This document shows positions 1 to 64,000 of a stretch of 64,000 bases of DNA, piece by piece; positions within the stretch are counted from its first letter, which is position 1; every line of letters starts with the position of its first letter. The DNA comes from Candidatus Micrarchaeota archaeon. GTDB taxonomy: Archaea; Micrarchaeota; Micrarchaeia; Anstonellales; Bilamarchaeaceae. Below the pieces are notes generated by a model that saw only the letters and a list, made by a program, of their open reading frames with translations, made no database searches and was not told the origin of the DNA. Both the position numbers and the translations under genes were made by a program. The stretch covers positions 284,778 to 348,777 of the forward strand of contig JACRGD010000007.1 in NCBI GenBank assembly GCA_016212525.1, read 5' to 3'.

Positions 1-732
1 AAACAGTTAAGAGAAATCGCAGACTCAAAAGACATATATCTTATCGAAGATGCAGCTCATGCCCTAGGAGCAGAATATAATAGAAAAAGAACCGGGACTT
101 TTGCCGACATAACCGAGTTCTCGTTTCATCCGGTAAAACACATAACAACAGGTGAAGGAGGGGCACTGACAACCGAAAATGAAGAGATCGCACAGAAACT
201 ACGACTCCTAAGAACACACGGCATAGATCGATCGGCAAGAGAAAGATTCGGGCCGGATGCGGGTTATGCATATGATATGAAAATGCTAGGGCGAAACTAC
301 CGAATAACGGACATTCAGTGCGCACTTGGAATTTCACAAATGAAAAAAATAGATAGGTTCCTCCAAAGAAGAAAGGAGATTGCCCGCAAATACACAAAAC
401 TCCTGCGTGAGTTTCTTCCACAAGTTCGAATTCAACACATACCCGATGATCGCGAGAGCGCATGGCATCTTTTTGTAGTTCTGGTTCCAAATCGAGACAA
501 AGTATTCAATTTGATGAGAAAGAAAGGAATTCTGGTAAATGTACACTACATACCCACATACAAATTTAGCTACTATCGGACAAATTTCAAAATAGAGGAT
601 AAGGATTATCCAAATACTGAAAGAGTATACGCCGGACTGTTATCTCTTCCGATATATTATGATTTAAACGACGAAGACATAGAGTTCGTAGTTCGTAGCT
701 TGGGAGAATGTATCAAAGAGGCCAAATCATGA
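1..732 (+). CDS. DegT/DnrJ/EryC1-family PLP sugar aminotransferase, 5'-truncated by the window edge (PseC-like)
   Basis: Frame 1 is open from nt 1. The translation contains DAAHALGA, FSFHPVKHITTGEGGALTT (the PLP-lysine motif of sugar aminotransferases) and AWHLFVV...VHYIP. An ATGA overlap couples it to the downstream NeuB-family gene. Confidence 0.8.
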   Translation, partial: KQLREIADSKDIYLIEDAAHALGAEYNRKRTGTFADITEFSFHPVKHITTGEGGALTTENEEIAQKLRLLRTHGIDRSARERFGPDAGYAYDMKMLGRNYRITDIQCALGISQMKKIDRFLQRRKEIARKYTKLLREFLPQVRIQHIPDDRESAWHLFVVLVPNRDKVFNLMRKKGILVNVHYIPTYKFSYYRTNFKIEDKDYPNTERVYAGLLSLPIYYDLNDEDIEFVVRSLGECIKEAKS

Positions 733-1775
733 AAGAATTCAAAATAGGCAAAAGAAAGGTCGGACTAGGACACCCTTGTTTTATTATAGCCGAGATTTCC
801 TGCAATCATCTGCAAAAGAAAGAATATGCACTAAAACTCATAGCAGAGGCAAAGGCAGCGGGAGCAGATGCAGTCAAATTTCAGACATACACACCAGACA
901 CAATGACAATAGACTCCAAAGGAGAGCCCTTTTTGATAAAGGGGACTATTTGGGAGGGAAAAACTCTCTACGACCTATATAAAGAAGCATACACTCCGTG
1001 GAATTGGTTTGAGGAGTTAAGAGATTGTGCAAGAGAAGAAGGGATAGAATTTTTTTCAACTCCATTTGATGAAACAGCAGCAGATCTTCTGGAAAAATTA
1101 GGTGCGCAGATATACAAAATCGCATCTTTTGAGATAAATCACCTTCCATTATTAGCACATGTTGCAAAAAAAGGCAAACCGATAATTTTCTCAACTGGAG
1201 TTGCAACATTGTCGGACATAGAACTCGCAGTAGACACAATACGAGAAAACAAAAACGACCAGATAATGATAATGAAGTGTACGAGTTCATACCCTGCACC
1301 AGTATCAAGTGCAAATCTCAATACGATTCCAAATCTCGCAGAAACATTTGGAGTTTTGGTAGGCCTCTCAGACCACACAATGAGCAACAATGTGGCAATA
1401 GCCGCAGTTGCAAAAGGAGCAGTTGCAATAGAGAAGCACTTCATACTAAAGCGAAGTATGGGCGGACCTGACGCGAAGTTTTCCATTGAGCCAAATGAAC
1501 TAAAACAACTTGTGAATTCAGTACACGAATCCCAGGAAGCACTTGGAAAGGTAACATATTCATCATCAAAAGAGGTTGAGGAACACAAATTCTTCATGAG
1601 ATCGCTTTTTGTAGTAAAGGACATGAAAAAAGGCGAAAAATTCAGCTTAGAAAATGTTAGAGTCATTAGACCAGGTTCTGGAATGCACCCCCGACATCTA
1701 CCAAAAATCTTAGGATCAAAGGCCAGATCTGAAATAAAGAGAGGGACCCCGTTAGACTGGAATTTGGTGGAATAA
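729..1775 (+). CDS. NeuB-family nonulosonic acid synthase (pseudaminic/legionaminic/sialic acid synthase) with C-terminal SAF domain
   Basis: The protein starts MKEFKIGKRKVGLGHPCFIIAEISCNH and has a C-terminal VRVIRPG...GTPL SAF-like end. I prefer ATG 729 (ATGA overlap with the upstream stop, GAGG 8 nt upstream) over ATG 708. The PseB/PseC-like context suggests PseI. Confidence 0.85.
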   Translation: MKEFKIGKRKVGLGHPCFIIAEISCNHLQKKEYALKLIAEAKAAGADAVKFQTYTPDTMTIDSKGEPFLIKGTIWEGKTLYDLYKEAYTPWNWFEELRDCAREEGIEFFSTPFDETAADLLEKLGAQIYKIASFEINHLPLLAHVAKKGKPIIFSTGVATLSDIELAVDTIRENKNDQIMIMKCTSSYPAPVSSANLNTIPNLAETFGVLVGLSDHTMSNNVAIAAVAKGAVAIEKHFILKRSMGGPDAKFSIEPNELKQLVNSVHESQEALGKVTYSSSKEVEEHKFFMRSLFVVKDMKKGEKFSLENVRVIRPGSGMHPRHLPKILGSKARSEIKRGTPLDWNLVE

Positions 1776-1777
1776 AA

Positions 1778-2437
1778 ATGAATTTGAGAAACACTAAAAT
1801 CACAATAGTTGTTGATACTCCCTCCAGCTGGATGATCAGATATGCTAAGGAGTATGTGGCAAACCAATCTGCCAAGGGCCTAGATATCAAATTTACCCAT
1901 GATTATTCGGACATAAGCGAGGGTTGCGAAATAACGGTATTCCTAAGCTGTCAGAAAATAGTAGGCAATGAGATTCTTAAAAAAAGTAAACACAACCTAG
2001 TAGTACATGAAAGCGACCTTCCTTTGGGAAAGGGTTGGTCTCCACTGACCTGGCAGATTCTTGAGGGAAAAAACGAAATACCGATAACTCTTTTTGAGGC
2101 AGCTTCCCAGGTAGATTCGGGCAACATCTACCTAAAAGACAGCATAAAATTAGATGGAACAGAACTCATAGATGAAATGAGAGAAAAACAAGCTAAAAAG
2201 ACATTTGAATTGATAGATCGATTCCTCCAGGAGTATCCAAAAATTGAAGGTAAGAAGCAGGAGGGTAAGTCCACGTTCTACAATAAGAGAGGCCCCAAGG
2301 ATAGCGAACTCGATATAGACAAAACGATTAGAGAACAAATTAACCTACTTAGAACAGTCGATAATGAACGATACCCTGCCTATTTTGTAATTAAAGGTAA
2401 AAAATACGTATTAAAAATATTCAAAGAGACGATATAA
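1778..2437 (+). CDS. Formyltransferase-domain protein (Fmt N-terminal-like), paralogue 1
   Basis: The motif HESDLPLGKGWSPLTWQILEG...DSGNIY resembles the HxSLLPxxRG...DxG core of formyltransferases. It is tightly packed behind the NeuB-like gene. Confidence 0.55.
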   Translation: MNLRNTKITIVVDTPSSWMIRYAKEYVANQSAKGLDIKFTHDYSDISEGCEITVFLSCQKIVGNEILKKSKHNLVVHESDLPLGKGWSPLTWQILEGKNEIPITLFEAASQVDSGNIYLKDSIKLDGTELIDEMREKQAKKTFELIDRFLQEYPKIEGKKQEGKSTFYNKRGPKDSELDIDKTIREQINLLRTVDNERYPAYFVIKGKKYVLKIFKETI

Positions 2438-2438
2438 T

Positions 2439-3125
2439 ATGAAAAAAATATTGGTTGTAGCTGCGCACCCGGATGACGAAACCCTCGGAGCTGGAGCGAC
2501 AATGGCACGTCATATAAAAGAAGGGGACAGCGTTTCAGTAATAATACTTGGCACGGGACTAGCCTCAAGAAACGAAGATAAGAACTCAGATATCTCCAGA
2601 GAGATGTTAAAACTCCGAGAAGACTCGAAAAAAGCGCTTGGAGAATTAGGAGTAAAGGAGGTTGAATTTTTCGATTTTCCAGATAATAGATTTGATTCAG
2701 TGGATCTGCTGGAGATTGTAAAGACAATCGAAAAAGTAATTGATAGGAAAAAACCAGAGATCATATACACTCACCATTGGGGAGACATGAATATCGATCA
2801 TCGCATGACATTCAGTGCAGTCATGACTGCGACCAGGCCCATGCTTTCATGTTCAGTCAAAAAAATACTCTGTTTTGAAGTTACATCTTCAAGCGAATGG
2901 AATGCTCAGAATCCAAACAATGCATTTATGCCAAATTACTTTGTTGACGTTAGTCAAACATTAAAGAAAAAATTAGATGCACTTGCACACTACAAAGGAG
3001 AAATGAGGGAATATCCACACCCCCGATCAACAGAGGGCAATGAATATCTTGCCAGAATGAGGGGACTGACAATAAGTACCAAAGCAGCAGAAGCATTTGT
3101 ATTAGTGAGGGAACTAGTCAGATGA
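2439..3125 (+). CDS. PIG-L/LmbE-family N-acetyl-sugar deacetylase
   Basis: The N-terminal VVAAHPDDETLGAG and the later HHWGDMNIDH are the two signature motifs of the family. Confidence 0.8.
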   Translation: MKKILVVAAHPDDETLGAGATMARHIKEGDSVSVIILGTGLASRNEDKNSDISREMLKLREDSKKALGELGVKEVEFFDFPDNRFDSVDLLEIVKTIEKVIDRKKPEIIYTHHWGDMNIDHRMTFSAVMTATRPMLSCSVKKILCFEVTSSSEWNAQNPNNAFMPNYFVDVSQTLKKKLDALAHYKGEMREYPHPRSTEGNEYLARMRGLTISTKAAEAFVLVRELVR

Positions 3126-4048
3126 AAATTTTGTTTGTTAGCGGAGTAAAACTTGGATACGATTGCGTAACTTCATTAATAGATCAAGGGCAAGAAATTT
3201 GTGGGATAGTTACTTATCCAGAGATTCATGCCAAGAGATCAGGATATGTTGATTTTGGTTTGCTCCAGAAGAAAAATCCGAAAATGCCCATAATAAAAGG
3301 AGACATAAAAGATCCGATAGTAATCAAACAGATAGAAAGTCTAAAACCAGACCTAATATTGGTGATTGGATATTCGTTCTTAATTCCCAATGAACTACTA
3401 AAATTACCCAAATATGGCACGGTAGGGCATCACCCAACACTACTACCAAAGCACAGAGGAAATGCACCAATTCCATGGACTCTAATAAACGGACTCAAAA
3501 GAAGTGGAATAACATTTTTTTATCTAAAAGAAGAAATAGACTCGGGCGACATAGTAGCTTCAGGAGAATTCGAAGTTGAATTTGAAGATGATGCATCAAC
3601 ACTCTACGAAAAAATCACAAAAAAGACAGTAGAGATAATGCACAAAATGATAGAACAAATGAACAGAAATACGCTCAAAACCAGTCCTCAGAATCCAGAG
3701 AGATCATCAAAATGGCCAAAAAGAAGACCCGAAGACGGCATAATAGATTGGAATGTCATGTCGATTTATCTGTACAACTGGATACGAGGCTTAACACACC
3801 CATATCCAGGAGCATTTACGTTTTATCAAAACAAAAAACTCCTTATATGGAAAGCCAAAATAGCCAATAGAAATTCGGACCAAAAGATAATGCCTGGAAC
3901 AATTACTCAGTCAGATGAGAAGGTATTTGTGAAAACAGGCGATGGAGAACTTGAGTTAATCAAAGTTAGCTTTGAAAACGAAGAAGACGTAGAGGCAGCT
4001 GAATTCATAAAAAAGAACAACATAAAAAAAGACGAACACCTAGGTTAA
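3122..4048 (+). CDS. Methionyl-tRNA-formyltransferase-like sugar formyltransferase (N- and C-terminal domains), paralogue 2
   Basis: Contains HHPTLLPKHRGNAPIPWTLING and IDSGDIV, and its length fits Fmt/ArnA-like enzymes. An ATGA overlap couples it to the upstream gene. Confidence 0.75.
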   Translation: MKILFVSGVKLGYDCVTSLIDQGQEICGIVTYPEIHAKRSGYVDFGLLQKKNPKMPIIKGDIKDPIVIKQIESLKPDLILVIGYSFLIPNELLKLPKYGTVGHHPTLLPKHRGNAPIPWTLINGLKRSGITFFYLKEEIDSGDIVASGEFEVEFEDDASTLYEKITKKTVEIMHKMIEQMNRNTLKTSPQNPERSSKWPKRRPEDGIIDWNVMSIYLYNWIRGLTHPYPGAFTFYQNKKLLIWKAKIANRNSDQKIMPGTITQSDEKVFVKTGDGELELIKVSFENEEDVEAAEFIKKNNIKKDEHLG

Positions 4049-4839
4049 GAGAGTAGCTCTTTATCTAGAAATTCGCAAGTCAGTTTATGATAAGAATAGT
4101 AATTTAGGATCTTGTCCCAACGTTGTTTTTTTATAAATTGAGATTCGATAGGTAGCAATCGAAAAAGAGTAAGACGTCTCCTGGAATTACGTAAAAGACA
4201 GAGAATAATAAAGTCCCAGCCAAGCATATCTTTTTGATAAATCGAATAAAATTTATCTGCCCTGGAACTCAGACGAGGTACTATTTCAGAGAGAACATCA
4301 AATCTCAGAGCCAAAAAACCAGGGCAGAACTGAGGTATTTCCAGACCCAGGTATTTATGACTCTCGATTCGGCCAATGATCTGGTTAAATAAATAGAAAC
4401 CAATGCCATTTCTCAGATCGATCGGCATAATCCCAACAACTGCATCGGATTTATTCTGAATCAGAGGTTTAATGGCAGTAGGAATATCTTCGGGTTGGTG
4501 CTCAAGATCACTATCCATACGAAGAATGATGGTCTTTAGGGGATCAAGCCGCTTTGAAGATGTGATTTCAACGGATCGCCCAAGGCCATCTCGAATGGCA
4601 CGAATAGGACCTTCATTTTTAGTTTTTCTCACATACACAAGATCGAAATTCAGGGAGGCCTTGGTTGAAGAGACTAGAGAGACAGTTTTATCAGTGCTTC
4701 CGTCATCAACAACTATCAAAGAAACCATCGAAACATTTTGTTTTTTGAGCTCAATAACAACAGCATTAAGACGTAGGAGTAATGTAACTATCGTAGATTC
4801 GACATTGTATGCCGGCATGTAAATTATAAGATTCCACAT
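4045..4839 (-). CDS. GT2-family glycosyltransferase (dolichyl-phosphate sugar synthase-like)
   Basis: Contains IIYMPAYNVES...VVDDGSTDKT...RMDSDLEH (GT-A fold, DxD-type motifs). It is convergent with the upstream gene and overlaps it by 4 nt. Confidence 0.75.
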   Translation of the reverse strand: MWNLIIYMPAYNVESTIVTLLLRLNAVVIELKKQNVSMVSLIVVDDGSTDKTVSLVSSTKASLNFDLVYVRKTKNEGPIRAIRDGLGRSVEITSSKRLDPLKTIILRMDSDLEHQPEDIPTAIKPLIQNKSDAVVGIMPIDLRNGIGFYLFNQIIGRIESHKYLGLEIPQFCPGFLALRFDVLSEIVPRLSSRADKFYSIYQKDMLGWDFIILCLLRNSRRRLTLFRLLPIESQFIKKQRWDKILNYYSYHKLTCEFLDKELLS

Positions 4840-4895
4840 TTAATCTATAGAAGATAGATAAAAAAATTAAAGAATCGAATTGATTGTTAGTCGAA

Positions 4896-6104
4896 TTAAA
4901 TCAAATCTAAAAGACCAAGAATTCGATCTGTTGCTCCAGCTGACATATCTCCTAATTGAGATTGTTTCAACTTACCAGAAAGAGCATCTTCCAAAACAGT
5001 CATAAGTGAATCGACCGATCGGACTTCTGCTAAGACCCCAGACTCGACCAAGTGCGCATAACAATTCCCAGGTTCACCCAAATTCGGAAGCACCTGTACT
5101 CGAGGACCCGATCCGACAACTGCAGCAGTAAGAAGGGGATTGTTTAGGGTACCTGCAACCAGATCGAGAGCAAGAAGGTCAGTAAGTGAATAGCTGTTTG
5201 TCGGATCAGTGTTTCGAGGATCTTGACCTACTGGAGTAGATGGATGATGAAGAACCTTTCGAAGATTTCTGGTTTCAACTGCATCAAATGCCGCTTTGGC
5301 ATCATCCCCGCGCTTTGGGTGAGGTCGAACAATGACTTGTATAGCCATACCAGTTTGGGCAGCCAAAGCATCAAGAGTAGTGAGGAAATCTGAAAGTACG
5401 GACGCTTCCGTAAATCCGATCTTTGGTAAAGTTTTGAAAGAATCGCTAAAGAACACAACCGTCTTCGCATTAGGAGTAAAACCAGCATCGATAAAAACAG
5501 GTCTGCTCAGGAGATTTTCGCGTGCGGTTGGACTTTGTCTTGCGAACTCGGCAGCTGCAAATTCAAAATAAGGATTCCCAGTTACCTGAAGCATACCTGG
5601 ATCAAAACCCAGTGCAGACATATCAGCCTTCATACGATCATCGATAACGGCAATCATTTGAGGCAAAAGGGTTAGCGGAAATTCTACAGAAGGAGGAATA
5701 GTGGCTAAATTAAGGTCGCTAAATCGCTCTACATAATTAGCCCAAGTATCTACAACAGCCAATGTGCAGGCTCGGGTTAACTTTCCAAGAATCCAGGAAG
5801 CCTGCTCAGGAGTAAGACCCAGGTCAGGAGATTGTAGCTGGGTTCCGGTAATTATATGGGTATACGGACGATCAGAAAAATCGGCCATCAGACCAGTCAA
5901 ATCTTTCATCGAACCAAAAGACCTGCTCGAAACCCGAGTAACGCCCATACCACGAAATGTTTGTACTATGGATTCGCCATATGCATAAACGGAAACAGCA
6001 GCTGGACCCCATTTAGCAATAGCCCGTCTTGCCAAAGGAGCAATTGCTTCAGCACCACCATTCATAGAGGCAACAAAAAGAACCTTGGGGTTAGAAATAG
6101 CCAT
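4896..6104 (-). CDS. Hypothetical protein, possibly a GT-B-fold sugar transferase or hydrolase; Ala/Arg-rich compositional outlier
   Basis: A 402-aa ORF with a Rossmann-like N-terminus (KVLFVASMNGGAEAIAPL) and a later VIVRPHPKRG...GNPYFE-type pattern that recalls GT-B enzymes. I cannot assign a family. Confidence 0.35.
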   Translation of the reverse strand: MAISNPKVLFVASMNGGAEAIAPLARRAIAKWGPAAVSVYAYGESIVQTFRGMGVTRVSSRSFGSMKDLTGLMADFSDRPYTHIITGTQLQSPDLGLTPEQASWILGKLTRACTLAVVDTWANYVERFSDLNLATIPPSVEFPLTLLPQMIAVIDDRMKADMSALGFDPGMLQVTGNPYFEFAAAEFARQSPTARENLLSRPVFIDAGFTPNAKTVVFFSDSFKTLPKIGFTEASVLSDFLTTLDALAAQTGMAIQVIVRPHPKRGDDAKAAFDAVETRNLRKVLHHPSTPVGQDPRNTDPTNSYSLTDLLALDLVAGTLNNPLLTAAVVGSGPRVQVLPNLGEPGNCYAHLVESGVLAEVRSVDSLMTVLEDALSGKLKQSQLGDMSAGATDRILGLLDLI

Positions 6105-6259
6105 GAATAATATACAAAGGAAAACCTATTTAATTGTTTTTATTAGTTAAATTTTGTGTATAATACTAAGAGGAGCTAAAAATACGAAAAATAGAGAAGG
6201 TTTTTATGCAGAATTCACAATAGATCAATAGTCGTGAAATTAGTTCTAAAGGTGTTTTT

Positions 6260-7261
6260 ATGTCAGACATTTTTGAAGATAAAACAATACTACTCACAGG
6301 TGGAACTGGGTCTTTTGGTTCAAAATTCATAGAAGTCATGTTAAGGGAACATAATCCAAAAGCAATACGAGTTTATTCAAGAAACGAACTCAAACAACTT
6401 GAACTAGAAAGAAGATTTGCGGGGAACGAAAAAGCTCAGAGAGCACTAAGATTCTTCATAGGAGATGTAAGAGATAAACAACGAGTTTCGCGTGCTATGA
6501 ATGGAGTGGATTTTGTTGTCCATGCAGCTGCAATGAAACATGTACCAATTTGCGAATATAATCCCATCGAAGCCATGAAAACGAACATAATGGGAGCCGA
6601 GAGCATAATAGACGCTGCAATAGATAATGGAGTCTCAAAGGTAGTTGCAATAAGTACAGATAAGGCTGTCGAGCCGGCAAATTTGTATGGCGCCACAAAA
6701 ATGGTTTCGGAAAAACTATTCGTTCAGGCAAACTCGTACGTAGGAACGCGAAAAACCAGATTCTCCTGTGTTCGGTATGGAAATGTAATAGGAAGCAGCG
6801 GCAGTGTGATTCCGCTATTTAAGAGACAGGCCGAAAAGGGAGAAGTTACAATAACGGATGAAAGAATGACGCGATTTTGGATCACCTTGGAGGGGGGAGT
6901 GAAACTCGTAACAAAAGCATTCGAAATCATGCATGGAGGCGAAATACTTGTACCTCGAATCCCAAGTACCAAAATAACAGATCTGGTTGATGCGATAGCA
7001 CCAAATGCAAAAAGAAAGACCATAGGAATAAGACCGGGAGAAAAACTTCATGAAATATTACTTACTGAAGAAGAAGCCAGACACACAAGAAGACTCGATG
7101 ACACATACGTAATAGAGCCGGAGCAGCCGTTCTGGGAAACAAAAAATCACTCACAGGCAAAACCACTAACCGAAGGATTCTCATATTCTAGCGATAATAA
7201 TGATTGGTGGCTCAACAAAGAAGAAATAATAAAACTTTTGAAAAAAGAAGGGTGGCTCTAA
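6260..7261 (+). CDS. pseB: UDP-N-acetylglucosamine 4,6-dehydratase (inverting), PseB/FlaA1-type
   Basis: Near full-length motif agreement with PseB/FlaA1: ILLTGGTGSFGS, RFFIGDVRD, HAAAMKHVPICEYNP, LYGATK, VRYGNVIGSSGSVIP, MTRFWIT, IGIRPGEKLHE. An AAGGTG Shine-Dalgarno motif lies upstream. Confidence 0.88.
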   Translation: MSDIFEDKTILLTGGTGSFGSKFIEVMLREHNPKAIRVYSRNELKQLELERRFAGNEKAQRALRFFIGDVRDKQRVSRAMNGVDFVVHAAAMKHVPICEYNPIEAMKTNIMGAESIIDAAIDNGVSKVVAISTDKAVEPANLYGATKMVSEKLFVQANSYVGTRKTRFSCVRYGNVIGSSGSVIPLFKRQAEKGEVTITDERMTRFWITLEGGVKLVTKAFEIMHGGEILVPRIPSTKITDLVDAIAPNAKRKTIGIRPGEKLHEILLTEEEARHTRRLDDTYVIEPEQPFWETKNHSQAKPLTEGFSYSSDNNDWWLNKEEIIKLLKKEGWL

Positions 7262-7276
7262 AGATCAGGTGCATAC

Positions 7277-8944
7277 ATGAATATCCTGGTCATTGGATGT
7301 GGATCAATTGGTAGGCGACACATAAAAAATCTCGTTTCACTAGGTCATCAGGTATTTGCAGCAGACCTGAGTGAGGAAAATCGAAAATGGGTCGAGGAAA
7401 ACCTTAAGATCAAAACATATTCAGATATGCAGGAAGCGATATTACTTGAATCAATAGAAGTTGGCTGGATCTGCACACCGCCAAGCTCCCACATAATAAT
7501 AGCGAAAAAATTACTGGAAAAAAAGATCCATGTATTTATAGAAAAACCAATTTCAGACAGAACAGAAGGTATTAGAGAACTAGTACAATATGCAGACGAA
7601 CAAAAGCTCAAAATGGCAGTGGGGTATAACCTTCGATTTAATAAGGGAATCTTAAAAGTAAAGGAACTCCTAGACTCGGGAACAATAGGAAAGATTATAT
7701 CAGCACGAGCAGTTTTTGGACAGTATCTTCCGGATTGGAGACCCTGGCAGAATTATAAAGAAAGTTATACTGCCAAGAAAAGCATGGGCGGTGGGATAAT
7801 CCTAGATGGATCTCACGAAATAGATTACATAAGATGGCTACTTGGAGAGGTACAAAACATAAGTTGTGTAGCAAGAAAAATAAGCAGCCTGGAAGTAGAA
7901 ACAGAGGATAACGCTGACATAATTTACGAATTCAAAGGAGGAGCAGTTGCAAACATTCATTTGGATTTTGTAAGACGAAACTACAAAAGAGAATGTGAGA
8001 TAGTAGGAGAAAAAGGTACAATTGAATTCGTATTCGGAGAACGAGTGACTCTAATAAAAGCAGAAACACCTGAGAAAGAAAGCTGGGACATCAAAGAAGA
8101 CCATAACGAAACATATTTGAGAGAAACCAGAAACTTCCTAGAGAGCATCAAAACGAATCGGAGTCCGCTAGTAAATGCAGAAGAAGGACTCAAAAGCCTC
8201 AGATTGGCGTTAGATGCACAGCGATCTGCAGCATCGGGCAGAACAGTAAGATCAAAAAACTTAAAAACAGTCATAATAGTTCAGGCAAGAATGAGCTCAA
8301 AACGACTCGCTGGAAAATCGCTCATGGACATATGTGGAAAACCCGTTATTTGGCACGTAATAAATCGAGCAAAGATGGCCAAGGAGGCAAACGAAATAGT
8401 ACTCGCAATTAGCACAGATAAGACAGATGACCCTCTAGAAAAATTTGCAAAGGAAAACGGATTGAATGTATTTAGAGGGAGCCTTGAAAATGTTCTCCAG
8501 AGATACCAAAAGGCTGCCCAGGCACATAATGCAGATATAATAGTTAGAATCACTGGAGATTGTCCATTGATCGACCCGGAAATAATAGATCAAACGATCG
8601 ATAAGTTCGTAAACGGGACATATAACTACGTTAGTAATGGTGAAATACCCCTTGCAGATGGATTTGATGTTGAAGTGTTTAGCAAAGAAGCACTTGAGAT
8701 GGCCAATGAAAACGCCCAGGCACCAGAGGACAGAGAACACGTAACTCCACACATAATCAGAACGCAAAGGACAACACACATAGCAAACGATCCGTTTTTT
8801 GCAGAGATCCATGGAAGCATAGATGAAGAGAAAGATCTGCTATTTGTCAGAAAAGTATACGAACATTTTAACAACGAGTCAACGGGATATAGATTTACTC
8901 AAAAACAAATAAGGGAATTTTTAGAGCACGAAAAGAGAGGATAG
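7277..8944 (+). CDS. Fusion protein: N-terminal Gfo/Idh/MocA NAD(P) oxidoreductase plus C-terminal SpsF/NeuA-type cytidylyltransferase
   Basis: The N-terminus is MNILVIGCGSIGRRH...FIEKP (Gfo/Idh/MocA). From about nt 8260 the sequence VIIVQARMSSKRLAGKSL...GDCPLIDP is SpsF-like acylneuraminate cytidylyltransferase. An AGGTG Shine-Dalgarno motif lies upstream. Confidence 0.75.
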   Translation: MNILVIGCGSIGRRHIKNLVSLGHQVFAADLSEENRKWVEENLKIKTYSDMQEAILLESIEVGWICTPPSSHIIIAKKLLEKKIHVFIEKPISDRTEGIRELVQYADEQKLKMAVGYNLRFNKGILKVKELLDSGTIGKIISARAVFGQYLPDWRPWQNYKESYTAKKSMGGGIILDGSHEIDYIRWLLGEVQNISCVARKISSLEVETEDNADIIYEFKGGAVANIHLDFVRRNYKRECEIVGEKGTIEFVFGERVTLIKAETPEKESWDIKEDHNETYLRETRNFLESIKTNRSPLVNAEEGLKSLRLALDAQRSAASGRTVRSKNLKTVIIVQARMSSKRLAGKSLMDICGKPVIWHVINRAKMAKEANEIVLAISTDKTDDPLEKFAKENGLNVFRGSLENVLQRYQKAAQAHNADIIVRITGDCPLIDPEIIDQTIDKFVNGTYNYVSNGEIPLADGFDVEVFSKEALEMANENAQAPEDREHVTPHIIRTQRTTHIANDPFFAEIHGSIDEEKDLLFVRKVYEHFNNESTGYRFTQKQIREFLEHEKRG

Positions 8945-8951
8945 ACAGCAC

Positions 8952-10025
8952 ATGAAAATAGCCATTTGTTACGAATACCTTACAACCAAAGGAGGGGCAG
9001 AAAAAGTAGTGCTTGAGCTTGCAAAATCACTAGGTGCAGACATATACACATTAATCTACGATGAAAAAACGAGTTATGCTGAATTTAAACAACTTAGGGT
9101 AATGCAACTAGGATGCCTGATAAAGAAAAGTCCATTTATACAAAGCGAAGCGATCATAAAATTTAGAAGACTAAATCTCGAAAAATATGATGCGATTATA
9201 AGCATTGGAAACTGGGCAAAGCAGATAGTAATGAATCCGCGCAATAGAAAAGTTATACACTACGAGTGTACGCCTCCTCGATTTCTTTTTGACCTAAAAG
9301 ACACCGTAGAAAAGAGACTCAACCCAGTAAGCAAAGGGTTTTTTGTAGCGTGGGCAAATGAGGTAAGAAAAAGAGACATAGAGGCATCAACTAAGATAAA
9401 AAATTATATTTGCATTTCGAAAAACGTACAAAATAGGATAAAAAAATATTATGGAATCGATGCAGAGGTCATATATCCCCCCGCAGAACTCGAAAGATAT
9501 AAAATAGGAAAAACAGGAGATTATTTTTTATCAATTCAACGGCTTGCCCCTGAGAAGAGGGTGGAAATTCAAATTGAGGCATTTAGAAATCTACCTAAAG
9601 AAAGACTATTGATCATTGGTCCTCCGGACAATACGCAGTATTTTAGAAAATTAAAAGAAAACGCACCCAAAAACGTAGAATTTTTAGGGGCAGTATCTCA
9701 AGAGGAGAAGATAAATTTGCTTGCTAATTGTAAGGCAGTAATTCAAACCGCATTTGATGAGGATTTGGGACTTATACCACTTGAAGCAATGGCTTGCGGT
9801 AAAATATGCATAGCAGTTAACGAAGGTGGATTTAAGGAGACGATAATAAATGGGAAAAGCGGAATTTTGATTAACGAACCCTATGTAGAAAATTTAGAGA
9901 AGGCGATCAAGGAGTTGAAAATAGATAGCGAAACAGCAGGCGTGTGTCAAAAGAGAGCCGCGGAGTTTTCCACATCAAAATTTGTCAGTAAGATAAAAGA
10001 AAGGATAAATAAAGTGATCAAATGA
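8952..10025 (+). CDS. GT4-family (GT-B) glycosyltransferase
   Basis: The C-terminal half shows EKR...FLG...EDLGLIPLEAMACGK, the typical GT4 E-x7-E region. Confidence 0.75.
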   Translation: MKIAICYEYLTTKGGAEKVVLELAKSLGADIYTLIYDEKTSYAEFKQLRVMQLGCLIKKSPFIQSEAIIKFRRLNLEKYDAIISIGNWAKQIVMNPRNRKVIHYECTPPRFLFDLKDTVEKRLNPVSKGFFVAWANEVRKRDIEASTKIKNYICISKNVQNRIKKYYGIDAEVIYPPAELERYKIGKTGDYFLSIQRLAPEKRVEIQIEAFRNLPKERLLIIGPPDNTQYFRKLKENAPKNVEFLGAVSQEEKINLLANCKAVIQTAFDEDLGLIPLEAMACGKICIAVNEGGFKETIINGKSGILINEPYVENLEKAIKELKIDSETAGVCQKRAAEFSTSKFVSKIKERINKVIK

Positions 10026-11473
10026 AAGAAAAAATCAAATATGCAATATTTCACGGAACCGGATTTGTACCTCAGGAAGATAAGTATACAATATCCATAG
10101 CAAACAAAATGCCACAAGACTTCGAAGTTCACTTAATATCATACTATAAAAAAGAGGAGATCCAGGGGATCGATGATGAACAGGTCATAAGCCATTGGAT
10201 ATATTCAGAAGAATATTATCAAAAGGATCTTAAAAAGGAGCAAATGGAAGAATTGGAAAATTGGCTCGGAATACCTTTTTTACTCATTGCAAAATACGTT
10301 CATAGGTACTCGGACCGAAGATATAGAGATAAAATGAACAATATCGAATTCGAATCTCGAATATATCAATATATAGCAGAACACGTAAACGCATGGAAGA
10401 ATTTTTTTGAGAAAAACAAAATAGAGGCATTTACTGGGTTTTTAGAACCAAAAGTAGTAGAAACAACAGGAAATGCAGTAGCGCAACGATTGGGCATCAA
10501 GATATCTAATCTAGTTTGTGGAAGAATAACGAACACCATGATGATATATAACTCAGACTGGTCTCCACTGTTTTGGAAGAAAACACCCCCAGATAAAATC
10601 GAACAATATTACAACTATTTCGTAAACAGATATTCGAATCGCAAGGAACCAGAGGCAGATCAGGTCTTAAAAGATTTTTCTCAAAAGAAATCTGGATTAA
10701 GGGTCATAAGAAATCTAATTAAGGAATATGCAAATCACGATAGAGCACATAAAACCGACAACCTAAGATATGCAACTGCCTGGGACAGAGTACCAAGGAG
10801 GATTTTTGATAAAAGAATACGCATGCTACTAAGCCAGTTTTTCTACACCAGAAAATTTGAGTTCGAGAAGGAGAGATATTTCTTCTTCCCGCTTCATTTT
10901 GTAGAAGAATCAACATTGTCAATAAAGGAGACATTCCTAAATCAATATAATATAATAGAGGCAATAGCATGGTCACTTCCAGAAAATGTGAAACTTATAG
11001 TAAAACCACACCCGCACTGGTGCGGTTCTGACATAGAATTGACGAATTTGGCCAAAGCCAAGAAAAACAAAAAAATAGTAGTGGTGCCGCACGATGAAAA
11101 TCCATATAGGATAATTAGAAACTCGATTGGAGTGATAATAATCAATTCTACTTCTGGCATGGAAGCGATAGCATTAGGAAAACCACTAATTGTGTTTGGC
11201 CATGATATGTACGAAAGACCAGGCGCATCCATAGTAATAAGAGATAACAAGGAACTTCCTAGTGCAATAAATAACTGCATAAAGAATCCTGGGAAAACTT
11301 ATGATTTGCAGGCAAGAAAAGAGTTACTTTCAGACTATTACAATCATTCCATATTTTTAGAAGGTAAGATAGGTGCAACGATCGAACTAACAGAAAATGA
11401 CACAACAAAGGTAGCCAAGGAGTTATCAGAATGCACACGAGTACAGATTACAAAGAATGAGAAAAATAGCTAG
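10022..11473 (+). CDS. Capsule-polysaccharide-biosynthesis-like protein (KpsC/KpsS Capsule_synth-like)
   Basis: LIVKPHPHW...VVVPHDENPYRIIRNSIGVIIINSTSGMEAIALGKPLIVFG resembles the conserved C-terminal core of KpsS/KpsC-type proteins. An ATGA overlap couples it to the upstream gene. Confidence 0.5.
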   Translation: MKEKIKYAIFHGTGFVPQEDKYTISIANKMPQDFEVHLISYYKKEEIQGIDDEQVISHWIYSEEYYQKDLKKEQMEELENWLGIPFLLIAKYVHRYSDRRYRDKMNNIEFESRIYQYIAEHVNAWKNFFEKNKIEAFTGFLEPKVVETTGNAVAQRLGIKISNLVCGRITNTMMIYNSDWSPLFWKKTPPDKIEQYYNYFVNRYSNRKEPEADQVLKDFSQKKSGLRVIRNLIKEYANHDRAHKTDNLRYATAWDRVPRRIFDKRIRMLLSQFFYTRKFEFEKERYFFFPLHFVEESTLSIKETFLNQYNIIEAIAWSLPENVKLIVKPHPHWCGSDIELTNLAKAKKNKKIVVVPHDENPYRIIRNSIGVIIINSTSGMEAIALGKPLIVFGHDMYERPGASIVIRDNKELPSAINNCIKNPGKTYDLQARKELLSDYYNHSIFLEGKIGATIELTENDTTKVAKELSECTRVQITKNEKNS

Positions 11474-11495
11474 TAGAGAAACCTACAACGAGAAG

Positions 11496-11516
11496 AAGGA
11501 TAAAATCTATCCTTTT
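11496..11516 (+). terminator. Hairpin plus T-run downstream of the capsule-synthesis-like gene
   Basis: AAGGATA-aaatc-TATCCTT forms a 7-bp stem and runs directly into TTTT. It sits 23 nt after the stop codon. Confidence 0.35.
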
Positions 11517-11573
11517 AAAATCCCCCAAACATAGATAAAATAGCAAAAACAGCGCAAGAAGGAGTGAGTTCTA

Positions 11574-12209
11574 GTGATAAGAGCATTGATATTCGACATG
11601 GACGGGGTTCTTGTTGATGCAACGGAATGGCACTACGAAGCACTTAATAGGGCACTTCGATTGTTTGGATATACAATAACTAGAGAAGAACACTTAGGAA
11701 GATATAACGGAAGACCCACGAAAGTCAAATTGCAAATGCTAACTGAAGAAAAAGGGCTCCCAAAATCACTACATACATTAATCAATGAATTAAAACAAAA
11801 ATATACTGCAGAAGAAATAGAAAAACAATGCAGACCTGATTTAGAAAAAATAAAAATGCTAAGATCTTTTGGGGCCCAGCATTACAAAATAATAGTCTGC
11901 TCAAATGCAATAAGATCAAGTGTCCAGATAATGTTAAAAAATTCAGGACTACTGGAGTACTGTCTTTTCTATCTAAGTAATGAAGATGTTGAATATCCAA
12001 AACCATCTCCAGAGATATATATAAAAGCAATAAAAAAACTAGAACTGGATCCCACAGAATGCCTCATAATAGAGGACTCACCACTGGGAATCCAAGCGGC
12101 GAAGGCATCAGGAGCCAGAATAATGGGAGTTAAAAATTTCCACGAAGTAACTTATAAGAACGTTCGCGAGGCAATAGAACATTACGATAAAATAAGCAGG
12201 AAGGGATGA
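11574..12209 (+). CDS. HAD-superfamily phosphatase (beta-phosphoglucomutase-like subfamily)
   Basis: Has a GTG start with AAGGAGTG upstream. Contains LIFDMDGVLVD (HAD motif I) and EDSPLGIQAAKASG (motif IV region). Confidence 0.75.
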   Translation: MIRALIFDMDGVLVDATEWHYEALNRALRLFGYTITREEHLGRYNGRPTKVKLQMLTEEKGLPKSLHTLINELKQKYTAEEIEKQCRPDLEKIKMLRSFGAQHYKIIVCSNAIRSSVQIMLKNSGLLEYCLFYLSNEDVEYPKPSPEIYIKAIKKLELDPTECLIIEDSPLGIQAAKASGARIMGVKNFHEVTYKNVREAIEHYDKISRKG

Positions 12210-12212
12210 CTT

Positions 12213-12950
12213 ATGATAAATATTGTAGTTCCAATGGCAGGCAAGGGATCCAGATTTGCAGAAAAAGGATATGCATTTCCAAAACCACTAATCGAAGTAA
12301 AAAAAATGCCAATGATCCAGGTTGTCATAAATAATCTAAAGCTCAAAAGACCACACAGATTTGTATTTATCTGCCAGAGGGAACACTACGATAAATATTC
12401 GCTTAAAACAGTCCTAAATAACTTAGCGCCTGGCTGCGAAATAAAGATAATAGATGGAGTAACAGAAGGCGCAGTTTGCACAGTTCTTTTGGCAAAAGAA
12501 TACTTCGATAACGATGATGAATTAATAATTGCCAACTCAGACCAGTTTGTAGATATGGACATAAACGAATTTGTCATGGATGCAGAAAAAACAGGAACGG
12601 ATGGATCAATACTCACATTCCCGGCGTATCATCCAAAATGGTCATATGCAAAGACAGATGAAACAGGTCAGGTTGTAGAAGTTGCAGAAAAAAATCCAAT
12701 AAGTAACAATGCAACAGTGGGAATATATTATTTCAAGAAAGGCAGGGAATTCGTAAAGGCAGCCCAACAAATGATAATGAAAAATATAAGAGTCAACAAT
12801 GAATTCTACGTTTGTCCAGTATATAATGAGATTATTGGGAATAAGCTGAAAGTTAAAATTTATCCAATAAAAGCAGACCAAATGCACGGACTTGGAACAC
12901 CTGAAGACTTAGAAGCATTTTTCAGAACAGATGTGATAAAAAGATTGTAA
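12213..12950 (+). CDS. Sugar-phosphate nucleotidyltransferase-like protein (GT-A/NTP-transferase fold)
   Basis: The N-terminal VVPMAGKGSRF...PKPLIEV is the signature of NTP-transferase family enzymes. Confidence 0.65.
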   Translation: MINIVVPMAGKGSRFAEKGYAFPKPLIEVKKMPMIQVVINNLKLKRPHRFVFICQREHYDKYSLKTVLNNLAPGCEIKIIDGVTEGAVCTVLLAKEYFDNDDELIIANSDQFVDMDINEFVMDAEKTGTDGSILTFPAYHPKWSYAKTDETGQVVEVAEKNPISNNATVGIYYFKKGREFVKAAQQMIMKNIRVNNEFYVCPVYNEIIGNKLKVKIYPIKADQMHGLGTPEDLEAFFRTDVIKRL

Positions 12951-12964
12951 TATCAGGTGAAAAC

Positions 12965-14128
12965 ATGACAAATCAAGAGACACAACTACTTTCATTTGAA
13001 GAAGTCTTTGACCATGAACGATTCAAGGAACTCAAAAAATCCAAATATTTGATAGATATAGAAGCACTTGTAGAGTATAGACAGGAAATAGACCGGAATC
13101 GATCAGAAAAACCAAATGGAGCTTTCTGGAAGGATAAAAGAATTCTGATAACAGGCACTGCTGGAATGGTAGGTAGTACCATTGCAGACATACTGGTCGA
13201 AATGGGTGCAGAAGTATATGGAACAGTAAAGAGGCACGCAGTACCTCATTACCCAAACATAAATGCGCAGATTGCAGACGGAAGAATAAAAACTCACGAA
13301 GTAGACTTAAGAGATTATGGACGAGTGGTCGAGCTGATGAAACAGATCGAACCACACGCAATTTTTCATCAGGCTGCAGAATCATTCATACCAACCAGCA
13401 TCAAACAACCAAGCCACGTAGTAGAAAATAATTGTGTAAGCACAGTCAATTTGCTCGAAGCGGCAACTAGAGACGACAAATCACTAGAGGGCATACAGCT
13501 GGCATGCTCTTCAGAAGAATATGGATTCATAAACAACTTAGAAGAACTACCAGTAAAAGAAACGCATGAGCTTAGGCCAACATCCACATACGCAGCAACT
13601 AAGGTGTTTACGGAATATTTAGGCAGAGCATACTTCTATATGTATAAAACTCCAACAATAATGACGCGCACATTCAATCAAGAAGGACCCAGAAGAGGGC
13701 CGCAGTTCTTTACAGCCAGAATAGCGAACCAAATATCTGCAGTCCTAGAGGGCAAAGCAGACAAAATTGTAATGGGCAATCCTAATTCAGTTAGAGATTT
13801 TACCCACGTACACGACAGCGCAAGGGCGCAGATAATGGCAATCGAGAGATGTAATCGGGGAGAAGCTTACAATATATGCTCCGGAAAAGGAATTGCTACA
13901 GGAGACTACGTAAAATTAGCATTGCAAACATTTGAACTGGATAAAAAAATCAAGGTGTTCATAGATAAAGCGTTTCTTAGACCCTACGAAAGAGGAGAAT
14001 GCCTTTTTGATGGATTCATAGGAGACAACTCCAAATTTGTCGAAAAAACGAATTGGAAACCAACCCTTAGCGTGGTAGATATAATAAAGGACGGGGTCGC
14101 AAGCATAAACGGTCATTGCACAAAATAA
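12965..14128 (+). CDS. Extended-SDR NAD-dependent sugar epimerase/dehydratase with an N-terminal extension of about 55 aa
   Basis: Contains ILITGTAGMVGS (GxxGxxG) and STYAATK (YxxxK). An AGGTG Shine-Dalgarno motif lies upstream. Confidence 0.75.
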   Translation: MTNQETQLLSFEEVFDHERFKELKKSKYLIDIEALVEYRQEIDRNRSEKPNGAFWKDKRILITGTAGMVGSTIADILVEMGAEVYGTVKRHAVPHYPNINAQIADGRIKTHEVDLRDYGRVVELMKQIEPHAIFHQAAESFIPTSIKQPSHVVENNCVSTVNLLEAATRDDKSLEGIQLACSSEEYGFINNLEELPVKETHELRPTSTYAATKVFTEYLGRAYFYMYKTPTIMTRTFNQEGPRRGPQFFTARIANQISAVLEGKADKIVMGNPNSVRDFTHVHDSARAQIMAIERCNRGEAYNICSGKGIATGDYVKLALQTFELDKKIKVFIDKAFLRPYERGECLFDGFIGDNSKFVEKTNWKPTLSVVDIIKDGVASINGHCTK

Positions 14129-14195
14129 CAATGCGTGCCCAAACTGGAAAGATTTAAGTTCTTTTAGATCGACAACCACAAGAGCAGTGAATTAG

Positions 14196-15548
14196 ATGGA
14201 AAACACCCCTCCTCCACCTTCGATAGAGCAGATAATAAGCAAAATATACGATGAGCGCAAAGGGGGGAAAAGAAATAGCGACAACACCATCATAATACTA
14301 ACAAATAAAACGAATCAGTTAGTATTAGAAATGCTTGAATTACTCAGAAAACAGACAATAAGAGATTTTGACATCATAATAATATATGGACCAACTGACG
14401 AAAAGATAGAGAGCACCACGGACTTTAACATATTACATGTGATGAGAAAGGGAGATATCGGCTCTTCGGGTGGGTTTTATCTTGGAGAAAAATATGCACT
14501 TAATGAAGGATATAAACTCATAATTCGCACTGAATCAGATGCCATGCCACAAGATCGAGAATTAATCGAAAATCTGATCAAAAAAACAGGAGAATCAGAA
14601 GTAGCCATACCTATTTCATATAATGAAATGTGGGACTTAAGAGAGCGGGGAATTCATAGATATGCTGCAATAACTGCAAAGACATTCGAACGATTGGGGC
14701 TGACGTTTTATCCGTTTTATTTCGGTGCTGATGACACAGAATTGGAAAGAAGACTGGAAAAATATGCAAAAAGACAGGAAATAGAAAATTATGTTATTCA
14801 TCCTATTCGAAGCCCTATTACAATGAACACATTCAAATATTATTACTTCACAAGAAACGTACTATACACCAATTGTATACACGGAAATTTCTTGAGCCAA
14901 TTTCTATTCGTTTTTCTAAGAATCATTCACCCATATGTTTTCATGAGACTAAGTAATGATCCCGGCAGAATCGGAATCGAACGAGCAGTCAAGGATTTCT
15001 ATGATCGGAAAATGTGGAAAATAGAGATAGAAAATCTAAATTGGAACTATTTTGAAGGGGGAGTTGAGAAAGTAAATCCGAAAATAGGCATAATAAAAAC
15101 AAATTTTCCAAATTCGCCAGTCGAGAACATATATGAAAAAATGACAGAGCTCAAGAATAAACCAAACGAGCTGATTTACCTAAAGAGAGACAAACAGGGA
15201 GTTATGAATTTGCTTTTAGAGTACATAAAAATTTCGACAAAAATTGCCTCAAAAGATATCATAGTCAACATATGCCCATTCTACGATCTGATGTATTATG
15301 GACTGCTGACCAGAAGCGTAGCATTTAGGGACGGAAAAAACTGGCATCACCACAAATTTTCAATTATTGATAGGATAAAAATATTAATCACACTTGGAAG
15401 TACAGGATTAGGGCTAGTAGCGGCATTTTTATTTACGCTCCACATGGAATTGGGAGTAAAATCCAAAGTCAAAAAAATATTTAAGGAAATCCAAGCACAC
15501 TCAATAATAGTCAAAACTAATCAAGAAGACTCAAAAATTGTTTCTTAA
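14196..15548 (+). CDS. Putative membrane-anchored GT2-like glycosyltransferase
   Basis: The N-terminal half resembles a GT-A fold (IIILTNKTNQ..., DFDIIIIYGPTD, ESDAMP). A hydrophobic segment (ILITLGSTGLGLVAAFLFTL) lies near the C-terminus. The family assignment is weak. Confidence 0.4.
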   Translation: MENTPPPPSIEQIISKIYDERKGGKRNSDNTIIILTNKTNQLVLEMLELLRKQTIRDFDIIIIYGPTDEKIESTTDFNILHVMRKGDIGSSGGFYLGEKYALNEGYKLIIRTESDAMPQDRELIENLIKKTGESEVAIPISYNEMWDLRERGIHRYAAITAKTFERLGLTFYPFYFGADDTELERRLEKYAKRQEIENYVIHPIRSPITMNTFKYYYFTRNVLYTNCIHGNFLSQFLFVFLRIIHPYVFMRLSNDPGRIGIERAVKDFYDRKMWKIEIENLNWNYFEGGVEKVNPKIGIIKTNFPNSPVENIYEKMTELKNKPNELIYLKRDKQGVMNLLLEYIKISTKIASKDIIVNICPFYDLMYYGLLTRSVAFRDGKNWHHHKFSIIDRIKILITLGSTGLGLVAAFLFTLHMELGVKSKVKKIFKEIQAHSIIVKTNQEDSKIVS

Positions 15549-16539
15549 AATCAGCACACATTGGTTTCTCTCTGAAAGTAGCAGCAGCCAAACGGGATTT
15601 TTTTGAAAGAGACTGCTTTTTTGAATCAGAAAGATCCAGATAGTCTAGAATTTTCTTGGCCAACGTATCAGAATCTAAAGAAGAGATCAGTGTTGAATCA
15701 ACAGATTCCACAACTTCACTAACACCAGCATCTTGAGAAACAATTGCAGGAACTCCTGCAGCCATTGCCTCTAAAACAGCAACACCAAAAGTTTCACCCC
15801 TAGAGGGCTGAACGTATAGGGATGACGCACCCAGGAAAGAGGAAACATTAGGTACGAATCCCAGAAGATTTAAATTTCCACGAATACCAAACTTATTTGC
15901 AAAATCAAGTAAAAGCGGAGCGCTCAGGTTTCCTCCGATATTTAGTTTAACATTGGGTTTTGCTTTGCAGACTTTAGAAAATGCATCCATCAAAATGTCA
16001 ATACCCTTATAGTAAAAATCATTTGTGGCAAAGATTGTTAGTGTCTCTCCATTTAATTGCGGATTGGTAGCAGTAAGTTCTGAATAGATACCATCGAGTA
16101 TAAACGGATATGTTATTCTAAGAGGGGTTTGAATATCAAGCTGTTCCATAATCCGACGACCAAAACGACCCTGGACCAAAAAACCATCAACTTCAGAACA
16201 AAGATTCAGCAGAAGTCTGGATTCGGCAGATGAGAGATGATTATGGAGGATATTGTAGAAAAGAGGGCCTGAATTGAGATTTATTATTTTACTCTTGAGA
16301 AGTCCGAATCGTTTCTTTAGCGCAGGATAAAAATAACAATTTTCGGTAAACAGAGTACGATAACCTCCAGGTATAGAAAAAGAACTTTGTAGAAATGAAA
16401 ATGCCTTAAATGGCAAAAATTGCTTTTTTTGAGCCCGGTTTGGAAGAAAAAAGCGGTCGGATCCCAACTCATCCACATACCTTAAATGAACAGGGTGGGT
16501 TCCGGCCAGAATAGCAAGCAAATCCTTGGACATAACCAT
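15517..16539 (-). CDS. GT4-family glycosyltransferase
   Basis: SRGETFGVAVLEAMAAGVPAIVS is the typical GT4 nucleotide-sugar binding region. Confidence 0.75.
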   Translation of the reverse strand: MVMSKDLLAILAGTHPVHLRYVDELGSDRFFLPNRAQKKQFLPFKAFSFLQSSFSIPGGYRTLFTENCYFYPALKKRFGLLKSKIINLNSGPLFYNILHNHLSSAESRLLLNLCSEVDGFLVQGRFGRRIMEQLDIQTPLRITYPFILDGIYSELTATNPQLNGETLTIFATNDFYYKGIDILMDAFSKVCKAKPNVKLNIGGNLSAPLLLDFANKFGIRGNLNLLGFVPNVSSFLGASSLYVQPSRGETFGVAVLEAMAAGVPAIVSQDAGVSEVVESVDSTLISSLDSDTLAKKILDYLDLSDSKKQSLSKKSRLAAATFREKPMCADFKKQFLSLLD

Positions 16540-16572
16540 AGAAACACAATGAAGAGTTATATGTATGAGCGA

Positions 16573-18303
16573 TCAGTTATCAGAGACACCCATCAAAGCC
16601 ACTTTTTCGATAAAACCGGATATGTTTGGAGGAAGATTTCCTTTTCTTAAGATAGACTTCAAAAGGGAAACATCTTCAGAATGCAAACATTTGAAAAATA
16701 TCGAGATTAGGAAGAAAAGAATGGAGGAAATGCCAACCAAAAGACCGAGAATAGAGAGGTTCAGAATTTTGATAACATAAGCTGAGTAAGAACCAAAAGA
16801 AAGACTTGATACAAAATTAGAAAGGGCATCAAAAACGGGATCGGAGAAATAATTCAGGACGAGTAGAATCAAAAGGAGGATCACTCCGGAAAGATAAATC
16901 CTAAGAATCTGATTCGGGTAGGTGAAATTTAACAATTTTTTTGCATAAAAAACGAGAAGCAGGGTAGTTATGGTAAAACTTATTGCGGAGGAAATTGCTG
17001 CACCAATCATACCATAAGAGGGGATAAGTAAAAATCCCAAGACCACATTTGCAAGAGCTCCAAAAACAAGAACCTTAAGTTCGATCATAACTAATCGCAT
17101 ACTTGCAAGAATAAGAGAGATTATGTAGGAGATATATTGAATTGCAAGACCGATACCAAAGATAGACATTGCCAAACTGGCATCAGCATAGGATCCACCA
17201 TAAAAGAGGACCAACAAATGTCTGGAAAAAGAAATGAAAACAAGCGAGAGGGGAAGTGATGCAAGTAGAATCCAGCGCTCCGAAGTTTCCATAAGCTTAG
17301 CAACTTTCGATGAATCATTTTTTGCAATCAGCCGGGAAATGATGGGGAAAAAAATACCTCCTACAGAAGAGGGAATTATTCCAATAACAGAAACAAATGT
17401 AGTAGCAACAGTATACATAGCAATCATAGAAGAGGATTGATCTGGCGGTATTAGATATCCAAGAAGCAATCGATCGCTTGAGGAAACAATAGCATAGAAC
17501 GAGTTGAGAAGAGTGAGCATAAATCCGAATGGGATTATCTCCCGTAAAAACTGATCTTTAGAAAGAGGATCTCCGAGTTTGGGAATAGAGGAAAAATGTT
17601 TCCGTACAACAAAAACAGACCATATCCAAGAAGGCACAAACGAAAGAATATAACCCGCACAAAGAGTAAATAGAGACGCACCAAAAAAGACAAAGAAGGT
17701 GAAGGTTAGTAACAGCTTCACGAAGTTCTGAAGATTTTGAAGCAAGGATTGCATTTTTACGTCGGCCAAAGAGCCAATTAGAGCGTAATTTAATTGATAC
17801 AGAACTCCAAGAACCAGATACACACTAAAAAACCTAAGGCCATCAGCCAGTACAGGAGTTCGGTAGAGCTGTGAAAGAAAATCAGCATTAAAGAAAACAA
17901 TAAAGGCAACAATAAGAGAAAGAATAATAGAAATATGACTGATGAAAAATAAGTCATGAATCTTACGCAACATGCCCTTGCCATGAAAAAAAGGAACATA
18001 ACGACTAATTGATCCAAGAATACCAAATTCAGTAAACAATGCAAGGATTGTCATAACACTCAAAGAAAGATAGAAAATACCAATATCATCCTGAGATGCC
18101 ATTCGTGCGATAAGGATGACATATAGAAAAGATGAGAATTTGAAGAAGAATTGCCCGATCAAATTCCAAATGCTTCCTTTTGCAATAAGATTCGAGTAGG
18201 TAGAAATACCGGAGTTATCTTCCCCCAATAAACTCACACCCCCAAAAGAGCGGGATTGGGAAGAAGAGGTAATGGAATCGTCCAAATCCTTGTTTTCTGC
18301 CAT
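16573..18303 (-). CDS. Polysaccharide/oligosaccharide flippase (MOP/Wzx-like multi-pass membrane protein)
   Basis: More than 10 hydrophobic helices run through the protein, in a glycan-locus context. The first ATG is at 18303 (MAENKDL...). The ORF-track start at 18384 is a TTG, so the start is uncertain. Confidence 0.65.
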   Translation of the reverse strand: MAENKDLDDSITSSSQSRSFGGVSLLGEDNSGISTYSNLIAKGSIWNLIGQFFFKFSSFLYVILIARMASQDDIGIFYLSLSVMTILALFTEFGILGSISRYVPFFHGKGMLRKIHDLFFISHISIILSLIVAFIVFFNADFLSQLYRTPVLADGLRFFSVYLVLGVLYQLNYALIGSLADVKMQSLLQNLQNFVKLLLTFTFFVFFGASLFTLCAGYILSFVPSWIWSVFVVRKHFSSIPKLGDPLSKDQFLREIIPFGFMLTLLNSFYAIVSSSDRLLLGYLIPPDQSSSMIAMYTVATTFVSVIGIIPSSVGGIFFPIISRLIAKNDSSKVAKLMETSERWILLASLPLSLVFISFSRHLLVLFYGGSYADASLAMSIFGIGLAIQYISYIISLILASMRLVMIELKVLVFGALANVVLGFLLIPSYGMIGAAISSAISFTITTLLLVFYAKKLLNFTYPNQILRIYLSGVILLLILLVLNYFSDPVFDALSNFVSSLSFGSYSAYVIKILNLSILGLLVGISSILFFLISIFFKCLHSEDVSLLKSILRKGNLPPNISGFIEKVALMGVSDN

Positions 18304-18410
18304 AAAATCAACGAAAAAACCAAGTTTGCTTCTTAAAGAGTTACATTTACATATAGTAAATATCTTATATAAATAAGCATACAAGTAAAAATAGATAATC
18401 GGGTGGTATA

Positions 18411-19577
18411 GTGTCTACTACAGTCAGAATAGTCGGTCCAAATGAAGTTAGAAGATGTTCCAAATGCCTGCTTCCAGAAACGCAAGAAACAATAACTTAT
18501 GACAACCAGGGAGTTTGTAATGTTTGTAAACAACATGAATACAAAAATGAGAGCATTGATTGGGTAAAGCGAGAAAAGGAACTACGTGAACTAATAGAAG
18601 AGTATCGAGGTAGGTATCAATACGACTGCATCATTCCATATAGTGGAGGCAAAGACAGCACATATACCGTCTATAAGCTGGTAAGAGATTATAACGTAAA
18701 ACCATTAGTAGTTAGTTTCGATCACGGATTTTATCGGCCTCAGACAATGGCCAATACTAAAAGCGTCATGAAGCAGTTAGGGGTTGACTATCACCTATTT
18801 ACACCAAACTGGAAGGTAGTCAAGAAACTCATGGCTGAATCCCTAAGAAGGAAAGGGGATTTCTGCTGGCATTGCCACACGGGAATATTCTCATATCCAA
18901 TGCAGGTTGCAGTAAAATTCAAAATTCCACTATTGTTCTGGGGAGAACCAAGCGCCGAATATACCAGCTACTATAGATATGATGAAAAAGAAGAAGTAGA
19001 TGAAAAACGCTTCAATCGATTTATCAATTTAGGCATAACGGCGGATGACATGGTTGGTATGATCGAGGGCGTCGACATGCGAGATTTAGAACCATTCAGA
19101 TACCCTGCACTCAAAGACCTAAAAGCCATCAACTATAGATCAGTCTGCCTCGGAAGTTATATACCATGGGATCCCAAGAAGAACTCTGAAATAATCAAGC
19201 GAGAATTGGGCTGGAAGGGTGCTCCTGTAGAGGGAGTTCCGCCAGAATACGATTATGAGAAAGTCGAGTGTATGGTTCAGGGAGTCCGAGACTATTTGAA
19301 ATACGTAAAAAGAGGGTTTGGAAGAACCGCGCACCTAGCGAGTCTGGATTTGAGAAATGGACGAATAACACCAGAAAAAGCACAAGAATTAATAGACAAA
19401 TACGACGGAAAAAGACCTGCAAGCCTAGACCTGCTATTACACTACTTAGACATGAGCGAAGAAGAATTCGAAAAAATCGCGATGAGCCATGTCGTAGCAC
19501 CTCACAAGCATGACCCCAAGAAAATAAAGAAGGGAGAACCACTTCCAGACATGCCGCAGTGGGATAGGACAAAATGA
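18411..19577 (+). CDS. N-acetyl-sugar amidotransferase (WbuX/LfnA-like PP-loop ATPase)
   Basis: Contains CSKCLLPET...GVCNVC (a Zn-ribbon-like N-terminus) and IIPYSGGKDSTY (PP-loop). It is followed by HisH/HisF paralogues, the canonical trio. The start is GTG with GGGTGG upstream. Confidence 0.8.
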   Translation: MSTTVRIVGPNEVRRCSKCLLPETQETITYDNQGVCNVCKQHEYKNESIDWVKREKELRELIEEYRGRYQYDCIIPYSGGKDSTYTVYKLVRDYNVKPLVVSFDHGFYRPQTMANTKSVMKQLGVDYHLFTPNWKVVKKLMAESLRRKGDFCWHCHTGIFSYPMQVAVKFKIPLLFWGEPSAEYTSYYRYDEKEEVDEKRFNRFINLGITADDMVGMIEGVDMRDLEPFRYPALKDLKAINYRSVCLGSYIPWDPKKNSEIIKRELGWKGAPVEGVPPEYDYEKVECMVQGVRDYLKYVKRGFGRTAHLASLDLRNGRITPEKAQELIDKYDGKRPASLDLLLHYLDMSEEEFEKIAMSHVVAPHKHDPKKIKKGEPLPDMPQWDRTK

Positions 19578-20182
19578 TAGGCATAATCGATTATGGAATG
19601 GGAAATTTGAGGTCTGTTTCAAAAGCATTTGAACTAATTGGAGCAGAAGTAATAGTGAGTGGCGATACAAATGAACTGGTCAAAGCAGATAAATTAGTTC
19701 TCCCGGGAGTAGGAGCTTTTGGAGATGGGATGAACAACCTGCGAAAACTGGGCTTAATTGAATTTATGCATTCTCAAGTAATGGTGAATAAAAAACCACT
19801 ATTAGGAATCTGTCTTGGAATGCAACTGCTTGCAGAAAAGGGGTACGAGCGGGGCGAGAATAAAGGCCTTGGATTTGTTGCGGGCGAGGTAAAAAAATTC
19901 GATATGGGAGAGAGAAATCTAAAAGTCCCACATGTAGGATGGAACGAAGTTAAGTTTAAGGAAGAGGGTCTTTTTAGGGGCATAAAAAGCGGAAGTTGCT
20001 TCTATTTCGTTCATAGCTATCATCTGATTTGCAAAGAACCCAAAGACGCAATAGGAACAACCGAATACGGATACACGTTTACTTCTGCAGTCAACAAAGG
20101 CAACATATTTGGAACACAGTTCCATCCCGAAAAAAGCCAGGAAGCAGGACTAAAGTTACTGGAGAATTATCTAAAGAGGTAA
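19574..20182 (+). CDS. Glutamine amidotransferase, HisH paralogue (WbuY-like)
   Basis: Contains IGIIDYGMGNLRSV, LPGVGAFG, GICLGMQLL and HSY, which are class I GATase/HisH motifs. An ATGA overlap couples it to the upstream gene. Confidence 0.85.
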   Translation: MIGIIDYGMGNLRSVSKAFELIGAEVIVSGDTNELVKADKLVLPGVGAFGDGMNNLRKLGLIEFMHSQVMVNKKPLLGICLGMQLLAEKGYERGENKGLGFVAGEVKKFDMGERNLKVPHVGWNEVKFKEEGLFRGIKSGSCFYFVHSYHLICKEPKDAIGTTEYGYTFTSAVNKGNIFGTQFHPEKSQEAGLKLLENYLKR

Positions 20183-20200
20183 CTTAATAAGGTGAGAAAA

Positions 20201-20971
20201 ATGCTCAAAATAAGACTAATCCCCTCGTTGCTCTTAAGAGAAGGCAGATGTGTAAAGGGCACGCAGTTTTGCAACTTTAGGGATACGGGAAACCCAGTAA
20301 CAGCCGCAAAAATATACGATGCGCAGGGAGCCGATGAACTGCTGTTTCTAGACATAACCGCATCAACCCAAAAGCGCAACATTCTCTTTGACGTAGTTGG
20401 AAGAACTGCTGACGAATGCTTTATGCCCCTTTGCGTAGGCGGCGGGATTCGAACAGTAGAGGACATACGCAAACTTCTCTTAGTCGGAGCAGACAAAGTG
20501 TCGATAAATACCGCAGCACTGGATCGACCCGAATTCATAAACGAAGCCGCCCAAATATTCGGGAATCAGTGTATAGTCGTCTCGATCGACGTGAAACAAA
20601 AGGAAAATGGAAAATACGAGGTATATTCGGACTGCGGAACTAAGGCGAGGGGCCTTGATCCTGTGAAATGGGCAAAAGAAGCAGTGGAGCAGGGCGCAGG
20701 CGAAATTTTGTTAACCTCGATTGATCGCGAGGGCACACGAAAAGGATACGACCTCGAACTCATTAGATCGATCACGAACGAAGTAGAAGTTCCGGTGATC
20801 GCATCTGGAGGAGTTGGAACGCTGCAGGATCTGGTCGATGGGATAAAGAAGGGAGGTGCTTCGGCGGTTTCTGCTGCAAGCATCTTCCATTTCACAGATC
20901 AGAGCATAATAAAGGCGCGGACATACATGAGAGAGGCCGGACTGGATGTCCGGTCCATGGAAATCCGATAA
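20201..20971 (+). CDS. Imidazole-glycerol-phosphate-synthase cyclase-like subunit, HisF paralogue (WbuZ-like)
   Basis: Contains [12 protein letters not shown]...DELLFLDI...GGGIR...ASGG. I prefer ATG 20201 (AAGGTGAG Shine-Dalgarno) over GTG 20192. Confidence 0.85.
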
Positions 20972-21034
20972 AAATCAGGGCAAACACCCCAGCTTTTTTA
21001 ATTGCCGCGCCACATTGATAAGACAGGTAATTGT

Positions 21035-22057
21035 ATGAATTTTGGGAAAATAGACCAGATAATGCTTTTAGGCGGCTCGCCCAGATTGGCAGAAATTGCT
21101 CACGAACTAAAAAAAGACTGGAAAATCGCAGTTTTTACCTGTAAAAGACAACTCGAAGAAGTACTAGACGCGAAGGGAACAACTCTCGAGAAGTACCTGG
21201 AAGAAAACAAAATAGACTATTTTTATGCGGACGACATAAACACCAGCAAAGAATTCACAAAAAGGATAACACCATCAACACTTGCAATAGGAATTGGAGA
21301 GGCATGGACATTTACAAAACAAACAATAGACAAATTTGATGGCCGATTGGTCGATTTTATGGGCATACGGCTTCCCCACTTCAGAGGAGGCGCACACTAC
21401 ACATGGCAACTGCTCCAACAAAACAGAATGGGCTGCTGCAATATACAGGAAGTAAATGCAGAAATGATTCCGGGAGCATTTGATTCGGGAAGAATAATCA
21501 AAAGAAAAGAATTTTTCTTTTCAGCAGGTGCACGAACCCCACTAGATTACTTCAATGAAGCAGGCTTAGAAGAAAAGAGATTCATATTGGAGTTCGTAGA
21601 GGAGATAAAAAAAGGCCTGGAATTTAGACCAGTAACTATGGAAGAGTCATTTTCACTCTACATGCCCAGATTAAACACCAAAAAGCACGGTTTCGTAAAC
21701 TGGAATTGGGAAACAGATGAGATAGAACGATTCATATGCGCATTTGATGACCCGTACGTCGGAGCGACAACATTCGTAGATGGAAGGTTAGTAAGGATAA
21801 AGAAAGCACATAGTGAGTTTATAGATGGAAAATTTCATCCGTTCCAGGCAGGAATAATATATAGAATACATAACAATGCAGTTTTCGTTGCTACGCGAAG
21901 TGGGAGCATTGTAATAAAAGAGATTTTAGACGAAAACGGAGTAAACATAACAAACCAGATAAAACGAGGCTCACGTCTCTACACCCCTCAAAAATACATT
22001 GAAGATGCGATGCTTACTCAGATAGAATACGATACGAAAGGAATTAAGAACAAATAA
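21035..22057 (+). CDS. Formyltransferase-like protein, paralogue 3
   Basis: LPHFRGGAHYTWQLL...DSGRII resembles the formyltransferase core. I prefer ATG 21035 to the TTG at 21002. Confidence 0.5.
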   Translation: MNFGKIDQIMLLGGSPRLAEIAHELKKDWKIAVFTCKRQLEEVLDAKGTTLEKYLEENKIDYFYADDINTSKEFTKRITPSTLAIGIGEAWTFTKQTIDKFDGRLVDFMGIRLPHFRGGAHYTWQLLQQNRMGCCNIQEVNAEMIPGAFDSGRIIKRKEFFFSAGARTPLDYFNEAGLEEKRFILEFVEEIKKGLEFRPVTMEESFSLYMPRLNTKKHGFVNWNWETDEIERFICAFDDPYVGATTFVDGRLVRIKKAHSEFIDGKFHPFQAGIIYRIHNNAVFVATRSGSIVIKEILDENGVNITNQIKRGSRLYTPQKYIEDAMLTQIEYDTKGIKNK

Positions 22058-22083
22058 ATTAGTCAATAGTCGAGGCGTTTTTG

Positions 22084-23382
22084 ATGAACATGCTTGAACT
22101 ACTAAAGAAAATGTGTAAATGCGCAATGGCACCGGTTTCGCCGGGAACAGACGAAGTAAACAGGCTGGCAATAGGAGAACTTCCATTTAAGGTGCATGAG
22201 TATCCCACGCTAAGCGAACACAATGGTTGGATTGTTCCACTTAACTGGCACGCAAAAAAAGCAACAATCCATAAGGACGGCAAGCTAATCTATGATGGAA
22301 TGCAGCACCCGCTAGGGGTGATGGGCTATTCCAAATCATTTTCAGGAAAGGTGAGCCTAGAGGAGTTGAAAAAACATCTCTCATATAGAATGGACCTTCC
22401 ATACGCCATAGGCTATCATTGCGACTGGTATTACAAACCCCAAAATAGGAACTGGGGATTTTCAATGCCATATTCACTATATAGAGACCTCCAAAGCGGA
22501 GAATACGAAGTTCAGATCGAAACAGTCTCGGCTAAGGGAACCATGAAAACACTAGACCTTCTGATTCCGGGTGAGAGCCAGGAGACAATAATATTAAATG
22601 CACACAACTGCCACGGGGGACAGGCTAATGATGACATATCGGGAGTTGTAGTCGCAATAGAGGTCGCAAAGAGACTTATGAAAAAGAAAAACCGATACAG
22701 CTATCGCATAATAATAGCTCCGGAGCACTTTGGAACAGTTTTCTATCTGGCAAACTTGGATGAGAAGGAAGGCAAAAAATTCAAATACGGAATATTTCTC
22801 GAGATGCTCGGAAACAACAACCGGTTGGCACTCCAAAAAAGCTTTACTGGAAAGAGCGAGATAGATCGGGCAGCTATGAATTATCTTACACACAATCACC
22901 CAGATTTCCATCATGACGAATTTAGAAACATCATAGGAAACGACGAAACAGTTTGGGAAGCACCAGGATATGAAATACCCACCATTTCATTGTCCCGAGC
23001 TCCGTATCGGGAATATCATACCAGCTACGATAACGAATCCATAATATTTGAGGAGAAACTCGAAGAAAGCGTTAAGGCAGTTATGGGGATCCTAAATATC
23101 CTTGATACAAATTGTGCAATTGAAAGAAAGTTCAAGGGATTAATAGCACTCAGTAATCCAAAGTATGATCTGTATAAACCAACAGTCGATCCGTCTCTGA
23201 ATCGACAGATAACCAAAAACGACATACAGTGGAATAAACTGATGGATCGGATGCCAAGATACTTTGATGGAAAAACAAAAGTCCTGGACATTGCAGAACT
23301 GCATGAATTGGACTATACTGCAGTATTCAACTACATAAACCAGTTTAAAGAAAAAAAACTGGTCGAACTGTTGAGGAATTGA
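22084..23382 (+). CDS. Aminopeptidase-like (M28/DUF4910-type) protein typical of polysaccharide loci
   Basis: Pattern ELLKKM...VSPGTDEV...FKVHEYPT...GWIVPLNW, then NAHNCHGGQANDDISG and APEHFG. This resembles the aminopeptidase-like domain proteins found in O-antigen clusters. Confidence 0.55.
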   Translation: MNMLELLKKMCKCAMAPVSPGTDEVNRLAIGELPFKVHEYPTLSEHNGWIVPLNWHAKKATIHKDGKLIYDGMQHPLGVMGYSKSFSGKVSLEELKKHLSYRMDLPYAIGYHCDWYYKPQNRNWGFSMPYSLYRDLQSGEYEVQIETVSAKGTMKTLDLLIPGESQETIILNAHNCHGGQANDDISGVVVAIEVAKRLMKKKNRYSYRIIIAPEHFGTVFYLANLDEKEGKKFKYGIFLEMLGNNNRLALQKSFTGKSEIDRAAMNYLTHNHPDFHHDEFRNIIGNDETVWEAPGYEIPTISLSRAPYREYHTSYDNESIIFEEKLEESVKAVMGILNILDTNCAIERKFKGLIALSNPKYDLYKPTVDPSLNRQITKNDIQWNKLMDRMPRYFDGKTKVLDIAELHELDYTAVFNYINQFKEKKLVELLRN

Positions 23383-23383
23383 C

Positions 23384-23941
23384 ATGAAACCAGCCGGAAA
23401 GATAATGGAAAGCGGGGAAATTTACCTCTGTTACCTTAAGCCGGAGCAGGTAACCTCTCAGTATGTAGAGTGGCTTAATGACAAAACAATAAATCAGTAC
23501 CTTGAAGTCAGATTTGCCGGGCCGCACACGAAAGAAAGCACGATAGAATTTGTCAAGAATATGTATGAAGATCCGGACAATCATCTATTTGCCATAATGC
23601 TCAAAAACGGAGATCGCCACATAGGGAACATAAAGGTAGGGCCAGTAAATAAACATCATAACTTCGCAGAAGTAGGAATCCTCATAGGCGAACGGGGGGT
23701 TTGGGGTAAAGGATACGGAACTGCCGCGATAACTATGGCAACTCAATATGCATTTGAGAAGCTAAATATTCACAAACTCATAGCCGGATTTTATGAACCA
23801 AATATCGGCTCGAGAAAAGCCTTCGAAAAGGCAGGATACAAAATAGAAGGAAATGTAAAACAAAAATTCCTCCACAACGGAACATATGTGGACGATCTCA
23901 TCTGTGGAAAAATAAACGAGAAATGGAAAAAAGATAGATAA
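23384..23941 (+). CDS. GNAT-family N-acetyltransferase (RimJ/RimL-like; candidate PseH-type sugar N-acetyltransferase)
   Basis: Contains GERGVWGKGYGTAA, the acetyl-CoA binding Q/RxxGxG/A-type motif. Its size is 185 aa. Confidence 0.7.
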   Translation: MKPAGKIMESGEIYLCYLKPEQVTSQYVEWLNDKTINQYLEVRFAGPHTKESTIEFVKNMYEDPDNHLFAIMLKNGDRHIGNIKVGPVNKHHNFAEVGILIGERGVWGKGYGTAAITMATQYAFEKLNIHKLIAGFYEPNIGSRKAFEKAGYKIEGNVKQKFLHNGTYVDDLICGKINEKWKKDR

Positions 23942-23960
23942 CGAAGAGAAAAAAATAATC

Positions 23961-26036
23961 CTAGTTAGTTAGCCTCTGGAATCCTTTATGGGCAACCGGG
24001 CCTTTTAGCATCTTTTCTACATTGCCTTCATCTATGCCCTTTTTAATGGAAGCAAATACCTCAGACGCCGCCTGGGCGTATCGATCCAGAGACTCGGGAG
24101 TATGTGCATAAGAGACATAGAAACCACGTGAAGCCAGATAACCACGCCTTAGCATTTCCTGAGTAAATAGAGTTGCAAGTACCTGATTTTGATCTCCATA
24201 CTCGAAATCAAAATGCATTATTGGAAGGAATCCGAAATCTACTTTTACCTTAACACCGCTTTCCGCCCCTGCTTTTTGCCAGATCTCACCCATCTTTTGA
24301 CCCAACTTAGTCACATGCTGGGGGACTTTCTTTTCCTCAAGCTTTCGGATGGTTGCGAGGGCAGCAGTAGGACCAATGCCTTCAGTCCAATAGGTACTAC
24401 TAATGAAACTGGATTGCGCAGTGTCCATGACTTCGCTCTTTCCAACCACCGCACCCATGGCATAGCCATTACTCATGGCCTTTCCAAAGGCAACTATGTC
24501 CGGAGTGACTCCTAATGAGAGGTGTGCACCACCAACAGTAGTTCTCCAGGCAGATGTGATTTCATCGAAAATAAGAACTGCACCGATTTCGTCTGCGATC
24601 TTGCGGACCCGCTGGAGGAAGTTGTTTTCGGGCTTTTGACTTCGGATCGCTTCTACAACTATTACTCCAATATCTTTGTTTTTATCGACCAGAGCTTCAA
24701 GCTCCTCAATTTTATTATAGTGGAAGGGAAGGGTCGTACCTTGTAGAGTTGATGGAACACCCCGCGGTTCAAGACCCTTAAGTAAATGATCATTAAGTCC
24801 ATTTGGATCTTTGAGATTTGTAGCAAGGTACCAATCATGCCAGCCATGATAGCCGCACATCGCGACCTTGTCTTTCTTTGCATATGCCCGGGCAATGCGA
24901 ACGGCTACGGACATGGTTTCACCGCCTGTTCGGGTGTAGCGTACCATACCTGCCCAGGGAGTTAAAGAAAGTAATTTTTCTGCCAGCTCGACTTCTTCGG
25001 GACAGTTCAGAGTTGCCATGTTTGCATTGTCGATTCTTTGCTTTACGGCCTTATTTACATCATCGTCAGCATAACCCAGAATACATGCACCGATACCCAT
25101 GATGCACATGTCAGTATATTTCTCATTATTAAGACCCCACAATTCGATTCCCTTAGCCCTAGAATAGTAGGAAGGCCATTGATCAGGAAGAAACATTTCC
25201 GATCTCTTAGAGAGCAACTGCGAGCCGCCGGGGATTAATTTCTTTGCCTTTTTCCAGAGTTCTTGACCAGAGTTCATAAAGACACCATCTTCTTTTACAG
25301 ATTTTGCATAACCTTCATTGCGAGTATATTTGCTATTGATTTTTGAGATATCAGAATCTCGAATAATCTCCAGAATATCTTTTGTGGTAAAGTCATGAGT
25401 TTGACCTTTGCTGCCAAGCGACTCATAAACAGCGCGCACGAATTCAAGATCTTCCGGAGTATCTACTGTCCAGCGCATTTTGGAAAAATCGCCATCGGGA
25501 TTAGTAACATTTCTTTGAGTAAAGATATCCTTGTTTTTCCAGATATATGGCATTACATGCTCACGTTCGGAACTGAGTTTCGCTTCTTTGTGGGCCTTTT
25601 CGAGCGTAGATCTGGAACATACTTCAACGTCCAGACCATCGGGATATGTTGGAGGGAAAATGTTGGATACAAAATCGGCTCCGCCCTTAAGAAAATCATC
25701 TATTACGAGATCCATGACATCCGCATCGAGCAATGGGCAGTCGGCAGTCACCCGCACAACCACATCGCCACCAAAGGTTCGGATTGCCTGGACATAGCGA
25801 TCAAGGACATCGTTCTCGCTGCCCCTGAAACAGACAATATTTTCAGTTTTGCAGAGCTGCTCGATTGGATCATCAGTGCGATTTATGGTAGTTGCAACAA
25901 CGAGCTTGTTGGCTTTTTTGGATTTTTTGAGTCGTTGGATGACGTGCCAGAGCATTGGTTTTCCAAGAATATGAGAGAGGGTTTTTCCAGGCAAACGCGT
26001 TGAACTCATTCGTGCTTGTAGAATTACAGTTATCAT
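23961..26036 (-). CDS. Fusion protein: N-terminal SpsF/NeuA-type cytidylyltransferase plus C-terminal class III (GSA-aminomutase-like) PLP aminotransferase
   Basis: The N-terminus ITVILQARMSSTRLPGKTL...ADCPLLD is paralogous to the C-terminus of the 7277-8944 product. The C-terminal half has GGSQLLSKR..., YHGWHDW and FGKAMSNGYA (PLP lysine). I prefer ATG 26036 to the TTG at 26078. Confidence 0.75.
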   Translation of the reverse strand: MITVILQARMSSTRLPGKTLSHILGKPMLWHVIQRLKKSKKANKLVVATTINRTDDPIEQLCKTENIVCFRGSENDVLDRYVQAIRTFGGDVVVRVTADCPLLDADVMDLVIDDFLKGGADFVSNIFPPTYPDGLDVEVCSRSTLEKAHKEAKLSSEREHVMPYIWKNKDIFTQRNVTNPDGDFSKMRWTVDTPEDLEFVRAVYESLGSKGQTHDFTTKDILEIIRDSDISKINSKYTRNEGYAKSVKEDGVFMNSGQELWKKAKKLIPGGSQLLSKRSEMFLPDQWPSYYSRAKGIELWGLNNEKYTDMCIMGIGACILGYADDDVNKAVKQRIDNANMATLNCPEEVELAEKLLSLTPWAGMVRYTRTGGETMSVAVRIARAYAKKDKVAMCGYHGWHDWYLATNLKDPNGLNDHLLKGLEPRGVPSTLQGTTLPFHYNKIEELEALVDKNKDIGVIVVEAIRSQKPENNFLQRVRKIADEIGAVLIFDEITSAWRTTVGGAHLSLGVTPDIVAFGKAMSNGYAMGAVVGKSEVMDTAQSSFISSTYWTEGIGPTAALATIRKLEEKKVPQHVTKLGQKMGEIWQKAGAESGVKVKVDFGFLPIMHFDFEYGDQNQVLATLFTQEMLRRGYLASRGFYVSYAHTPESLDRYAQAASEVFASIKKGIDEGNVEKMLKGPVAHKGFQRLTN

Positions 26037-26164
26037 AGAAACAACTCCAAAGAAGAATGAAACTATTTGGGAAATCAATATTATAATGGTTTATGAGTCA
26101 AACAAATCAGAATCACATTAATAAATAAGTAACCATAAAAAGGCTTGCGTACTAAATTAAAATC

Positions 26165-27220
26165 ATGCAACATAGCCAGCCCATCACAGTCGTGTTAGGT
26201 GTAAATCTTTCAAAGCCGCTACCCCTAGGAATCAAACCACTTCAAATGCCACCACCAGGAACGCAGTTTAATTCAAATGACCCAAAAGAAAGAGCAGCAT
26301 CCTGGGGAAAATGGCTTGGCCATGATTATAAGGATCGAAAAGGCCCGTTTGGGGATTCTGAGTTTCCAAATAGACTTCAAAACATGTTAGAGGTAGTACG
26401 AAGAACTGGAGAACAGTTGGGTCAAATTGGAGGCAGAGTATCTATTTTCACACATGCCGAACTCGTAGTTGCTGCAAACGATCAGGGCATTCAATTCAAA
26501 GATGCTTTTAGTCCAAACGCCATCGTACCAGAAACTCATGGTTATAGACACCGAGGGCCACCAGATATCGCAGGAGAAAGATCATCAGTTGAGGATCTGA
26601 CAAAATATGCTATTGGAGCAACCGGAATCATTAAAACAGCAGCAGACTACCTTGCAGAAATAGAAGCAGCACAGGGAATTATAGGAAGAGAGCTAGGTGC
26701 AATAAATGGAACCGGAGCTTCGAAAGTGTTATTGGCACCTTTGGGAGATAGACACATAGATTCCCTAAGCACTTGGAAAACCTATCAAGAAGGCCTTACA
26801 AAGTTAGGAATACGGGGAGTTTTAAGTAAGTTCAGATCTGGCAAAGAACCCATATCCCCAGAACTAATACAAGCCCAACCCATAAGTTCAGGAGGATTAG
26901 TCCTACTTACTGCCGCAGGATTAGATGTTTGGAAATTATGTTCTATAACAAGAATGCTATTAAGTGGAGCTGCAGACGACAACACAGTGCCAAGAGAAGA
27001 AGTAGCTGCAGAGTACGTTCAAAGAGTCAAAGATGCAGCACAAATTGCCCAAACCACAAGCCAAGATTTGTATTTGCCACTATTGTTCCATGCATGGGCC
27101 CATGGAGGGGAAACTGATCCTGAGCTTAGAGTCATAGAAGCAGTTGTTTCATATGCGCGCTCAGAGAGAATTAGAGTTATCGATTATAGAACAATGGTTG
27201 AAGAAGTAAATAGTACTTAG
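26165..27220 (+). CDS. Hypothetical protein (weak NodB/polysaccharide-deacetylase-like histidine pattern); compositional outlier
   Basis: A 351-aa ORF. ETHGYRH and LLFHAWAHG could be metal-binding His motifs. I cannot make a confident family call. Confidence 0.3.
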   Translation: MQHSQPITVVLGVNLSKPLPLGIKPLQMPPPGTQFNSNDPKERAASWGKWLGHDYKDRKGPFGDSEFPNRLQNMLEVVRRTGEQLGQIGGRVSIFTHAELVVAANDQGIQFKDAFSPNAIVPETHGYRHRGPPDIAGERSSVEDLTKYAIGATGIIKTAADYLAEIEAAQGIIGRELGAINGTGASKVLLAPLGDRHIDSLSTWKTYQEGLTKLGIRGVLSKFRSGKEPISPELIQAQPISSGGLVLLTAAGLDVWKLCSITRMLLSGAADDNTVPREEVAAEYVQRVKDAAQIAQTTSQDLYLPLLFHAWAHGGETDPELRVIEAVVSYARSERIRVIDYRTMVEEVNST

Positions 27221-27229
27221 GTGGATTTT

Positions 27230-28237
27230 ATGAAAACTAATTATCCAGCAGCGATTAGGGGAGGAGTAAGTCAACAACATTACGAAGCTACCACACTCAT
27301 GCAAAGAAGAGGGATACAAACTTTGCTTAAAGCCGCAGGAGTTCAATTAGAAGGTGCAACAAAAGTTCTTGATCTTGGCGCTAGAGCCGGAGATACAACT
27401 CTAGGAGTTCTTGAACACTTGCCAAATGCACATGTAATTGGTCTAGAAGAACCCGCCAACCGGCTTGCATTATTACTTGCCAAAACGAAATTTGGCATTG
27501 CAACAGAAGTAGAACTCAAAGAAGTTGCAGAAATCTCAAGAGAATTGCCCGCGGGCTATCTTGATTCGTTTAGATTAGATAGCGCTCCACACGCTGGCCG
27601 TGTGTCATTTGAGGAATTGCATTGGTCTGCTTTACCTTTGGCGGATGCTGCGGTAGGCTACCAGTTGTTGCATTGGTTAGACGCAGATTCAACAGGTGCA
27701 CCAAAACCAGAAATTCTCCAAGCCATTGCTAATGCGCTTAGTGCTGGAGGTGTATTTATTTCCGGAACCAGCACTGCATTTGTGCAGCTTGATCCAGACC
27801 TGAGGGTTGAGGGTAAAACACAGTCAGAATATTCTATAGATAAACATCCATTTGTCCAAATGGTTTATGATCAAATAGCCAAAATAACTGCGCAGATCTT
27901 AGGCAAAGCTCCAGAACCAATTACTGCCAACCCGCCTCTTTCAATGAACGATCTTAGCTCCCGATTTCTTGCTGCGGGTTTTAGCGAAGTAAGAGTTGAT
28001 GGGTTCCTTGTGACACCTGGACGCGATCAGGTAGTTCGCGAAGTTGTGAAATTAAGGCCAGCACATCAGGGAAGACTTGAAGGTATCGCGCTTGGGGAGC
28101 GATCAACAATCATACAAACCGCCATTGCTAATGCGAACGCCGAGTGCGAAACCGTTATAGCGGCAGGTGCACAAGATCCTCGCCTGATCGAAACAAACGT
28201 TTGGGACGTTGTACCATTTATCGGGGCACGAAAATAG
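27230..28237 (+). CDS. Class I SAM-dependent methyltransferase
   Basis: Contains VLDLGARAGDTTL (motif I). I chose ATG 27230 because AGGTGG lies 6 nt upstream. The track start, GTG 27221, lies inside that Shine-Dalgarno motif. Confidence 0.65.
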   Translation: MKTNYPAAIRGGVSQQHYEATTLMQRRGIQTLLKAAGVQLEGATKVLDLGARAGDTTLGVLEHLPNAHVIGLEEPANRLALLLAKTKFGIATEVELKEVAEISRELPAGYLDSFRLDSAPHAGRVSFEELHWSALPLADAAVGYQLLHWLDADSTGAPKPEILQAIANALSAGGVFISGTSTAFVQLDPDLRVEGKTQSEYSIDKHPFVQMVYDQIAKITAQILGKAPEPITANPPLSMNDLSSRFLAAGFSEVRVDGFLVTPGRDQVVREVVKLRPAHQGRLEGIALGERSTIIQTAIANANAECETVIAAGAQDPRLIETNVWDVVPFIGARK

Positions 28238-28295
28238 AACTTTTGATTATCATTTGGCACCAAACCAATAAATAGTCAAAAGGCGAGTCTTAACT

Positions 28296-28769
28296 ATGAT
28301 CTACTCCGATCGATCAGATCTTTCAAAAGAACTGCTAAAACTTCGCAAAAAAGGCAAGAAAATCGTTTTCACAAACGGTGTCTTTGATATCATTCACAGC
28401 GGACACGTAGAGTACCTCAAAGCGGCTAAGGAACTAGGCGATGTCTTAGTTATCGGGGTCAATACCGACGATTCAGTGCGAGCACTCAAGGGCCCCCAAC
28501 GACCGATAAATAAACTCGACGAGCGTTTGTTTGTCCTAGATGCCCTAAAGCCAGTCAATTTTGTAGTTTCGTTTTCCGAATCAACGCCGATCGAGCTGAT
28601 AAAAGTGCTCAAACCGGACATTCATGTCAAAGGTGGCGATTATACTGAAGATCAACTACCTGAGGCCAAAATAGTAAAAGAATACGGAGGAACGGTAAAA
28701 ATAATTCCATTCAAAAACGGATTCTCGGTTACTGGACTAATTAAGAAGATCAAAACGACTTCGAAGTAG
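28296..28769 (+). CDS. hldC: D-glycero-beta-D-manno-heptose-1-phosphate adenylyltransferase (RfaE domain II / HldC-type cytidylyltransferase fold)
   Basis: Contains KIVFTNGVFDIIHSGHVEYL...VIGVNTDDSV at a size of 157 aa. GmhA and an HldA-like kinase are adjacent. Confidence 0.8.
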   Translation: MIYSDRSDLSKELLKLRKKGKKIVFTNGVFDIIHSGHVEYLKAAKELGDVLVIGVNTDDSVRALKGPQRPINKLDERLFVLDALKPVNFVVSFSESTPIELIKVLKPDIHVKGGDYTEDQLPEAKIVKEYGGTVKIIPFKNGFSVTGLIKKIKTTSK

Positions 28770-28824
28770 TATAAAAGCACGATATCGGATATCTTAAAAA
28801 GCCAATAAACTAGAGTATAAGAGT

Positions 28825-29400
28825 ATGGAAAAACGCATTTGCGATCAGTCGCTTGAAGATCACAATAAAGTTATAAAGTCGCTCGAAGCGCAAAAAGAGC
28901 AGATAATAGCCATTGCGCAGGAGTGCGTGGACACCATAAAAAATGGCGGAAAAATCATGTTTGCCGGAAATGGCGGAAGCGCAGCCGAAGCCCAGCATTT
29001 TGCAGCCGAATTCTGCGGTCGATACAAAAAAGAACGCGAGGGCCTCCCTGGAATCTGCCTCAACACAGATACTTCAGCACTAACGGCAATAGGAAACGAT
29101 TATGGTTATGAAAAAGTCTTCTCAAGACAGATTGAAGCAATCGCAGATTCGGGAGACATCATATTTCTACTTACTACAAGCGGTAACTCGCCTAACTTAA
29201 TTGAAGCAGCAAAGAAAGCGAACTCGATGGGCGTAGTTGTTATGGGATTATTAGGCAAAGGCGGCGGACCTCTGCTTCCGCTTTGCAACAGCTCGATAGT
29301 CATCAAATCCACAGATACAGCAAGAATTCAAGAGGCCCATCTTCTCATTTTACATATAATCTGCGAACTGGTAGACGAACAACTCACTAAAAGGAGATGA
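28825..29400 (+). CDS. gmhA: Phosphoheptose isomerase (SIS domain)
   Basis: Contains FAGNGGSAAEAQHFAAEF and TTSGNS, the GmhA signature motifs. Confidence 0.85.
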   Translation: MEKRICDQSLEDHNKVIKSLEAQKEQIIAIAQECVDTIKNGGKIMFAGNGGSAAEAQHFAAEFCGRYKKEREGLPGICLNTDTSALTAIGNDYGYEKVFSRQIEAIADSGDIIFLLTTSGNSPNLIEAAKKANSMGVVVMGLLGKGGGPLLPLCNSSIVIKSTDTARIQEAHLLILHIICELVDEQLTKRR

Positions 29401-29404
29401 AAAA

Positions 29405-30343
29405 ATGCCAAAGGAACCCTGCTTTCTGATAATTGGAGACTTCATGATAGATCATTATGTCTATGGTGCAGTAGAACGCTTATCCCCTGAAGCACCAGTA
29501 CCCATTTTGGAAGAGGAAAAAGAATCGATTTTTCCAGGCGGAGCGGGTATGGTAGTTTCGAATCTTCGCTCGCTGGGTACGCAAGTCGAATTTCTAAGTG
29601 TAGTTGGAGATGATGAGGAAGGCAAAAATGCTCTTGGAATGATGACCAAGATGAACCTTCCTAAAGACAACATACTCATCGAAAATGGAAGAAGAACAAC
29701 AGTAAAGAAACGATTTGTAGCAACCCGCCCCTTTTTCCAGAATCTTTTGAGATTAGATTACGAGACCAAAGAAGACATTGATAATTCGAATGAGGAAAAA
29801 ATAATTCGAAAGTTGAATCTACTTATTCCAAAATGCGATCTGATAATTGTTCCAGACTATAATAAAGGCGTGCTGACGAAGAAAATAATCTCCATGATCC
29901 TGAATCTGGCAAAGAAGCACGGGAAACGAATCATCGTAGATACCAAGAAAAATCTGTATCATTACACAGGAGTCGATTTCATAGTTCCCAACGCAAAGGA
30001 GTTATGTCTTACATATGGGATCAGACCCACAAACGAAGACGGACCCATACACGAGATGGCACTTAAACTTTCAGATGCGCTTGAGACACAGGTAGTCGTA
30101 AAAAGAAGCGCTCGGGGCGCAACAATAGTCCAAAAAGGAAAAGTAATAGATGTTCCAGGCAGGGCCACAAAGGTAGTAAATGTTTCAGGAGCCGGAGACA
30201 TTTTTGTAGCAGTGTTCAGCCTTGCCATCGCAAAGGGAAGAAGCACACGCGAAGCGGTTGAAATTGCCAATATCGCCTGTTCAAAAGCAATTGCCAGAGA
30301 ACGACCACACATAACACCCGAAGATCTCAAAGGACTACTTTAA
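29405..30343 (+). CDS. hldA: D-glycero-beta-D-manno-heptose-7-phosphate kinase (RfaE domain I / HldA, PfkB family)
   Basis: Contains GDFMIDHYVYG...ERLSPEAPVP and VSGAGDIF (PfkB motif). Confidence 0.8.
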   Translation: MPKEPCFLIIGDFMIDHYVYGAVERLSPEAPVPILEEEKESIFPGGAGMVVSNLRSLGTQVEFLSVVGDDEEGKNALGMMTKMNLPKDNILIENGRRTTVKKRFVATRPFFQNLLRLDYETKEDIDNSNEEKIIRKLNLLIPKCDLIIVPDYNKGVLTKKIISMILNLAKKHGKRIIVDTKKNLYHYTGVDFIVPNAKELCLTYGIRPTNEDGPIHEMALKLSDALETQVVVKRSARGATIVQKGKVIDVPGRATKVVNVSGAGDIFVAVFSLAIAKGRSTREAVEIANIACSKAIARERPHITPEDLKGLL

Positions 30344-30356
30344 ACTAAGAAATAAA

Positions 30357-31817
30357 CTATTTGGAGAGCTCAGAAAGAGGTTGTATTGCGTGTGGATCGC
30401 TATATAAGACATCCTCCCGTGCATCATAATGTAGGTTAAACTGAGGCACTTGTGATTGCATCTGAGTCAGTTGTTCGGAAGGAATCATATCTCTGACATA
30501 ATCAACCTTTAGGAAAAGTGAATTGTTATTATTTCGATGTTTAGCTCCCTGGTTTCCAATAAGATACCTAGGATATGGTTGACGTTCATATTGGTCTGCC
30601 ACAACCCTATCGTAGCCTGCAGGTCCGCCAGTAGATATTTTTATGATCTCATCAGTTCGAAGTAGTAATTTTTCAGATGGAACAAAGACAAAATCGGCAA
30701 TGTGATCCCCATGCACATACCGATCTAAAGTAGGTAAGTAAACAACTCCGTGTCCCTGGACAGATATATCTTCTGCAGGAATATTTATCGATTTCAACAG
30801 GGAACTATACAACAGAGAATTCTCATGACACCCAGTTATTCTTTCTTCAAAGAGACGATCTAATGAAAGAGGAGTCATATCAGTCCAACTTTGACTAGAT
30901 GGACGTCCATCCAAATAAACATCCCAACTCCAATTTTCATCACCATCAACATATGCATGGAAAAAATTCTGCTCCTGCCAGCTCAAGATTGAGGTGATAG
31001 TACTTGTTTGATTTGACTTATGAAGTTTGTATGCTAAATTAGTCAATTTGTACGCTGAATCCTCACGGATTTGAGGGGTGCCATAGTATTCTCCAGTGTA
31101 GTAAGATCCATCCAACGGAAGAGTTGGTTTGTTTAGAAGGAAGCCGTTGGGAACGTCCCAGCCCGGAGCAACATAAAAGAGAGAGTCCAGCTGGTCTTGC
31201 GAATAATCTTTAAGAGACCAAGGAACCAGATTATTTTTATCGACCCATATACTGTTAGTGATTACAATTAGTTTTTGCCGGATAGTTAAACGGCTTTCAT
31301 CATCGAGCTTGCTAAAATCATATTTTGAAAGAACAGAATTAATTCTTTGTTCCTTTAGGGAGTTGTCATCAAACCCATTATAGGTGCTTAAAAGATAAGA
31401 AACGACCTCACATGCATCAGTCATTGTCCCATCAACCCTAGATATCGAAATGCTTTGAAGTAGATCATCTACCCGCGAATCTGTTTCTGGACAATGATTT
31501 CCCTGATTTGGTTGAGTAGAGTAAGTCACGCAGCGATTATCAGAGCAGATTTCATTTCCGGCACACGAATAATTGCAATAGTCAGTAGGTAGAGTGAAAT
31601 TAGGTGGGTTAGATACACTAAGTGAAATACATGTATTGTTTATGCATTGTTGATTTGAACTACAGACAGGATTTTGATAGAGACATCCGGTTTGGATCGA
31701 AAAATTTTCTTGGTTTAGATTTACAGTTTGATTATTTTCTATTTTGGAGTTTGATTGAGTACAACCAATCAGTAGCAGAGACACGAACAAAAGGACAGAT
31801 AGCAAATTAGATCGCAT
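30357..31817 (-). CDS. Secreted/lipid-anchored Cys-rich protein with a possible transglutaminase-like Cys-His-Asp core
   Basis: The N-terminus MRSNLLSVLLFVSLLLIGC has a signal peptide with a lipobox-like LIGC. Two Cys-rich repeats follow (CSSNQQCINNTC and CAGNEICSDNRC). The C-terminal GCHENSLLYSSLLKSINIP...GHGVVYL...VHGD resembles a transglutaminase-like protease core. Confidence 0.45.
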   Translation of the reverse strand: MRSNLLSVLLFVSLLLIGCTQSNSKIENNQTVNLNQENFSIQTGCLYQNPVCSSNQQCINNTCISLSVSNPPNFTLPTDYCNYSCAGNEICSDNRCVTYSTQPNQGNHCPETDSRVDDLLQSISISRVDGTMTDACEVVSYLLSTYNGFDDNSLKEQRINSVLSKYDFSKLDDESRLTIRQKLIVITNSIWVDKNNLVPWSLKDYSQDQLDSLFYVAPGWDVPNGFLLNKPTLPLDGSYYTGEYYGTPQIREDSAYKLTNLAYKLHKSNQTSTITSILSWQEQNFFHAYVDGDENWSWDVYLDGRPSSQSWTDMTPLSLDRLFEERITGCHENSLLYSSLLKSINIPAEDISVQGHGVVYLPTLDRYVHGDHIADFVFVPSEKLLLRTDEIIKISTGGPAGYDRVVADQYERQPYPRYLIGNQGAKHRNNNNSLFLKVDYVRDMIPSEQLTQMQSQVPQFNLHYDAREDVLYSDPHAIQPLSELSK

Positions 31818-31866
31818 AAGAACAAATTGGCTAAATCAGTTATAAATAGTAAACCTAAATTGGTGA

Positions 31867-33177
31867 CTAGCCACCTCCAAAAAAGGTCTGGTACAGCAAA
31901 TAGAGATTGAAGACAATTATTATCGCTGCGAATGCGTATGCGACATAAGTTGTTATCGATCGATTAACCAGTTCGCCCATTATCTCTCGCTTGGAACTAT
32001 AGTAAATAATTGGCAGAAGAGCCATCGGAATAAGAAGACTCAAAATCACCTGACTCCAGACCAGTAAGGTCAAAGGCTCCAGATTGAGAAGGATTGCAAT
32101 AAGAGTTGGGACAAGATTGATAAATCGCGTAATTATCCGTCGCATCTTCACGCTTAATTTGAAGTCAGTAAGAGTTTCAATAATACTCTGACCCGAGAGT
32201 GCACCAGTTATCGATGAGGAAATACCCGCTGCAAGCAGGCCAACTGCGAAAATAACGGAAGCAAGTTTACCAAAAAGAGGAGTAAGAGTTAGATATGCCT
32301 CTTCGATTGTAGCGACCTGAATCCCCCGATCGTAAAATGCAGCAGCTGCCATCGTAAGAATGGCTGCGTTAATGAGACTGGCAATAAGAAGGGAAATGAC
32401 AATATCGGCTTTGTGGAATGATAAGAGTTTTTTCTTGTCATATTTGCCGTTTAGTTCGACCACCTTATTTTTCATCAGCCAGGAATGAACGAGCAGTGCA
32501 TGCGGCATGACAGTTGCGCCAATGATGCCGACAATCAACATAATTGTCTGAGGAGTTATGGTGGGCTGGAGAGAGTATGCGAGAACCTCGCCCAGATCAG
32601 GTTTAGTTATTAACATCTCATAAAGATAGCTCAGACCAATTGTGCCTACGAAAATTACAAATGCATATTCAAGGATGCGAAAGCGCTTTTCAGTTAGGTA
32701 GAGCAGCAAAATAACATCGAAGAGTGCAATCAATGCACCAAAGATGAGCGGGATTCCAAGTAAGAGATTTAGCGCAACCACTATCCCAAGGAATTCGGCC
32801 AGATCTGTAGCCAGAATCACGATTTCTGCGAGCAGCCAGTATATGAAGACCTGTTTTTTGCTCCAGCGGGATCGGATTATCTCGCCAATTGAATAACCCG
32901 CGACTCCGATTTTTCCAGATATGTACTGAAACAGCATAGCGGCAATGCTCGAGAACCATATTGCCCAGAGCAACTGGTAACGAAACGCGGCTCCACCACT
33001 AATCGAAGTGCCCCAGTTTCCCGGATCCATATATGCTACACTGATAATAAGGCCAGTTCCGAAAAACGACCAGAATGCACGATTTGCAAATATTCCCAAA
33101 AAGGGCAGAGATTTGATTTTTGATTTGAATTGTTCTAAAAAAGTCATGAGTATCAGATCCGTATCTAGTCCCAACAA
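31867..33177 (-). CDS. mntH: NRAMP-family divalent metal (Mn2+/Fe2+) transporter
   Basis: Contains AYMDPGNWGT (the DPGN motif) and MPHALLVHS, with about 11 hydrophobic helices. It is the last gene of the DtxR-headed operon. Confidence 0.85.
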   Translation of the reverse strand: MLGLDTDLILMTFLEQFKSKIKSLPFLGIFANRAFWSFFGTGLIISVAYMDPGNWGTSISGGAAFRYQLLWAIWFSSIAAMLFQYISGKIGVAGYSIGEIIRSRWSKKQVFIYWLLAEIVILATDLAEFLGIVVALNLLLGIPLIFGALIALFDVILLLYLTEKRFRILEYAFVIFVGTIGLSYLYEMLITKPDLGEVLAYSLQPTITPQTIMLIVGIIGATVMPHALLVHSWLMKNKVVELNGKYDKKKLLSFHKADIVISLLIASLINAAILTMAAAAFYDRGIQVATIEEAYLTLTPLFGKLASVIFAVGLLAAGISSSITGALSGQSIIETLTDFKLSVKMRRIITRFINLVPTLIAILLNLEPLTLLVWSQVILSLLIPMALLPIIYYSSKREIMGELVNRSITTYVAYAFAAIIIVFNLYLLYQTFFGGG

Positions 33178-33180
33178 AGA

Positions 33181-33540
33181 TTATTCTACAATCACAGTTC
33201 CGGTCAAGCTCGAATCAGTATGATCATGATAACCCCAAAGCCCGGGCTGGTTAAAGGTAAAGGAGAACGTTTCGCCTGATTTTAATGGTCCGCAGGAATC
33301 AAATTTACTCCCAATACACCCACCTTCTTCTGGGTATTGTGCGTGAGTCGGGTGGTTAGCCGAAGCAGGCCAATGCGGTCGATCATCTTTATTTATGAAA
33401 GTAACAGTATCGCCCACAGTTATGTTCAATATTTTTGGAACAAAACCGTTTTTGGTTATCTCTATTGTCTTTCCATTTGAGACACAACCCAAAAATAAAA
33501 ATGCCAGGATAACAGTAAGCAAAATCAATGGTTTTAACAT
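33181..33540 (-). CDS. Small membrane-anchored/lipoprotein cupredoxin-like protein
   Basis: I prefer the start MLKPLILLTVILAFLFLGC (ATG 33540). The beta-rich body contains VGDTVTFINKDDRPHWP...WGYHDH, a cupredoxin-like set of His ligands. Confidence 0.55.
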   Translation of the reverse strand: MLKPLILLTVILAFLFLGCVSNGKTIEITKNGFVPKILNITVGDTVTFINKDDRPHWPASANHPTHAQYPEEGGCIGSKFDSCGPLKSGETFSFTFNQPGLWGYHDHTDSSLTGTVIVE

Positions 33541-33544
33541 ATTA

Positions 33545-34717
33545 TCACGCCACAAACAATCCGGTAGCATACATTATCAAAAGACCCATAAAGAATCCGA
33601 AAATATTGGTAAAGGTATAGATCGATCCGGCATTTTCTCTTTTCATGTGCTTAAAGACCTCTAAGACAACATAGACAATTGCACCTGCACCAATTGAAAG
33701 GAAGAATACTGACCATAAATTGGAGAATATAAATCCTCCAATCCAGGTACCAATTATAGTTGGACCGCCGGCCAATAATCCAAGAAGTAAAAGATGATTT
33801 ATACGATTTTCATTCTCTTTTGCAATTGGTGCAACAATTGCAATTCCCTCAGTGAGATTATGGATCATAAAACCGATTACAAGCAAAGAACCAAGTGCAA
33901 TTTCACCTATTGCATATGCACTTCCAATCGCAAGCCCTTCTCCCAGATTGTGAATACCGATACCTAGGGCAATGAGGTATGACAACCTAAGAGGATGCTT
34001 TGTAATTCCGGTCTTTGTCACATCGATATCACTTCCAGTTTCCCCAAAAGCCATAAGCAATAGCAAGGACAAGAGAAAACCAATTGGGATAATCATTGCT
34101 CCCTGAAATGATACTGCGACTTCTTTTGATAGATCAATGGCGCCCTCAATTGCATCTGCTGAGAGAAATACAAGTAAGCCAATCGTAAGAGAGAGGAAAA
34201 AATCATACCATTTTTTATTTAAGGTTTTTAGAAATGGCAACCATAAAAGACCCAGGAAAACAGGCATAACACCAACATATATTCCCAGAGTAGTAAAAGT
34301 CAGAAGTTGGGTAATTCCAAATTTTGGACTCTCGGTTGCAACTGCAATATCTTTATCAAATGTGAGGCCGTCAGCAGTCAGAAGAGTTATCTTAAGTGGC
34401 ATCCCCTCTGCCCAGGGATAGTTCATCCTTATTTTTGCACCCTCAAGATGGCTAACAGTTTGATGATCTATTTCAAATTGATTATAGGCATCATTAATCA
34501 GGACCTGTGAAATTGTAACCGGATCTGGTCCGTCATTAATTATTTCCAAGAGTATAACGTCTTGCTCAAGAGTAACTCGTTCAAAAGAAACGCTTTCGAT
34601 CGGAGGAAAAGCTGTTTTTAAGAGTCCTAATGGACCGTATGCAAGAAAAACACCTACCAATGCAACTAGAAGCAAAATAGGTAAGATAGCCCAGGCATAT
34701 TTTGCTAAGGTATTCAT
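33545..34717 (-). CDS. ZIP-family metal transporter with an N-terminal extracytoplasmic extension
   Basis: Contains HNLGEGLAIG and HNLTEGIAI (ZIP/GufA signature helices). I chose ATG 34717 because of the GAGGTGG Shine-Dalgarno motif and an ATGA overlap with the upstream stop. Confidence 0.75.
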   Translation of the reverse strand: MNTLAKYAWAILPILLLVALVGVFLAYGPLGLLKTAFPPIESVSFERVTLEQDVILLEIINDGPDPVTISQVLINDAYNQFEIDHQTVSHLEGAKIRMNYPWAEGMPLKITLLTADGLTFDKDIAVATESPKFGITQLLTFTTLGIYVGVMPVFLGLLWLPFLKTLNKKWYDFFLSLTIGLLVFLSADAIEGAIDLSKEVAVSFQGAMIIPIGFLLSLLLLMAFGETGSDIDVTKTGITKHPLRLSYLIALGIGIHNLGEGLAIGSAYAIGEIALGSLLVIGFMIHNLTEGIAIVAPIAKENENRINHLLLLGLLAGGPTIIGTWIGGFIFSNLWSVFFLSIGAGAIVYVVLEVFKHMKRENAGSIYTFTNIFGFFMGLLIMYATGLFVA

Positions 34718-35754
34718 TCCACCACCTCGAACATACTCATCCATCCCTTATCAGCAAATTCACTCTGGTGGGCATGAAACATATATTTACCAGAATAGGG
34801 AAATCGCATTTCAAGCATCGAACGTTCTCCCTGACCCAGTTCAATTATATCAGTAAATGCATCTGATTCGTTGCGCGTTCCAGTGCGATATTCGTCAAAA
34901 AAGTTCCCGTGAATGTGGATGGAATTGATTGGATCGTTTTCGACCATGTTTCCAATATAAATTCTAACCAGCTCGTCTTTTTTGACTTTAATCGGGCGTT
35001 CCAGATAGTAGAATGCTCGCGTATTTACTGCGTAAATCTCATTTTCGCCATCATAATTCGTATCAAAGGCATTCATTATCATGATTAACTCATTTGCAGG
35101 TTCTCTTGAATTTTTTGGATCGATAATAAACATTCCATAAAGACCTTTTGAGATGTGATCTTTTAGAGGAGTTGAATGACAGTGAAATAGATGAACTCCT
35201 GCGGGTTCAGCTTTAAACTCATAAGTGAAATTTTTTCCAGGATCAACAAAATCAGGAGACATCGAACCATCCATATCTGCGGGATGAAATCCATGGAAAT
35301 GTACAGTGTGTGGTTTGGAACCATTATTTGTGAAATAAATTTTTATTGTATCTCCCTGAGTAGCGCGTATGGTTGGCCCGGGAACCTGATTATTATAAGC
35401 CCAAGCATCGAAAAATACGCCGGGGGCAACCTCAATTTTCTTATCTACTGCATAGATCCAGTATTCTCTTAGGGTCGTATTGTCCAAGAGAGGCGTTTCT
35501 TTGTAATAATTCTTTCGCTCGGAGATGGGCAGCTCGTTAAAGTTCCAGGATTTCATATAAACATCTGGATTAAAATCAGCAGTTGAATAGTTTCCGACAC
35601 TTCCAAAATGGCCAGCCATACCGACCGAGTAGTTAGAGGAAGAAGAATCTTGGACGTGCATTTCTTTTGTTTTTGGAACAAATTCAAAGTAGCCGATGAT
35701 TAGGGCAACTAAAATAATCACTAAAAGTGCAACTGCATAGTTATTATTGATCAT
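34714..35754 (-). CDS. Two-domain multicopper oxidase (NirK-related cupredoxin pair), N-terminally membrane anchored
   Basis: Four Cu-ligand motifs are present: HTVHFHG, FHCHSTPLKDH...M, IHIHG and FHAHQ. An N-terminal hydrophobic helix is AVALLVIILVALIIGYF. Confidence 0.7.
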   Translation of the reverse strand: MINNNYAVALLVIILVALIIGYFEFVPKTKEMHVQDSSSSNYSVGMAGHFGSVGNYSTADFNPDVYMKSWNFNELPISERKNYYKETPLLDNTTLREYWIYAVDKKIEVAPGVFFDAWAYNNQVPGPTIRATQGDTIKIYFTNNGSKPHTVHFHGFHPADMDGSMSPDFVDPGKNFTYEFKAEPAGVHLFHCHSTPLKDHISKGLYGMFIIDPKNSREPANELIMIMNAFDTNYDGENEIYAVNTRAFYYLERPIKVKKDELVRIYIGNMVENDPINSIHIHGNFFDEYRTGTRNESDAFTDIIELGQGERSMLEMRFPYSGKYMFHAHQSEFADKGWMSMFEVVE

Positions 35755-36143
35755 TAAATATCCCTTCCATGTGGATCTTTCTTTGGTTTTCCCAAAAACC
35801 GATAGAGCCTCTCGATAAAATCATTGCTCACAGAATGCTCGATGCGATTGGCTTCTTCATGTATTTTTGCCAGAGGCATGCCAAGAGAATCGACCAGAAA
35901 TGTCTCGATCACGCGATGTTTAAAGTGCATATTCTGGGCGATCTTTAGGCCATCTGGAGTGAGCCGCACCTTACCATATTTTTTCATTGAAACATAACCC
36001 TCACTCGAGAGTTTCTGAAGAGTCATAGTAACAGTATTTTTCGAAAGTGAAAGTGATTTTGAGAGATCGATCGGACGAACACCCTCGCCGCCATCGAGCT
36101 TATCGATAAAACGGCAGTAATCTTCAATAGTCCTGATTTCCAT
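35754..36143 (-). CDS. DtxR/MntR-family metal-dependent transcriptional repressor
   Basis: A winged-helix region (LSLSKNTVTMTLQKLSSEGYV) is followed by HFKHRVIETFL. It is the first gene of the metal operon, and a 1-nt TAATG overlap couples it to the next gene. Confidence 0.8.
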   Translation of the reverse strand: MEIRTIEDYCRFIDKLDGGEGVRPIDLSKSLSLSKNTVTMTLQKLSSEGYVSMKKYGKVRLTPDGLKIAQNMHFKHRVIETFLVDSLGMPLAKIHEEANRIEHSVSNDFIERLYRFLGKPKKDPHGRDI

Positions 36144-36191
36144 AGAGGAGTTCTATGTATCGAACTATTTATAAAGTTCTGCACATAGAAC
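36141..36191 (-). promoter_or_regulatory. Leaderless-type promoter with candidate DtxR/MntR operator half-sites
   Basis: The palindromic TATA box TTTATAAA lies at 36168-36175, 24 nt upstream of ATG 36143, and there is no Shine-Dalgarno motif. CATAGA(A)/TTCTATG half-sites occur three times (36141-36146, 36151-36157, 36184-36190) and form inverted repeats that flank the TATA box and overlap the start codon. Confidence 0.45.
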
Positions 36192-36554
36192 ACCGAAATA
36201 AAAGAACACTTATAGCATTCCAAGAAAATCTTCCAGACTCCTGATTTCTAGGTTTTCTTACTATTTTCCAAGCACTCATAGTCTTAGGAACCCCAGGGAT
36301 GAAAGCCAATTGGGAGTTCCAAATCCAGAAAATTAACTTGGATCAGTATACACCTCCAAAAGAATTTTCAGGGTTTCTTTGGTCGCATGGACGCTGAGCA
36401 TCGATAGAAAACGGTTTTCTTGGATCGAAATTTCTTTCTTGGTTCAGTAGAGGAGAAACCACAAAACGGAGAAAAATGTCTGAAATATCTGAACTGATGC
36501 AAGTGTTTTTAAAGCTAAAAGAAGCTTGATAAATGGGAGAAAAAAGGTGAGAAA

Positions 36555-36701
36555 ATGGATGAGAATGGTCAGATAAGACTAACTCGGGAGAAGTTAGTCG
36601 AATTGTTAAAAGAAACCCACGAACTTGGCCGGTTGGGGCTCAAATGGGAAGATATCGAGAAGATAATAGCTCCAATAGCGCCACTAACTTCGCATAGTTA
36701 A
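36555..36701 (+). CDS. Possible small ORF (48 aa), function unknown
   Basis: The ATG is preceded by AAAGGTGAG at Shine-Dalgarno distance. The product is MDENGQIRLTREKLVELLKETHELGRLGLKWEDIEKIIAPIAPLTSHS. It falls below the ORF-track cutoff and I cannot see any homology. Confidence 0.25.
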   Translation: MDENGQIRLTREKLVELLKETHELGRLGLKWEDIEKIIAPIAPLTSHS

Positions 36702-36761
36702 GCAGCAAGCGTTATCGTCGAAATAGCAAAACATTAATTAGGTTCCCTGCTAACGCTAACT

Positions 36762-37229
36762 ATGGCAAGCAGGAGAAGGCAAACCCCAGGTCATACAGAA
36801 GCCAAAGCTCCAGGACAGGATAAGGGAAACTTTGAAGCACTCTTAGTGGCAGTAAGTTCAACTAAAACCAGGGCACAAATAATCGAGGGCCTAAGAAAAA
36901 TGGGGCAGATAAGCGACACAACGATAGATATGCTTAGAATACCAGATAGACTGGAAGCTACCTCCAGAGCGTCTCCTTTTGAAATGGTTTTTTCAGAACG
37001 AAGCGAAGGTTTGCCAGAGGGAGCACTTGGAAGAATAGTCGGACACAATGCATCAGAGCCGGACTTAGATCAATATTTCCTTGCGATCTACGGAGAGGGA
37101 AACAAAGTCTATTTTATAGTCAATGACCCTCGAACTGGGCACGAACCAAGATGTGCATACGTGGGTGGAATATATACAGAAGAAGGAAAACTGCATTTTG
37201 ATAAAATAATCGGCCCGAGTATCAAATAG
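36762..37229 (+). CDS. Hypothetical protein (155 aa) with a basic disordered N-terminus, convergent with the giant-gene operon
   Basis: An ORF only. The N-terminus is MASRRRQTPGHTEAKAPGQDKG. No motif was recognised. Confidence 0.4.
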   Translation: MASRRRQTPGHTEAKAPGQDKGNFEALLVAVSSTKTRAQIIEGLRKMGQISDTTIDMLRIPDRLEATSRASPFEMVFSERSEGLPEGALGRIVGHNASEPDLDQYFLAIYGEGNKVYFIVNDPRTGHEPRCAYVGGIYTEEGKLHFDKIIGPSIK

Positions 37230-37313
37230 GCAAAAAAGTCATCAGATCCAACACGCCAAACACAAAGAATCAGACGACCAAAACGATTTTGTTGAACTTT
37301 GTCCACTTAATCA

Positions 37314-38189
37314 CTAATAGATTTCCAAGTTTGAAGGCAATGAAGCCGAATATGCCAGCTGTTTAGCCTCATCGCTTATTTTCCTAAATTCAGCCTCATC
37401 GAAAGAACCGGAAACACAACCCAGCGCCACATATTTTGGAAGAAGCTCAGTTAGATAAGCCAGATATCTTTTTTGATAGAATGCATATGCACGCCATTGA
37501 GATTCGCAGACCGGGCCGGCATAGTATTCATGAATGACGTCGGTAGAGGGTCTTGGAGCTCCACGCATATGAGAATAAACTTCTACATCAAAAAGAGCCC
37601 GATCGAAAAACTCATGCATCGGCAAGTGGGCATAGCCACGTGGGATGTATATTTGTGCACCTGGATTGTCAGAAACCAGTTGGAAAATCTGAGTTCGAAG
37701 ATCAACATCCCGTTCATAAGCGATTGCAGCGGATAATTTTAAGTCAGAAACGGGATTTGAAGGGCGATTTCGGGCCAAAAAATAAAGCCAGTTGGCAGAT
37801 AGGCTTAGTTTTTCAGGAGCAACTAAAACAGAACCGGGAGAATGTGAATTTTTATCCAAAACTGCATCAAGATAACCCCAGTCAAACCAATCACGATGAA
37901 CATTTGGAGCAATGCCCGCGTTCACTTTTGAAGTAAAACCATCATAAACAACATCATCTACTGCAGAAAGATGATCTTTCATTTGACCAAAGGCATTTGA
38001 AGGGGAAGAAGGGGTAAGGGTAGCAAAAAATTCAGGAACAATAATTTGACGTTGTGAAGGATTAGAAGCAAGAATTCTTTCGCCTATTTTTCCAAAAAAG
38101 TTTTTATCTGGGCCATATGGAACCGGACCAATAGCACCTGCATGTTCGCCAAAGAAAAAGACAAGGCGGGGCTTTCTGGAACAAAACAT
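37314..38189 (-). CDS. Hypothetical protein (291 aa), last gene of the giant-ORF cluster; weak Tiki/ChaN/erythromycin-esterase-like motif pair
   Basis: LVFFFGEHAG near the N-terminus and PRGYAHLP later recall the GExH...GxxH motifs of the Tiki/TraB/ChaN superfamily. This assignment is very tentative. It lies 31 nt downstream of the 167-aa gene. Confidence 0.45.
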   Translation of the reverse strand: MFCSRKPRLVFFFGEHAGAIGPVPYGPDKNFFGKIGERILASNPSQRQIIVPEFFATLTPSSPSNAFGQMKDHLSAVDDVVYDGFTSKVNAGIAPNVHRDWFDWGYLDAVLDKNSHSPGSVLVAPEKLSLSANWLYFLARNRPSNPVSDLKLSAAIAYERDVDLRTQIFQLVSDNPGAQIYIPRGYAHLPMHEFFDRALFDVEVYSHMRGAPRPSTDVIHEYYAGPVCESQWRAYAFYQKRYLAYLTELLPKYVALGCVSGSFDEAEFRKISDEAKQLAYSASLPSNLEIY

Positions 38190-38210
38190 AAATATGAATT
38201 AATTATAACA

Positions 38211-38218
38211 ATTTAAAA
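38211..38218 (-). promoter_or_regulatory. TATA-like box (TTTTAAAT) upstream of the 291-aa gene
   Basis: It lies 21 nt upstream of ATG 38189 in an AT-rich 31-nt spacer with no Shine-Dalgarno motif. The promoters at 36168 and 52547 have similar geometry. Confidence 0.3.
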
Positions 38219-38220
38219 GC

Positions 38221-38724
38221 CTATTTCCTAGCTCTTTTTGGAGGCAAAGGCTCCGGTGGAGTAATCTGACGAACACGAAGAGCAGGGGTCAGAGGAGGTG
38301 GATTTCTCATTAAAAGATCAGTAATGGGAGAATGAGTGGGTTTAAGGGATTTAAAAGCAGCAACTAAAGAAGAAGGCAGAGGAATCCCGTCATCGATAAA
38401 ACGTCTGGCGATTTTCACGGTTAAATCAAGATACGTCCGACGTGAACTCGAAGTAGATGAGGATGCTTTTAAAAGTAAATGAGACGTTGCAAAAGTAGCA
38501 ATAGTTTGCCAAAAAGAATCAAAAGAAGTATTTGAGATCAGCCCTAAAATCTCATCTGCGCCACCAGGGTTGGGATTAGCATCAAATTCAAGAATTTTTT
38601 TGGCAATATCATGAACTTTGCTCACGTCAGGATCTAAAGAAGACAAAGCAGACTGCTCTGAGTCGGACAACGATTCGGTCCTAAGAAGTTTTTCAAATAA
38701 CAGGGTAAGTTGGGAATATTCCAT
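38221..38724 (-). CDS. Hypothetical protein (167 aa) translationally coupled to the giant ORF; Pro-rich basic C-terminal tail
   Basis: A TAAATG junction links it to the giant ORF, and GGTGAT lies upstream. The tail is RNPPPLTPALRVRQITPPEPLPPKRARK. No family was recognised. Confidence 0.55.
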   Translation of the reverse strand: MEYSQLTLLFEKLLRTESLSDSEQSALSSLDPDVSKVHDIAKKILEFDANPNPGGADEILGLISNTSFDSFWQTIATFATSHLLLKASSSTSSSRRTYLDLTVKIARRFIDDGIPLPSSLVAAFKSLKPTHSPITDLLMRNPPPLTPALRVRQITPPEPLPPKRARK

Positions 38725-41700
38725 TTAATCACCACTAGTAGATCCTCCATGACGATGCGGAAAGAATAATCTTTCGCCCATTGTTCCAGGGTGGAAACCA
38801 TTTGTTCCGCCATCAGGCATAGCACGACGATTGCTGTCCATATATGCAAAAGGTGCACGAAGAGTAAATGTTGAGTAGCCTTGATTAAGTGGACGGTTCG
38901 CAGGAAGAACAGTGCCATTTGCCATAGTTCTGCTTTCGCCAGATAAAATTACTGGCTCAACGGAGGTGTCAGGCACAAGAGAAGGAGAATCAAGATCGTA
39001 AGAGCGAACTTCAACACCCAGTGGTTCATATCTAGAGCGGAGATTGGCAAGAATCTGGGCCTCAAGTTGTTGTCTTTGTTCAGAGGGAATATCTCTCAAA
39101 CCATAGGCAGGCTGGACCATTATAATGGGCCGACCATCATCGCCAATAAGAAGATTAAGAGTTTGCCGGTATAATGTGTTTGGAGATCCCTCAATTGGAA
39201 TAATTATCTGTCTGATCCAGGGTTGTGCAACAGAACCTACTATTCCTCCAACCACAGGATGTGTGTTTGTCGGGACCTGGCAGGCTTCATTACCAGCCAC
39301 AAGACCATAGCGGAAAGAACGATCGAAATCTCCGGTTTCGCTAACACGATATTGTCGGGTAGAGGAACCATCAGAAACACTAACCGAGAAATCATGGTTG
39401 TTGGTCCACATATTCCAGAGAGCACCAGAATCAACCGATGAATGAGAGCAGACACGATCAAGTTCAGCCCTAAATTCAGGAGGGAATTTAAAGTCCCTAA
39501 AAGTTCCGTTTGCATGGGCTGAGAGTGCACGATCAAGAACTGCGATGGCCTGGGTAAATTGAGCCGAAGTGGAGGTATGGGAACCTATACGCTCGGCCCC
39601 GCCATTAGCTAAAGCAGAGAGAGTATTGCGATAAGTTACATACTGAAGGAAAAGATCGACATTGGAGCTTAGCCATTCTTCAGTAAGATTTGCAGATGGA
39701 ACCAGAGTCCTAAATAGGCGAACACCAGCTTCAATAAATTGATCCGGATGAGCAGAGACACTGGCAATAAATTCGTTCAGTCGTAATGGAGAAATAGCAC
39801 CTGAGCGTGAAAACTCATAGATGCTGTTTATCATGCGGAACCTGCGGTTTATGAAATCGGCCCGGGCATCATCGACAACCCTGCCAGAACCCCTAAGCCG
39901 GCCTAGCTCACCTGATACAGAATCAAATACCCGATTTATTGCATCGGAATGTGCGATTCCAAGCAAACCAGAATAATAAGAGTCAAGAGATGTTTGAGTG
40001 TAGCGGGCAGGAGCAAGAAGACGAACCATAAATCTTCGTGAAGATGCAGGATCACTAAAGGTTGCATATTCCTGAGCATCATGCCTTACATATCCATCAA
40101 AGCGATAACCAACTTGTTCTGCCATGATACGCGGATGATGACCTACCCGCATAGTAGCTAACTCTGGACTAAGAGTAAAGGGAGTTGCAGAAGCAGGAAC
40201 CCCCTCTACAATAAGACCCTGATTACTTGCATCTGTATATTCAGAGCGCTCTCGAGCATAGTTAATTAATAACTGGGCAAAATCGGCATACGCACGATCG
40301 TTTGGCATGGCCTGTCTGATAAGCTTAACATCAAAAACCCTAAATGGATTTGAAGTCTGCGAACCAATCTGGGGACTCCTCAGCATAAGCTCTCCTAGAA
40401 TTGGGAGTCTGCGAATCCTTCTTGGATGCAAATCCCGATTTGCACCGACAACCAGAACTCCACTGTCTCTTGCCTGTGCATCTAATTCAGATACCCGGCC
40501 AAGAAGTTCTTCTGAATGCGAATAGTTTCGAGCGCACAAATCAAGATAGATTGATCTTAAACCCTCTGGCAATCTGGATGCGTCCTCAAGTGCCATCCTA
40601 AACATATTGCCAAGGGCAGCATGAGACTCTGGAGGACTTGATCTAAGGCTAGATGCAAAAAAAGAAAGGACTCCATTAATTGGTTCAAGATTATTTTGAG
40701 GTCTTGGAAACAGACTAAATAGATCAAAGCGCGAATCAGTAGATCCAAGTGCACTACCTACCAAAAGAGAGCTCAGGGATTCGGGATTTGTAACGGCCAG
40801 GCGGGCACAAACATAATAGAGATCGGCTGAACCGGACGTAATAGTAGTGGCATCGAAAGACTCGTATTGACTCCACACACGATATGAATACCTGATTGCC
40901 TCATAATATTCCGAATATACAGAATTAATTCTCTCTAAAGGCACGTGTTCGACAATATAACGGGCAGACTCAACGATACTATCGATACGACTACGATTAG
41001 GCCCGCTAAAACCAACGGCATGTTCAATATCCCGTGAGATCAAAGCAGAAATCATAGATGACTCAAGACAATCAGCCAAAGTCGGCTGCACATGACCTCT
41101 CGCCTGAGCATATCTCATAGCCAGAGCGGCACCAACCGCCAAATCAGGATCCGCATGCGGATTTGAAGCGGCTTGCTGAATCTGCTGGGCCCGGGACACC
41201 AGATCAGCGGAAATTTGGATTAGACGTGCAGTATAAGACAAAGAGGAACTTTCATTAGGGTAACCAAAAACAATATCCCTAAACATAGGATCTGACCTAT
41301 GAGATATAAAAAATTCCAGGGCAGGAGCATACTGGGCAGCTGCAACATCAGGAGCAACACCATGCGCAACTGCATCTCGAACCAGATCGCGCATTGCAAT
41401 AACAAGCGGCCCTCCTCTTTGAGCAACTATTTGGTCTGCTTGAGCACAAAGTTCGCGACCCAATGAAGATTCAGGAACATTTCTTAGGCGCCCTACAGAA
41501 GCGGCATAGTCAGGATGAACGCGCTCAACTTCCCGCATAGTAAGATTACCACTACGAACTTCATCAACCAGACGCCAGAGAAAAATTCCTACAGTTCGAT
41601 TATCATCGGTTAGATGGGGCATGAGCAAACTTCTCACTCTGGCCCAGGCCTGCTCGTTTGAGACAATATTGTGAACAACATCACGCTCGAGTGCTTCCAC

Positions 41701-44700
41701 AGTTGCCAGATCAACATTTGTTGAATTTGCTAAAATAGACTGAGCAACCACGCGAACAGATGGAGATGGAGGAGCAATAGAAGCTACTGGTTCAGAGGTT
41801 TGAGGTGCCCTGGCAGAAGCTCTCTGATCCAGAGCAGCCAAGGCACTGGAAATACCCGCCCTATAATAGGAGGCCCTTTCTTCAGAAGACACAGACGCGG
41901 GATCTACACACCGGACATAAATAGATGATTTTTCTTCTCCACGCTTAAGAGTAAAGCGAACATATGTTTCATCACCTACCTGAACGGCGCCATCGAATCG
42001 ATAGGCTGCACCATCAGAAGCAGTAACCTGAACAGCCCCAGGACTTAGATCGGACCCAAGAACTGCGCCAGGACTCCTTGCACGGCCACTAACAACAACT
42101 GCAGATTCTGGAAGATCAAGTAAAAAGTCGGCACTTGAGGTGGAAGTTGAGGTTGTAGTAGTCGATGAGGCCTGGGAAACCGGAGCAGTCCGAGACATTA
42201 CTGGAGGTTGAGGAGTCCGTGTGCTTGTGGCATCAGGCATGGCAGAGCGATTCTCGCCATCAGCGACGCCGGCAGCGAGCTGAGCTAGAGGTTCTGCCAC
42301 CTCCTGAACAGGAATCCTTGGAGCAACACGTGTTTCAACGCGATTAGGCCTTTGTGGAGAGGGTCTTTGATTTGGCGGAACAGTAGGCAACTCATCAACT
42401 TCGATAACTTCCGGCTCAGAACCGGGAGGATTGATTGTGGTTGGTCCCTGATGCCTGGCCGATTCGGCAAGCGGTCCCGGTCGTGCAGAAGCATCAAACA
42501 AATCTACACCAGTGTGTACCCGAAGCTCGTCTGCAGTAGTAAAGAACCGATCTGCATTTTCCCGGCTAACTCTGCCCGCAGACACTTCCACATCTAATCT
42601 TGCACGGACATATTCACGGTAGCCCGAACCATAACTCGCTCGTTGCTCAGCGGTAATAGTACCGGCAGTAACCATCGCATCCAGATCATGGTTCATCTGC
42701 TCCTGGGTAGTATGACGACCTTCAAGAACCATATAGCCGAACTGATTTGATACACCAAGTTCGGGATGATTGGGGTCATTAATTCCATAACCAACCCACT
42801 GGCCAGCAGTATTTGCCCGATAAAGAGCAGCTGCAACTTCGTACATATTATGAACATCGTTTCCGCTAATGTTTGGATCACTCTGCATGCCTAAATGAAG
42901 AAGGGCAACATCAGCAGCACCCTGCTCGAGCTGATTGTGCTGGGCTCGTGCCTGGGGAGTTCCCATTTCATTTTGCAGGTTTGCCATTTCATCTGCATGC
43001 ATTGTGAAGCGATAATTATTACGTGCAATTGGACGAGGGGCAACGTTTCCCTGATAGGTGAGATTGGCAACTGATGGAACTGCTCCAAGACCTCCAGTTG
43101 CAGTTGCAAGGCCATAAACTCCTCCATCATGATCTGCAAGGACACGCGCACGCGCTGCGGCCATTTCCGGAGTAACCGGACGTGGGGTCGATGAAACGTC
43201 CCTAGACGCAACTGCGGCGGAATGTGCAACCTCAACCGGAGTAACGGCAACCGGATCCTCTGGATGTGATGCATTGTAATTATCCAGACCAGTAGTAACA
43301 TCGCCTATCAAAAACTCAGAAGAGGCATTTCCAAAGTCCCGGTGCAACACAGAAACATCATGAACAGGATTTCCATTTGCATCACGGACCTGCTGGCCGT
43401 TTTGCATAACCGGCTCGATGCGCATTGCGACTCCATCCATATCAATCGCAACCGCTGCAGTTCGTACAACCGTGCCGTCTCTTAATCGACCTACAGCATA
43501 ACCGCTGTTGGCAGAACGACGATCGCCAAGTGCAATTTCACTTGCGGCATTATGATAATCATAAAGACTTCTGAAAAATTCGGATCGACCTTCTTCAGTT
43601 CGCATCTCATCGTAGAAAGCACGAACTGCCGGAGCTGATCTTGGATCATTCAATGCAACAGATGGCTCGTCAATTATCTCATCACTCATGAGGGCAAGAC
43701 CATCGATATACATTTCCCTTATTGTCCCATCAGGCATTCGGACATTCTGCCAGGTTCCAACTAAATCATGGATGTCCTGCATAATTCCGTAGTTGACCTG
43801 CTCGGGATTTCCACTCTGATAGGTTCTTCCATTTTCAAATGTATAGCCATGATAATGACGGGCAGTAAGAATACCTTGTGTACGGGCCAACTCTTCACCC
43901 AGCGCGGCAGCCTGTAGATCCTCAGTTTTGACAAATATTCTTCGAGTAGTTGATGGAGCACCATTTTCCCCGGGAATTTCAAGAGTAACTGCATATGCAC
44001 CACTAAGCCCTGCACGATAACTAACCCCGGTTATAGATGCCCTCTCAAATCCAGGTATCGTATGAATATTGTGTTCAAGTCCGCCAAGGGCAACCAAATC
44101 TGCAAATGCGCGGGCACCCTCAAGAGCCTGTGCCATAGTAAGGGAAGTAGGCTCACGATAAGTAATTCCACGAGAAGCCAAAAAGCCACAAATTCCCTCG
44201 AACTCGATTCGTTGCGGGACATTTAATCGGGCGATATTATTTACAGAGTGCTTCATTGCCGCAGTACCTGAAGAAACAAATGATGCTCTTAATTGTTGAA
44301 ATTGTTCCGGGGTTGCACCATGAGAAGTCAGAAGTGCATCCAGAGCATCAAGATTTCCCCCTGATAAAAAGGCATCACGCAGCTGGTTTTTGAGGGCATC
44401 CCTTCTCGCACCTGGTTCGTGAATTAGTGCGGTCGCTATTGCATCTGCACCACCTTCTGCATATTGCCTAAGAAGCATTCTTTGCATTTCTGGATTAATT
44501 GGTCCATGACCTTCTGCTGCAAAGGACATTTGCGCCCGCATCTGATCAACTGAAGCAGTTGCACCAGCCTGATCTAAAGTATGATTTAAGGCAGTTGTAG
44601 TATCAGCCAGACTAGTATTAAGACCCGCAAAACCGGAAGTTCTTAGTGCTTCAGTGAGCGCAGGAACATCAAAACCCAAAGCCGTCAGTTGAGGGGCAAC

Positions 44701-47700
44701 CGCAGGAATGCCACGATCAACATAGCCATTTCTCAGAGATTCTGCTGCATTTGGAGAATAATGCTGAGCCCTTCTTTCGCTTTCAGTAGTAGTTGTAGGG
44801 TTAGTACGCACTCGGCCACTTTCATTAAATGCAGTAACCCAGTCGTGGAAGAATCGCTGTTGTTGCAATGGATTTCGTTCGGCAAGACCAACTGCAAGGC
44901 TTCTTGCAAGAACCGGGTTTCCAGAAAATGATCGCAATGAATCGACCACAAGTCTTCCGGTTTCTTGACCCAATAGTTCGATCGCCCGGGCTTCGAATTG
45001 AGGCGAATTGATAGAGCGAATCAGATCTCTTCCTTGCTTTATCGATCCGTTTGGAGCGCGAAGATACTGATCTGAGAGAGTTGCAAGACCTTCTGCAGCA
45101 TGAGGATCCAAAAGTGCATGTGCCATATTAACCGCACGCTCTGCATATTCGGTCTCGGGTCTAGGCATCTGTGGCATCCGTGGAGCTGGCTGCTCACTAA
45201 ATCGGGCATAGGCAGTAGAAACCAACCCCGGTTCGCTAGCAGTACCGATTCCAAAGCCCCGCATATAAGCCTGGAATTGGGCAGGTGTTCCGCGAGCTGC
45301 GGCCCTAAATGCCTCGTTGGAAGTAAGCAAGCGAACGGCTTCCTGCCCAGAGGAAGATAGAGTTGCCAGAAGTGGATCGACACTACCCTCACGACGAACT
45401 GCCGCACGGGCCAGTGCTGCAAGATCTTCAACAGAGCGAATTTCAGATGGAACAGTAAACTCATGTCTTCTTCTTTGCTCAGCACGCCTGAGTCTGGCAA
45501 GCGGATCGGCGCGGGGAACGGAAGTTGTAGAAGTAACACCGGGAGCAACCGGCCTAAGCGGCGCTGGAGTAGCTGCAACCGGCGCAGGCAGAACTCCCGC
45601 CCTCACAAGCGCCTCATGGGTCAATCGTAATCTCACCGGATCAGTAGCCCGCTGGAATTCAGGACGATTAGAAAGTTCGGCTACAACGCGAGCAGTATTC
45701 AAAGTACCAAGTGGATTGGAATTTGCAGCTGGATCCATAACACGCAGATTTCGAAATGCTACCTGCTCAGTAACCGGACCGGAACTACTTGCAAGTGCAG
45801 CAGCACGGACAACCTGAGCAGTTTGAGTATCTGAAATCGGAATTGTAGTAAAATCATTGGCATATGCTACTGCAGCAAGTTCAGAAGTGCGACTATTCGC
45901 TCGCATAACTGGAGCATATACTTCATGAATCGCCAGTGCAACTACAGCCATTGCAGGCGTGAGAGTTGGTGAAGTTGTAACTGGAGCTTCAAGAGGACGA
46001 ATGGCAACAGGAACTTGCCTGGCAGTGCCAAGAACCCGAGTCTGTGGAGCGACCCGGGCAGTAGTTGGAGAAGTACCATTAAGACCAGAAACAAATTCTG
46101 GATTCGAAAGCAAAAGGAGCGCGAGAGTTCCGACATCTGCAGGCAGACCAGCCAGGCCAGCTGCACGCTGAGCCTGCTCACGGGTTACCACTGCTGTTGA
46201 TGAACCCCGCTGCTCATGCAAAGAAGTTGCAAGAGCAACTGCAGATCGTAAATTTTCCCGCTCTGCCGGAGGCATGTTTGCAAATACAGGATCAGATGAA
46301 TTTGAACCGGAAAATAGACGCTCTCTAGTACGCGCAAAGTTTTCCCTTGCAGCAGAAACGAAATCAGTAAGTTCGGGAGTAACACTTGAGTAGCCTTCCA
46401 AAGTACCTATGAGTGCCTGGGTATTTGGCAATGTCTCGGATTCAGAAATATGATGCGCAAGGAACAGCCGCTCGCCTGCGCTCAAATAGCGACCCAAAGT
46501 CGCCTCCACTGAACGAAGAGCTGCCTGACTAGAAGCCGGAAGAGCACCAAGTATTGCATCTGCATGCGCCTCATAAGCAGCAATTGCATGTGATAGAGCA
46601 ACCGGATCCCGGGCCAGTGCACTGCCCTCGCCAGAAATCATACGCAAAACATCATGACGTAATTCGAGACTGTCTGGAACTCCTGAGAGTGCCATTGCCC
46701 GATTGAAGTTCTCGCGCGTCTGTGCATCGAGGGATTGTGAAAGAGTTCTGACCCGCTCCGAAAGTCGGGCATTGTACATTTGAGCGGCCTGGTATCGATT
46801 GACACCGAAAAATCCAGCCATTGCAAATCGATAAGCTCTTGCACGGAAACTCGTTCCGAAAACCAATGAAGAATTGGCCTCACCGACAAGCTGGAAACCG
46901 CGCATCAAGCCAGGCTGGGCAGCATTGAAGAAAATCAGGCCATATTCAAATAGACCGGCTCCAGGATCACTATGCCATGTTTCATAAACAGAGCCCACAC
47001 CGATCGCAACTCCGCCAAGGCCCATAAAATAGGCCAGACCAGTATTGACTCGTTGGAGATTGAGAAGGGTGGCTTCGCCAACTAGGGCAGTCCCGCTAGG
47101 TGCGAGTTCGCCGCCAAGTTCAGTTGCCAGTCCACCTAAACCATGACTAACTACACCAATGCCGGCAAGCGCAATCCCACCAAGTCCCAAAACCCTCTGA
47201 AGAGTAGTGAGATTCTCTGCACCGCCAACAGCTCGGGCCTGATCGAAATAACCGAAGGTCGATTCGCCAAGGAAGAATGGCGCAACAAGAACACCAAAAC
47301 CAGTTGCAGAGGCAAAACCTGCACCAAGAATTCTTCCAGCCATAGCTACATTTGAATAAACCCGCTCGCGCCGAACACCGCGCTCGACAAACTCCGCTGA
47401 ATCATAACGCTGGGTTCTTGCATTATCAACGTTGGTTTCAATTGTCATAAGCTGGCCGGGACTAAGAACGCCACCGGGGCTTTGTGTAATTGTGGCAAAC
47501 GCAGTTCCCAAAAATCCGAATGATCTGGTAAGTGAATCGAATGAGGATTGAGCCTGCCTTGCAGACACAGAGCCCCTAAAAGTCAAATTAGTCGCACTGA
47601 ATCCCGGAGTAAGAGTCGCAACTGTATTTGTGAAATCATCATCAACCTGCTCACTGATAGAAAGAATGCGATCGATATGACGTCTCTGATCAACAGTATA

Positions 47701-50700
47701 TGAAACCGGACGATAATGAACGCGCGCAGTCGGATCAGTATTTGGGATAGCGGCAAAGCCCAGATCAGCAAATACAGCAGCAGTATGGACATCGGTGAGT
47801 GTCAGACGTGCAGGTAATCCAAGTAGGGAATACCTTTGATTCAACTGATCGGCACGTAATTGTCTAAATTGAGAAGGCAAGGTACCGTCTTCAATGGAAG
47901 CGGCAACGTGAGTTGGATCTGCAATTGCACTGCCACCAAGCAGACCAAATTGATGCGCGCGATCTCGCATGACCGTGGCACCTTGAGGATCTAAGCGACC
48001 TGCAGCGTAGAGCCGATCTGCAGCAGCAAGAACAGTTGATTCTTCGCTTGCCATATGAAGTGCAACGTCACGTGCAGTCTCAGTTACTGATAAACGTCTA
48101 AGTCCATCAACATGATCTGCCTGAACCAAAAGGAACCGCTCTGCAGTTTCGCTAAGATCGCCCCGCGCTCGCAATAGACCAGTTCCACGGCGAAGCAGAT
48201 CAGGATGATGCAAAAGATAATCCATGACAGCAGTATCGCCACCAGTTTGAAGGGCATCGGCGAGTGCGTGCATGTGAACTGCGTATTGACGATCAACTCC
48301 GCCAAGGCCACGAGTCGGACCCGCGTCGCCCAGTTCAGTTACAATGCTTCGTGTGATCTCAATTGGAACCATATCACTTGCAGAGTTAAGATTTTCCCGC
48401 GCAGCAGCAAGAGCATGTGCTCGCTGCTCGGCTGCATTTGCATCAGCAGTTGCAGTGGCTGCAACCTGATCCAGATTTGCATCGCGCCGAACCTGTGCAC
48501 CATTTGGACTTAGAGTCCGATGGCCATGCGCATCAACATCATAATACACCCCTGCATATTGGCGGGCAGCAGCACGAAGAGCATCGGCAGTCCTTTGATT
48601 AGCCGTCTCCATATTGTAGAGCGTCTGACGCCCCTGATAAGTGGGAATAATGTTGGTTGAAAGATCATCGAAAAGCAGGTTGCCCGCCTGGACATGACCC
48701 GCCTCAATTTGACGTAGGGCCCGACCGGCCTGTCCCAAGAGGAACGCAGTGTCAAATTCTGCCATGCTTCCAGCTTCACGCTCCTCTGGACTGGCCTGTG
48801 CCAGCAGAACATCATGAGCACCAAATAGACCGACACGGATACTGCGCTCTCGAACCCGACCAGCTACACGCATTATTAATCGCTGTGCAGCTGCCAAATG
48901 ACCAGACCGGGCCTCGACTCTTGCACGCTCAAGATCATTATGTAAAGCCTGACCATCCACAATTGCAGTCGTGGTCGGGGCCAGATGATATCCGCCATCG
49001 CCATGAAGAACTACTTCCCGATCATGCATGACTCTGCCTGAAGAATCAGTAACCGAGGCAACAAGTTCCGTAACACTGCCATCAGCAGAAGTCGCAGTTC
49101 GCACAAGCCGGGCAGCCATATTGCGAATCGCAATAATTCGGGTTACCTGAGCATAGCCGGAACTAAAATCATGTCCTGCATCGCGAAGCCGATCCTGATT
49201 CAATTGGACAAACCCCGAACTCATAGGTTCAGTTCTGGATCCAACTTCAGAAATAGTTTGCTCGAAATTATCAGCAGCCCGAACCAATGCGAATCGGCCT
49301 GCAGTAGAGGGAACTGAACCGGCTGAAGTTACAACGTCCCGATGGAGCATGAAAGTTGCATTAGAGAGACCCAGACTGGCCTGATGCAGCATATTTGCCT
49401 GGGCCGTTAAATCCCGCGCATGCCTGCGCAAAATTTCGATCGCAAAGGCCTGATCATCATGGCCGGTTTCCCTCCTTGCAGTTTCTATTGCCGCAGCATA
49501 TTCAGGGCCACTTAGAGTAATTGCTGCCCTCTGATACAAAGCAGCTTCTGCAAATCTCGCCCCTGCCAGGTCGAGTGCACCCTGTGCATGAGTCATCCGC
49601 TCGCTTGCACGCACTGGATCAATAAGAGCTGCTTCACGGGAATAGAGAAGCATGTGAGAGGGGTTGGATGCACCAGAAGAAAATCTTCTTAATCGTGCAG
49701 ACTCACGCGCATAAGCCCTGGAAGTCGCTCCAAGAGCCATAGACTGGGTTCGCAATTCTGCACGAGCGTGCTCAAGCCGCATTTCCAAAGCGGAAAGATC
49801 GGCTTCTAAAATTTCACAAAGCTGGATTTGTGCAGAAAGAGCCTCGGAATAGACATGAGGCTCGCCATTTTCATTACGAACCATTGATGAACTACGCTGG
49901 CCCTCATAGCTCAGAGAAGGATTAAGTGACAGAATAATTGCACCGAAACTTTCTCCAGAGCGCATGCGGCGCTCCAGTTCAGCAAGTGGAGGAATTTGGA
50001 TTCCACTGGAAGTAGTAAAACCATGTTCATATTGGGCTGCAATTGTTGGATCATGACTAGCTGCAGCAAGAGTAACACTGTCAGCCATTGCACCAAGGAC
50101 TCCGATGTTTGCGCCCTGGCCGTTTTGAACCTCTAATAGAGAAAGTCGGGTAAAGCGGCCAAACATTGCACGTGCAGCCGGATCAGTAATTGCAGCAAGA
50201 GGAGCGCCACGGCTTAGATAGATCTGAGCTGCATTAAGTGATTCAGTTACGTTGGAATAGGTATTTGGATTGTTAATATTTCGACCAATTTCCAAGCGAT
50301 CCGGAGAATTGGTAGAATATGCCTGTGCAAATAGAAGAGCTGAAACTGCATGTGGCAAATCAGAAGTGAAGATCGAATCAAGTGCTGCTGCATAGTAACG
50401 GGCGGCATCTGCACGATTAGCAGGCGGTGCATGCGAAAGCGATTCGCGGGCATTTTCCAATTGAGATGAATACGAAGCGATTACTGGAGCAGATTGATCT
50501 GGACCAGATATCGCAATATGCCGAATCTGGGCAGAACTACCAAACAAAAGCGCAGTAGCCAAACGTAGTCTTTGCAGCTCTGAATCAGCAATTGTTTCAC
50601 CCCTATTGAGAATAGAAAGGGCATCATTAAGACGACCCAAAAGCCTCTGATATGCAGGATAGAGTTCACCGCATGCACGACGGTTTCTACATAAGACCTC

Positions 50701-52206
50701 AAGCCGATATCGGGATTCGCTAAGTGCAGTGACAGTTGAAAGGCGGGACATATTGAGATTTTGCTCAGAGGCAGCAGCCAAAATGACAGATCGGGATTGT
50801 TGATCGCCATGAAGATAAGCACGGGAAGCACCAAAGAGAGAACTGATTTGTTCAAATGGTGAGCCCGCGCCGATGTGAGCAAATAAATTAGCAATTATGC
50901 GGTTGTATCCACTAAGAGATTCTGCTCCAAAGTTACGTGGAATTCCAGAGCGGTCAGACGCAACTTCATGGGCAATTTCAACAAAACCAAAAATACGCTG
51001 GATGTTTTGAGAAGTAGGATCGAGTCGCAAGAGAGCAGCTCTGGTCTGCCTGAATTGTTCAGATAGTACTGCATCAGAGGGAACCTGAACTGCGGCTAAA
51101 AGAGTTTGAGTAAGAGAATGGATATCTGGATTTGGACCAAGAAGGGCAGCGATAAAGTTACGATCGGCAGGAAGATGGCCAAGTGAAATTGCTCTCGCAC
51201 TAAGAGAAATAAACTGGGCCAGCTCAGATTGCCCTGCAAGGGAAAATTCGATCGATCGTGTGCAAAGAGAAATGACATCGCGTCTTGGTGATTGGGATAA
51301 AATCTCAGTTGCACTTTCAAGTGCACCTCCAATTGAACTGAGGGTTTCAAGACCTGCACGATTTGGTAATCGACCCGAAGAAAGCGAATTTTGAATAGCC
51401 TCGAGCCGTTCTCGGGCGGCCTCCAATTGCCTTGAGAGAGCAGGATCCAGATTCCGCTCCATCAGATCGTCGCAATGACCTATGAGTCGCTCGACCCGCT
51501 CTGCGGTATTGGACCTTGCAAGAGTCAGATATTCTAAAAGAGAAGAATTTGAAGCGCGAAGGTTAGTAAGTAAAAATTCATTTGTTACTGAGGTATTTGA
51601 AAAATGTCTAAACACGGAACCATATTCAGGAAGCGCAGCCTGATCCAAAGATAAGACATCATGATTAGTCAGAAGAAGACCCACATAAGAGAGAGTAGAG
51701 GTTAGAAGCTCGGCATTTGGAGTCGAAGGATTTAGTGATCGAACAAAAGCAGCTCGAACCCCGGCAATCTCAGCTTGATCAAATCCAGCTTCGCGCATAT
51801 GCTGGACTGTTTCGACCAGAGATCCAAAATTTTCGACGCCAGCCCTAAGGGCATCACGCGCGGCAGGAGTAGGCGAACGCGCATAAGTTTGTGCAAGACC
51901 AGTAAGCGCACTAATTTCAGGGTTAAACTCCCTCTCAGCAGTGGCATCGAGCATACTTCGGACAAGACGCTCGACATAAGATGGAGTCGGAGGCAAAGTA
52001 CCTGCAAGTTGCCGTCCAAGATCCCGCACTGATTCGCGGGCAGCGTCTGCACGGGCAGCCGCATCGGAGAGGGGTGAGGATGCAGTTGGCTGACGGGTTG
52101 TGGGAGCACCTACAAGGGGAGCCAATGATTCACGCAGATGATCGGTAGCCTGGGCAGCTTGTTGATCAGCCAATTGTTCAGGAGTACGAAAATTTGGTCC
52201 AACCAT
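38725..52206 (-). CDS. Giant protein (4,493 aa) of unknown family: a lysine-depleted, Ala/Arg/Ser/Leu-rich multidomain protein
   Basis: A single uninterrupted 13,482-nt ORF with TAAATG coupling at both ends. Codon and amino-acid usage differ visibly from the flanks. There is no N-terminal signal peptide. Its sub-features are listed separately. Confidence 0.85.
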   Translation of the reverse strand: MVGPNFRTPEQLADQQAAQATDHLRESLAPLVGAPTTRQPTASSPLSDAAARADAARESVRDLGRQLAGTLPPTPSYVERLVRSMLDATAEREFNPEISALTGLAQTYARSPTPAARDALRAGVENFGSLVETVQHMREAGFDQAEIAGVRAAFVRSLNPSTPNAELLTSTLSYVGLLLTNHDVLSLDQAALPEYGSVFRHFSNTSVTNEFLLTNLRASNSSLLEYLTLARSNTAERVERLIGHCDDLMERNLDPALSRQLEAARERLEAIQNSLSSGRLPNRAGLETLSSIGGALESATEILSQSPRRDVISLCTRSIEFSLAGQSELAQFISLSARAISLGHLPADRNFIAALLGPNPDIHSLTQTLLAAVQVPSDAVLSEQFRQTRAALLRLDPTSQNIQRIFGFVEIAHEVASDRSGIPRNFGAESLSGYNRIIANLFAHIGAGSPFEQISSLFGASRAYLHGDQQSRSVILAAASEQNLNMSRLSTVTALSESRYRLEVLCRNRRACGELYPAYQRLLGRLNDALSILNRGETIADSELQRLRLATALLFGSSAQIRHIAISGPDQSAPVIASYSSQLENARESLSHAPPANRADAARYYAAALDSIFTSDLPHAVSALLFAQAYSTNSPDRLEIGRNINNPNTYSNVTESLNAAQIYLSRGAPLAAITDPAARAMFGRFTRLSLLEVQNGQGANIGVLGAMADSVTLAAASHDPTIAAQYEHGFTTSSGIQIPPLAELERRMRSGESFGAIILSLNPSLSYEGQRSSSMVRNENGEPHVYSEALSAQIQLCEILEADLSALEMRLEHARAELRTQSMALGATSRAYARESARLRRFSSGASNPSHMLLYSREAALIDPVRASERMTHAQGALDLAGARFAEAALYQRAAITLSGPEYAAAIETARRETGHDDQAFAIEILRRHARDLTAQANMLHQASLGLSNATFMLHRDVVTSAGSVPSTAGRFALVRAADNFEQTISEVGSRTEPMSSGFVQLNQDRLRDAGHDFSSGYAQVTRIIAIRNMAARLVRTATSADGSVTELVASVTDSSGRVMHDREVVLHGDGGYHLAPTTTAIVDGQALHNDLERARVEARSGHLAAAQRLIMRVAGRVRERSIRVGLFGAHDVLLAQASPEEREAGSMAEFDTAFLLGQAGRALRQIEAGHVQAGNLLFDDLSTNIIPTYQGRQTLYNMETANQRTADALRAAARQYAGVYYDVDAHGHRTLSPNGAQVRRDANLDQVAATATADANAAEQRAHALAAARENLNSASDMVPIEITRSIVTELGDAGPTRGLGGVDRQYAVHMHALADALQTGGDTAVMDYLLHHPDLLRRGTGLLRARGDLSETAERFLLVQADHVDGLRRLSVTETARDVALHMASEESTVLAAADRLYAAGRLDPQGATVMRDRAHQFGLLGGSAIADPTHVAASIEDGTLPSQFRQLRADQLNQRYSLLGLPARLTLTDVHTAAVFADLGFAAIPNTDPTARVHYRPVSYTVDQRRHIDRILSISEQVDDDFTNTVATLTPGFSATNLTFRGSVSARQAQSSFDSLTRSFGFLGTAFATITQSPGGVLSPGQLMTIETNVDNARTQRYDSAEFVERGVRRERVYSNVAMAGRILGAGFASATGFGVLVAPFFLGESTFGYFDQARAVGGAENLTTLQRVLGLGGIALAGIGVVSHGLGGLATELGGELAPSGTALVGEATLLNLQRVNTGLAYFMGLGGVAIGVGSVYETWHSDPGAGLFEYGLIFFNAAQPGLMRGFQLVGEANSSLVFGTSFRARAYRFAMAGFFGVNRYQAAQMYNARLSERVRTLSQSLDAQTRENFNRAMALSGVPDSLELRHDVLRMISGEGSALARDPVALSHAIAAYEAHADAILGALPASSQAALRSVEATLGRYLSAGERLFLAHHISESETLPNTQALIGTLEGYSSVTPELTDFVSAARENFARTRERLFSGSNSSDPVFANMPPAERENLRSAVALATSLHEQRGSSTAVVTREQAQRAAGLAGLPADVGTLALLLLSNPEFVSGLNGTSPTTARVAPQTRVLGTARQVPVAIRPLEAPVTTSPTLTPAMAVVALAIHEVYAPVMRANSRTSELAAVAYANDFTTIPISDTQTAQVVRAAALASSSGPVTEQVAFRNLRVMDPAANSNPLGTLNTARVVAELSNRPEFQRATDPVRLRLTHEALVRAGVLPAPVAATPAPLRPVAPGVTSTTSVPRADPLARLRRAEQRRRHEFTVPSEIRSVEDLAALARAAVRREGSVDPLLATLSSSGQEAVRLLTSNEAFRAAARGTPAQFQAYMRGFGIGTASEPGLVSTAYARFSEQPAPRMPQMPRPETEYAERAVNMAHALLDPHAAEGLATLSDQYLRAPNGSIKQGRDLIRSINSPQFEARAIELLGQETGRLVVDSLRSFSGNPVLARSLAVGLAERNPLQQQRFFHDWVTAFNESGRVRTNPTTTTESERRAQHYSPNAAESLRNGYVDRGIPAVAPQLTALGFDVPALTEALRTSGFAGLNTSLADTTTALNHTLDQAGATASVDQMRAQMSFAAEGHGPINPEMQRMLLRQYAEGGADAIATALIHEPGARRDALKNQLRDAFLSGGNLDALDALLTSHGATPEQFQQLRASFVSSGTAAMKHSVNNIARLNVPQRIEFEGICGFLASRGITYREPTSLTMAQALEGARAFADLVALGGLEHNIHTIPGFERASITGVSYRAGLSGAYAVTLEIPGENGAPSTTRRIFVKTEDLQAAALGEELARTQGILTARHYHGYTFENGRTYQSGNPEQVNYGIMQDIHDLVGTWQNVRMPDGTIREMYIDGLALMSDEIIDEPSVALNDPRSAPAVRAFYDEMRTEEGRSEFFRSLYDYHNAASEIALGDRRSANSGYAVGRLRDGTVVRTAAVAIDMDGVAMRIEPVMQNGQQVRDANGNPVHDVSVLHRDFGNASSEFLIGDVTTGLDNYNASHPEDPVAVTPVEVAHSAAVASRDVSSTPRPVTPEMAAARARVLADHDGGVYGLATATGGLGAVPSVANLTYQGNVAPRPIARNNYRFTMHADEMANLQNEMGTPQARAQHNQLEQGAADVALLHLGMQSDPNISGNDVHNMYEVAAALYRANTAGQWVGYGINDPNHPELGVSNQFGYMVLEGRHTTQEQMNHDLDAMVTAGTITAEQRASYGSGYREYVRARLDVEVSAGRVSRENADRFFTTADELRVHTGVDLFDASARPGPLAESARHQGPTTINPPGSEPEVIEVDELPTVPPNQRPSPQRPNRVETRVAPRIPVQEVAEPLAQLAAGVADGENRSAMPDATSTRTPQPPVMSRTAPVSQASSTTTTSTSTSSADFLLDLPESAVVVSGRARSPGAVLGSDLSPGAVQVTASDGAAYRFDGAVQVGDETYVRFTLKRGEEKSSIYVRCVDPASVSSEERASYYRAGISSALAALDQRASARAPQTSEPVASIAPPSPSVRVVAQSILANSTNVDLATVEALERDVVHNIVSNEQAWARVRSLLMPHLTDDNRTVGIFLWRLVDEVRSGNLTMREVERVHPDYAASVGRLRNVPESSLGRELCAQADQIVAQRGGPLVIAMRDLVRDAVAHGVAPDVAAAQYAPALEFFISHRSDPMFRDIVFGYPNESSSLSYTARLIQISADLVSRAQQIQQAASNPHADPDLAVGAALAMRYAQARGHVQPTLADCLESSMISALISRDIEHAVGFSGPNRSRIDSIVESARYIVEHVPLERINSVYSEYYEAIRYSYRVWSQYESFDATTITSGSADLYYVCARLAVTNPESLSSLLVGSALGSTDSRFDLFSLFPRPQNNLEPINGVLSFFASSLRSSPPESHAALGNMFRMALEDASRLPEGLRSIYLDLCARNYSHSEELLGRVSELDAQARDSGVLVVGANRDLHPRRIRRLPILGELMLRSPQIGSQTSNPFRVFDVKLIRQAMPNDRAYADFAQLLINYARERSEYTDASNQGLIVEGVPASATPFTLSPELATMRVGHHPRIMAEQVGYRFDGYVRHDAQEYATFSDPASSRRFMVRLLAPARYTQTSLDSYYSGLLGIAHSDAINRVFDSVSGELGRLRGSGRVVDDARADFINRRFRMINSIYEFSRSGAISPLRLNEFIASVSAHPDQFIEAGVRLFRTLVPSANLTEEWLSSNVDLFLQYVTYRNTLSALANGGAERIGSHTSTSAQFTQAIAVLDRALSAHANGTFRDFKFPPEFRAELDRVCSHSSVDSGALWNMWTNNHDFSVSVSDGSSTRQYRVSETGDFDRSFRYGLVAGNEACQVPTNTHPVVGGIVGSVAQPWIRQIIIPIEGSPNTLYRQTLNLLIGDDGRPIIMVQPAYGLRDIPSEQRQQLEAQILANLRSRYEPLGVEVRSYDLDSPSLVPDTSVEPVILSGESRTMANGTVLPANRPLNQGYSTFTLRAPFAYMDSNRRAMPDGGTNGFHPGTMGERLFFPHRHGGSTSGD
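39964..40107 (-). repeat. Internal protein module copy 2 (aa 4034-4081)
   Basis: YRFDGYVRHDAQEYATFSDPASSRRFMVRLLAPARYTQTSLDSYYSGL shares the YRFDG, Y.(T/R)F, VR, (P/A)A and SYY.G positions with copy 1. It starts 632 residues downstream of copy 1. Confidence 0.6.
41854..42003 (-). repeat. Internal protein module copy 1 (aa 3402-3451): YRFDG...VR...P...SYY.G
   Basis: YRFDGAVQVGDETYVRFTLKRGEEKSSIYVRCVDPASVSSEERASYYRAG aligns by eye with copy 2. Confidence 0.6.
42130..42490 (-). other. Pro/Ser/Thr-rich low-complexity linker in the giant protein
   Basis: The sequence is ARPGPLAESARHQGPTTINPPGSEPE...PPNQRPSPQRPNR...TRTPQPPVMSRTAPVSQASSTTTTSTSTSS. Confidence 0.6.
43400..44040 (-). other. PI3K/PI4K-like (atypical kinase) motif region of the giant protein (about aa 2723-2935)
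   Basis: RRIFVKTEDLQAAALGEEL (K2760) resembles IFKxGDDLRQDxL. ALGDRRSAN (D2895...N2900) resembles GDRHxxN. AIDMDG (D2922/D2924) resembles IDFG. The order and spacing match a kinase catalytic core. Confidence 0.4.
46800..47360 (-). other. Central Gly-rich hydrophobic cluster of the giant protein (about aa 1616-1802), putative membrane-insertion module
   Basis: Hydrophobic stretches include AMAGRILGAGFASATGFGVLVAPFFLG, VLGLGGIALAGIGVVSHGLGGLA, GLAYFMGLGGVAIGVGSVY, GLFEYGLIFFNAA and AYRFAMAGFFGV. GxxxG motifs recur. This is the only strongly hydrophobic region in the protein. Confidence 0.55.
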
Positions 52207-52524
52207 TTAGTTCACACTCTGATAGCAGAAAATTACAAACTCCTGCAAATTTTTAATGCGCTCATAAGAGGGAGCATTAGAACTACGAAGAATGAGAGTC
52301 TGACGGGTCCAGTGTTCAAGATCAGAAAGAAACCGCTTATGTTTTTGAAAAGAATTTGCATATTTTTCTTTTTCCTTTGAACCTTCCCAGATCGCAATAG
52401 CACCAGAAAGAGAAGTCAGAGTCAGATTTACTTTTTGAATTACAAGTTCCTCAACCTGATCGAGATTTTTCTCACTAACACCACCATCAACTCCCAGCAG
52501 GGAGGCCAAAGTCTGATCTGCCAC
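52207..52524 (-). CDS. Hypothetical protein (105 aa), first gene of the giant-ORF operon
   Basis: It has a GTG start with no Shine-Dalgarno motif and a TATA-like box at leaderless distance. Its stop TAA abuts the giant ORF ATG. No family was recognised. Confidence 0.5.
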   Translation of the reverse strand: MADQTLASLLGVDGGVSEKNLDQVEELVIQKVNLTLTSLSGAIAIWEGSKEKEKYANSFQKHKRFLSDLEHWTRQTLILRSSNAPSYERIKNLQEFVIFCYQSVN

Positions 52525-52546
52525 AAAATACTGAGTACATTGAGCG

Positions 52547-52553
52547 TTTTAAA
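52547..52553 (-). promoter_or_regulatory. TATA-like box (TTTAAAA) for the giant-ORF operon, leaderless geometry
   Basis: Exactly 22 nt separate the box from the GTG at 52524. No Shine-Dalgarno-like purine tract lies in between. Confidence 0.4.
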
Positions 52554-52671
52554 CTTAACTACAAGACCAGGCAAAGATACACTATAGTAATATACAACGA
52601 AAAAGTAGGAACTTTTTAGCAAATATAAATCTAAAAAGAGTGGGATTTTGGAGAAAAAAGTGAGTTTAATT

Positions 52672-52770
52672 CTAAATATCTTCACTTTCAACAATCTCAA
52701 AAGAATCACAGGACTGCGCCTGATCAGGTAAAAAATGAGCGTAAATGGAACAAAAGAAACCGGAAACCAT
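52672..52770 (-). pseudogene. Relic duplicated 3' end of the acylphosphatase gene (32-codon remnant ORF)
   Basis: It encodes ...SIYAHFLPDQAQSCDSFEIVESEDI*, compared with ...SIEYSFLPDQEQSCDSFEIVENEDTAE* at the intact acyP C-terminus (53325-53400). The upstream 70-odd codons of acyP are missing. Confidence 0.6.
52677..52743. repeat. Direct repeat copy A (acyP 3' end-like), flanking the hicBA cassette
   Basis: By eye, 52677-52739 aligns with 53336-53397 with 5 mismatches and a 1-nt indel. The shared core is TTCAACAATCTCAAAAGAATCACA. Confidence 0.8.
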
Positions 52771-52839
52771 TTGAGTGAAAATTACTGCAGCAGACTCACA
52801 ACAAATACATTAAAAAGTGAATAAGAGATTAATTATCTG

Positions 52840-53073
52840 GTGAACTTTGAGATGTACAAGTTATCGGCAACAGTAGAGAAAGATGGAAAATGGTACGTGG
52901 CCCATTGTATGGAACTACAGATAACTAGTCAGGGCAAAACAGTTGAAGAAGCACTGGCAAATCTAAAAGAAGCACTAGAACTATATGTAAAAAATGCTGA
53001 TTCGGATGAACTGGAACACCTAAAAACAGCCCATGATGAAGCTCCCTTAATTGCCACCATAACCGTGGGTTAA
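52840..53073 (+). CDS. hicB: HicB-family antitoxin (UPF0150-type, short form)
   Basis: Contains YKLSATVEKDGKWYVAHCMELQITSQGKTVEEALANLKEALELYV, the typical HicB N-domain. The start is either GTG 52840 or ATG 52852. It overlaps hicA by 1 nt. Confidence 0.75.
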   Translation: MNFEMYKLSATVEKDGKWYVAHCMELQITSQGKTVEEALANLKEALELYVKNADSDELEHLKTAHDEAPLIATITVG

Positions 53074-53306
53074 TGAAACTTCCAATCGTTTCTGGCATTG
53101 AAGTCATAAAAATTCTTGGTAAGCTGGGATTTAGACAGCTAGACCAGCATGGAAGTCACGTGATTCTAATTAAAGAAGCTCAAGGCCGGAAATTCAAACC
53201 AGTAGTGCCAGTACATAAGGAACTTGCCCCCGGCACACTCTTAAGCATAATTAAACAAGCCGGATTGACCCGAGATGAATTTATCAATATATATTACGGC
53301 AGATGA
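53073..53306 (+). CDS. hicA: HicA-family mRNA interferase toxin
   Basis: MKLPIVSGIEVIKILGKLGF...HGSHVIL...VPVHKELAPGTLLSIIKQAGLTRDEF matches the HicA/YcfA consensus. Confidence 0.8.
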   Translation: MKLPIVSGIEVIKILGKLGFRQLDQHGSHVILIKEAQGRKFKPVVPVHKELAPGTLLSIIKQAGLTRDEFINIYYGR

Positions 53307-53324
53307 ACTGAACAAATACCAGGA

Positions 53325-53627
53325 TTACTCAGCAGTATCCTCATTTTCAACAATCTCAAAAGAATCACATGACTGCTCCTGATCTGGTAAAAATGAGTAT
53401 TCGATAGATCGGACTTGTGCACCTTCTGGACCTTTAGTACACCAGGCAATCAAATCGCCCAGAGCATCAGAATCGCCCTCTGCATAAACTTCCACTGCTT
53501 TGCCATCAGGAGTGTTTCTTGCAAAACCAACCAACTGCAATTTATCTGCCTCACTCTTGACATTTGACCTAAATGAGACGCCCTGGACTTTTCCGATAAC
53601 GAAAATACGAACGCGAGAAATAATCAT
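53325..53627 (-). CDS. acyP: Acylphosphatase
   Basis: Contains VIGKVQGVSFRS (the GxVQGVxFR phosphate-binding loop) and FARNTPDGKAVEV. Its size is 100 aa. Confidence 0.85.
   Translation of the reverse strand: MIISRVRIFVIGKVQGVSFRSNVKSEADKLQLVGFARNTPDGKAVEVYAEGDSDALGDLIAWCTKGPEGAQVRSIEYSFLPDQEQSCDSFEIVENEDTAE
53336..53399. repeat. Direct repeat copy B (the genuine acyP 3' end)
   Basis: See copy A. This copy forms the last roughly 22 codons of the intact acylphosphatase gene. Confidence 0.8.
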
Positions 53628-53669
53628 AAGATGAAGATAATGAGAAAAAAATATAAGCAGACCGAATAC

Positions 53670-54596
53670 TTAATGCACTGCAAAGCTCAGATCCCCACTA
53701 CTCTCAATTATGTCTTCGCAGTATCTTAGGAGTTTGATGCATTTTTCAGACAATGAACGAAGGGCAATGATTTCGGATTTATCTTTTTTGGTCTTTAGAC
53801 CCTCTTCAAAGGACTTGAATTTGACAAGAAACAGCTCACGGGCCCTAAGATAGTCAGACCCCTCAGCTCTCGAGTTTATAAGAGAATCACACGAAAGAAC
53901 AAATATTTTCTGGGCTAGAGAGATCAGTTCCGAGAGTTCCCTGTTTTGTCCTATAAGCGAACGGTTGGTTGACAAATCTTCCAGATGATCACTTATCTTC
54001 TCGATGCTTTTTGCAGCCATTGCCTTAAACAAAACAATACGCATGTTTGTCCCGCTAATGCATATCTGGCGCAAAAGAAGCAAATATAGCCGATCGACAT
54101 CGTCCTCTTTTCGCGAGATCTCAACATGCACATCGGACCCGTCCTTAAAGGAGTTCGAGACCAGGGCGAACATGGAATTAGTAACTGCATAAGCACGCTT
54201 TATGACAGAGTCCAGATTGAGATCATCCGAAGTAAGAATTCTCAAAACAAGTTCTTTTTCGGATTCGTCAGTTATCTCAACACCAGATAAAACCCGCCTT
54301 GCTTCCTCAGCCAGGGTGCTTATATTTTTTCCGCTTAGAATGAGTCTTCCTGCTCCAGCGACATATGCAGAAACTATGTTTCGCATAGTAGACTCAGAAC
54401 TATCGGAGGCGACAATAGAAACCGATTTTAACTCTCGTGAATTCTCCCGAACGCTCAGAGTAATTGTTCCATCATCATTTTGGAGAGTGTGAACTGCTTG
54501 ACCCTTGCTAATTTGATTTCTCTCGATCCACTGATGGGGCAACGAAATGATGTAAGTATTTCTTCCAGTTATTTGTATTTTCCTCTGATCTTCCAT
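53670..54596 (-). CDS. Archaeal phosphate-uptake regulator (N-terminal AbrB/SpoVT domain plus PhoU-like repeats)
   Basis: The N-terminus is KIQITGRNTYIISLPHQWIERNQISKGQ (AbrB-like swapped hairpin). The following helical region of about 200 aa has the DHLEDL-type PhoU pattern. Confidence 0.7.
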   Translation of the reverse strand: MEDQRKIQITGRNTYIISLPHQWIERNQISKGQAVHTLQNDDGTITLSVRENSRELKSVSIVASDSSESTMRNIVSAYVAGAGRLILSGKNISTLAEEARRVLSGVEITDESEKELVLRILTSDDLNLDSVIKRAYAVTNSMFALVSNSFKDGSDVHVEISRKEDDVDRLYLLLLRQICISGTNMRIVLFKAMAAKSIEKISDHLEDLSTNRSLIGQNRELSELISLAQKIFVLSCDSLINSRAEGSDYLRARELFLVKFKSFEEGLKTKKDKSEIIALRSLSEKCIKLLRYCEDIIESSGDLSFAVH

Positions 54597-55080
54597 AAAT
54601 ACTCAACTCAATTGGTATATATCATACATACCACAATATATACAATTTACAAAAAGTTTATAAAGGGGCTCGCCTGCAAGATAATCATGAAGACATTGTG
54701 TGATCAGTACATGGCTCAAAGAAAAAAACCCAAACTGGGAATTGGTGCAGATGGAGATCCATCGATAAGAAAGGACATGGCCCTCTTAGAAAGACGATTT
54801 TCAATAAAGCCAGACCGAATCTAATAATAATTGAAGAAAATTGAAGATGAATAAAAACCAGACAAATTAAAATAGCGTAAAAAGAACTCTTTTTGAAAAT
54901 TAGAAATCACAAAATAAAGATCATTAATCGATGAACCTCAAGGCAAACGATTACTCATCCAGAAACATGGTTTGTTACTATTTTTTAGTACAAAATTCAT
55001 CAGAAGTTTCCGTCTTTTGGGAAAGAATAGATCAAATCATTCCAGATTTTCGGAAAGAAATAGAAAATAAGAGAAATTAA

Positions 55081-55120
55081 AAAATTAAGAAAATTAGCGA
55101 ACCGCATTGTTATGCGATTC
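55081..55120 (-). terminator. Hairpin plus U-rich tract downstream of the thermosome gene
   Basis: The minus-strand RNA AAUCGCAU-AACA-AUGCGGUU forms 8 bp including one G-U pair. It starts 2 nt after the stop and is followed by ...AAUUUUCUUAAUUUUUU. Confidence 0.4.
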
Positions 55121-55121
55121 T

Positions 55122-56771
55122 CTAGTCACCCATGTCCATGCCTGGCATTCCGCCTGGGCCGCCTGGACCTGGACCGCTCTTTCCTCGAGAGCTGATGATA
55201 TCATCAATTCTCAAGATCAATCGTGCGGTTTCAGTAGCTGCAGACATTGCCTGTCTCTTTACTTTGGCTGGTTCGTAAACACCCGAAGCCTTAAGATCGG
55301 AAACCTTGGAATTTAGAACATCGACACCGACGCCAACTCCATCCTTTTCCTTGTGCTTGTTTCTTAGGGCAACCAAGGTATCGATTACATCCATACCCGC
55401 ATTTTCAGCAAGTGCTTTTGGAATCGATTCCAATGCTTCTGCGAACGCCTGGATTGCCAATTGTTCACGGCCACCGATCTGGATCGCGTATTCGTGGAGT
55501 TGTTTGGAGATTTCCATTTCGACAGATCCGCCACCAACTACGAATTTACCATCTTCGATTGCAGAAGCAACTGCGCCTCGTGCATCGATAACTGCGCGCT
55601 CGACTTCGGAAACGACGTGGTCGGTTCCTCCTCGGACAAAGATAGTAACTGACTTTGGATCCTTGCATTTTTCAACAAAGACCATTGCTTCGCCGCCGAT
55701 TTTTCGCTCTTCGACAGAACCGGCATAACCAAGTTCGGATTCTTTGATGTCTTCAAGAGAAGATGCAACCTGACCACCAGTTGCCCGTGCGAGCTTTTCC
55801 ATATCGCTCTTTTTGACTCTTCGAACTGCACTAATGCCGCGCTTTGCCAAGAAGTGCTGGACCAAATCATCGACACCCTTTTGACAGAAGACAACGGTTG
55901 CACCGGTCTTTTGGATCTTATCGACCATATCGCGCATCATTTTTTCTTCCTGGTGCAAGAATGCTTCCATCTTGTCAGGAGAAGTGATCTCGATTTTTGC
56001 ATCTGTTTCGGTTTTCTCGATCTCTAATGCAACATCCAAAAGAAGGACTTTTGCATCCTTAATGGATTTTGGCATTCCGGAGTGAACGATTTCCTTGTCG
56101 ATCAAAACACCGCGGATAAGTTCAGTGTTCATAACATCGCCACCGGCTTTCTTTTCGACTTTGATCAGATCCAAATCAACCTTGTATTTACCGGTCTTAT
56201 TTTCAGAAACCTGCATAACTGCATCAGAAATGATCTGACCAATTTTCATTTTTTCATCTTCGCTTCCGATTCCCTTTGAACCCATGGAAACAAGTGCGAT
56301 CTTTTTGAGCGTCTCGGTGTCCTTTGGAGTAACTGGGGATGAGACAGATTCGAGAACCTTCTCGGCCTTCTTTACTGCCAATTCGTAACCTTTAATGATG
56401 ACGGTTGGGTGAATTCTCTGCTCGAGCAATTGACCAGCTGATCGAAGTAAATTACCTGCCAATACAACTGAGGTAGTAGTTCCATCACCAACTTCTTTAT
56501 CCTGAGTTTTTGCGATTTCGACCATCAGTTTTGCTGCCGGGTGGTCAACGTTCATTTCTTCCAAGATAGTCGCACCGTCGTTTGTAATGACGATATCGCC
56601 CAAATCAGAAACGAGCATCTTATCCATACCACGGGGACCTAAAGTAGTCTTGACTATGTTGGCAATAGCATAACAAATTGCGATATTCATTCGCATTGCA
56701 TCGCTGCCAAGAACTCTCTGAGATCCTTCTGGCAAATAATAAACTTGTTCTCCACTTACCTGTTTAGACAT
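55122..56771 (-). CDS. ths: Thermosome subunit (group II chaperonin)
   Basis: Contains [34 protein letters not shown] and a C-terminal [13 protein letters not shown] tail. A GAGGTG Shine-Dalgarno motif lies upstream. Confidence 0.95.
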
Positions 56772-56946
56772 AATCCATACACCTCTATAAAAATCGTTTT
56801 TCTTTTGGTTTTTTTAGTTTTTAAAATAAGTTTTTGTTAGCTATATGATAAAGAGTAGATTTTATAAAAATAGCGATTTTGACTCAATGCAGTGTATCGA
56901 TTCACAAAAATAAACAGTTATATGCTCTTTCTAACACAATAGAAAC

Positions 56947-57909
56947 ATGAATCTGCTTCATCTGGCCCAAATCAGGGAAAACGATTCCTTACGCAGAGAC
57001 GTAGCCAGGCGAGCAGAGGATTCTGGAAAAAGGCTTGGTCAGCGGATGGGTGGAATAAAATTACCCAAATGGGCAGCAAAACCTGAGAGTTATTTACTAG
57101 GGGAGATCGAGCGAGTAAAGTTCGAATTATTATTAGTAGCAAAAGCAGAGGGCATAAGAATTACGCCTGAAATAGATCGCAAAATCGAGACAATAGCAAG
57201 GGAAAATTTTACAAGAGGCGAAATACCCCGAGCTCAGATAACCGAAATATTTGGAAGAAAACCACCTCGGGAAGTCTGGGAAGCTCAATCGAATAACGAT
57301 CTTGGATACTTCCGTCCAGAGCACAGATTAATTTTCATTTTCAGCCCACAACAAGTTGATATGACTCACGAACACGAACTTGTCCATGTTCTACACCATT
57401 CGAGATATCCAGGACAGTTCTCGCCCTGGCGAGGCCAGAGAACAGTAAGAATGACATATCTAGATGGGGCGGCAGACTACTTTTCTACAGATCGAGATAC
57501 AATGAGAACATTTGAAATCGAGACTGCCAGACTAGGAGAGAAACTTGTAGAACTTGGAATACATGCAAATGACTTAGTCATAGCCGAGAAACTAAGAGAA
57601 CTTAGAGACGAGGGAAGATTAAGAATCGAAAGAGTGAATCGACAAGAATGTCTGATTTTTAGTTATGGAGATACTGCCCGAGGATACGACATAAAAGCAG
57701 AAGATCAGGTTAGATATATAGCAGGAAGACGCTTCTTCGAACTCCTGACCCGAGAAACGGGAGAAGACGAATTGTTCGAGAGAGTTGCCAGTGTGCCTCC
57801 AAGAACAATGGAACATATCCACAAACCTCATACATATCTTGAATACGCCAAAACAGTGGGACCGCTCGAGCGAGCTTTGATTTGGGCAAGCGGGCAATTA
57901 CCAATTTAG
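56947..57909 (+). CDS. Hypothetical protein with an HExxH motif (possible zincin-like metallopeptidase)
   Basis: Contains MTHEHELVHVLHH (HELVH). It is Arg/Glu-rich with no signal peptide. I cannot assign a family. Confidence 0.4.
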   Translation: MNLLHLAQIRENDSLRRDVARRAEDSGKRLGQRMGGIKLPKWAAKPESYLLGEIERVKFELLLVAKAEGIRITPEIDRKIETIARENFTRGEIPRAQITEIFGRKPPREVWEAQSNNDLGYFRPEHRLIFIFSPQQVDMTHEHELVHVLHHSRYPGQFSPWRGQRTVRMTYLDGAADYFSTDRDTMRTFEIETARLGEKLVELGIHANDLVIAEKLRELRDEGRLRIERVNRQECLIFSYGDTARGYDIKAEDQVRYIAGRRFFELLTRETGEDELFERVASVPPRTMEHIHKPHTYLEYAKTVGPLERALIWASGQLPI

Positions 57910-57962
57910 AGCGCGATCATCGAATCTATAAAAAACCGTCCGTACAAATATCGTTTGAGAAT

Positions 57963-59285
57963 ATGGATCTAGGACAAAAACTGCGAGAAGCACTTGCCAA
58001 ACTTACAAACAAACCATACGTGAGTGAGGAAGATGTCAAACTATTAGTCAAGGAGCTCCAGCGGGCGCTCATTTCATCAGATGTAAATGTCAAACTGGTT
58101 TTAGCAATTTCAAAGCGAATCGAAGAGAGGGCGTTAAAATCGGAAAAACTTTCGGCCCTAAGTCTCAAGGAGCATGTGATGAAGGTTGTCTATGACGAAC
58201 TTGCATTAATGATGGGCGAGAGCTATTCGCCAAGACTCGATCGACACAAAATTCTGGTTTGCGGACTCTATGGATCTGGAAAGACTACAAGCTGCGGCAA
58301 GATCGCACATTTTTATAGGAGCAAGGGATTAAGTGTCGGCTTAGTTGGAGCAGATACGGACCGACCAGCGGCCAGAGAACAGCTAGAGCAGATCGCAAAA
58401 ACAGTCGGTGCTACATATTATACTAATAAAGAAGAGAAGAATCCGGCCAGAATAGTAAAAGAGGCAATGGAAAAATCCAAAGACGATGTTTTGATTGTAG
58501 ATTCTGCAGGCCGAAGTGCGTTTGACGAAGCATTAGTAGGCGAGTTGAAGGCGGTCGCAGACCAATTAAAACAAGACGAGACATTTTTAGTTCTAAGTGC
58601 AGACATAGGCCAGATTGCAGGCAAGCAGGCAACCGAGTTTAACAGTGCAGTCCCACTCTCAGGAGTAATAGTAACCAAGATGGATGGATCTGGAAAGGGC
58701 GGAGGCGCACTCTCGGCCGTAGGTGCATCAAATGCCAAAATTGCATTTATTGGAGTTGGCGAAAAACCAGCGGACCTTGAGATATATAATGCACAGAAAT
58801 TTGTCGGCAGGCTCTTGGGAGTCCCTGACTTCGAGGGTCTTCTCGAGAAAATCAAGAAGATTTCGGAAGAAAATGATCTTAAAAAAATCGAGAGTGACGA
58901 GCTGACGATCGAAACATTTTACGATCAGCTAAAGGCCATGAAAAAACTCGGACCGCTAGGCAATGTCATGTCGATGATGGGCCTAAATGATGTTCCAAAA
59001 GAATATGCGCAGCAATCCGAAGAGAAACTAAAGAAATTCGAGGCCATGATTGGATCGATGACTCGGGCCGAGAAGAAAGATGCCAAACTCCTTAAGAACA
59101 ATGTCTCGCGCATAGGACGAATCGCACGCGGCTCGGGCTGCACTGAAAAAGAAGTAAAGGAATTTTTGAACCAATTCGAGAAAATGGAGAAAATGGTTGG
59201 GATGTTCAAACACAACCGCGGCTTTAGAAAGAAAATGGAAAAAATGATGAGCGGCGTATCCCCAAATATTAAGATGGGAATGTGA
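57963..59285 (+). CDS. srp54: Signal recognition particle protein SRP54
   Basis: Contains GLYGSGKTTSCGKIA (G1), DTDRPAA, TKMDGSGKGGGALS and a Met-rich M domain. I prefer ATG 57963 (MDLGQKLREALAKL, the typical SRP54 N-terminus). The track start at 57882 would overlap the upstream gene. Confidence 0.92.
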   Translation: MDLGQKLREALAKLTNKPYVSEEDVKLLVKELQRALISSDVNVKLVLAISKRIEERALKSEKLSALSLKEHVMKVVYDELALMMGESYSPRLDRHKILVCGLYGSGKTTSCGKIAHFYRSKGLSVGLVGADTDRPAAREQLEQIAKTVGATYYTNKEEKNPARIVKEAMEKSKDDVLIVDSAGRSAFDEALVGELKAVADQLKQDETFLVLSADIGQIAGKQATEFNSAVPLSGVIVTKMDGSGKGGGALSAVGASNAKIAFIGVGEKPADLEIYNAQKFVGRLLGVPDFEGLLEKIKKISEENDLKKIESDELTIETFYDQLKAMKKLGPLGNVMSMMGLNDVPKEYAQQSEEKLKKFEAMIGSMTRAEKKDAKLLKNNVSRIGRIARGSGCTEKEVKEFLNQFEKMEKMVGMFKHNRGFRKKMEKMMSGVSPNIKMGM

Positions 59286-59362
59286 ACTAGTCTCAAGGTC
59301 GCTTAGTCCTCTCAAATGTGCACAATAGAGTTAAAAGGTGTAGTTAGAATAAGTATTCATAT

Positions 59363-60160
59363 ATGACAACTAAAAAGTTGTTCCTGACGGTTGCCACGAT
59401 CGCGACTCTAAGTTGCAACGTCAGACTTGATGTTCTATATCCACTCGCACCGCCTCCAAGAACCTGCAATTTGGCTGAACCATTAGCCGACACAATTCGA
59501 GATCCCAGAGCAGGAATAACGCGATTTGATCAATTTAAACGTAGACTTACACACAGAGGGTTCTGCCGCATTTTTGAAACGCAGTATGCCACTGCACAAC
59601 AAACAGGCTATAGCGCCATAACAGTCGCAAACAATAACAAAATATATGTCTTTAGAAATGACAGATTCTCATTTACGGCAAATATGCCAGATCAACAAAA
59701 TCGAACAGCCCTGACGATAGTCCCTTGTTTGGATAATCGGATTTGTCTATATGCGCTTAATTGGAATCAAGAAGGTACAAGACATCTCTTAGAGGCAAAA
59801 TTGAATGTTTATGACATTGAAAGCCGAACTTCCAATCCACTAGTTACGATTTCATTGCAACGTGCACCTGGGGAAAATGGAGAAACCATTGATGTACTTA
59901 GAGAAAATGCCTATCGGATGTATTCGCCATTTATAATTGAAGATGCAACAGGAGGCGGAATAACAGTATTTGCCAGAAGATCACTCTCTAGAGAAGCCTG
60001 TGATCAAACAGTCTGGACACATGCATACACATTTAGAATACGTGAGGAATCAGAACAGTATTTCATTCGGACTTCCAGAGTCCTAACCGAACTATATCGG
60101 GCATGTCCATGTGCAGAGGGATACATAGATCGCTGCGAGAATGAAAGAAATCCAGATTAA
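59363..60160 (+). CDS. Hypothetical secreted/lipoprotein-like Cys-rich protein
   Basis: The N-terminus MTTKKLFLTVATIATLSC looks like a signal/lipobox. Ten Cys are present. No family was recognised. Confidence 0.45.
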   Translation: MTTKKLFLTVATIATLSCNVRLDVLYPLAPPPRTCNLAEPLADTIRDPRAGITRFDQFKRRLTHRGFCRIFETQYATAQQTGYSAITVANNNKIYVFRNDRFSFTANMPDQQNRTALTIVPCLDNRICLYALNWNQEGTRHLLEAKLNVYDIESRTSNPLVTISLQRAPGENGETIDVLRENAYRMYSPFIIEDATGGGITVFARRSLSREACDQTVWTHAYTFRIREESEQYFIRTSRVLTELYRACPCAEGYIDRCENERNPD

Positions 60161-60335
60161 CGAATTACTCAGTAATTCAGTAAGTCCCTTAGATCTCCTG
60201 GTTCGACCGCCGCAGCCCAGGGACGACTGGATTCTGCGGCTCCATTGACAGCATAAGAAGACAGAGAAACCCGACTGTGGAAGAAGATGTTCGGATTCAC
60301 TGCTACTCGTTAGAGATGGGGATTTAAAATCACGA

Positions 60336-60722
60336 ATGCTAATTTTACTTATGAATAAAGACGTTGACCTTTGGATGAAACAGGCAACGGACGATCTTAA
60401 GACTGCCCAATCAAACTTTCGCAGTGAGATCTATTATGCCGCCTGTTTCTTTTCTCAACAAAGCGTCGAGAAGGCACTTAAGGCAATATACATAAAAGAA
60501 CACAACGAGTTAGCCAGAGTACACGACTTAGTATTTCTTTCAAAGAAAGTCGAATTACCATCAGAATTTCTCACGGGATGCAAATATCTGGCCAGAGTTT
60601 ATATTGAAGCAAGATATCCAAGTGAAATTCAAACTCCATCTGAACTTTTCACAAAACAGGACACAGAAAAATGCATAGAAATCGCAAGAGGAATATTAAA
60701 ATGGGCAAAAACCAGAATCTGA
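60336..60722 (+). CDS. HEPN-domain protein (toxin component of a HEPN/MNT module)
   Basis: Contains FFSQQSVEKALKA and ARVHDL (Rx4-6H-type motif) plus the ARYP ending typical of HEPN. A nucleotidyltransferase gene is adjacent. Confidence 0.75.
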   Translation: MLILLMNKDVDLWMKQATDDLKTAQSNFRSEIYYAACFFSQQSVEKALKAIYIKEHNELARVHDLVFLSKKVELPSEFLTGCKYLARVYIEARYPSEIQTPSELFTKQDTEKCIEIARGILKWAKTRI

Positions 60723-60724
60723 TA

Positions 60725-61018
60725 ATGAAGCTTAAAGAATTCAAAAAAGCAGTTTCAATAAAACTCCCAGTCGAACGGATGATTTTTTTCGGCAGTCGAG
60801 CCACGGGTAACGCTGGCAAATGGAGCGACGTAGATCTCATCATAGTTTCAAAAAAATTCAAACAGGTTAAGCCACTAGAGCGAGGCCATGAACTTTATGA
60901 TTATTGGAAATTAGACTATCCGGTCGATTTTCTCTGTTATTCACCTGACGAATTCGAAAAAGCAAAGAAACGCATTGGTCTTGCATCGGAAGCTCTGAAA
61001 AACGGAATTACGATCTAA
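60725..61018 (+). CDS. Minimal nucleotidyltransferase (MNT) antitoxin partner
   Basis: Contains FFGSRATGNAGKWSDVDLIIVS (GSx10-12DxD pol-beta NTase motif). I chose ATG 60725 because it avoids an overlap with the HEPN gene. Confidence 0.75.
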   Translation: MKLKEFKKAVSIKLPVERMIFFGSRATGNAGKWSDVDLIIVSKKFKQVKPLERGHELYDYWKLDYPVDFLCYSPDEFEKAKKRIGLASEALKNGITI

Positions 61019-61023
61019 AAGAG

Positions 61024-62169
61024 TTACTCATAAGTCCTTGTCCACATTTCCTTGGCCAGCTTGCCGCTCTTCATAAAAATCTCGATCTGACTTTCCGCTT
61101 TCTTTTTGTTTTCCCGATGCGTTTTTAGGAATGCGGTAATTTTTTCAATCAAAAGCATCTTCATCTCTCCAGAGAGCATCTTGCCCGATCGATAATCATC
61201 GTGGATCTGTCTTAGCTTTGCATCATCCGGCTCGAAAAGGATTGAGAGCCATTGATACGGAACATCAATACTCGTATCGCCACCGAGTTTTCGATGTTCT
61301 TCAAGAGTTGCACGACCGCCCGAGAAGGCATACTTATTGACTTTGTTCTTGACAGTCCTTTCATCATCAGTAAGAAGGATTGCAGTTTCTGCAGCGGCAC
61401 TTGAACTCATTTTCCCAGTTACACCAGTAAGTGGAGGGAGGAATTTACTGTGAATCGCCGCAGTTTTATTATATCCAAGACCTTCGGCAATATCCCTCTG
61501 CAGTCTCCAATAATTATCCTGATCAATGGCACAGGGAATAAGACATCTTTTCTTTTCAAAGAATGTCGGTATCGTTTGATAGACAGGATACATTGAAATT
61601 CCGACATTGGTCGAGTCGTCAAAACCGAAAATAGCTTTCATGGTTGAGCCAGTTACCCGCTTTGCAGCCTTAAGGAGCAGAGGGTAGACATTCCGGACGT
61701 ATTCGGTGTTTTTGAAAATAAATGTTCGATTAGGATCAAAACCCAGGGCAATGATGTCAAGTATATTATCATATGCAGCCGCTTGTACTTCATCCCATTG
61801 TCGTTCTTTTTTATGTAAAAAGCCTTCATCGTCAGTTATCTCGATGTAGAGATTCGTCTTGAAATGATTCTGAAGCCATTTAGTAAATACCAGAGGCACC
61901 AAATGACCGATGTGCATTCCCTTACTAGGTTTTCTGCCAGTATAGAGAAAGAATCCTTTTCCCTGCTCGTGATCTTTTAGAACCAGATCGAGATCCCGGT
62001 GAGAGAAAAAGAAATCCCGCCTTAACATCGGATGTAGCTCTCCAAAATCTTTTTTCATTCGCTCTTTGAGTTCGATTGAGATTCGGCTAGTTCCGAACTG
62101 TCGAGTTAGTTTATCATAATCGATGCTGCCCACGACTTCCCAGGGCGTAACAGTAAATTGATCTGCCAT
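61024..62169 (-). CDS. trpS: Tryptophanyl-tRNA synthetase, archaeal/eukaryotic type
   Basis: FLYTGRKPSKGMHIGHLVPLVFTKWLQ closely parallels the eukaryotic/archaeal TrpRS HIGH region. GKMSSS is the KMSKS-equivalent loop. Confidence 0.85.
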   Translation of the reverse strand: MADQFTVTPWEVVGSIDYDKLTRQFGTSRISIELKERMKKDFGELHPMLRRDFFFSHRDLDLVLKDHEQGKGFFLYTGRKPSKGMHIGHLVPLVFTKWLQNHFKTNLYIEITDDEGFLHKKERQWDEVQAAAYDNILDIIALGFDPNRTFIFKNTEYVRNVYPLLLKAAKRVTGSTMKAIFGFDDSTNVGISMYPVYQTIPTFFEKKRCLIPCAIDQDNYWRLQRDIAEGLGYNKTAAIHSKFLPPLTGVTGKMSSSAAAETAILLTDDERTVKNKVNKYAFSGGRATLEEHRKLGGDTSIDVPYQWLSILFEPDDAKLRQIHDDYRSGKMLSGEMKMLLIEKITAFLKTHRENKKKAESQIEIFMKSGKLAKEMWTRTYE

Positions 62170-62293
62170 AAGACTAGAAAATGATATGAAAGATTAAAAG
62201 CCACTTCTAAAGACCCATTGACCGATAGATGCGGTATATACCCTAACTATATAAACAACAAAAACGACACAGTATCAGAACAAAGGTGTCCAA

Positions 62294-62932
62294 ATGCCAT
62301 TAAAAAAATTAAAAAGTCTGTTTGTACCTGAGGATGGCCGATTTTTCGAATTGATGCAAAAACAGGCAGTAGTTGCACACAAAAGTGCAAATGCGCTCTC
62401 GGAATTATTCAAAGACCATGCGCATCTGGAGAAACATGCATCTAAGATAAGAGAACTCGAACACGAAGGAGATCAACTGATGCGGGACATCTACCTCGCA
62501 CTAAACAAAACATTCATAGTACCCATAGATCATAGCGACATTTCAGGACTTGCAGGTTCATTAGACGACATAATAGATCTAATAGATGAAGTGGCGGCAT
62601 TATTACCAATATACCGCATCAATGCACCATCACCAGCAATGGAACAGATGGCCAGAATATTGGTTGATCAGACAGAAGAGCTCAAAGGAGCAGTCGATGC
62701 AATAAATCATTCGCGAACATATAGCGAAGTAGCAAAACATTGCACCCGAATCAAGAGCCTCGAAAGCAGGGCAGATGAGATTTACTACAAATCACTTGGA
62801 GAGCTCTTTGGCAAGGAGGATGCCCTTGAGATAGTCAAACAGAAAGAGATCTTAGAGAGATTAGAGGCCGCGACAGATAAAGTCGACAAAACAGCGCAGC
62901 ACATCTCAGACATTGTAATGAAGCACTCGTAA
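62294..62932 (+). CDS. DUF47/PhoU-like putative phosphate-transport regulator (Pit accessory protein)
   Basis: The helical protein starts FVPEDGRFFELM...EHEGD, as in the YkaA/DUF47 family. It sits directly upstream of the PiT transporter, with an AGGTG Shine-Dalgarno motif. Confidence 0.7.
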   Translation: MPLKKLKSLFVPEDGRFFELMQKQAVVAHKSANALSELFKDHAHLEKHASKIRELEHEGDQLMRDIYLALNKTFIVPIDHSDISGLAGSLDDIIDLIDEVAALLPIYRINAPSPAMEQMARILVDQTEELKGAVDAINHSRTYSEVAKHCTRIKSLESRADEIYYKSLGELFGKEDALEIVKQKEILERLEAATDKVDKTAQHISDIVMKHS

Positions 62933-62942
62933 GCTGATTGAA

Positions 62943-63953
62943 ATGATTGAACTAATCATACTCACCATTTTGGTGGCACTCGCATTCGATTTCATGAATG
63001 GATTTCATGATAGTGCCAATGCCATCTCAACAGTTGTTGCGACGCGAGTTCTAACTCCGATGCAGGCAGTTTCGATGGCAGCAGTAGGAAATCTCATAGG
63101 TCCGCTGTTTTTTAGCACAGCTATCGCAGCGACAATTGGAAAAGGAATTATAGATACTAAAGTAATCCAGACGATCTTGCCTCAGGAAACATTTGTAATA
63201 ATGATACTTGCAGCATTAATTGGGGCGATCGTATGGGACATATTAACATGGTATTTTGGCATACCTGTCTCGAGTAGTCATGCACTCATAGGCGGACTTA
63301 TTGGAGCGGCATTAGTTGCAGTCGGTCCGAGCGTTCTTTTGTATGATGGAATCGGAAGGGTCCTCGCATTCATAGTCATTTCACCCGTTTTGGGATTTGT
63401 AAGTGCATTCTTAATGGCATTATTAGTCATGCGACTATTGAGAAACAGCGCACCAGATAAGGTCAATGACTGGTTCAAAAAACTCCAGTTGATTTCGGCA
63501 TTCTTTTACTCAGTAACTCATGGAACCAACGATGCACAAAAAACAATGGGAATAATAACAATTTTACTCATAGCAGGCGGATACCTCACCCAATTCGAAA
63601 TTCCGCTCTGGGTCATTTTAGCATGCCACGTGGCAATCAGCCTTGGAACATGGTTAGGCGGCTGGAGAATAGTAAAAACTATGGCACATAAGATAACCGA
63701 ACTCAAACCATATCAGGGATTCTGTGCTGAAACAGCAGGAGGCGTTGTGTTGGTACAAATGGCTGCAATGGGGATCCCGGTGAGTACGACTCATGCAATA
63801 GCCGGAGCCATAATGGGAGTCGGCTCAACAAAAAGTCCAAAGAGTGTCCGCTGGGGACTAAGCCGCAACATAGTAATGGCATGGATTATTACGATTCCCT
63901 TTAGTGCGATTGTCGCAGCCGGAGTTTATTGGGTATTGAAATTGTTTTTCTAG
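62943..63953 (+). CDS. Inorganic phosphate transporter, PiT family
   Basis: Contains FDFMNGFHDSANAI and, in the second half, GTNDAQKTMGII (the duplicated PiT signature). It is a multi-pass membrane protein. Confidence 0.88.
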   Translation: MIELIILTILVALAFDFMNGFHDSANAISTVVATRVLTPMQAVSMAAVGNLIGPLFFSTAIAATIGKGIIDTKVIQTILPQETFVIMILAALIGAIVWDILTWYFGIPVSSSHALIGGLIGAALVAVGPSVLLYDGIGRVLAFIVISPVLGFVSAFLMALLVMRLLRNSAPDKVNDWFKKLQLISAFFYSVTHGTNDAQKTMGIITILLIAGGYLTQFEIPLWVILACHVAISLGTWLGGWRIVKTMAHKITELKPYQGFCAETAGGVVLVQMAAMGIPVSTTHAIAGAIMGVGSTKSPKSVRWGLSRNIVMAWIITIPFSAIVAAGVYWVLKLFF

Positions 63954-64000
63954 ACCGAAATATTAGTGGCATTTAGTGTAATATTATAAACATTAGTGCC

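Follow-up and report, generated by a model that had tools for sequence, protein, structure and literature searches.

In a stretch of 64,000 nucleotides of Micrarchaeota DNA (the window), we identified a conserved cassette built around an uninterrupted ORF of 4,493 codons, whose product has lost nearly all of its lysines. The giant gene is native to its genome and belongs to a family with conserved synteny and invariant catalytic residues, in which the loss of lysine recurred. We consider it plausible, at a little under an even chance, that this is a vertically maintained Micrarchaeota cassette encoding a giant, membrane-associated, multi-enzyme effector of host interaction that has been purged of lysine so as to evade lysine-directed modification.

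ORF calling reproduced the four minus-strand genes of the preliminary description, which encode proteins of 105 aa (52207..52524, with a GTG start), 4,493 aa (38725..52206; 13,482 nt), 167 aa (38221..38724) and 291 aa (37314..38189, kept within the P0001-P0003 clade). The stop codon of the 105-aa gene abuts the ATG of the giant gene; TAAATG was read in the sequence at this junction and at the next one, through which the 167-aa ORF is coupled to the giant ORF, and the AT-rich spacer of 31 nt is present between the 167-aa and 291-aa genes. All other genes in the window are at most 2.1 kb, as had been noted. The interval originally assigned to the operon, 37314-52553, was correct at its start but ended 29 nt past the start of the first ORF at 52524. 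One further conserved member of the operon, the fifth, had not been listed: a convergent 155-aa ORF on the plus strand (36762..37229) that belongs to a 150-240-aa family adjoining giant genes. A mis-join at the locus is unlikely, because an independently assembled Logan contig matches it base for base (100% identity over 19,384 nt). Rfam and tRNA scans of the 64-kb window gave no matches.

The near-absence of lysine from the giant protein had been overlooked. Only 8 of its 4,493 residues are Lys (0.18%), against about 333 expected (P≈1e-134). Residues 1-2,389 contain none, and the further lysine-free runs measure 660, 534, 278, 253 and 215 aa; the protein is a lysine desert as defined in PMC10665810, where the threshold is a Lys-free span of at least 150 aa or one covering 50% or more of the sequence. 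Arg is enriched, and Asn and Ile codons are not purged. Neighbouring genes in the window encode proteins with 4-12% Lys, the 105-aa protein has 7.6%, and the Lys content of partner proteins and neighbouring genes was normal both in the window and at five other loci.

Depletion was kept in relatives of the giant protein: P0002, P0003, P0004, P0015 and the giant proteins of loci L010 and L013 contain 0.10-0.44% Lys. Within the family, Lys content falls largely into two modes, at 0.10-0.44% and at about 6-10%, and a few representatives take intermediate values (1.1-3.5%); in a tree of the kinase-like domain the low-lysine members are polyphyletic. At the syntenic loci L007, L009 and L010, the giant proteins have 0.15%, 7.25% and 0.42% Lys, respectively. 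Each low-lysine kinase domain keeps exactly one Lys, namely the invariant one, and the survivors in the giant protein include invariant domain lysines such as K4240 of the C-terminal domain; K3421, K3426 and K3961 are also still present. Clearly, the lysine purge recurred within the family. Recurrence of a purge that spares conserved domain lysines implies strong selection against lysine-directed modification. It is very improbable that the loss was instead non-adaptive and neutral to function, a response to a mutational hazard such as runs of AAA when an AT-rich genome carries a very long ORF. Most low-lysine members do occur in genomes with low GC3, and several lysine-rich ones in genomes with high GC3; however, the low-lysine loci L004 (GC3 0.62) and L010 (GC3 0.77) go against this pattern, as do lysine-rich L011 (GC3 0.44) and the lysine-rich giant of L003, in a locus with 41% overall G+C. 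Low-lysine members cover GC3 values of 0.24-0.77, and Lys content is independent of GC3. The unpurged Asn and Ile codons, the largely bimodal distribution with only conserved lysines kept, and the normal Lys content of neighbouring genes also argue against a mutational cause.

The preliminary description had called the operon compositionally foreign. G+C is indeed elevated inside the giant ORF (0.50-0.52 vs about 0.40 in the flanks; 0.49 for the gene overall), and computed composition confirmed that the protein is rich in Ala, Arg, Ser and Leu. However, GC3 of the gene is 0.33, inside the range of its neighbours (0.28-0.49), the surplus of G+C lies at codon positions 1 (0.63) and 2 (0.50), and synonymous codon usage correlates with that of the other minus-strand genes (r=0.94). 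The reported contrast between CGN and AGA arginine codons turned out to be a strand effect that extends to every minus-strand gene. CGN accounts for 0.69 of their Arg codons and for 0.71 of those in the giant gene, against 0.36 in genes on the plus strand. The high G+C of the gene is due to its amino-acid content (8 Lys instead of about 333). Native GC3 together with raised GC1 and GC2 was found likewise at four other low-lysine loci, and relatives occupy conserved chromosomal positions in other Micrarchaeota. These results established that the giant gene is native to its genome. The idea of a horizontally acquired island carrying a translocated toxin is largely refuted, and we give it almost no credence. 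In its favour are the G+C difference, the flanking genes, which are not the same in the window and in L002, and a HicAB insertion beside the operon; against it stand the native GC3 and codon usage, the strand effect, the recurrence of the pattern at other loci and the confinement of the family to one phylum at syntenic positions (named records are almost all from Micrarchaeota), and no tRNA gene, integrase or repeat bounding the operon was found in the window. A high-G+C gene in an AT-rich genome may, in short, be purely amino-acid driven rather than a sign of horizontal transfer.

The suggestion that an undescribed system is centred on the giant ORF held: neither the giant protein nor its four partners had a significant match in Pfam, NCBIfam, PHROGs or PADLOC, Pfam matched 13 family members only sporadically (Metallophos, PIN), and a PDB sequence search with the full giant protein gave no meaningful match. 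The literature covered by the searches contained neither a description of the family nor any account of DPANN proteins depleted of lysine. The kinase-like domain is common to 27 representatives among 1.84 billion proteins, most of them 3,000-6,650 aa long; where named, the records are almost all from Candidatus Micrarchaeota, and the family is unannotated. P0002 (43% identity) and P0003 (30%) are collinear homologues over the full length. Related loci, retrieved with a profile from a 3-sequence alignment, derive from Micrarchaeota MAGs, and the 105-aa protein is identical to HY990_03695 of Candidatus Micrarchaeota archaeon in NCBI; this supports the earlier suggestion of a small-genome archaeon, here one of the DPANN. 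The order 105 aa, giant, 167 aa, 291 aa and convergent 155 aa is syntenic in L002. One homologue search found nothing for aa 2301-3300 and one fragment for aa 4090-4493; these negatives carry no weight, because the search missed the query's own entry as well as P0002 and P0003.

From N- to C-terminus, the giant protein would comprise a lysine-free region, a Gly-rich hydrophobic module, a kinase-like domain, Pro/Ser/Thr-rich linkers and a C-terminal domain with a helical and a GNAT-like part. The N-terminal ~1,600 aa (47407..52206, minus strand) are lysine-free and rich in Ala, Leu, Arg and Ser; their helical look was an impression of the preliminary description. This region has no Pfam match and is conserved in P0002 and P0003, and N-terminal regions of the family evolve fast. 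No signal peptide was seen, the N-terminus being without a hydrophobic segment by translation and hydropathy, and Pfam, NCBIfam and PADLOC detected no known secretion or trafficking domain in the protein. The Gly-rich hydrophobic cluster that had been noted was found at aa ~1611-1810 (46777..47376, minus strand), with Kyte-Doolittle peaks of 1.65-1.79 at aa 1626-1693, 18% Gly, the highest GxxxG density of the whole protein and many invariant Gly residues. An HMM of this module also matches P0015, P0011 and the lysine-rich P0007. Judging by hydropathy, this putative membrane-insertion region probably inserts into a membrane.

The Pro/Ser/Thr-rich linkers described earlier are visible in the translation, one of them at aa ~3240-3395 (42022..42489, minus strand). 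The duplicated module fared less well. Only a YRFDG segment of ~50 aa occurs twice on the minus strand, at aa ~3397-3450 (41857..42018) and at aa ~4029-4080 (39967..40122), and the local alignment of the two copies, at aa 3402 and 4034, is weak (score 55, z=5; best shuffle 54). BLASTP of the protein against itself found no internal repeat, and windowed Smith-Waterman comparison gave none of significance besides this weak module.

The kinase-like motif set proved real, as judged from invariant residues, an AF2 model and Foldseek matches. Alignment A1 (18 sequences) places a protein-kinase/PI3K-like phosphotransferase domain at aa 2690-3100 (42907..44139, minus strand), with K2760, D2895, R2896, N2900 and D2922 invariant; these include the Lys, the D...N loop and the Asp expected in the PKL superfamily for ATP binding, catalysis and metal binding. 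It has a Gly-containing loop, an invariant Lys in FVKxEDL, a DRxxxN loop and an IDxD motif with a metal-binding Asp. The AF2 model (pLDDT 83, pTM 0.85) predicts a bilobal kinase-like fold. Employing Foldseek, we obtained PI3Kγ as the top match (E=9e-5, probability 1.0), followed by IGF1R, JAK2, FGFR, DNA-PKcs and ATM; all 19 PDB matches at E≤1e-3 are lipid or protein kinases, with low TM-scores (0.22-0.28). At the sequence level, Pfam PI3_PI4_kinase (PF00454) did not match the giant protein even at E≤1, Pkinase gave no match either, and a PDB search with profile A1 found no kinase. A DRHxxN catalytic loop and a DFG-type start of the activation loop are hallmarks of PI3K/PI4K enzymes, with whose catalytic domains bacterial effector lipid and protein kinases belong. 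The present family has DRxxxN, in which D and R are invariant, and IDxD in place of DFG, and tyrosine kinases score near PI3Kγ structurally. Apparently, the domain is a catalytically intact-looking phosphotransferase. It resembles the PKL superfamily, and PI3K in particular, in its predicted bilobal fold, invariant Lys, DRxxxN and IDxD motifs and best structural matches, but differs in its lack of Pfam and PDB sequence matches, its low TM-scores and its position in the middle of a 4,493-aa archaeal polypeptide.

The C-terminal domain (aa 4090-4493; 38728..39939, minus strand) is predicted to have a helical subdomain and, after it, a GNAT-like acyltransferase fold. It is common to the giant protein, P0002, P0003, P0015 and the lysine-rich P0010 and P0028, with K4240, C4309, Q4310, Q4365 and Y4368 invariant. 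Across distant members it is 28-53% identical, and the kinase domains of P0001, P0002, P0003, P0010 and P0015 share only about 30%. In Foldseek searches of the PDB with the AF2 model (pLDDT 74.9, pTM 0.77), GNAT N-acetyltransferases made up the ten best matches and almost the whole of the top 50, and the toxins GmvT and AtaT were among the matches; the matches are weak (best E=1.5e-2, probability 0.90-0.97, target-normalised TM up to 0.53), and N-acetyltransferases recurred among the BFVD matches. Neither Pfam GNAT models nor a PDB sequence search with profile A5 matched the domain. The pyrophosphate-binding loop of GNAT motif A reads Q/R-x-x-G-x-G/A. This motif is absent from the C-terminal domain, which has VQPAYGLRDIP there, with only Q4365 and Y4368 invariant. 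The evidence from the models, weak but consistent, suggests a GNAT-like acyltransferase. Its predicted β-β-β-long helix-β core, with VQPxY at β4-α3, is like that of GNATs, including AtaT, TacT, GmvT and protein lysine acetyltransferases. Unlike these, it is matched only at E ~1e-2, its sequence does not conserve the loop motif that binds the CoA pyrophosphate, and a helical subdomain of ~180 aa with an invariant Lys precedes the fold; the partner gene follows the domain and does not encode an RHH antitoxin.

The small ORF coupled to the C-terminus, to which attention had already been drawn, co-occurs with the C-terminal domain in 5 of 5 loci, and both are absent in 3 of 3. The 167-aa protein is homologous to the 165-aa protein of L002, and profile comparison by hhalign relates it to the proteins encoded downstream in L005, L007 and L009 (probability 85%, E=7e-6). 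The co-occurrence supports a functional link with the C-terminal domain, for which the protein is a candidate inhibitor, immunity protein or cofactor.

At each of the 11 other loci in which the 5' end of a giant gene is covered, a protein of the 105-aa type is encoded directly upstream of that gene. Its family comprises 24 clusters, all of them labelled 'hypothetical protein', with named records from Ca. Micrarchaeota and one 'Candidatus ainarchaeum'; W46 and W72 are invariant in alignment A6. A resemblance to WXG100 proteins, based on a central WEG, was considered and rejected because the Gly is not conserved. The 291-aa protein is 43% identical to the 315-aa protein of L002 and 27% to the 299-aa protein of L005. 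Invariant GEH and GxAH motifs appear in its alignment A9; the protein had no Pfam match, and a profile of A9 matched nothing in the PDB. We take these motifs, as a lead only, to be reminiscent of the EreA/ChaN/TIKI superfamily. By BLASTP, the convergent 155-aa protein matches L002_156 (E=5e-10) and L005_148 (E=2e-4), and it is weakly linked to paralogous sets in L003, L004, L007 and L008.

From these data we infer a localisation, substrates, partner roles and a reason for the purge. The giant protein would sit at or in the membrane interface with a host archaeon and would phosphorylate and acylate host targets. The upstream ~100-aa protein may be an obligate chaperone or targeting factor, and the coupled ~170-aa protein may have the C-terminal domain as its target, which it would inhibit, neutralise as an immunity protein or serve as a cofactor. 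Selection would strip every dispensable lysine, mostly by exchange for arginine, and the protein would then escape Lys modification by ubiquitin-like/proteasome tagging in the recipient or by its own acyltransferase domain. Archaeal ubiquitin-like tagging feeds the proteasome (PMC4569737, PMC4895103), and lysine-poor deserts have been tied to escape from lysine-directed tagging (PMC10665810). The lysine-rich P0010 has the same C-terminal domain and the lysine-poor P0004 has none, so avoidance of self-acylation cannot be the whole explanation. A more general proposal, tentative and on balance doubtful, is that Micrarchaeota possess giant membrane-inserting kinase and acyltransferase effectors that repeatedly became lysine-free, either to evade a ubiquitin-like/proteasome defence of the host or to confine the action of their own acyltransferase to the one or two lysines that remain (cf. 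RTX-toxin activation). Lysine-poor A chains of toxins are another instance of lysine deserts.

Other roles for the giant protein have to be weighed against that of a host-interaction effector. It is unlikely, if worth serious thought, that it is an endogenous PIKK-like signalling or scaffold kinase acting inside the Micrarchaeon, with the purge extending its lifetime against the cell's own ubiquitin-like tagging. The lack of a visible signal peptide, the long N-terminal region described as helical-looking, DNA-PKcs and ATM among the Foldseek matches and the conserved chromosomal position would fit such a kinase; yet the middle of the protein holds a conserved hydrophobic module rich in Gly, its kinase domain does not form the C-terminus, Pfam detected no FAT or FATC, N-terminal regions evolve fast, and lysine-rich orthologues at the same locus argue against a general need for stability. 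We regard as quite unlikely a contact-dependent polymorphic toxin directed against competing archaea, in which the toxic part would be the GNAT-like domain (acetylating, for instance, aminoacyl-tRNA in the manner of AtaT/TacT) and the 167-aa protein its immunity partner. Of the toxin-immunity layout that had been proposed, the coupled, co-varying small ORF stands: an enzymatic C-terminal domain is followed by a translationally coupled gene with which it strictly co-occurs, and GmvT and AtaT are among its structural matches. However, the domain is conserved (28-53% identity) rather than swapped across distant members, the loci examined contain no orphan toxin/immunity cassettes, no known trafficking domain was found, and such a toxin leaves the kinase domain and the lysine purge unexplained.

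Still another role, highly unlikely in our judgement, is that of a structural surface protein or adhesin with degenerate enzyme-like domains, in which Lys is avoided for robustness outside the cell (Lys-specific proteases, amine-reactive chemistry). Other DPANN archaea do have giant surface proteins (PMC10266531), Pro/Ser/Thr-rich linkers are present, and Pfam Big_1 gave a faint match below its cutoff (E=0.024). On the other hand, no signal peptide was seen, Pfam found no significant adhesin or Ig-like repeat, Arg is enriched and not avoided, and the catalytic residues are invariant and are the very lysines that survived the purge.

The giant protein shares features with several known systems. 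Like polymorphic toxins, MARTX and LXG-Lap systems, it is a very large multi-domain protein with a C-terminal enzymatic domain, a coupled small ORF and a small upstream partner; it differs in having no RHS, LXG, RTX or other trafficking domain and in its conserved C-terminal domain, and the cognate secretion systems are missing from archaea. A Sec signal peptide, repeats of the Ig/fibronectin-like type and a VirB4/TraG-like ATPase characterise the 'SPEARE' giants of Nanohaloarchaeota (PMC10266531). Both they and the giant protein are encoded by giant ORFs of DPANN episymbionts and are presumed host-interaction factors, but no signal peptide, Ig/fibronectin-like repeat or VirB4/TraG-like ATPase was detected in the giant protein and there is no sequence relationship. 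The PIKKs DNA-PKcs, ATM and TOR are likewise giant proteins with a PI3K-like kinase domain and appear among the Foldseek matches, whereas the giant protein has its kinase domain in a position that is not C-terminal, no FAT/FATC that could be found, a hydrophobic module and an acyltransferase-like C-terminus. Lysine deserts known in ubiquitin-proteasome components and mycobacteriophage proteins (PMC10665810, PMC10169902) also consist of long Lys-free stretches under selection, with Arg as substitute. The scale here is far larger (2,389 consecutive Lys-free residues; 0.18% over 4,493 aa); the setting is an archaeal family in which independent purges recurred, and the modifying system is only postulated.

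This family bears on the question of how DPANN episymbionts manipulate their hosts: most giant ORFs of these archaea lack annotation, and the family is a concrete, conserved candidate. It offers two predicted enzymatic domains that can be assayed, defined catalytic residues, dedicated partners and an extreme sequence signature, and the lysine-rich and lysine-poor orthologues at syntenic loci form a ready natural experiment. If the selection came from ubiquitin-like tagging by the host, this would be the first evidence of such tagging as a defence in an archaea-archaea symbiosis. Evasion, if true, would amount to an arms race among archaea over the tagging of lysine, and no larger natural lysine deserts would be known.

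As to the surroundings of the operon, the sole find of the att-site search was a 58-nt repeat, which brackets the neighbouring HicAB pair and not the operon and is the target duplication of the HicAB insertion that adjoins the operon.

The giant ORF of the window (4,493 aa; 38725-52206, minus strand) encodes only 8 Lys (0.18%), at positions 2390, 2606, 2652, 2760, 3421, 3426, 3961 and 4240, and none within residues 1-2,389. The remaining 48 genes of the window showed a mean Lys content of 7.4%, at which about 333 Lys would be expected in the giant (binomial P of 8 or fewer, about 1e-134); even at the rate of the lowest neighbour (1.9%), P is still about 1e-26. Arg is elevated in the giant (8.8%). 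The three operon partners contain 4-8% Lys.

The arrangement of four minus-strand ORFs in the preliminary description, encoding 105 (52207-52524, GTG start), 4,493, 167 (38221-38724) and 291 (37314-38189) amino acids, agreed with the ORF listing. The sequence also has TAAATG at both the 105-aa/giant and the giant/167-aa junctions and a 31-nt AT-rich spacer ahead of the 291-aa gene, and the giant is indeed a size outlier, all remaining genes in the window being 2.1 kb or less. The operon end claimed at 52553 needs correction, lying 29 nt beyond the first start codon (52524). As to the chimeric join considered there, a 19,384-nt contig in the Logan assembly of SRR12113407 was identical to window 36312-55695 (0 mismatches) and crossed both operon boundaries, and the gene order is kept in a related locus of a second genome, L002. 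An assembly chimera at the giant operon is therefore very unlikely.

The operon had also been regarded as compositionally foreign. The G+C content of the giant gene is raised (0.49 vs about 0.40 in the flanks), but it is codon positions 1 (0.63) and 2 (0.50) that account for the excess, which is due to amino-acid content; GC3 is 0.33, compared with 0.28-0.49 in the neighbours. Synonymous sites in the window showed a strong strand asymmetry: four-fold third positions were A47/T19 in plus-strand genes, A26/T40 in minus-strand genes and A24/T45 in the giant gene, and the CGN share of Arg codons was 0.36, 0.69 and 0.71, respectively. Relative synonymous codon usage of the giant gene correlated with that of the other minus-strand genes at r=0.94, and with that of plus-strand genes at r=0.57. 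Because its codon usage tracks minus-strand genes, the contrast between CGN and AGA, previously taken as a foreign mark, is a strand effect, and the giant gene is native at synonymous sites. No repeats bounding the operon were found in a repeat search around it, and no tRNA gene was found within the window.

Curated family libraries gave no match for the giant. In an exhaustive HMMER search against 1.84 billion representatives, with aa 2301-3300 as the query, 27 proteins were matched, most of 3,000-6,650 aa. P0002 (4,191 aa) and P0003 (5,122 aa) are homologous and collinear over the full length (43% and 30% identity); the similarity of the other relatives lies mainly in aa ~2700-3090. A genome scan matched two loci, both in Candidatus Micrarchaeota MAGs, and the remaining loci have archaeal neighbour genes, such as those for NAC, ribosomal S3Ae, RTC, ProRS and DHH. 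NCBI HY990_03695, from a Candidatus Micrarchaeota archaeon, matches the 105-aa protein at every residue. The family of this protein comprises 24 clusters, every one named 'hypothetical protein', and its named records come from Micrarchaeota and one 'Candidatus ainarchaeum'. These matches bear out the proposed host, a small-genome episymbiotic archaeon.

L002 mirrors the window, with genes for 104 aa (49% identity), a giant (44%), 165 aa (29%), 315 aa (43%) and a convergent 156 aa (27%), in that order. Wherever an examined locus reached the 5' end of the giant gene, a ~100-aa protein is encoded directly upstream of the giant ORF (1,828-7,261 aa), and those in the window, L002, L005, L007 and L008 are homologous. 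Profile comparison links the downstream ~170-185-aa proteins of the window and L002 to their counterparts in L005, L007 and L009 (hhalign probability 85%, E=7e-6), and a 150-240-aa family including the window's convergent 155-aa ORF (36762-37229, plus) recurs beside giants. ProRS and DHH genes flank the giant gene at L007, L009 and L010 alike, so its place on the chromosome is stable. L008, a Micrarchaeota-like contig, carries two giants close together (6,147 and 6,652 aa; 1-3159 and 8001-27959). In an alignment, the 291-aa partner showed an invariant N-terminal GEH, a C-terminal GxAH, and conserved Glu and Arg, motifs that presumably resemble those of the EreA/ChaN/TIKI/TraB hydrolase superfamily; it had no match in Pfam or PDB.

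Residues 2690-3100 of the giant are predicted to fold like a protein kinase; the catalytic set is complete, and the motifs are reminiscent of PI3K. Among 18 aligned sequences, K2760 (within FVKxEDL), D2895, R2896 and N2900 (DRxxxN) and D2922 (IDxD) are invariant, and Gly residues are conserved in the loop preceding K2760. The AF2 model (pLDDT 83.3, pTM 0.85) matched PI3Kγ catalytic domains best in a Foldseek search of PDB (E=9e-5, probability 1.0), followed by IGF1R, JAK2, FGFR, DNA-PKcs and ATM, with TM-scores of only 0.22-0.28. Membership in Pfam PI3_PI4_kinase was not demonstrable. A hydrophobic, Gly-rich module at aa 1611-1810 (18% Gly) is a putative membrane-inserting segment, judging from its hydropathy (Kyte-Doolittle peaks 1.65-1.79); its HMM also matched P0015, P0011 and the lysine-rich P0007. 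The reported duplicated module came down to a weak repeat of ~50 aa at aa 3402 and 4034.

The C-terminal domain (aa 4090-4493) is common to P0002, P0003, P0015, the lysine-rich P0010 and P0028, with K4240, C4309, Q4310, Q4365 and Y4368 invariant. For its AF2 model (pLDDT 74.9, pTM 0.77), the ten best PDB matches and all but a few of the best 50 were GNAT N-acetyltransferases, including AAC(3)-Ib, ribosomal-protein-alanine N-acetyltransferase, NatD, SSAT, the protein lysine acetyltransferase Rv0998 and the toxins GmvT and AtaT, and N-acetyltransferases recurred in a viral structure library. These are weak matches (best E=1.5e-2, probability 0.90-0.97, target-normalised TM up to 0.53), and conservation does not extend to the canonical CoA-binding loop motif; we lean slightly towards a GNAT. 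This domain and the downstream ~170-aa gene occur together in 5 of 5 loci (the window, L002, L005, L007 and L009) and are both absent from 3 of 3 others (L003, L004 and L008). Such strict co-occurrence argues for a functional pair.

Lys content over the relatives is largely bimodal. The window giant, P0002/L012, P0003, P0004, P0015, L010 and L013 have 0.10-0.44% Lys and most others ~6-10%, with P0011 (1.06%) and four shorter representatives (2.9-3.5%) as intermediates. Only the giant protein is affected by the lysine purge: genes adjoining the giants in the same loci encode 5-8% Lys. The purge is also independent of genome composition: GC3 ranges from 0.24 to 0.77 in low-lysine members and from 0.44 to 0.79 in lysine-rich ones, and is near that of the neighbours wherever these were compared. 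Low-lysine members are polyphyletic in the kinase-domain tree, and the giants at the syntenic loci L007, L009 and L010 contain 0.15%, 7.25% and 0.42% Lys. Sites with Lys in lysine-rich members are mostly Arg in low-lysine ones. Each low-lysine kinase domain, including both P0004 copies, retains exactly one Lys, the invariant one, and K4240 is likewise kept. Together, these patterns indicate that selection probably removed all dispensable lysines and that both domains are likely functional. The two copies in P0004 (aa 261-671 and 2110-2505) each have the catalytic Lys only. L013 encodes, after the conserved upstream small protein, a 1,828-aa protein (10304-15790) with 0.44% Lys, in which the kinase-like and C-terminal domains were not detectable; therefore, the purge does not strictly depend on either of the two enzymatic domains.

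The anatomy of the giant and its partners fits a role in host interaction. The giant would be a membrane-associated, multi-enzyme protein of the episymbiont, with the upstream ~100-aa protein as a dedicated partner that may serve as its chaperone or in targeting, and the downstream ~170-aa protein acting on the C-terminal domain. Lysine avoidance may shield the giant from lysine-directed tagging, for which there is precedent in the lysine deserts of ubiquitin-system components and of phages that infect pupylating bacteria (PMC10665810, PMC10169902); ubiquitin-like modifiers feeding the proteasome exist in archaea (PMC4569737, PMC4895103). Avoidance of auto-acylation in cis by the attached acyltransferase-like domain could be a second, non-exclusive reason, or auto-acylation might instead be confined to the few retained lysines. 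Such self-protection alone cannot explain the purge, because the lysine-rich P0010 has the same C-terminal domain and the lysine-poor P0004 is without it. The closest analogues of the family are polymorphic-toxin, MARTX and LXG-type giant effectors, nanohaloarchaeal SPEARE proteins (PMC10266531), PIKKs and lysine-desert proteins, but as a family it departs from what defines each of them. Searches of the accessible literature found no description of it. The family is probably best placed with giant multi-domain effectors, and its lysine-free signature is unusual.

Some further features of the window were observed. Two copies of a 58-nt direct repeat (91% identity; 52677-52734 and 53336-53393), which duplicates the 3' end of an acylphosphatase gene (53325-53627, minus), lie on either side of a gene pair for a HicB-like protein (DUF7387) and a HicA toxin (52840-53073 and 53073-53306, both plus); a small toxin-antitoxin module has apparently inserted just upstream of the giant operon, duplicating its target. 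Sizeable ORFs at 4896-6104 (minus), 14196-15548 (plus), 30357-31817 (minus) and 56947-57909 (plus) had no Pfam match. Genes for nonulosonic-acid and surface-polysaccharide biosynthesis form a large cluster (700-30300), which includes NeuB, two CTP_transf_3 cytidylyltransferases, Capsule_synth, a Polysacc_synt/MurJ-like flippase and an aminotransferase, and may be relevant to the episymbiont cell surface. Over the whole window (1-64000), the ATA share of Ile codons was 0.55 in plus-strand vs 0.22 in minus-strand genes, and the plus strand is A-rich regardless of gene orientation. A strong mutational skew, perhaps tied to replication, would account for the asymmetric codon usage.

Follow-up and report, generated by a model that had tools for sequence, protein, structure and literature searches.

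A predicted kinase-like domain of a previously undescribed family in a giant, nearly lysine-free protein of Micrarchaeota

The PI3K/PI4K kinases are usually regarded as eukaryotic. PI3Ks need the histidine of the DRH motif, and the classical glycine-rich loop is absent from them. Kinase-fold enzymes may also carry out other chemistry, and kinase-fold effector domains are known from translocated bacterial proteins, among them Legionella LegK/MavQ/LepB and SidJ. To our knowledge, little is understood of how DPANN archaea manipulate their hosts, and most giant genes of these archaea remain unannotated. Among the giant proteins of other DPANN lineages are the SPEARE proteins of Nanohaloarchaeota (PMC6642349, PMC10266531).

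The window, which is the whole 64,000-nt stretch of Micrarchaeota DNA that was analysed, contains a giant gene with smaller ORFs on either side:

38725..52206, minus strand: giant ORF of 4,493 aa with 8 lysines (ORF and composition; identical Logan copy; P0002 orthologue)
46507..47709, minus strand: conserved block aa 1500-1900 of the giant protein, a putative membrane-insertion region (homologue comparison and hydropathy scans)
42907..44142, minus strand: predicted kinase-like (PKL-fold) domain, aa 2689-3100, with a conserved core at about aa 2698-3089 (homologues, alignment A1, AF2 and Foldseek)
38728..39909, minus strand: conserved domain at the C-terminus, aa 4100-4493, with a weak likeness to GNAT acyltransferases (alignment A2, AF2 model and Foldseek)
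52207..52524, minus strand: small partner ORF of 105 aa with normal lysine content, abutting the giant gene upstream
38221..38724, minus strand: 167-aa ORF immediately downstream of the giant gene, syntenic with a counterpart at the P0002 locus (29% identity, E=6e-17)
37314..38189, minus strand: 291-aa downstream ORF, with a counterpart at the P0002 locus (43% identity, E=2e-84)

Lysine makes up 0.18% of the giant protein, as against 3-12% in the products of neighbouring ORFs. An identical protein was found in an independent Logan assembly, and the orthologue P0002, with 54% identity, occurs in three assemblies. Searches of Pfam, NCBIfam and PADLOC assigned the giant protein to no family, Pfam returned nothing meaningful for 13 of its homologues, and no N-terminal signal peptide was seen by eye. 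The high GC of the gene follows from its Ala/Arg/Gly/Pro-rich composition, so recent acquisition of a foreign gene was rejected as its source (GC3 is 0.30-0.41). A reading of the locus as a defence system was likewise rejected, PADLOC having given no match.

The small upstream ORF accompanies the giant gene family as a conserved partner. Its length of 105 aa is that given by the ORF finder from a putative start codon, the orthologue being 77 aa long. It shares 56% identity with the ORF upstream of P0002 and 28% identity (E=5e-14) with the ORF upstream of P0006, and a paralogue sits upstream of P0009. The cassette partners of the giant gene gave no Pfam, NCBIfam or PADLOC match; for the 291-aa ORF, searches that also included the PDB pointed to no known family. 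In the window, scans for Rfam families and tRNAs found nothing.

Two further regions of the giant protein are conserved outside the kinase-like domain. The block at aa 1500-1900 is common to P0002, P0003, P0004, P0015, P0019 and P0022, and hydropathy scans place three Gly-rich hydrophobic helices in it, at about 1626-1648, 1672-1692 and 1720-1740; its putative membrane role is read from these features. The C-terminal domain was modelled by AF2 with a pLDDT of 71.6, and the top 50 Foldseek matches of this model are nearly all GNATs, although the best E is only 8e-3 and TMt is <=0.51; Pfam gave no match for a GNAT domain in aa 4100-4493.

The original prediction proposed that three motifs in the middle of the giant protein, an ATP-binding lysine (K2760), a catalytic loop (D2895...N2900) and a metal-binding loop (D2922/D2924), form a kinase core. 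All three were confirmed at these residues, and a glycine-rich loop precedes them:

43999..44010, minus strand: glycine-rich loop G2733-L-S-G2736, between predicted beta1 and beta2
43944-43888, minus strand: ATP-lysine motif RRIFVKTEDLQAAALGEEL, from aa 2755
43927..43929, minus strand: K2760 (codon AAA), the candidate ATP-binding lysine, closing predicted strand beta3 and kept in 37/43 domain copies
43539-43498, minus strand: catalytic-loop motif EIALGDRRSANSGY, from aa 2890
43507..43524, minus strand: catalytic loop D2895-R-R-S-A-N2900 (family consensus D-R-x-x-R-N)
43452-43426, minus strand: metal-loop motif VAIDMDGVA, from aa 2919
43435..43443, minus strand: D2922-M-D2924, counterpart of DFG (family consensus I-D-x-D)

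The three motifs alone are weak evidence for a kinase, because each shuffled protein of this composition would contain, on average, about 1.3 instances of a generic D(x4)N...Dx[DGF] pattern. The specific K...DRxxxN...DxD arrangement appears in 0.25% of shuffles, a figure for a pattern picked post hoc. The expected frequency of the generic pattern in a protein this size is what favours a chance co-occurrence of the motifs in a non-enzymatic region. Against it, the motifs fall on the invariant columns of a 43-member family and on the active site of a kinase-like model of high confidence. Family conservation and predicted fold together rule this explanation out, and we give it next to no weight. 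The real support for the motifs is this conservation across homologous copies rather than their rarity.

The kinase-like domain gave 43 matches among 1.84 billion representatives, in about 40 protein clusters that are mostly giants of 3,000-7,300 aa, several of them holding two copies. Every named homologue belongs to Micrarchaeota (DPANN). The source archaeon is likewise a member of this group, its thermosome showing 83% identity to thermosomes from Micrarchaeota MAGs. A scan of the contigs of GTDB representative genomes with the domain found no relatives, and a word-indexed search with the domain or the family alignment returned no matches though relatives exist, making that search uninformative at this composition. 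We found no paper on this domain family, on a PI3K-like kinase in DPANN, or on lysine-free archaeal giants. The domain family is previously undescribed and so far found only in Micrarchaeota.

In the alignment of the 43 homologous copies (A1), the motif residues occupy the best-conserved columns of the roughly 400-aa domain. D2895, N2900 and D2922 are invariant (43/43 each), as is G2736 of the glycine-rich loop (43/43; G2733 40/43), and R2896 and D2924 are kept in 41/43 and 40/43 copies, respectively. D2811 and D2957 are also conserved across the family. Just after K2760, E2762 (29/43) and D2763 (31/43) are less constant; no conserved Glu was identified in model helix 77-88, the alphaC-like helix, and the alignment revealed no acidic alphaC residue conserved clearly enough to pair with the lysine.

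K2760 itself is replaced by S, T or N in six of the 43 copies. This loss, together with the possibility that two-copy giants include a regulatory pseudo-domain, is what a pseudokinase, or a structural or scaffolding module without catalysis, has in its favour. Such a module is nevertheless improbable: the catalytic residues are all intact and invariant in the giant protein and most relatives, and the lysine-purged relatives (proteins with <0.4% Lys) retain the lysine in 14/14 domain copies. In 11 of those 14 the counterpart of K2760 is the sole lysine in about 400 residues. If this residue had no chemical role, its retention through a near-total purge would be difficult to account for. The purged relatives thus amount to a natural mutational scan that keeps exactly the predicted ATP-binding lysine, marking it as the residue to mutate.

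Lysine purging appears to have arisen repeatedly in the giant family, in which lysine-free and lysine-normal paralogues coexist even within one genome. Such matched paralogues offer material for studying why proteins avoid lysine. By description, these giants resemble other DPANN giants such as SPEARE in their multi-thousand-residue length, their occurrence in reduced episymbiont genomes and their presumed host interaction. They differ in having no recognised Pfam domain, in carrying the kinase-like domain and in the purging of lysine from about a quarter of the clusters in its family.

The AF2 model of the domain (pLDDT 91.8, pTM 0.91) predicts a bilobal PKL architecture, with a beta-rich N-lobe bearing an alphaC-type helix and a helical C-lobe. 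It runs in the order beta1, Gly loop, beta2, beta3 ending at K2760, an alphaC-like helix, and beta4-beta5 with the hinge, and continues through a long alphaE-like helix, the D2895..N2900 loop, a beta-hairpin, D2922-x-D2924 and long helices. In model numbering, the Gly loop links strand 36-43 to strand 49-56, K72 (K2760) is the last residue of strand 65-72, the D2895..N2900 loop comes after the long helix 183-202, and D2922-x-D2924 directly follows the beta-hairpin 213-232. The model places K2760 on beta3 as the putative nucleotide-binding lysine typical of the PKL fold, and in the sequence the candidate D(x4)N catalytic loop is followed by a putative metal-binding Asp, as expected of this fold. 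Judged from topology rather than superposition, K2760, D2895, N2900 and D2922 may share one pocket.

Foldseek searches with this model returned almost only kinases, with PI3K/PI4K/PIKK first in two independent libraries. In the PDB, the 13 matches with E<=1e-3 are all to PI4KIIIβ, PI3Kγ, Vps34 or PI3KC2α, and the rest of the top 50 comprises PI3K isoforms, DNA-PKcs, IGF1R and JAK2 JH2. In the viral library (BFVD) a phosphatidylinositol kinase comes first, followed by Ser/Thr kinases, another PI3K and a CotH kinase. TM-scores in both libraries are low, at 0.22-0.32, with large rmsd. The bilobal architecture and the kinase-fold match, on which the original prediction had been made to depend, were thus both found, and its proposal of a divergent core of the phosphoinositide-kinase or atypical-kinase type holds at the level of the fold.

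Sequence profiles did not show this likeness. HMM searches for a kinase in Pfam, NCBIfam and the PDB were all negative for the query, the family profile and 39 members. Neither the giant protein nor any of the 39 family members matched PF00454 at E<=1, and the domain by itself did not match it at E<=0.1; the PDB searched with the family HMM matched no PI3K chain, and sequence and profile searches there yielded noise only. Using hhalign, alignment A1 paired with a single PIK3CA sequence (736-1068) at a probability of 0.2% and with a profile of 87 PI3K sequences, all class I, at 1.7% (P=0.03, not significant). Within the latter comparison, the best local segment sets the catalytic loop on the DRHxxN catalytic loop of class I PI3K, and the greedy alignment passes through the Lys motif and hinge in the same order, neither significantly.

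These results bear on whether the domain is a true but very divergent member of the PI3K/PI4K kinases that phosphorylates an inositol lipid, such as archaetidylinositol of the host or symbiont membrane. The best structural matches in the PDB and BFVD are to PI3K/PI4K/PIKK (PF00454; PI4KIIIβ 8q6g, PI3Kγ 1e90/8dp0, Vps34 2x6h), which rank above protein kinases in both libraries. Like these enzymes, the domain has its beta3 Lys in an F-x-K-x-acidic-D-L context (F-x-K-x-E-D-L resembling F-K-x-G-D-D-L), a D-R...N catalytic loop whose D and N are the same distance apart, and a beta-hairpin followed by an Asp. Its Arg comes after the catalytic Asp, as in DRHxxN, instead of preceding it as in HRD, the catalytic loops form the best hhalign pairing, and the hydrophobic block of the giant protein is membrane-like. 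Membership is nonetheless unlikely. Besides the lack of a PF00454 match or a significant profile-profile alignment, D, R and N of the PI3K loop G-D-R-H-x-x-N are present while His is R2897, a replacement the original prediction had noticed and one at a position that varies across the family. I-D-F-G is I-D-M-D in the giant protein; the DMD already noted for DFG turns out to be D-x-D throughout the family. The classical Gly-rich loop is present, no basic cluster is visible by eye in the activation segment (aa 2925-2956), and TM is <=0.32. Unlike PI3K, the domain also has 22 residues from the catalytic loop to the metal-binding Asp instead of 13, a conserved beta-hairpin insertion (R-L-P-D-G, aa 2823-2827) and a conserved C-terminal extension of ~90 aa; unlike the PI3K/PI4K enzymes, it comes from archaea and is built into giant proteins.

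Eukaryotic-type protein kinases (PF00069) share with the domain the bilobal fold, a GxxG loop, the beta3 Lys, D(x4)N and the metal-binding Asp, and they appear among the Foldseek matches (IGF1R, JAK2 JH2 and many viral Ser/Thr kinases) below PI3K/PI4K. The domain differs from them in placing Arg after the catalytic Asp, the loop reading G-D-R-R and not H-R-D; there is no APE motif, and Pfam gave no PF00069 match.

The same fold and Lys/Asn/Asp set would also fit a kinase-fold enzyme that does not phosphorylate, whether an AMPylase, a glutamylase or another nucleotidyl or acyl-adenylate transferase; SelO and SidJ are kinase-fold enzymes with such chemistry. D2924, D2811 and D2957, which are non-standard residues for a kinase, lean towards such an enzyme. 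The full D(x4)N plus Asp, the canonical Gly loop and the beta3 Lys make up the classical phosphotransfer configuration, however, and SelO and SidJ structures are absent from the top 50 PDB Foldseek matches. We regard this alternative as rather less likely still than membership of the PI3K/PI4K kinases.

We therefore favour, with a probability of roughly 70%, a catalytically competent PKL-fold domain at aa ~2689-3100 that belongs to an undescribed, Micrarchaeota-only family and has PI3K/PI4K/PIKK as its nearest structural neighbours. In the proposed mechanism, ATP would sit between the N-lobe, with its Gly loop G2733-G2736 and with K2760 on beta3 touching the alpha/beta phosphates, and the helical C-lobe. 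Mg2+ would be held by N2900 and D2922, and possibly D2924. D2895 of the D-R-x-x-x-N loop would then act on the acceptor hydroxyl, and the gamma-phosphate would move to the substrate. We estimate that the substrate is a protein (about 35%), a lipid or head-group (about 25%) or something else (about 40%).

The giant protein is probably membrane-associated, with the predicted kinase-like domain as one of its modules, and its most plausible place of action is at, or inside, the host cell of the DPANN symbiont. Like the translocated bacterial kinase-fold effectors, the domain is a divergent module of a large protein from a host-dependent organism, with a presumed host-directed role. Unlike them, the giant protein is archaeal, no sequence relation to them was found, and its delivery is hypothetical; we know of no secretion system in the archaeon for such giant cargo. 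A bolder and distinctly speculative proposal, which we think unlikely, is that the domain is the catalytic head of Micrarchaeota-specific giant effectors that insert into the host-archaeon contact or cross it. It would be a PI3K/PI4K-related kinase phosphorylating a host membrane lipid or host protein, and the lysine purge would shield the effector from lysine-directed tagging or degradation by the host, or from its own C-terminal acyltransferase. If true, DPANN archaea would have their first family of enzymatic effectors that manipulate a host, and the PI3K/PI4K kinases would have an archaeal branch.

For kinase evolution, the family represents a lineage invisible to sequence profiles whose nearest folds are those of PI3K/PI4K. 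For the Micrarchaeota, a kinase-fold domain with an intact predicted active site provides a testable enzymatic handle on giant proteins restricted to this group.

The three kinase-type motifs of the original prediction all lie in the giant protein where they had been placed.

38725-52206, minus strand: giant ORF (13.5 kb, 4,493 residues)
43927-43929, minus strand: K2760, in the first motif, RRIFVKTEDLQAAALGEEL (from residue 2755)
43507-43524, minus strand: D2895-N2900, in the second motif, EIALGDRRSANSGY (from residue 2890)
43435-43443, minus strand: D2922-D2924, in the third motif, VAIDMDGVA (from residue 2919)

The identical protein is present on one independent assembly, and its 54%-identical orthologue, P0002, on three. 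Its description as lysine-free holds nearly to the letter: it contains eight lysines (0.18%, against 3-12% for adjacent ORFs) and 8.8% arginine. By chance alone, a protein this long should contain a generic D(x4)N...DxD/G pattern about 1.3 times, and the specific K...DRxxxN...DxD set, found in 0.25% of shuffles, was picked post hoc. The motifs alone are therefore insufficient for a kinase claim.

An exhaustive HMMER search with residues 2600-3100 against 1.84 billion representative proteins returned 43 matches, 29 of them at <1e-10. The homologues are 3,000-7,300 residues long in nearly every case and share a segment equivalent to residues ~2698-3090, present once or twice per protein according to local re-mapping, which also revealed P0036 and P0037 to be artefacts from repeat proteins. 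Two full domains, 1,000-1,900 residues apart, occur in P0004, P0005, P0008, and P0030; P0006 carries a divergent second copy, and other giants of the family show a partial second match resembling the N-lobe. Named sources are Micrarchaeota, Micrarchaeia, or Bilamarchaeum in every case and, as far as they show, the family is confined to Micrarchaeota.

When 43 domain copies are aligned with MAFFT, the motif residues form the most highly conserved columns: D2895, N2900, and D2922 are invariant (43/43), followed by R2896 (41/43), D2924 (40/43), and K2760 (37/43). The idea that the motifs arose by chance is refuted. The glycine loop is also kept (G2733 in 40 copies, G2736 in all 43), and G2770, G2778, D2811, Y2884, and D2957 are invariant or nearly so. 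As a consensus, the family shows G-x-R-G-A-[YF] ... R-x-x-F-V-K-x-E-D-L-x-P-A ... F-G-I-x-E-D-I-H-D ... A-Y-x-E-M-S-R-R-A-L-L-x-D-R-x-x-R-N-T ... T-F-Q-P-I-D-x-D.

Profile searches identified no kinase: Pfam, NCBIfam, and PDB sequence searches gave no match, whether with the whole giant protein, its domain, the profile of the family, or any of 39 members taken singly. The family was also compared by hhalign with a PIK3CA kinase-domain query (775 bits to PIK3CA 736-1068), giving a probability of 0.2%, and with a profile of 87 class I PI3K sequences, giving a non-significant 1.7% (P=0.03). The best local segment against the latter pairs ...L-L-x-D-R-x-x-R-N... with ...G-I-G-D-R-H-x-D-N..., and a greedy alignment is collinear, setting F-v-K-x-E-D-L opposite F-K-n-G-D-D-L and, at the hinge, G-I-x-E-D-I opposite G-m-I-E-V-V. 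This pairing is suggestive but not significant. Unlike PI3K, and as originally noted, the domain has neither the histidine of DRH nor the Phe-Gly of DFG. Given these absences and the non-significant hhalign result, the domain is kept out of PF00454, the Pfam PI3K/PI4K catalytic domain. True membership of the PI-kinase family is improbable.

The kinase-fold core that had been proposed finds its counterpart in a predicted structure. An AlphaFold2 model built from the family alignment (mean pLDDT 91.8, pTM 0.91) has its elements in kinase order: two N-terminal helices; strand 36-43, the Gly loop, and strand 49-56; strand 65-72, with K2760 at its end (model residue 72); helix 77-88; a long hairpin (96-122) that stops at the conserved D2811; a hairpin insertion bearing a conserved R-L-P-D-G; several helices, with the final one (183-202) running into D2895...N2900 (207-212); hairpin 213-232; D2922-x-D2924 (234-236); and a loop followed by a long helix (264-292). 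All 13 Foldseek matches in the PDB at E<=1e-3 are to PI4KIIIβ, PI3Kγ, Vps34, or PI3KC2α (best E 3e-5, probability 1.0), and PI3K isoforms, DNA-PKcs, IGF1R, and JAK2 JH2 make up the remainder of the top 50. In a further, independent library, composed of viral structure predictions, a phosphatidylinositol kinase ranks first (3.9e-4), above another PI3K, numerous Ser/Thr kinases, and a CotH kinase. TM-scores are low (0.22-0.32) and rmsd is large, so the likeness lies in fold and local structure and does not amount to a close superposition. The predicted domain is read as a protein-kinase-like (PKL) fold whose nearest known folds are PI3K/PI4K. That such a fold performs another chemistry, for example AMPylation or glutamylation, is unlikely.

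Lysine content is bimodal across the family: 12 of the 43 representative proteins are depleted (11 at <0.4%, P0015 at ~1%), and the remainder contain 3-10%. All 14 domain copies from depleted proteins align a lysine with K2760, in 11 of them the sole lysine of ~400 residues. Because it outlasts a near-complete purge in independent copies, this position is almost certainly chemically required, in keeping with the lysine by which kinases bind the phosphates of ATP. S, T, or N replaces it in six copies, every one of them from a lysine-normal protein; these copies may be inactive or work differently. That the domain as such is a pseudokinase is very improbable.

Lysine-free and lysine-normal copies intermingle in a neighbour-joining tree of the domains (P0005 with P0014, P0004 with P0016, P0021 with P0024), and one Micrarchaeota contig encodes both a lysine-free giant, P0006, and a lysine-normal one, P0009. 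This suggests that purging was gained or lost repeatedly, or that domains were shuffled. By eye, the few leftover lysines appear conserved among lysine-free orthologues: K3961 and K4240 (in an F-K-F motif) are matched in P0002 and P0003, and K3421/K3426 in P0002. Such lysines may mark essential sites. AGA and AGG account for 29% of the giant gene's arginine codons, compared with 58% across 15 genes nearby; CGT is the most frequent in the giant gene, and GC3 is host-like (0.30-0.41). Recent single-base Lys-to-Arg changes should enrich AGR, the opposite of what is seen, and the low AGR could mean that codons a single step away from Lys have long been avoided, or that the gene has another origin. 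Lysine deserts have been treated for eukaryotic ubiquitin-system proteins and pupylating bacteria (PMC10665810, PMC10169902); archaea are nowhere mentioned in PMC10665810.

The giant protein divides into the regions below; no relative examined has a recognised Pfam domain.

Residues 1-1500: common to P0002 throughout; other homologues (e.g. P0003) match short stretches only
Residues 1500-1900 (46507-47709, minus strand): common to six relatives; three Gly-rich, moderately hydrophobic helices (~1626-1648, 1672-1692, 1720-1740)
Residues 1900-2300: variable, Ala/Pro-rich
Residues 2689-3100: kinase-like domain, common to nearly all relatives
Residues 4100-4493 (38728-39909, minus strand): C-terminal domain, common to five relatives (P0002, P0003, P0013, P0016, P0019)

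The 1500-1900 block may anchor the protein in a membrane or insert into one. Invariant positions of the aligned C-terminal domain include K4240, C4309-Q4310, P-W-x-x-Q, and Y-x-D-x-N. Its AlphaFold2 model is moderate (pLDDT 71.6), and Foldseek against the PDB returns GNAT acetyltransferases almost throughout, weakly (best E=8e-3); a GNAT assignment is a lead only. A putative amine or lysine acyltransferase carried by a lysine-free protein would make a suggestive pairing.

The neighbourhood comprises the following.

52207-52524, minus strand: 105-aa ORF abutting the giant gene upstream
37314-38189, minus strand: 291-aa ORF downstream, 43% identical to the protein at the equivalent place in the P0002 locus
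~52852-53306, plus strand: HicA-toxin and DUF7387 gene pair, mapped from contig L001 (2390-2844)
53670-54596: PhoU/MazE-domain protein
30357-36143, minus strand: metal-homeostasis cluster downstream of the giant-gene cassette, comprising:
35754-36143, minus strand: MntR/DtxR-type regulator
34714-35754, minus strand: two-domain multicopper oxidase
33545-34744, minus strand: ZIP transporter
31867-33177, minus strand: Nramp transporter

The small upstream ORF belongs to no known family and recurs in front of P0002 (56% identity), P0006 (28%, E=5e-14), and P0009; these other copies lie on contigs L002 (5829-6062) and L005 (3118-3459 and 26404-26742). Its product, helical, ~77-113 residues long, and of normal lysine content, is encoded directly upstream of four distant giant genes and is a candidate chaperone or adaptor. 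Conservation of the two downstream ORFs (167 and 291 aa) extends to the P0002 locus alone, and searches of Pfam, NCBIfam, PADLOC, and PDB gave no relative of the 291-aa protein. The HicA/DUF7387 pair, likely a toxin-antitoxin module, sits between an acylphosphatase gene and the cassette. A thermosome encoded in the window (618 bits to Cpn60_TCP1) shares 83% identity with thermosomes from Candidatus Micrarchaeota MAGs.

A lipid substrate is hinted at by the proximity to PI3K/PI4K and by the hydrophobic block; the Gly-rich loop, the absence of the His, and an activation loop that is not basic give no such hint. Kinase domains of effector type have precedents, as has the PKL fold; the kinase-like family described here sits in unannotated giant proteins, is detected by no curated profile searched, and was not described in the literature searched. 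In the proposed mechanism, K2760 would contact the phosphates of ATP, N2900 and D2922, possibly with D2924, would hold Mg2+, and D2895 would act on the hydroxyl of the acceptor. We estimate at roughly 70% the probability that the domain is an active ATP-dependent phosphotransferase of this kind, serving as one module in a giant protein, probably associated with a membrane, of a host-dependent archaeon.

Follow-up and report, generated by a model that had tools for sequence, protein, structure and literature searches.

Protein-specific removal of lysine from a giant Micrarchaeota protein, with escape from lysine-directed tagging as a tentative cause

The window analyzed in the present study, a stretch of 64,000 nucleotides from a Micrarchaeota genome, encodes a giant protein that is nearly devoid of lysine. 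The giant ORF is a real gene and represents the lysine-purged kind within a family of giant proteins (Table 1). We are almost certain that lysine was removed from this protein by protein-specific selection. The cause is more tentative: we assign a probability of approximately 0.4 to the complete explanation, in which the purge reflects escape from lysine-directed tagging in a foreign cell.

Translation of the giant ORF yielded 8 lysines (0.18%) and 397 arginines (8.84%). The lysines are residues 2390, 2606, 2652, 2760, 3421, 3426, 3961, and 4240, and the first is encoded at 45039-45037 (SIKQG). The initial annotation, which relied on a manual count, had reported eight lysines, a first lysine at residue 2390 preceded by a lysine-free stretch, and very frequent arginine; our retranslation gave the same count in the same sequence contexts and the exact same first position. 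It had also described the host-type proteins in the window as lysine-rich and the three operon mates as ordinary, which agrees with a mean lysine content of 7.5% (K/(K+R)=0.61) in the other 40 ORFs and with the contents of the 105-, 167-, and 291-residue ORFs listed in Table 1. Window ORFs of exported or membrane character contain 3.5-5.5% lysine and are, thus, unpurged. When K and R counts were compared with those of the 40 other window ORFs, the depletion was specific to the giant. The probability of 8 or fewer lysines among 405 K+R residues is ~3e-147 at the ratio of the neighbors and still ~2e-28 if K/(K+R) is set to 0.2, which we chose to represent a high-GC lineage.

The giant consists of an N-terminal helical region of ~1,600 residues, a Gly-rich hydrophobic block, a cargo region with a PI3K-like kinase domain, and a conserved C-terminal domain. 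It is a multi-domain, probably membrane-inserting protein of a DPANN archaeon. A Kyte-Doolittle scan passed two segments of the hydrophobic block (residues 1626-1647 and 1668-1693); the other putative helices and the similarity of the block to P0003-P0005 were read by eye, and a profile search with the block recovered P0003 and P0005 only. Searches of Pfam, NCBIfam, and PDB sequences with the giant gave no matches, nor did an Rfam search of the window. An N-terminal signal peptide was not recognized when the sequence was read by eye. A HicAB module adjoins the giant gene.

Table 1. Features of the giant gene and its neighbors in the window
Feature	Position	Strand	Remarks
Giant ORF	38725..52206	(-)	4,493 aa; 8 Lys and 397 Arg; MBI5223501.1, HY990_03690
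Lys-free stretch, residues 1-2389 (53% of the giant)	45040..52206	(-)	N-terminal helical region and hydrophobic block
Gly-rich hydrophobic block, ~residues 1619-1770	46897..47352	(-)	3-4 putative membrane helices
PI3K/PI4K-like kinase domain (predicted), residues 2684-2959	43330..44157	(-)	Alignment A3, AlphaFold, Foldseek; exactly one Lys
Lys2760 codon (IFVK)	43927..43929	(-)	Nearly invariant Lys of the kinase-like domain; IFVK at 43938-43927
Conserved C-terminal domain, residues 4182-4485	38752..39663	(-)	Invariant Lys4240 (EFKF); invariant Cys-Gln pair
105-aa partner ORF	52207..52524	(-)	Ends directly at the start codon of the giant; Lys 7.6%
167-aa ORF	38221..38724	(-)	Starts directly after the stop codon of the giant; Lys 6.0%
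291-aa accessory ORF	37314..38189	(-)	Lys 4.1%; homologues adjoin giants in L090 and L093
155-aa ORF	36762..37229	(+)	Its family adjoins giants in all five loci

The depletion is not a bias of base composition because the GC3 of the giant (0.33) matches that of its neighbors (0.29-0.49), out-of-frame AAR triplets are normal, and AGR codons persist. AAR is depleted in frame only, AAA and AAG alike, and the out-of-frame counts of both triplets are close to or higher than the codon-shuffle expectation. AGA and AGG arginine codons are one transition away from lysine. The relatives of the giant keep hundreds of them, up to 625 in one protein, without a drift to lysine. Furthermore, purged giants occur in genomes ranging from ~42% to 65% GC (the window, L001, L085, L090, L089, L088, and L083). 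The giant differs from its surroundings in total GC (0.49 vs ~0.41) and has its own codon preferences (T3 0.44 vs 0.28; AGR fraction 0.29 vs 0.53). Its higher total GC is an outcome of its amino-acid composition (Ala, Arg, and Gly) and not a mutational shift. The initial annotation was, therefore, right that a moderate GC shift cannot explain the loss of lysine, the GC3 being that of the neighbors, while the shift itself proved to be an effect of amino-acid composition. Selection acted on the protein or the in-frame codon, and lysine was replaced mostly by Arg, Gln, and Thr. Avoidance of AAA/AAG as a nucleotide motif was rejected on the undepleted out-of-frame counts. A shift of arginine codons from AGR to CGN, which would increase the distance from lysine, holds for the window gene only; the paralogue pairs have equal AGR fractions.

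The family of the giant is uncharacterized and comprises proteins of 3,000-7,300 residues. All members that bear an organism name are from Micrarchaeota, and the family is so far known from this group only. Its lysine content is bimodal: 0.10-0.31% in P0002-P0006 and P0008 vs 5.3-10.6% in eleven other giants. The depletion that the initial annotation proposed to look for in homologues is, thus, a property of one lineage and not of the other. In four genomes (L088, L089, L092, and L093), a purged and a normal giant are encoded on one contig, with equal GC3 and AGR usage. The lysine-normal paralogues have their architecture and domains in common with the purged giants, and the N-terminal regions of family members align with one another. 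The lysine-free state is kept in P0003, P0004, P0005, P0006, P0008, L083, L085, and the second giant of L092, down to ~25-30% identity, and the longest lysine-free run among the relatives is 3,492 consecutive residues. The comparisons establish, at the level of sequence, that the family consists of lysine-normal and lysine-purged lineages, that both are present in the same genomes, and that the window holds the purged kind. Since the same architecture exists in both lysine states within one genome, selection may be pinned on the epsilon-amino group rather than on composition, expression level, or fold.

The purged proteins are mutual best matches once K is recoded as R, and the purged state is therefore old and has been maintained to 25-30% identity. 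In P0008, 7 of the 10 aligned lysines are also lysine in its normal paralogue, of whose 196 aligned lysines only 7 are kept in P0008. P0008 and P0010 recently exchanged a 420-residue segment (83% identity), in which 8 of the 70 substitutions are lysine in the normal copy and none is the reverse. Repeated independent switching between lysine states was hinted at by a rough tree of the kinase-like domain; however, the whole-protein comparison with K recoded as R favors two old lineages with occasional segment exchange. Relatives carry one to three kinase-like domains, some have a Metallophos or weak PIN match, and the family is very low in cysteine. HExxH motifs were read by eye in some relatives. 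Outside the family, other very long ORFs in Micrarchaeota loci, which probably encode surface proteins, contain ~0.8-1.3% lysine and are also low in arginine.

Of the lysines that remain in the giant, at least three are conserved. Two of these, K2760 and K4240, show little or no variation in either lineage, the lysine-normal relatives included. The kinase-like and C-terminal domains are both present in the two lineages, and the C-terminal domain also occurs as a stand-alone 293-residue ORF in L093. Purged kinase-like domains retain solely the lysine of VFVK (two lysines in P0008) vs 6-32 lysines in normal ones. The initial annotation had pointed to the IFVK lysine in a kinase-like region and had suggested that only essential lysines were kept. 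That lysine is nearly invariant and the sole lysine of its domain, the predicted fold is PI3K-like, and at least two further retained lysines are conserved.

The kinase-like domain is predicted to have a PI3K-like kinase fold and is a putative kinase. An AlphaFold model of the domain (pLDDT 92.9, pTM 0.87) has the bilobal kinase fold; a model built on a two-sequence alignment (pLDDT 46) was discarded. The best 50 matches in a Foldseek search against the PDB were all PI3-kinases (probability 0.94-1.0, E ~3e-4), with TM-scores (TMq) of only 0.29-0.37, and the matches in a viral library were protein and PI kinases. Alignment A3 shows D212 and N217 (DRxxxN) as well as D239 to be invariant, with K77 and D241 (IDxD) nearly so. 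We infer that K77 is the ATP-binding lysine, that D212 and N217 belong to the catalytic loop, and that D239 and D241 bind metal. The domain resembles PI3K/PI4K lipid kinases in its predicted catalytic-domain fold and in three motifs: the beta-strand lysine (VFVK-EDL), the DRxxxN catalytic loop, and the metal-binding IDxD. It differs from them in several respects: PF00454 gave no match to any of the 29 domain sequences, even with E values up to 10, no kinase emerged when PDB sequences were searched with a profile, the TM-scores are low, and the His of DRHxxN is not conserved. The domain may represent a new PI3K-like kinase family outside all current profile libraries. Phosphoinositide kinases are known among bacterial effectors, as LepB and MavQ of Legionella.

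We speculate that the purged paralogue acts at a site where each free epsilon-amino group is harmful, most likely at or inside the host cell. A lysine-directed system present there would mark or inactivate the giant, either through ubiquitin-like conjugation leading to the proteasome or through a Bil-like conjugating defense, and the lysine-normal paralogue would not be exposed to that system. Micrarchaeota are a host-dependent DPANN lineage, and DPANN archaea rely on hosts for metabolites (PMC12892359). Archaea possess lysine-directed Ubl-proteasome pathways (PMC4569737, PMC4895103), and Ubl conjugation serves defense against invaders in bacteria (10.1101/2023.09.04.556158, PMC10557695). The idea of a foreign compartment or target cell fits the setting, in which the organism is a DPANN symbiont and the giant is effector-like and has a putative block for membrane insertion. 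The effector-like traits are the kinase fold, Metallophos and weak PIN matches in relatives, very low cysteine, a small partner ORF, arrayed small ORFs, the lack of a signal peptide, and the host-dependent lineage. Moreover, a purge down to a handful of mostly conserved lysines appears easier to reconcile with harm from every single lysine than with cost saving. However, two points count against tagging evasion: normal paralogues have the same architecture, and if both are delivered, only one of them is lysine-free; furthermore, conjugation to Ser, Thr, Cys, or the N-terminus is not escaped by the loss of lysine. Tagging evasion as the cause of the purge has somewhat less than even odds in our judgment.

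A more elaborate version of tagging evasion is a two-part apparatus, in which the normal giant stays with the symbiont, while the purged giant enters the host archaeon by insertion or injection. Its kinase and other domains would be active there, and its lack of lysine would be a counter-defense against host Ubl-proteasome immunity. We consider it rather unlikely in this full form. If true, it would be the first evidence of lysine-directed Ubl immunity in an archaeon-archaeon symbiosis, and lysine purging would be a sequence signature for delivered DPANN effectors.

The same all-or-none logic would apply if the purge conferred resistance to lysine-directed proteolysis or chemistry, either on the cell surface or where two cells meet. 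The giant would encounter lysine-specific proteases or amine-reactive conditions there, with arginine supplying charge without a reactive amine. This alternative is unlikely, although the low lysine content of the other very long, probably surface-exposed proteins, the HExxH motifs of some relatives, and the scarcity of cysteine, which is common to many exported proteins, agree with it. The giant lacks a signal peptide, and its cargo is predicted to be an ATP-dependent kinase-like domain together with other enzyme domains of cytoplasmic type. The probable surface proteins are low in arginine too and, thus, show no K-to-R replacement, while the exported or membrane-type ORFs in the window are unpurged. 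Furthermore, trypsin-like proteases also cut at arginine.

Paired paralogues of the same architecture, one lysine-rich and one lysine-free, and depletion strictly in frame at both AAA and AAG would also be expected if the purged giant were an isoform that may be translated during a shortage of lysine or charged tRNA-Lys, upon cleavage of tRNA-Lys, or in the presence of active ribosome-dependent RNases specific to lysine codons. A giant with 7% lysine needs 300-500 lysines per molecule, DPANN archaea draw metabolites from their hosts (PMC12892359), sulfur-depleted isoforms induced in sulfur starvation offer a resemblance, and the adjoining HicAB module is in line with this reading. However, the partner ORFs in the same operons are lysine-normal to lysine-rich (6-13%) and the downstream ORFs are lysine-normal; therefore, expression still needs Lys-tRNA. 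Removal of the last ten or so lysines from 6,000 residues brings no gain in cost, yet the survivors are largely the conserved ones, and there is no reason for lysine alone to be limiting. We regard translation without lysine as quite improbable.

Two further alternatives are likewise quite improbable. The first is self-protection, in which the giant, its normal paralogue, or a co-delivered factor has a lysine-directed activity (acyl transfer, cross-linking, ligation, or lysine-specific cleavage) to which the purged giant is immune. Lysine deserts concentrate in lysine-conjugating machinery (PMC10169902, PMC10665810), the family is rich in unassigned domains and motifs, and purged and normal giants consistently co-occur; however, no lysine-directed enzyme domain was identified in the family, and the domains that were identified (kinase-like and C-terminal) are in both lineages, so that no activity specific to the purged one is seen. 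The second is evasion of the archaeon's own Ubl/proteasome or lysine-dependent turnover, with the purged giant as a long-lived resident and the normal paralogue turned over. It involves the same chemistry as tagging in a host, does not require export, and draws on pathways that exist in archaea (PMC4569737, PMC4895103), but there is no apparent need for it in one of two similar giants, and it leaves the effector-like features unexplained. A purely compositional bias, or descent from a high-GC, lysine-poor donor lineage, which the initial annotation had named as the finding that would overturn its view, has practically no probability: the higher total GC and deviating T3 and AGR preferences speak for it, but the neighbor-like GC3, the normal out-of-frame AAR, a K/(K+R) of 0.02 that is far under the high-GC-like 0.2 (P ~2e-28), and purged giants at ~42-65% GC speak against it, and the lysine-normal paralogues with the same contig, GC3, and codon usage have already refuted it.

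To our knowledge, the ways in which DPANN archaea manipulate their hosts remain largely unknown, and we know of no DPANN effector with a clear signature. The giant family is a natural experiment, in which a single genome keeps one architecture both with lysine and without it. If tagging evasion is correct, the purge would be a sign of ubiquitin-like immunity or quality control between archaeal cells, and lysine purging would become a genome-wide search key for delivered proteins.

Published operational definitions set the lower limit of a lysine desert at 150 lysine-free residues or 50% of the sequence (PMC10665810, PMC10169902). The first of these reports does not mention archaea (PMC10665810). 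The lysine-free stretch of the giant has 2,389 residues, which is 53% of 4,493, and the lysine-free state is evolutionarily conserved. Known deserts, in eukaryotic ubiquitin-proteasome components and in the proteomes and phages of pupylating Actinobacteria, are likewise long, conserved, lysine-free regions and are read as avoidance of conjugation. Unlike these, the giants belong to an archaeal DPANN symbiont, have runs of 2,389-3,492 residues in whole proteins of 4,000-7,300 residues, carry arginine in place of lysine in folded enzyme domains and not just in disordered regions, and have a lysine-normal paralogue in the same genome. With the present results, lysine deserts also include archaeal ones and reach lengths of 2,400-3,500 residues. 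We know of no longer lysine deserts.

The A chains of AB toxins (ricin A, cholera toxin A1, and pertussis S1) are reportedly lysine-poor, as described by Hazes and Read in 1997 and Deeks et al. in 2002. They are enzymes delivered to a foreign cytosol, with lysine replaced by arginine and few lysines kept, and are read as escaping ubiquitin-dependent degradation. However, these chains are small and enter eukaryotic cells through ER retrotranslocation, whereas no A-B architecture or B moiety was seen in the giant and its presumed target is an archaeon. The known partners of the Micrarchaeota lineage are archaea and not eukaryotes (PMC12892359). The giant family may resemble multi-effector giant toxins and polymorphic toxin systems (MARTX, Rhs/CDI, and the polyvalent proteins of mobile elements) in combining a conserved N-terminal module with variable arrays of enzyme domains, and its arrayed small neighbor genes are reminiscent of immunity genes or chaperones; no homology of the giants to these systems was found, no known secretion system is involved, and an immunity role of the small ORFs is purely hypothetical.

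Element-sparing paralogues are said to include the sulfur-depleted phycobiliproteins of Mazel and Marliere (1989) and the yeast Pdc6 of Fauchon et al. (2002). Similar to the giants, they are paired copies of which one is stripped of one residue type. In contrast, the operon mates of the giant are undepleted, and its purge has left a few mostly conserved lysines instead of ending at a cost optimum. The SPEARE proteins reported by Hamm et al. in 2019 are said to be giants of Nanohaloarchaeota. They are similarly very large, lineage-specific, and multi-domain, occur in host-dependent archaea, and are suspected of a role in host interaction; however, no sequence relationship to the window giant was found, and their serine protease, adhesion, and restriction endonuclease domains were not detected in it with Pfam and NCBIfam. 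We know of no report of lysine purging in SPEARE proteins. The giant proteins of DPANN archaea are discussed in PMC10266531.

A similarity search with a 650-residue query recovered one fragment (P0001), and a scan of the genome contigs with the giant recovered no relatives. Conservation of the giant beside the thermosome in other Micrarchaeota was rejected, as it is absent from 80 of 80 such loci. No wider set of homologous lysine-poor small proteins was found near the giants, and the 167-residue ORF had no homologue. A partner gene of ~105 residues and two more accessory gene families accompany the giants. Wherever the contig includes the start of a giant, a small ORF (97-124 residues) lies directly upstream of it; of the seven such ORFs, six matched the 105-residue ORF of the window in BLAST. 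The family of the 155-residue ORF, possibly an immunity or adaptor protein, forms multi-copy arrays in L088, L089, L092, and L093 (~146-223 residues).

The giant protein is encoded by a single ORF of 4,493 codons (MBI5223501.1, HY990_03690, Candidatus Micrarchaeota archaeon), and its translation contained 8 Lys (0.18%) and 397 Arg (8.8%). The Lys were located at residues 2390, 2606, 2652, 2760, 3421, 3426, 3961 and 4240; the first is encoded by codon 45039-45037, and residues 1-2389 lack Lys. The initial annotation had counted 8 Lys by hand with their contexts and described the Lys-free stretch, the frequent Arg, the ordinary Lys content of the three small ORFs of the operon and the Lys-rich proteins elsewhere in the window. 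The count and contexts matched exactly, and the depletion was confirmed in full. The three small ORFs around the giant had 4-8% Lys, and the 40 other ORFs of the window had a mean of 7.5%, with a Lys share of Lys plus Arg, K/(K+R), of 0.61. At this ratio, the probability of 8 or fewer Lys among 405 basic residues was ~3e-147. Even at a ratio of 0.2, which we chose as a stand-in for a high-GC lineage, it was ~2e-28, which argues against the K/R ratio of a high-GC donor as the explanation.

A moderate GC shift had been considered insufficient to remove Lys, and base composition bore this out. The total GC of the giant (0.49) was higher than that of its neighbours, and its GC3 (0.33) was the same as theirs (0.29-0.49); the extra GC originated from the amino acids Ala, Arg and Gly. 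AAA/AAG was depleted only in the reading frame. The out-of-frame triplets (130 in frame +1 and 159 in frame +2) were near or above the codon-shuffle expectation, which places the selection at the level of the translated codon or of the protein. Codon shuffles showed the same in-frame depletion in every Lys-purged relative examined. The avoidance of AAA/AAG as a nucleotide motif was excluded by these out-of-frame counts.

Word-index searches recovered only one related fragment (P0001; 54% identity), with 1 Lys in 776 aa, that of its VFVK motif. When 1.84 billion representative proteins were searched exhaustively with a profile, 29 proteins were identified, mostly of 3,000-7,300 aa, and all named organisms were Micrarchaeota, Micrarchaeia or Bilamarchaeum. 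Lys content in this family was bimodal. The purged class (the window giant P0002, P0003, P0004, P0005, P0006 and P0008) had 0.10-0.31% Lys and a longest Lys-free run of 3,492 residues, and the normal class, eleven other giants (>3,000 aa), had 5.3-10.6%. Four members (three short sequences and P0027) were intermediate (2.9-4.6%). Two metagenome contigs encoded further purged giants: one of 5,815+ aa with 8 Lys, 717 Arg and a GC3 of 0.34, beside neighbours with 5-8% Lys (L085), and one of 5,995+ aa with 16 Lys on a contig of 65% GC (L083). The initial annotation had raised the question of depletion in homologues; it was present in P0003-P0006, P0008 and these two giants. The purged state has been kept over deep divergence and 42-65% GC. 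Lys was the sole strong difference between the classes (-7.3 points), offset by Arg (+3.9), Gln (+1.7) and Thr (+1.7). Cys was near-absent in purged and normal giants alike (0.02-0.3%; P0002-P0030), and Trp was also low. On a 2.6-kb metagenome contig (L001), an in-frame TAA interrupts a homologue and homology resumes beyond it; the full-length relative P0003 has Gln at this position, and the TAA could stem from a sequencing error, mark a pseudogene or be a variant of the strain.

Paralogue pairs are the key control for this purge. In a single Micrarchaeota MAG (locus L088), the purged giant P0008 (0.3% Lys) and the normal giant P0010 (8.8% Lys in the part within the locus; 6.6% overall) are encoded seven genes apart on the same contig. 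Their GC3 (0.81 vs. 0.80) and AGA/AGG fractions (0.58 vs. 0.61) were close, and they were collinear over 3,302 aligned columns with 40% identity. Among 196 aligned Lys of P0010, 7 were Lys, 60 Arg and 129 other residues in P0008, and 7 of the 10 aligned Lys of P0008 were common to P0010. In three other loci (L089, L092 and L093), too, one contig carries a giant of each class. We concluded that selection, acting on the protein or the in-frame codon, has purged one of the paralogue lineages of Lys. Furthermore, Arg codons that a single transition would turn into Lys codons (AGA/AGG) persist by the hundreds in purged proteins, with a maximum of 625 in P0005; therefore, the Lys-free state is actively maintained.

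A segment of ~420 residues was 83% identical between P0008 and P0010, indicating recent exchange, and the remainder of the pair was 20-45% identical. The segment holds a classical kinase-like VAVKVFK motif and is Lys-poor in P0010 itself (2.6%), which suggests that it moved recently from the purged to the normal copy. Lys occurred in the normal copy at 8 of its 70 substitutions, and the reverse was never found. After recoding Lys as Arg, best matches were purged-purged and normal-normal, except that P0010 best matched P0008. The simplest reading of these sequences would be two old paralogue lineages with occasional segment exchange. Purged and normal members were interleaved in a rough kinase-domain tree, which probably reflects such exchange rather than repeated switching.

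In the window giant, K2760 is conserved, and the Lys of EFKF (K4240) does not vary in the C-terminal domain of either lineage. The closest homologue has Arg in place of K2390, K2606 and K2652. Four of the eight Lys are common to P0003 and three to P0004. Each kinase-like domain has a single Lys, that of VFVK, in purged proteins (two in P0008) and 6-32 in normal members. Lys that persist across relatives are conserved and presumably functional, as the initial annotation had suggested.

The giant had no match in Pfam, NCBIfam or PDB sequences, and its N-terminus, as read from the sequence, does not begin with a hydrophobic stretch like that of a signal peptide. Residues about 1619-1770, a glycine-rich hydrophobic block with 3-4 segments of helix length, may insert in the membrane; two segments passed a Kyte-Doolittle scan, and the others and the likeness to relatives were judged by eye. 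The domain at residues 2684-2959 occurs in one to three copies per family member, with invariant Gly-loop residues, an invariant D..N (DRxxxN), an invariant Asp in IDxD and a nearly invariant Lys. AlphaFold with the family alignment gave a pLDDT of 92.9 and a pTM of 0.87. The top 50 Foldseek matches of this model in PDB were all PI3-kinases (p110 gamma, delta and beta; Vps34), with probabilities of 0.94-1.0 but TM-scores of only 0.29-0.37, and matches in the viral library were protein kinases and PI kinases. Since no family member matched PF00454 or any kinase profile, we call the predicted domain a divergent PI3K-like kinase fold, outside the curated family. Relatives have additional enzyme domains, Metallophos (P0015) and a weak PIN (P0006), and, by eye, a second kinase-like segment, of the classical VAVK type, as well as HExxH motifs. 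About 300 aa at the C-terminus of the giant form a conserved domain in which one Lys and a Cys-Gln pair are invariant. In L093, this domain also occurs as a stand-alone ORF of 293 aa (41% identity to the C-terminus of the family giant P0014).

Wherever a contig includes the start of a giant, a small ORF of 97-124 aa closely precedes it: one each in the window, L089, L090 and L093 and two each in L088 and L092. That of the window (105 aa) had BLAST matches to six of the seven others; the 106-aa ORF before P0011, a giant of L092, had none and was assigned by position and size only. Homologues of the 291-aa ORF of the window adjoin giants in L090 and L093. The strand opposite the giant carries the 155-aa ORF, which has family members next to giants in all five loci, in multi-copy arrays in four. 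These arrays, which comprise as many as seven paralogous ORFs (about 146-223 aa), lack Pfam matches, lie on the opposite strand between or after giants and recall arrays of immunity genes. No homologue of the 167-aa ORF was detected. With its partner and accessory ORFs, the giant thus forms a unit at about 36762-52524. The Lys/Arg bias of partners was opposite to that of their own giants: K/(K+R) was 0.67, 0.55, 0.54, 0.43 and 0.74 beside purged giants (n=5) and 0.16, 0.25 and 0.40 beside normal giants (n=3), without overlap in this small sample.

Coordinates of the giant, its accessory ORFs and other features
Feature	Location	Strand	Remarks
Giant (P0002)	window 38725-52206	-	
Partner ORFs	window 52207-52524	-	
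Partner ORFs	L088 3118-3459, 26404-26742; L089 9552-9926; L090 4652-4945; L092 7680-8000, 29290-29616; L093 7256-7609		
155-aa-type ORF family	window 36762-37229; L088 23273-24340; L089 5416-9430, 31905-33575; L092 26214-29111		
Exchanged segment	L088 about 12200-13500		P0008 residues 2918-3340; P0010 residues 3870-4290
HicB-like antitoxin and HicA toxin	window 52840-53306	+	directly upstream of giant operon, opposite strand
Stand-alone C-terminal domain	L093 3715-4596		
In-frame TAA	L001 2342-2344		
Glycosylation cluster	window 1-30400		
Arg-rich, Lys-poor ORF	window 59363-60160	+	1.9% K, 10.6% R
Arg-rich, Lys-poor ORF	window 56947-57909	+	4.1% K, 11.9% R
Long ORFs near thermosome	L015 1995-6617; L018 16356-19763; L019 1-9447; L020 2-5233; L023 16008-19421		other Micrarchaeota

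Because Arg keeps the charge, the target of selection was probably the epsilon-amino group. The purge to a handful of mostly conserved Lys is consistent with any accessible Lys being a liability, which would act through conjugation, cross-linking or cleavage. Host dependence is presumed for most Micrarchaeota, and their putative hosts are Thermoplasmatales and Sulfolobales (PMC12892359). The DPANN lifestyle, hydrophobic block, enzyme cargo, very low Cys, and partner and arrayed small ORFs make the giant a candidate effector-like protein that may act at or in another cell. Lys-directed Ubl-proteasome pathways are known in archaea (PMC4569737, PMC4895103), and bacterial defence conjugates Ubl to invader proteins (10.1101/2023.09.04.556158, PMC10557695). 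On these grounds, we tentatively rank the evasion of Lys-directed tagging in the host first (probability of roughly 0.35-0.4). It is weakened mainly by the Lys-normal paralogue, whose architecture is the same. The strongest alternative is Lys-directed proteolysis or chemistry at the interface, for which Lys would also be a liability. Translation-level independence from Lys, or its sparing, comes second; however, the partner and downstream ORFs are Lys-normal to Lys-rich, which speaks against the operon having to be translated without Lys-tRNA, and cost saving fits the few, mostly conserved Lys less well. Self-protection from a co-delivered Lys-directed activity ranks third, and evasion of turnover in the protein's own cell fourth. 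Compositional bias is effectively excluded.

The giant conforms to the operational definition of a lysine desert (PMC10665810, PMC10169902). This desert is archaeal, roughly ten times as long as usual, lies inside folded enzyme domains and comes with a paralogue as internal control. The likeness to Lys-poor A chains of AB toxins is one of logic only, and in sequence the giant is unrelated both to SPEARE and to the other described giants of DPANN archaea. In the literature searched, no Lys-purged giant was reported for this group. The phenomenon is of a known type in a new form, carried by an uncharacterised protein family.

The window encodes thermosome, SRP54 and other archaeal housekeeping genes. 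Its thermosome shared 64-83% identity with that of 80 GTDB species genomes. Most of these by far carry the label Micrarchaeota, Micrarchaeia, Bilamarchaeaceae or Anstonellales, and the remainder Candidatus ainarchaeum sp. or simply archaeon. These genomes keep the order SRP54-thermosome-acylphosphatase; the giant and the metal-transport genes beyond acylphosphatase were not conserved at their loci. A pair of 77-aa HicB-like (DUF7387; weak PHD_like and UPF0150 matches) and HicA (PF07927, E 4e-17) proteins is encoded between the acylphosphatase gene and the giant operon. Despite equal GC3, codon usage in the giant differed from the rest of the window in T-ending codons (0.44 vs. 0.28) and in Arg encoded by CGN (71% vs. 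47%). Purged giants of other genomes did not differ in this way from neighbours or paralogues. The locus was possibly acquired from another low-GC Micrarchaeota genome.

The window also contains a large sugar-nucleotide and glycosylation gene cluster, almost all on the + strand, hence a strong positive AT skew (0.2-0.29). It includes cytidylyltransferases, one of them fused to a class-III aminotransferase and another to a GFO/IDH/MocA oxidoreductase, as well as a SIS domain protein, a PfkB kinase and a polysaccharide flippase. Two Arg-rich, Lys-poor ORFs without Pfam matches, one with a hydrophobic N-terminus ending in Cys (59363-60160) and the other with a HEHELVH motif (56947-57909), were homologous neither to the giants nor to Lys-poor ORFs around giants of other loci. 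In other Micrarchaeota, very long ORFs close to the thermosome had low Lys (0.8-1.3%) together with low Arg, unlike the K-to-R replacement in the giants, and look like surface proteins.
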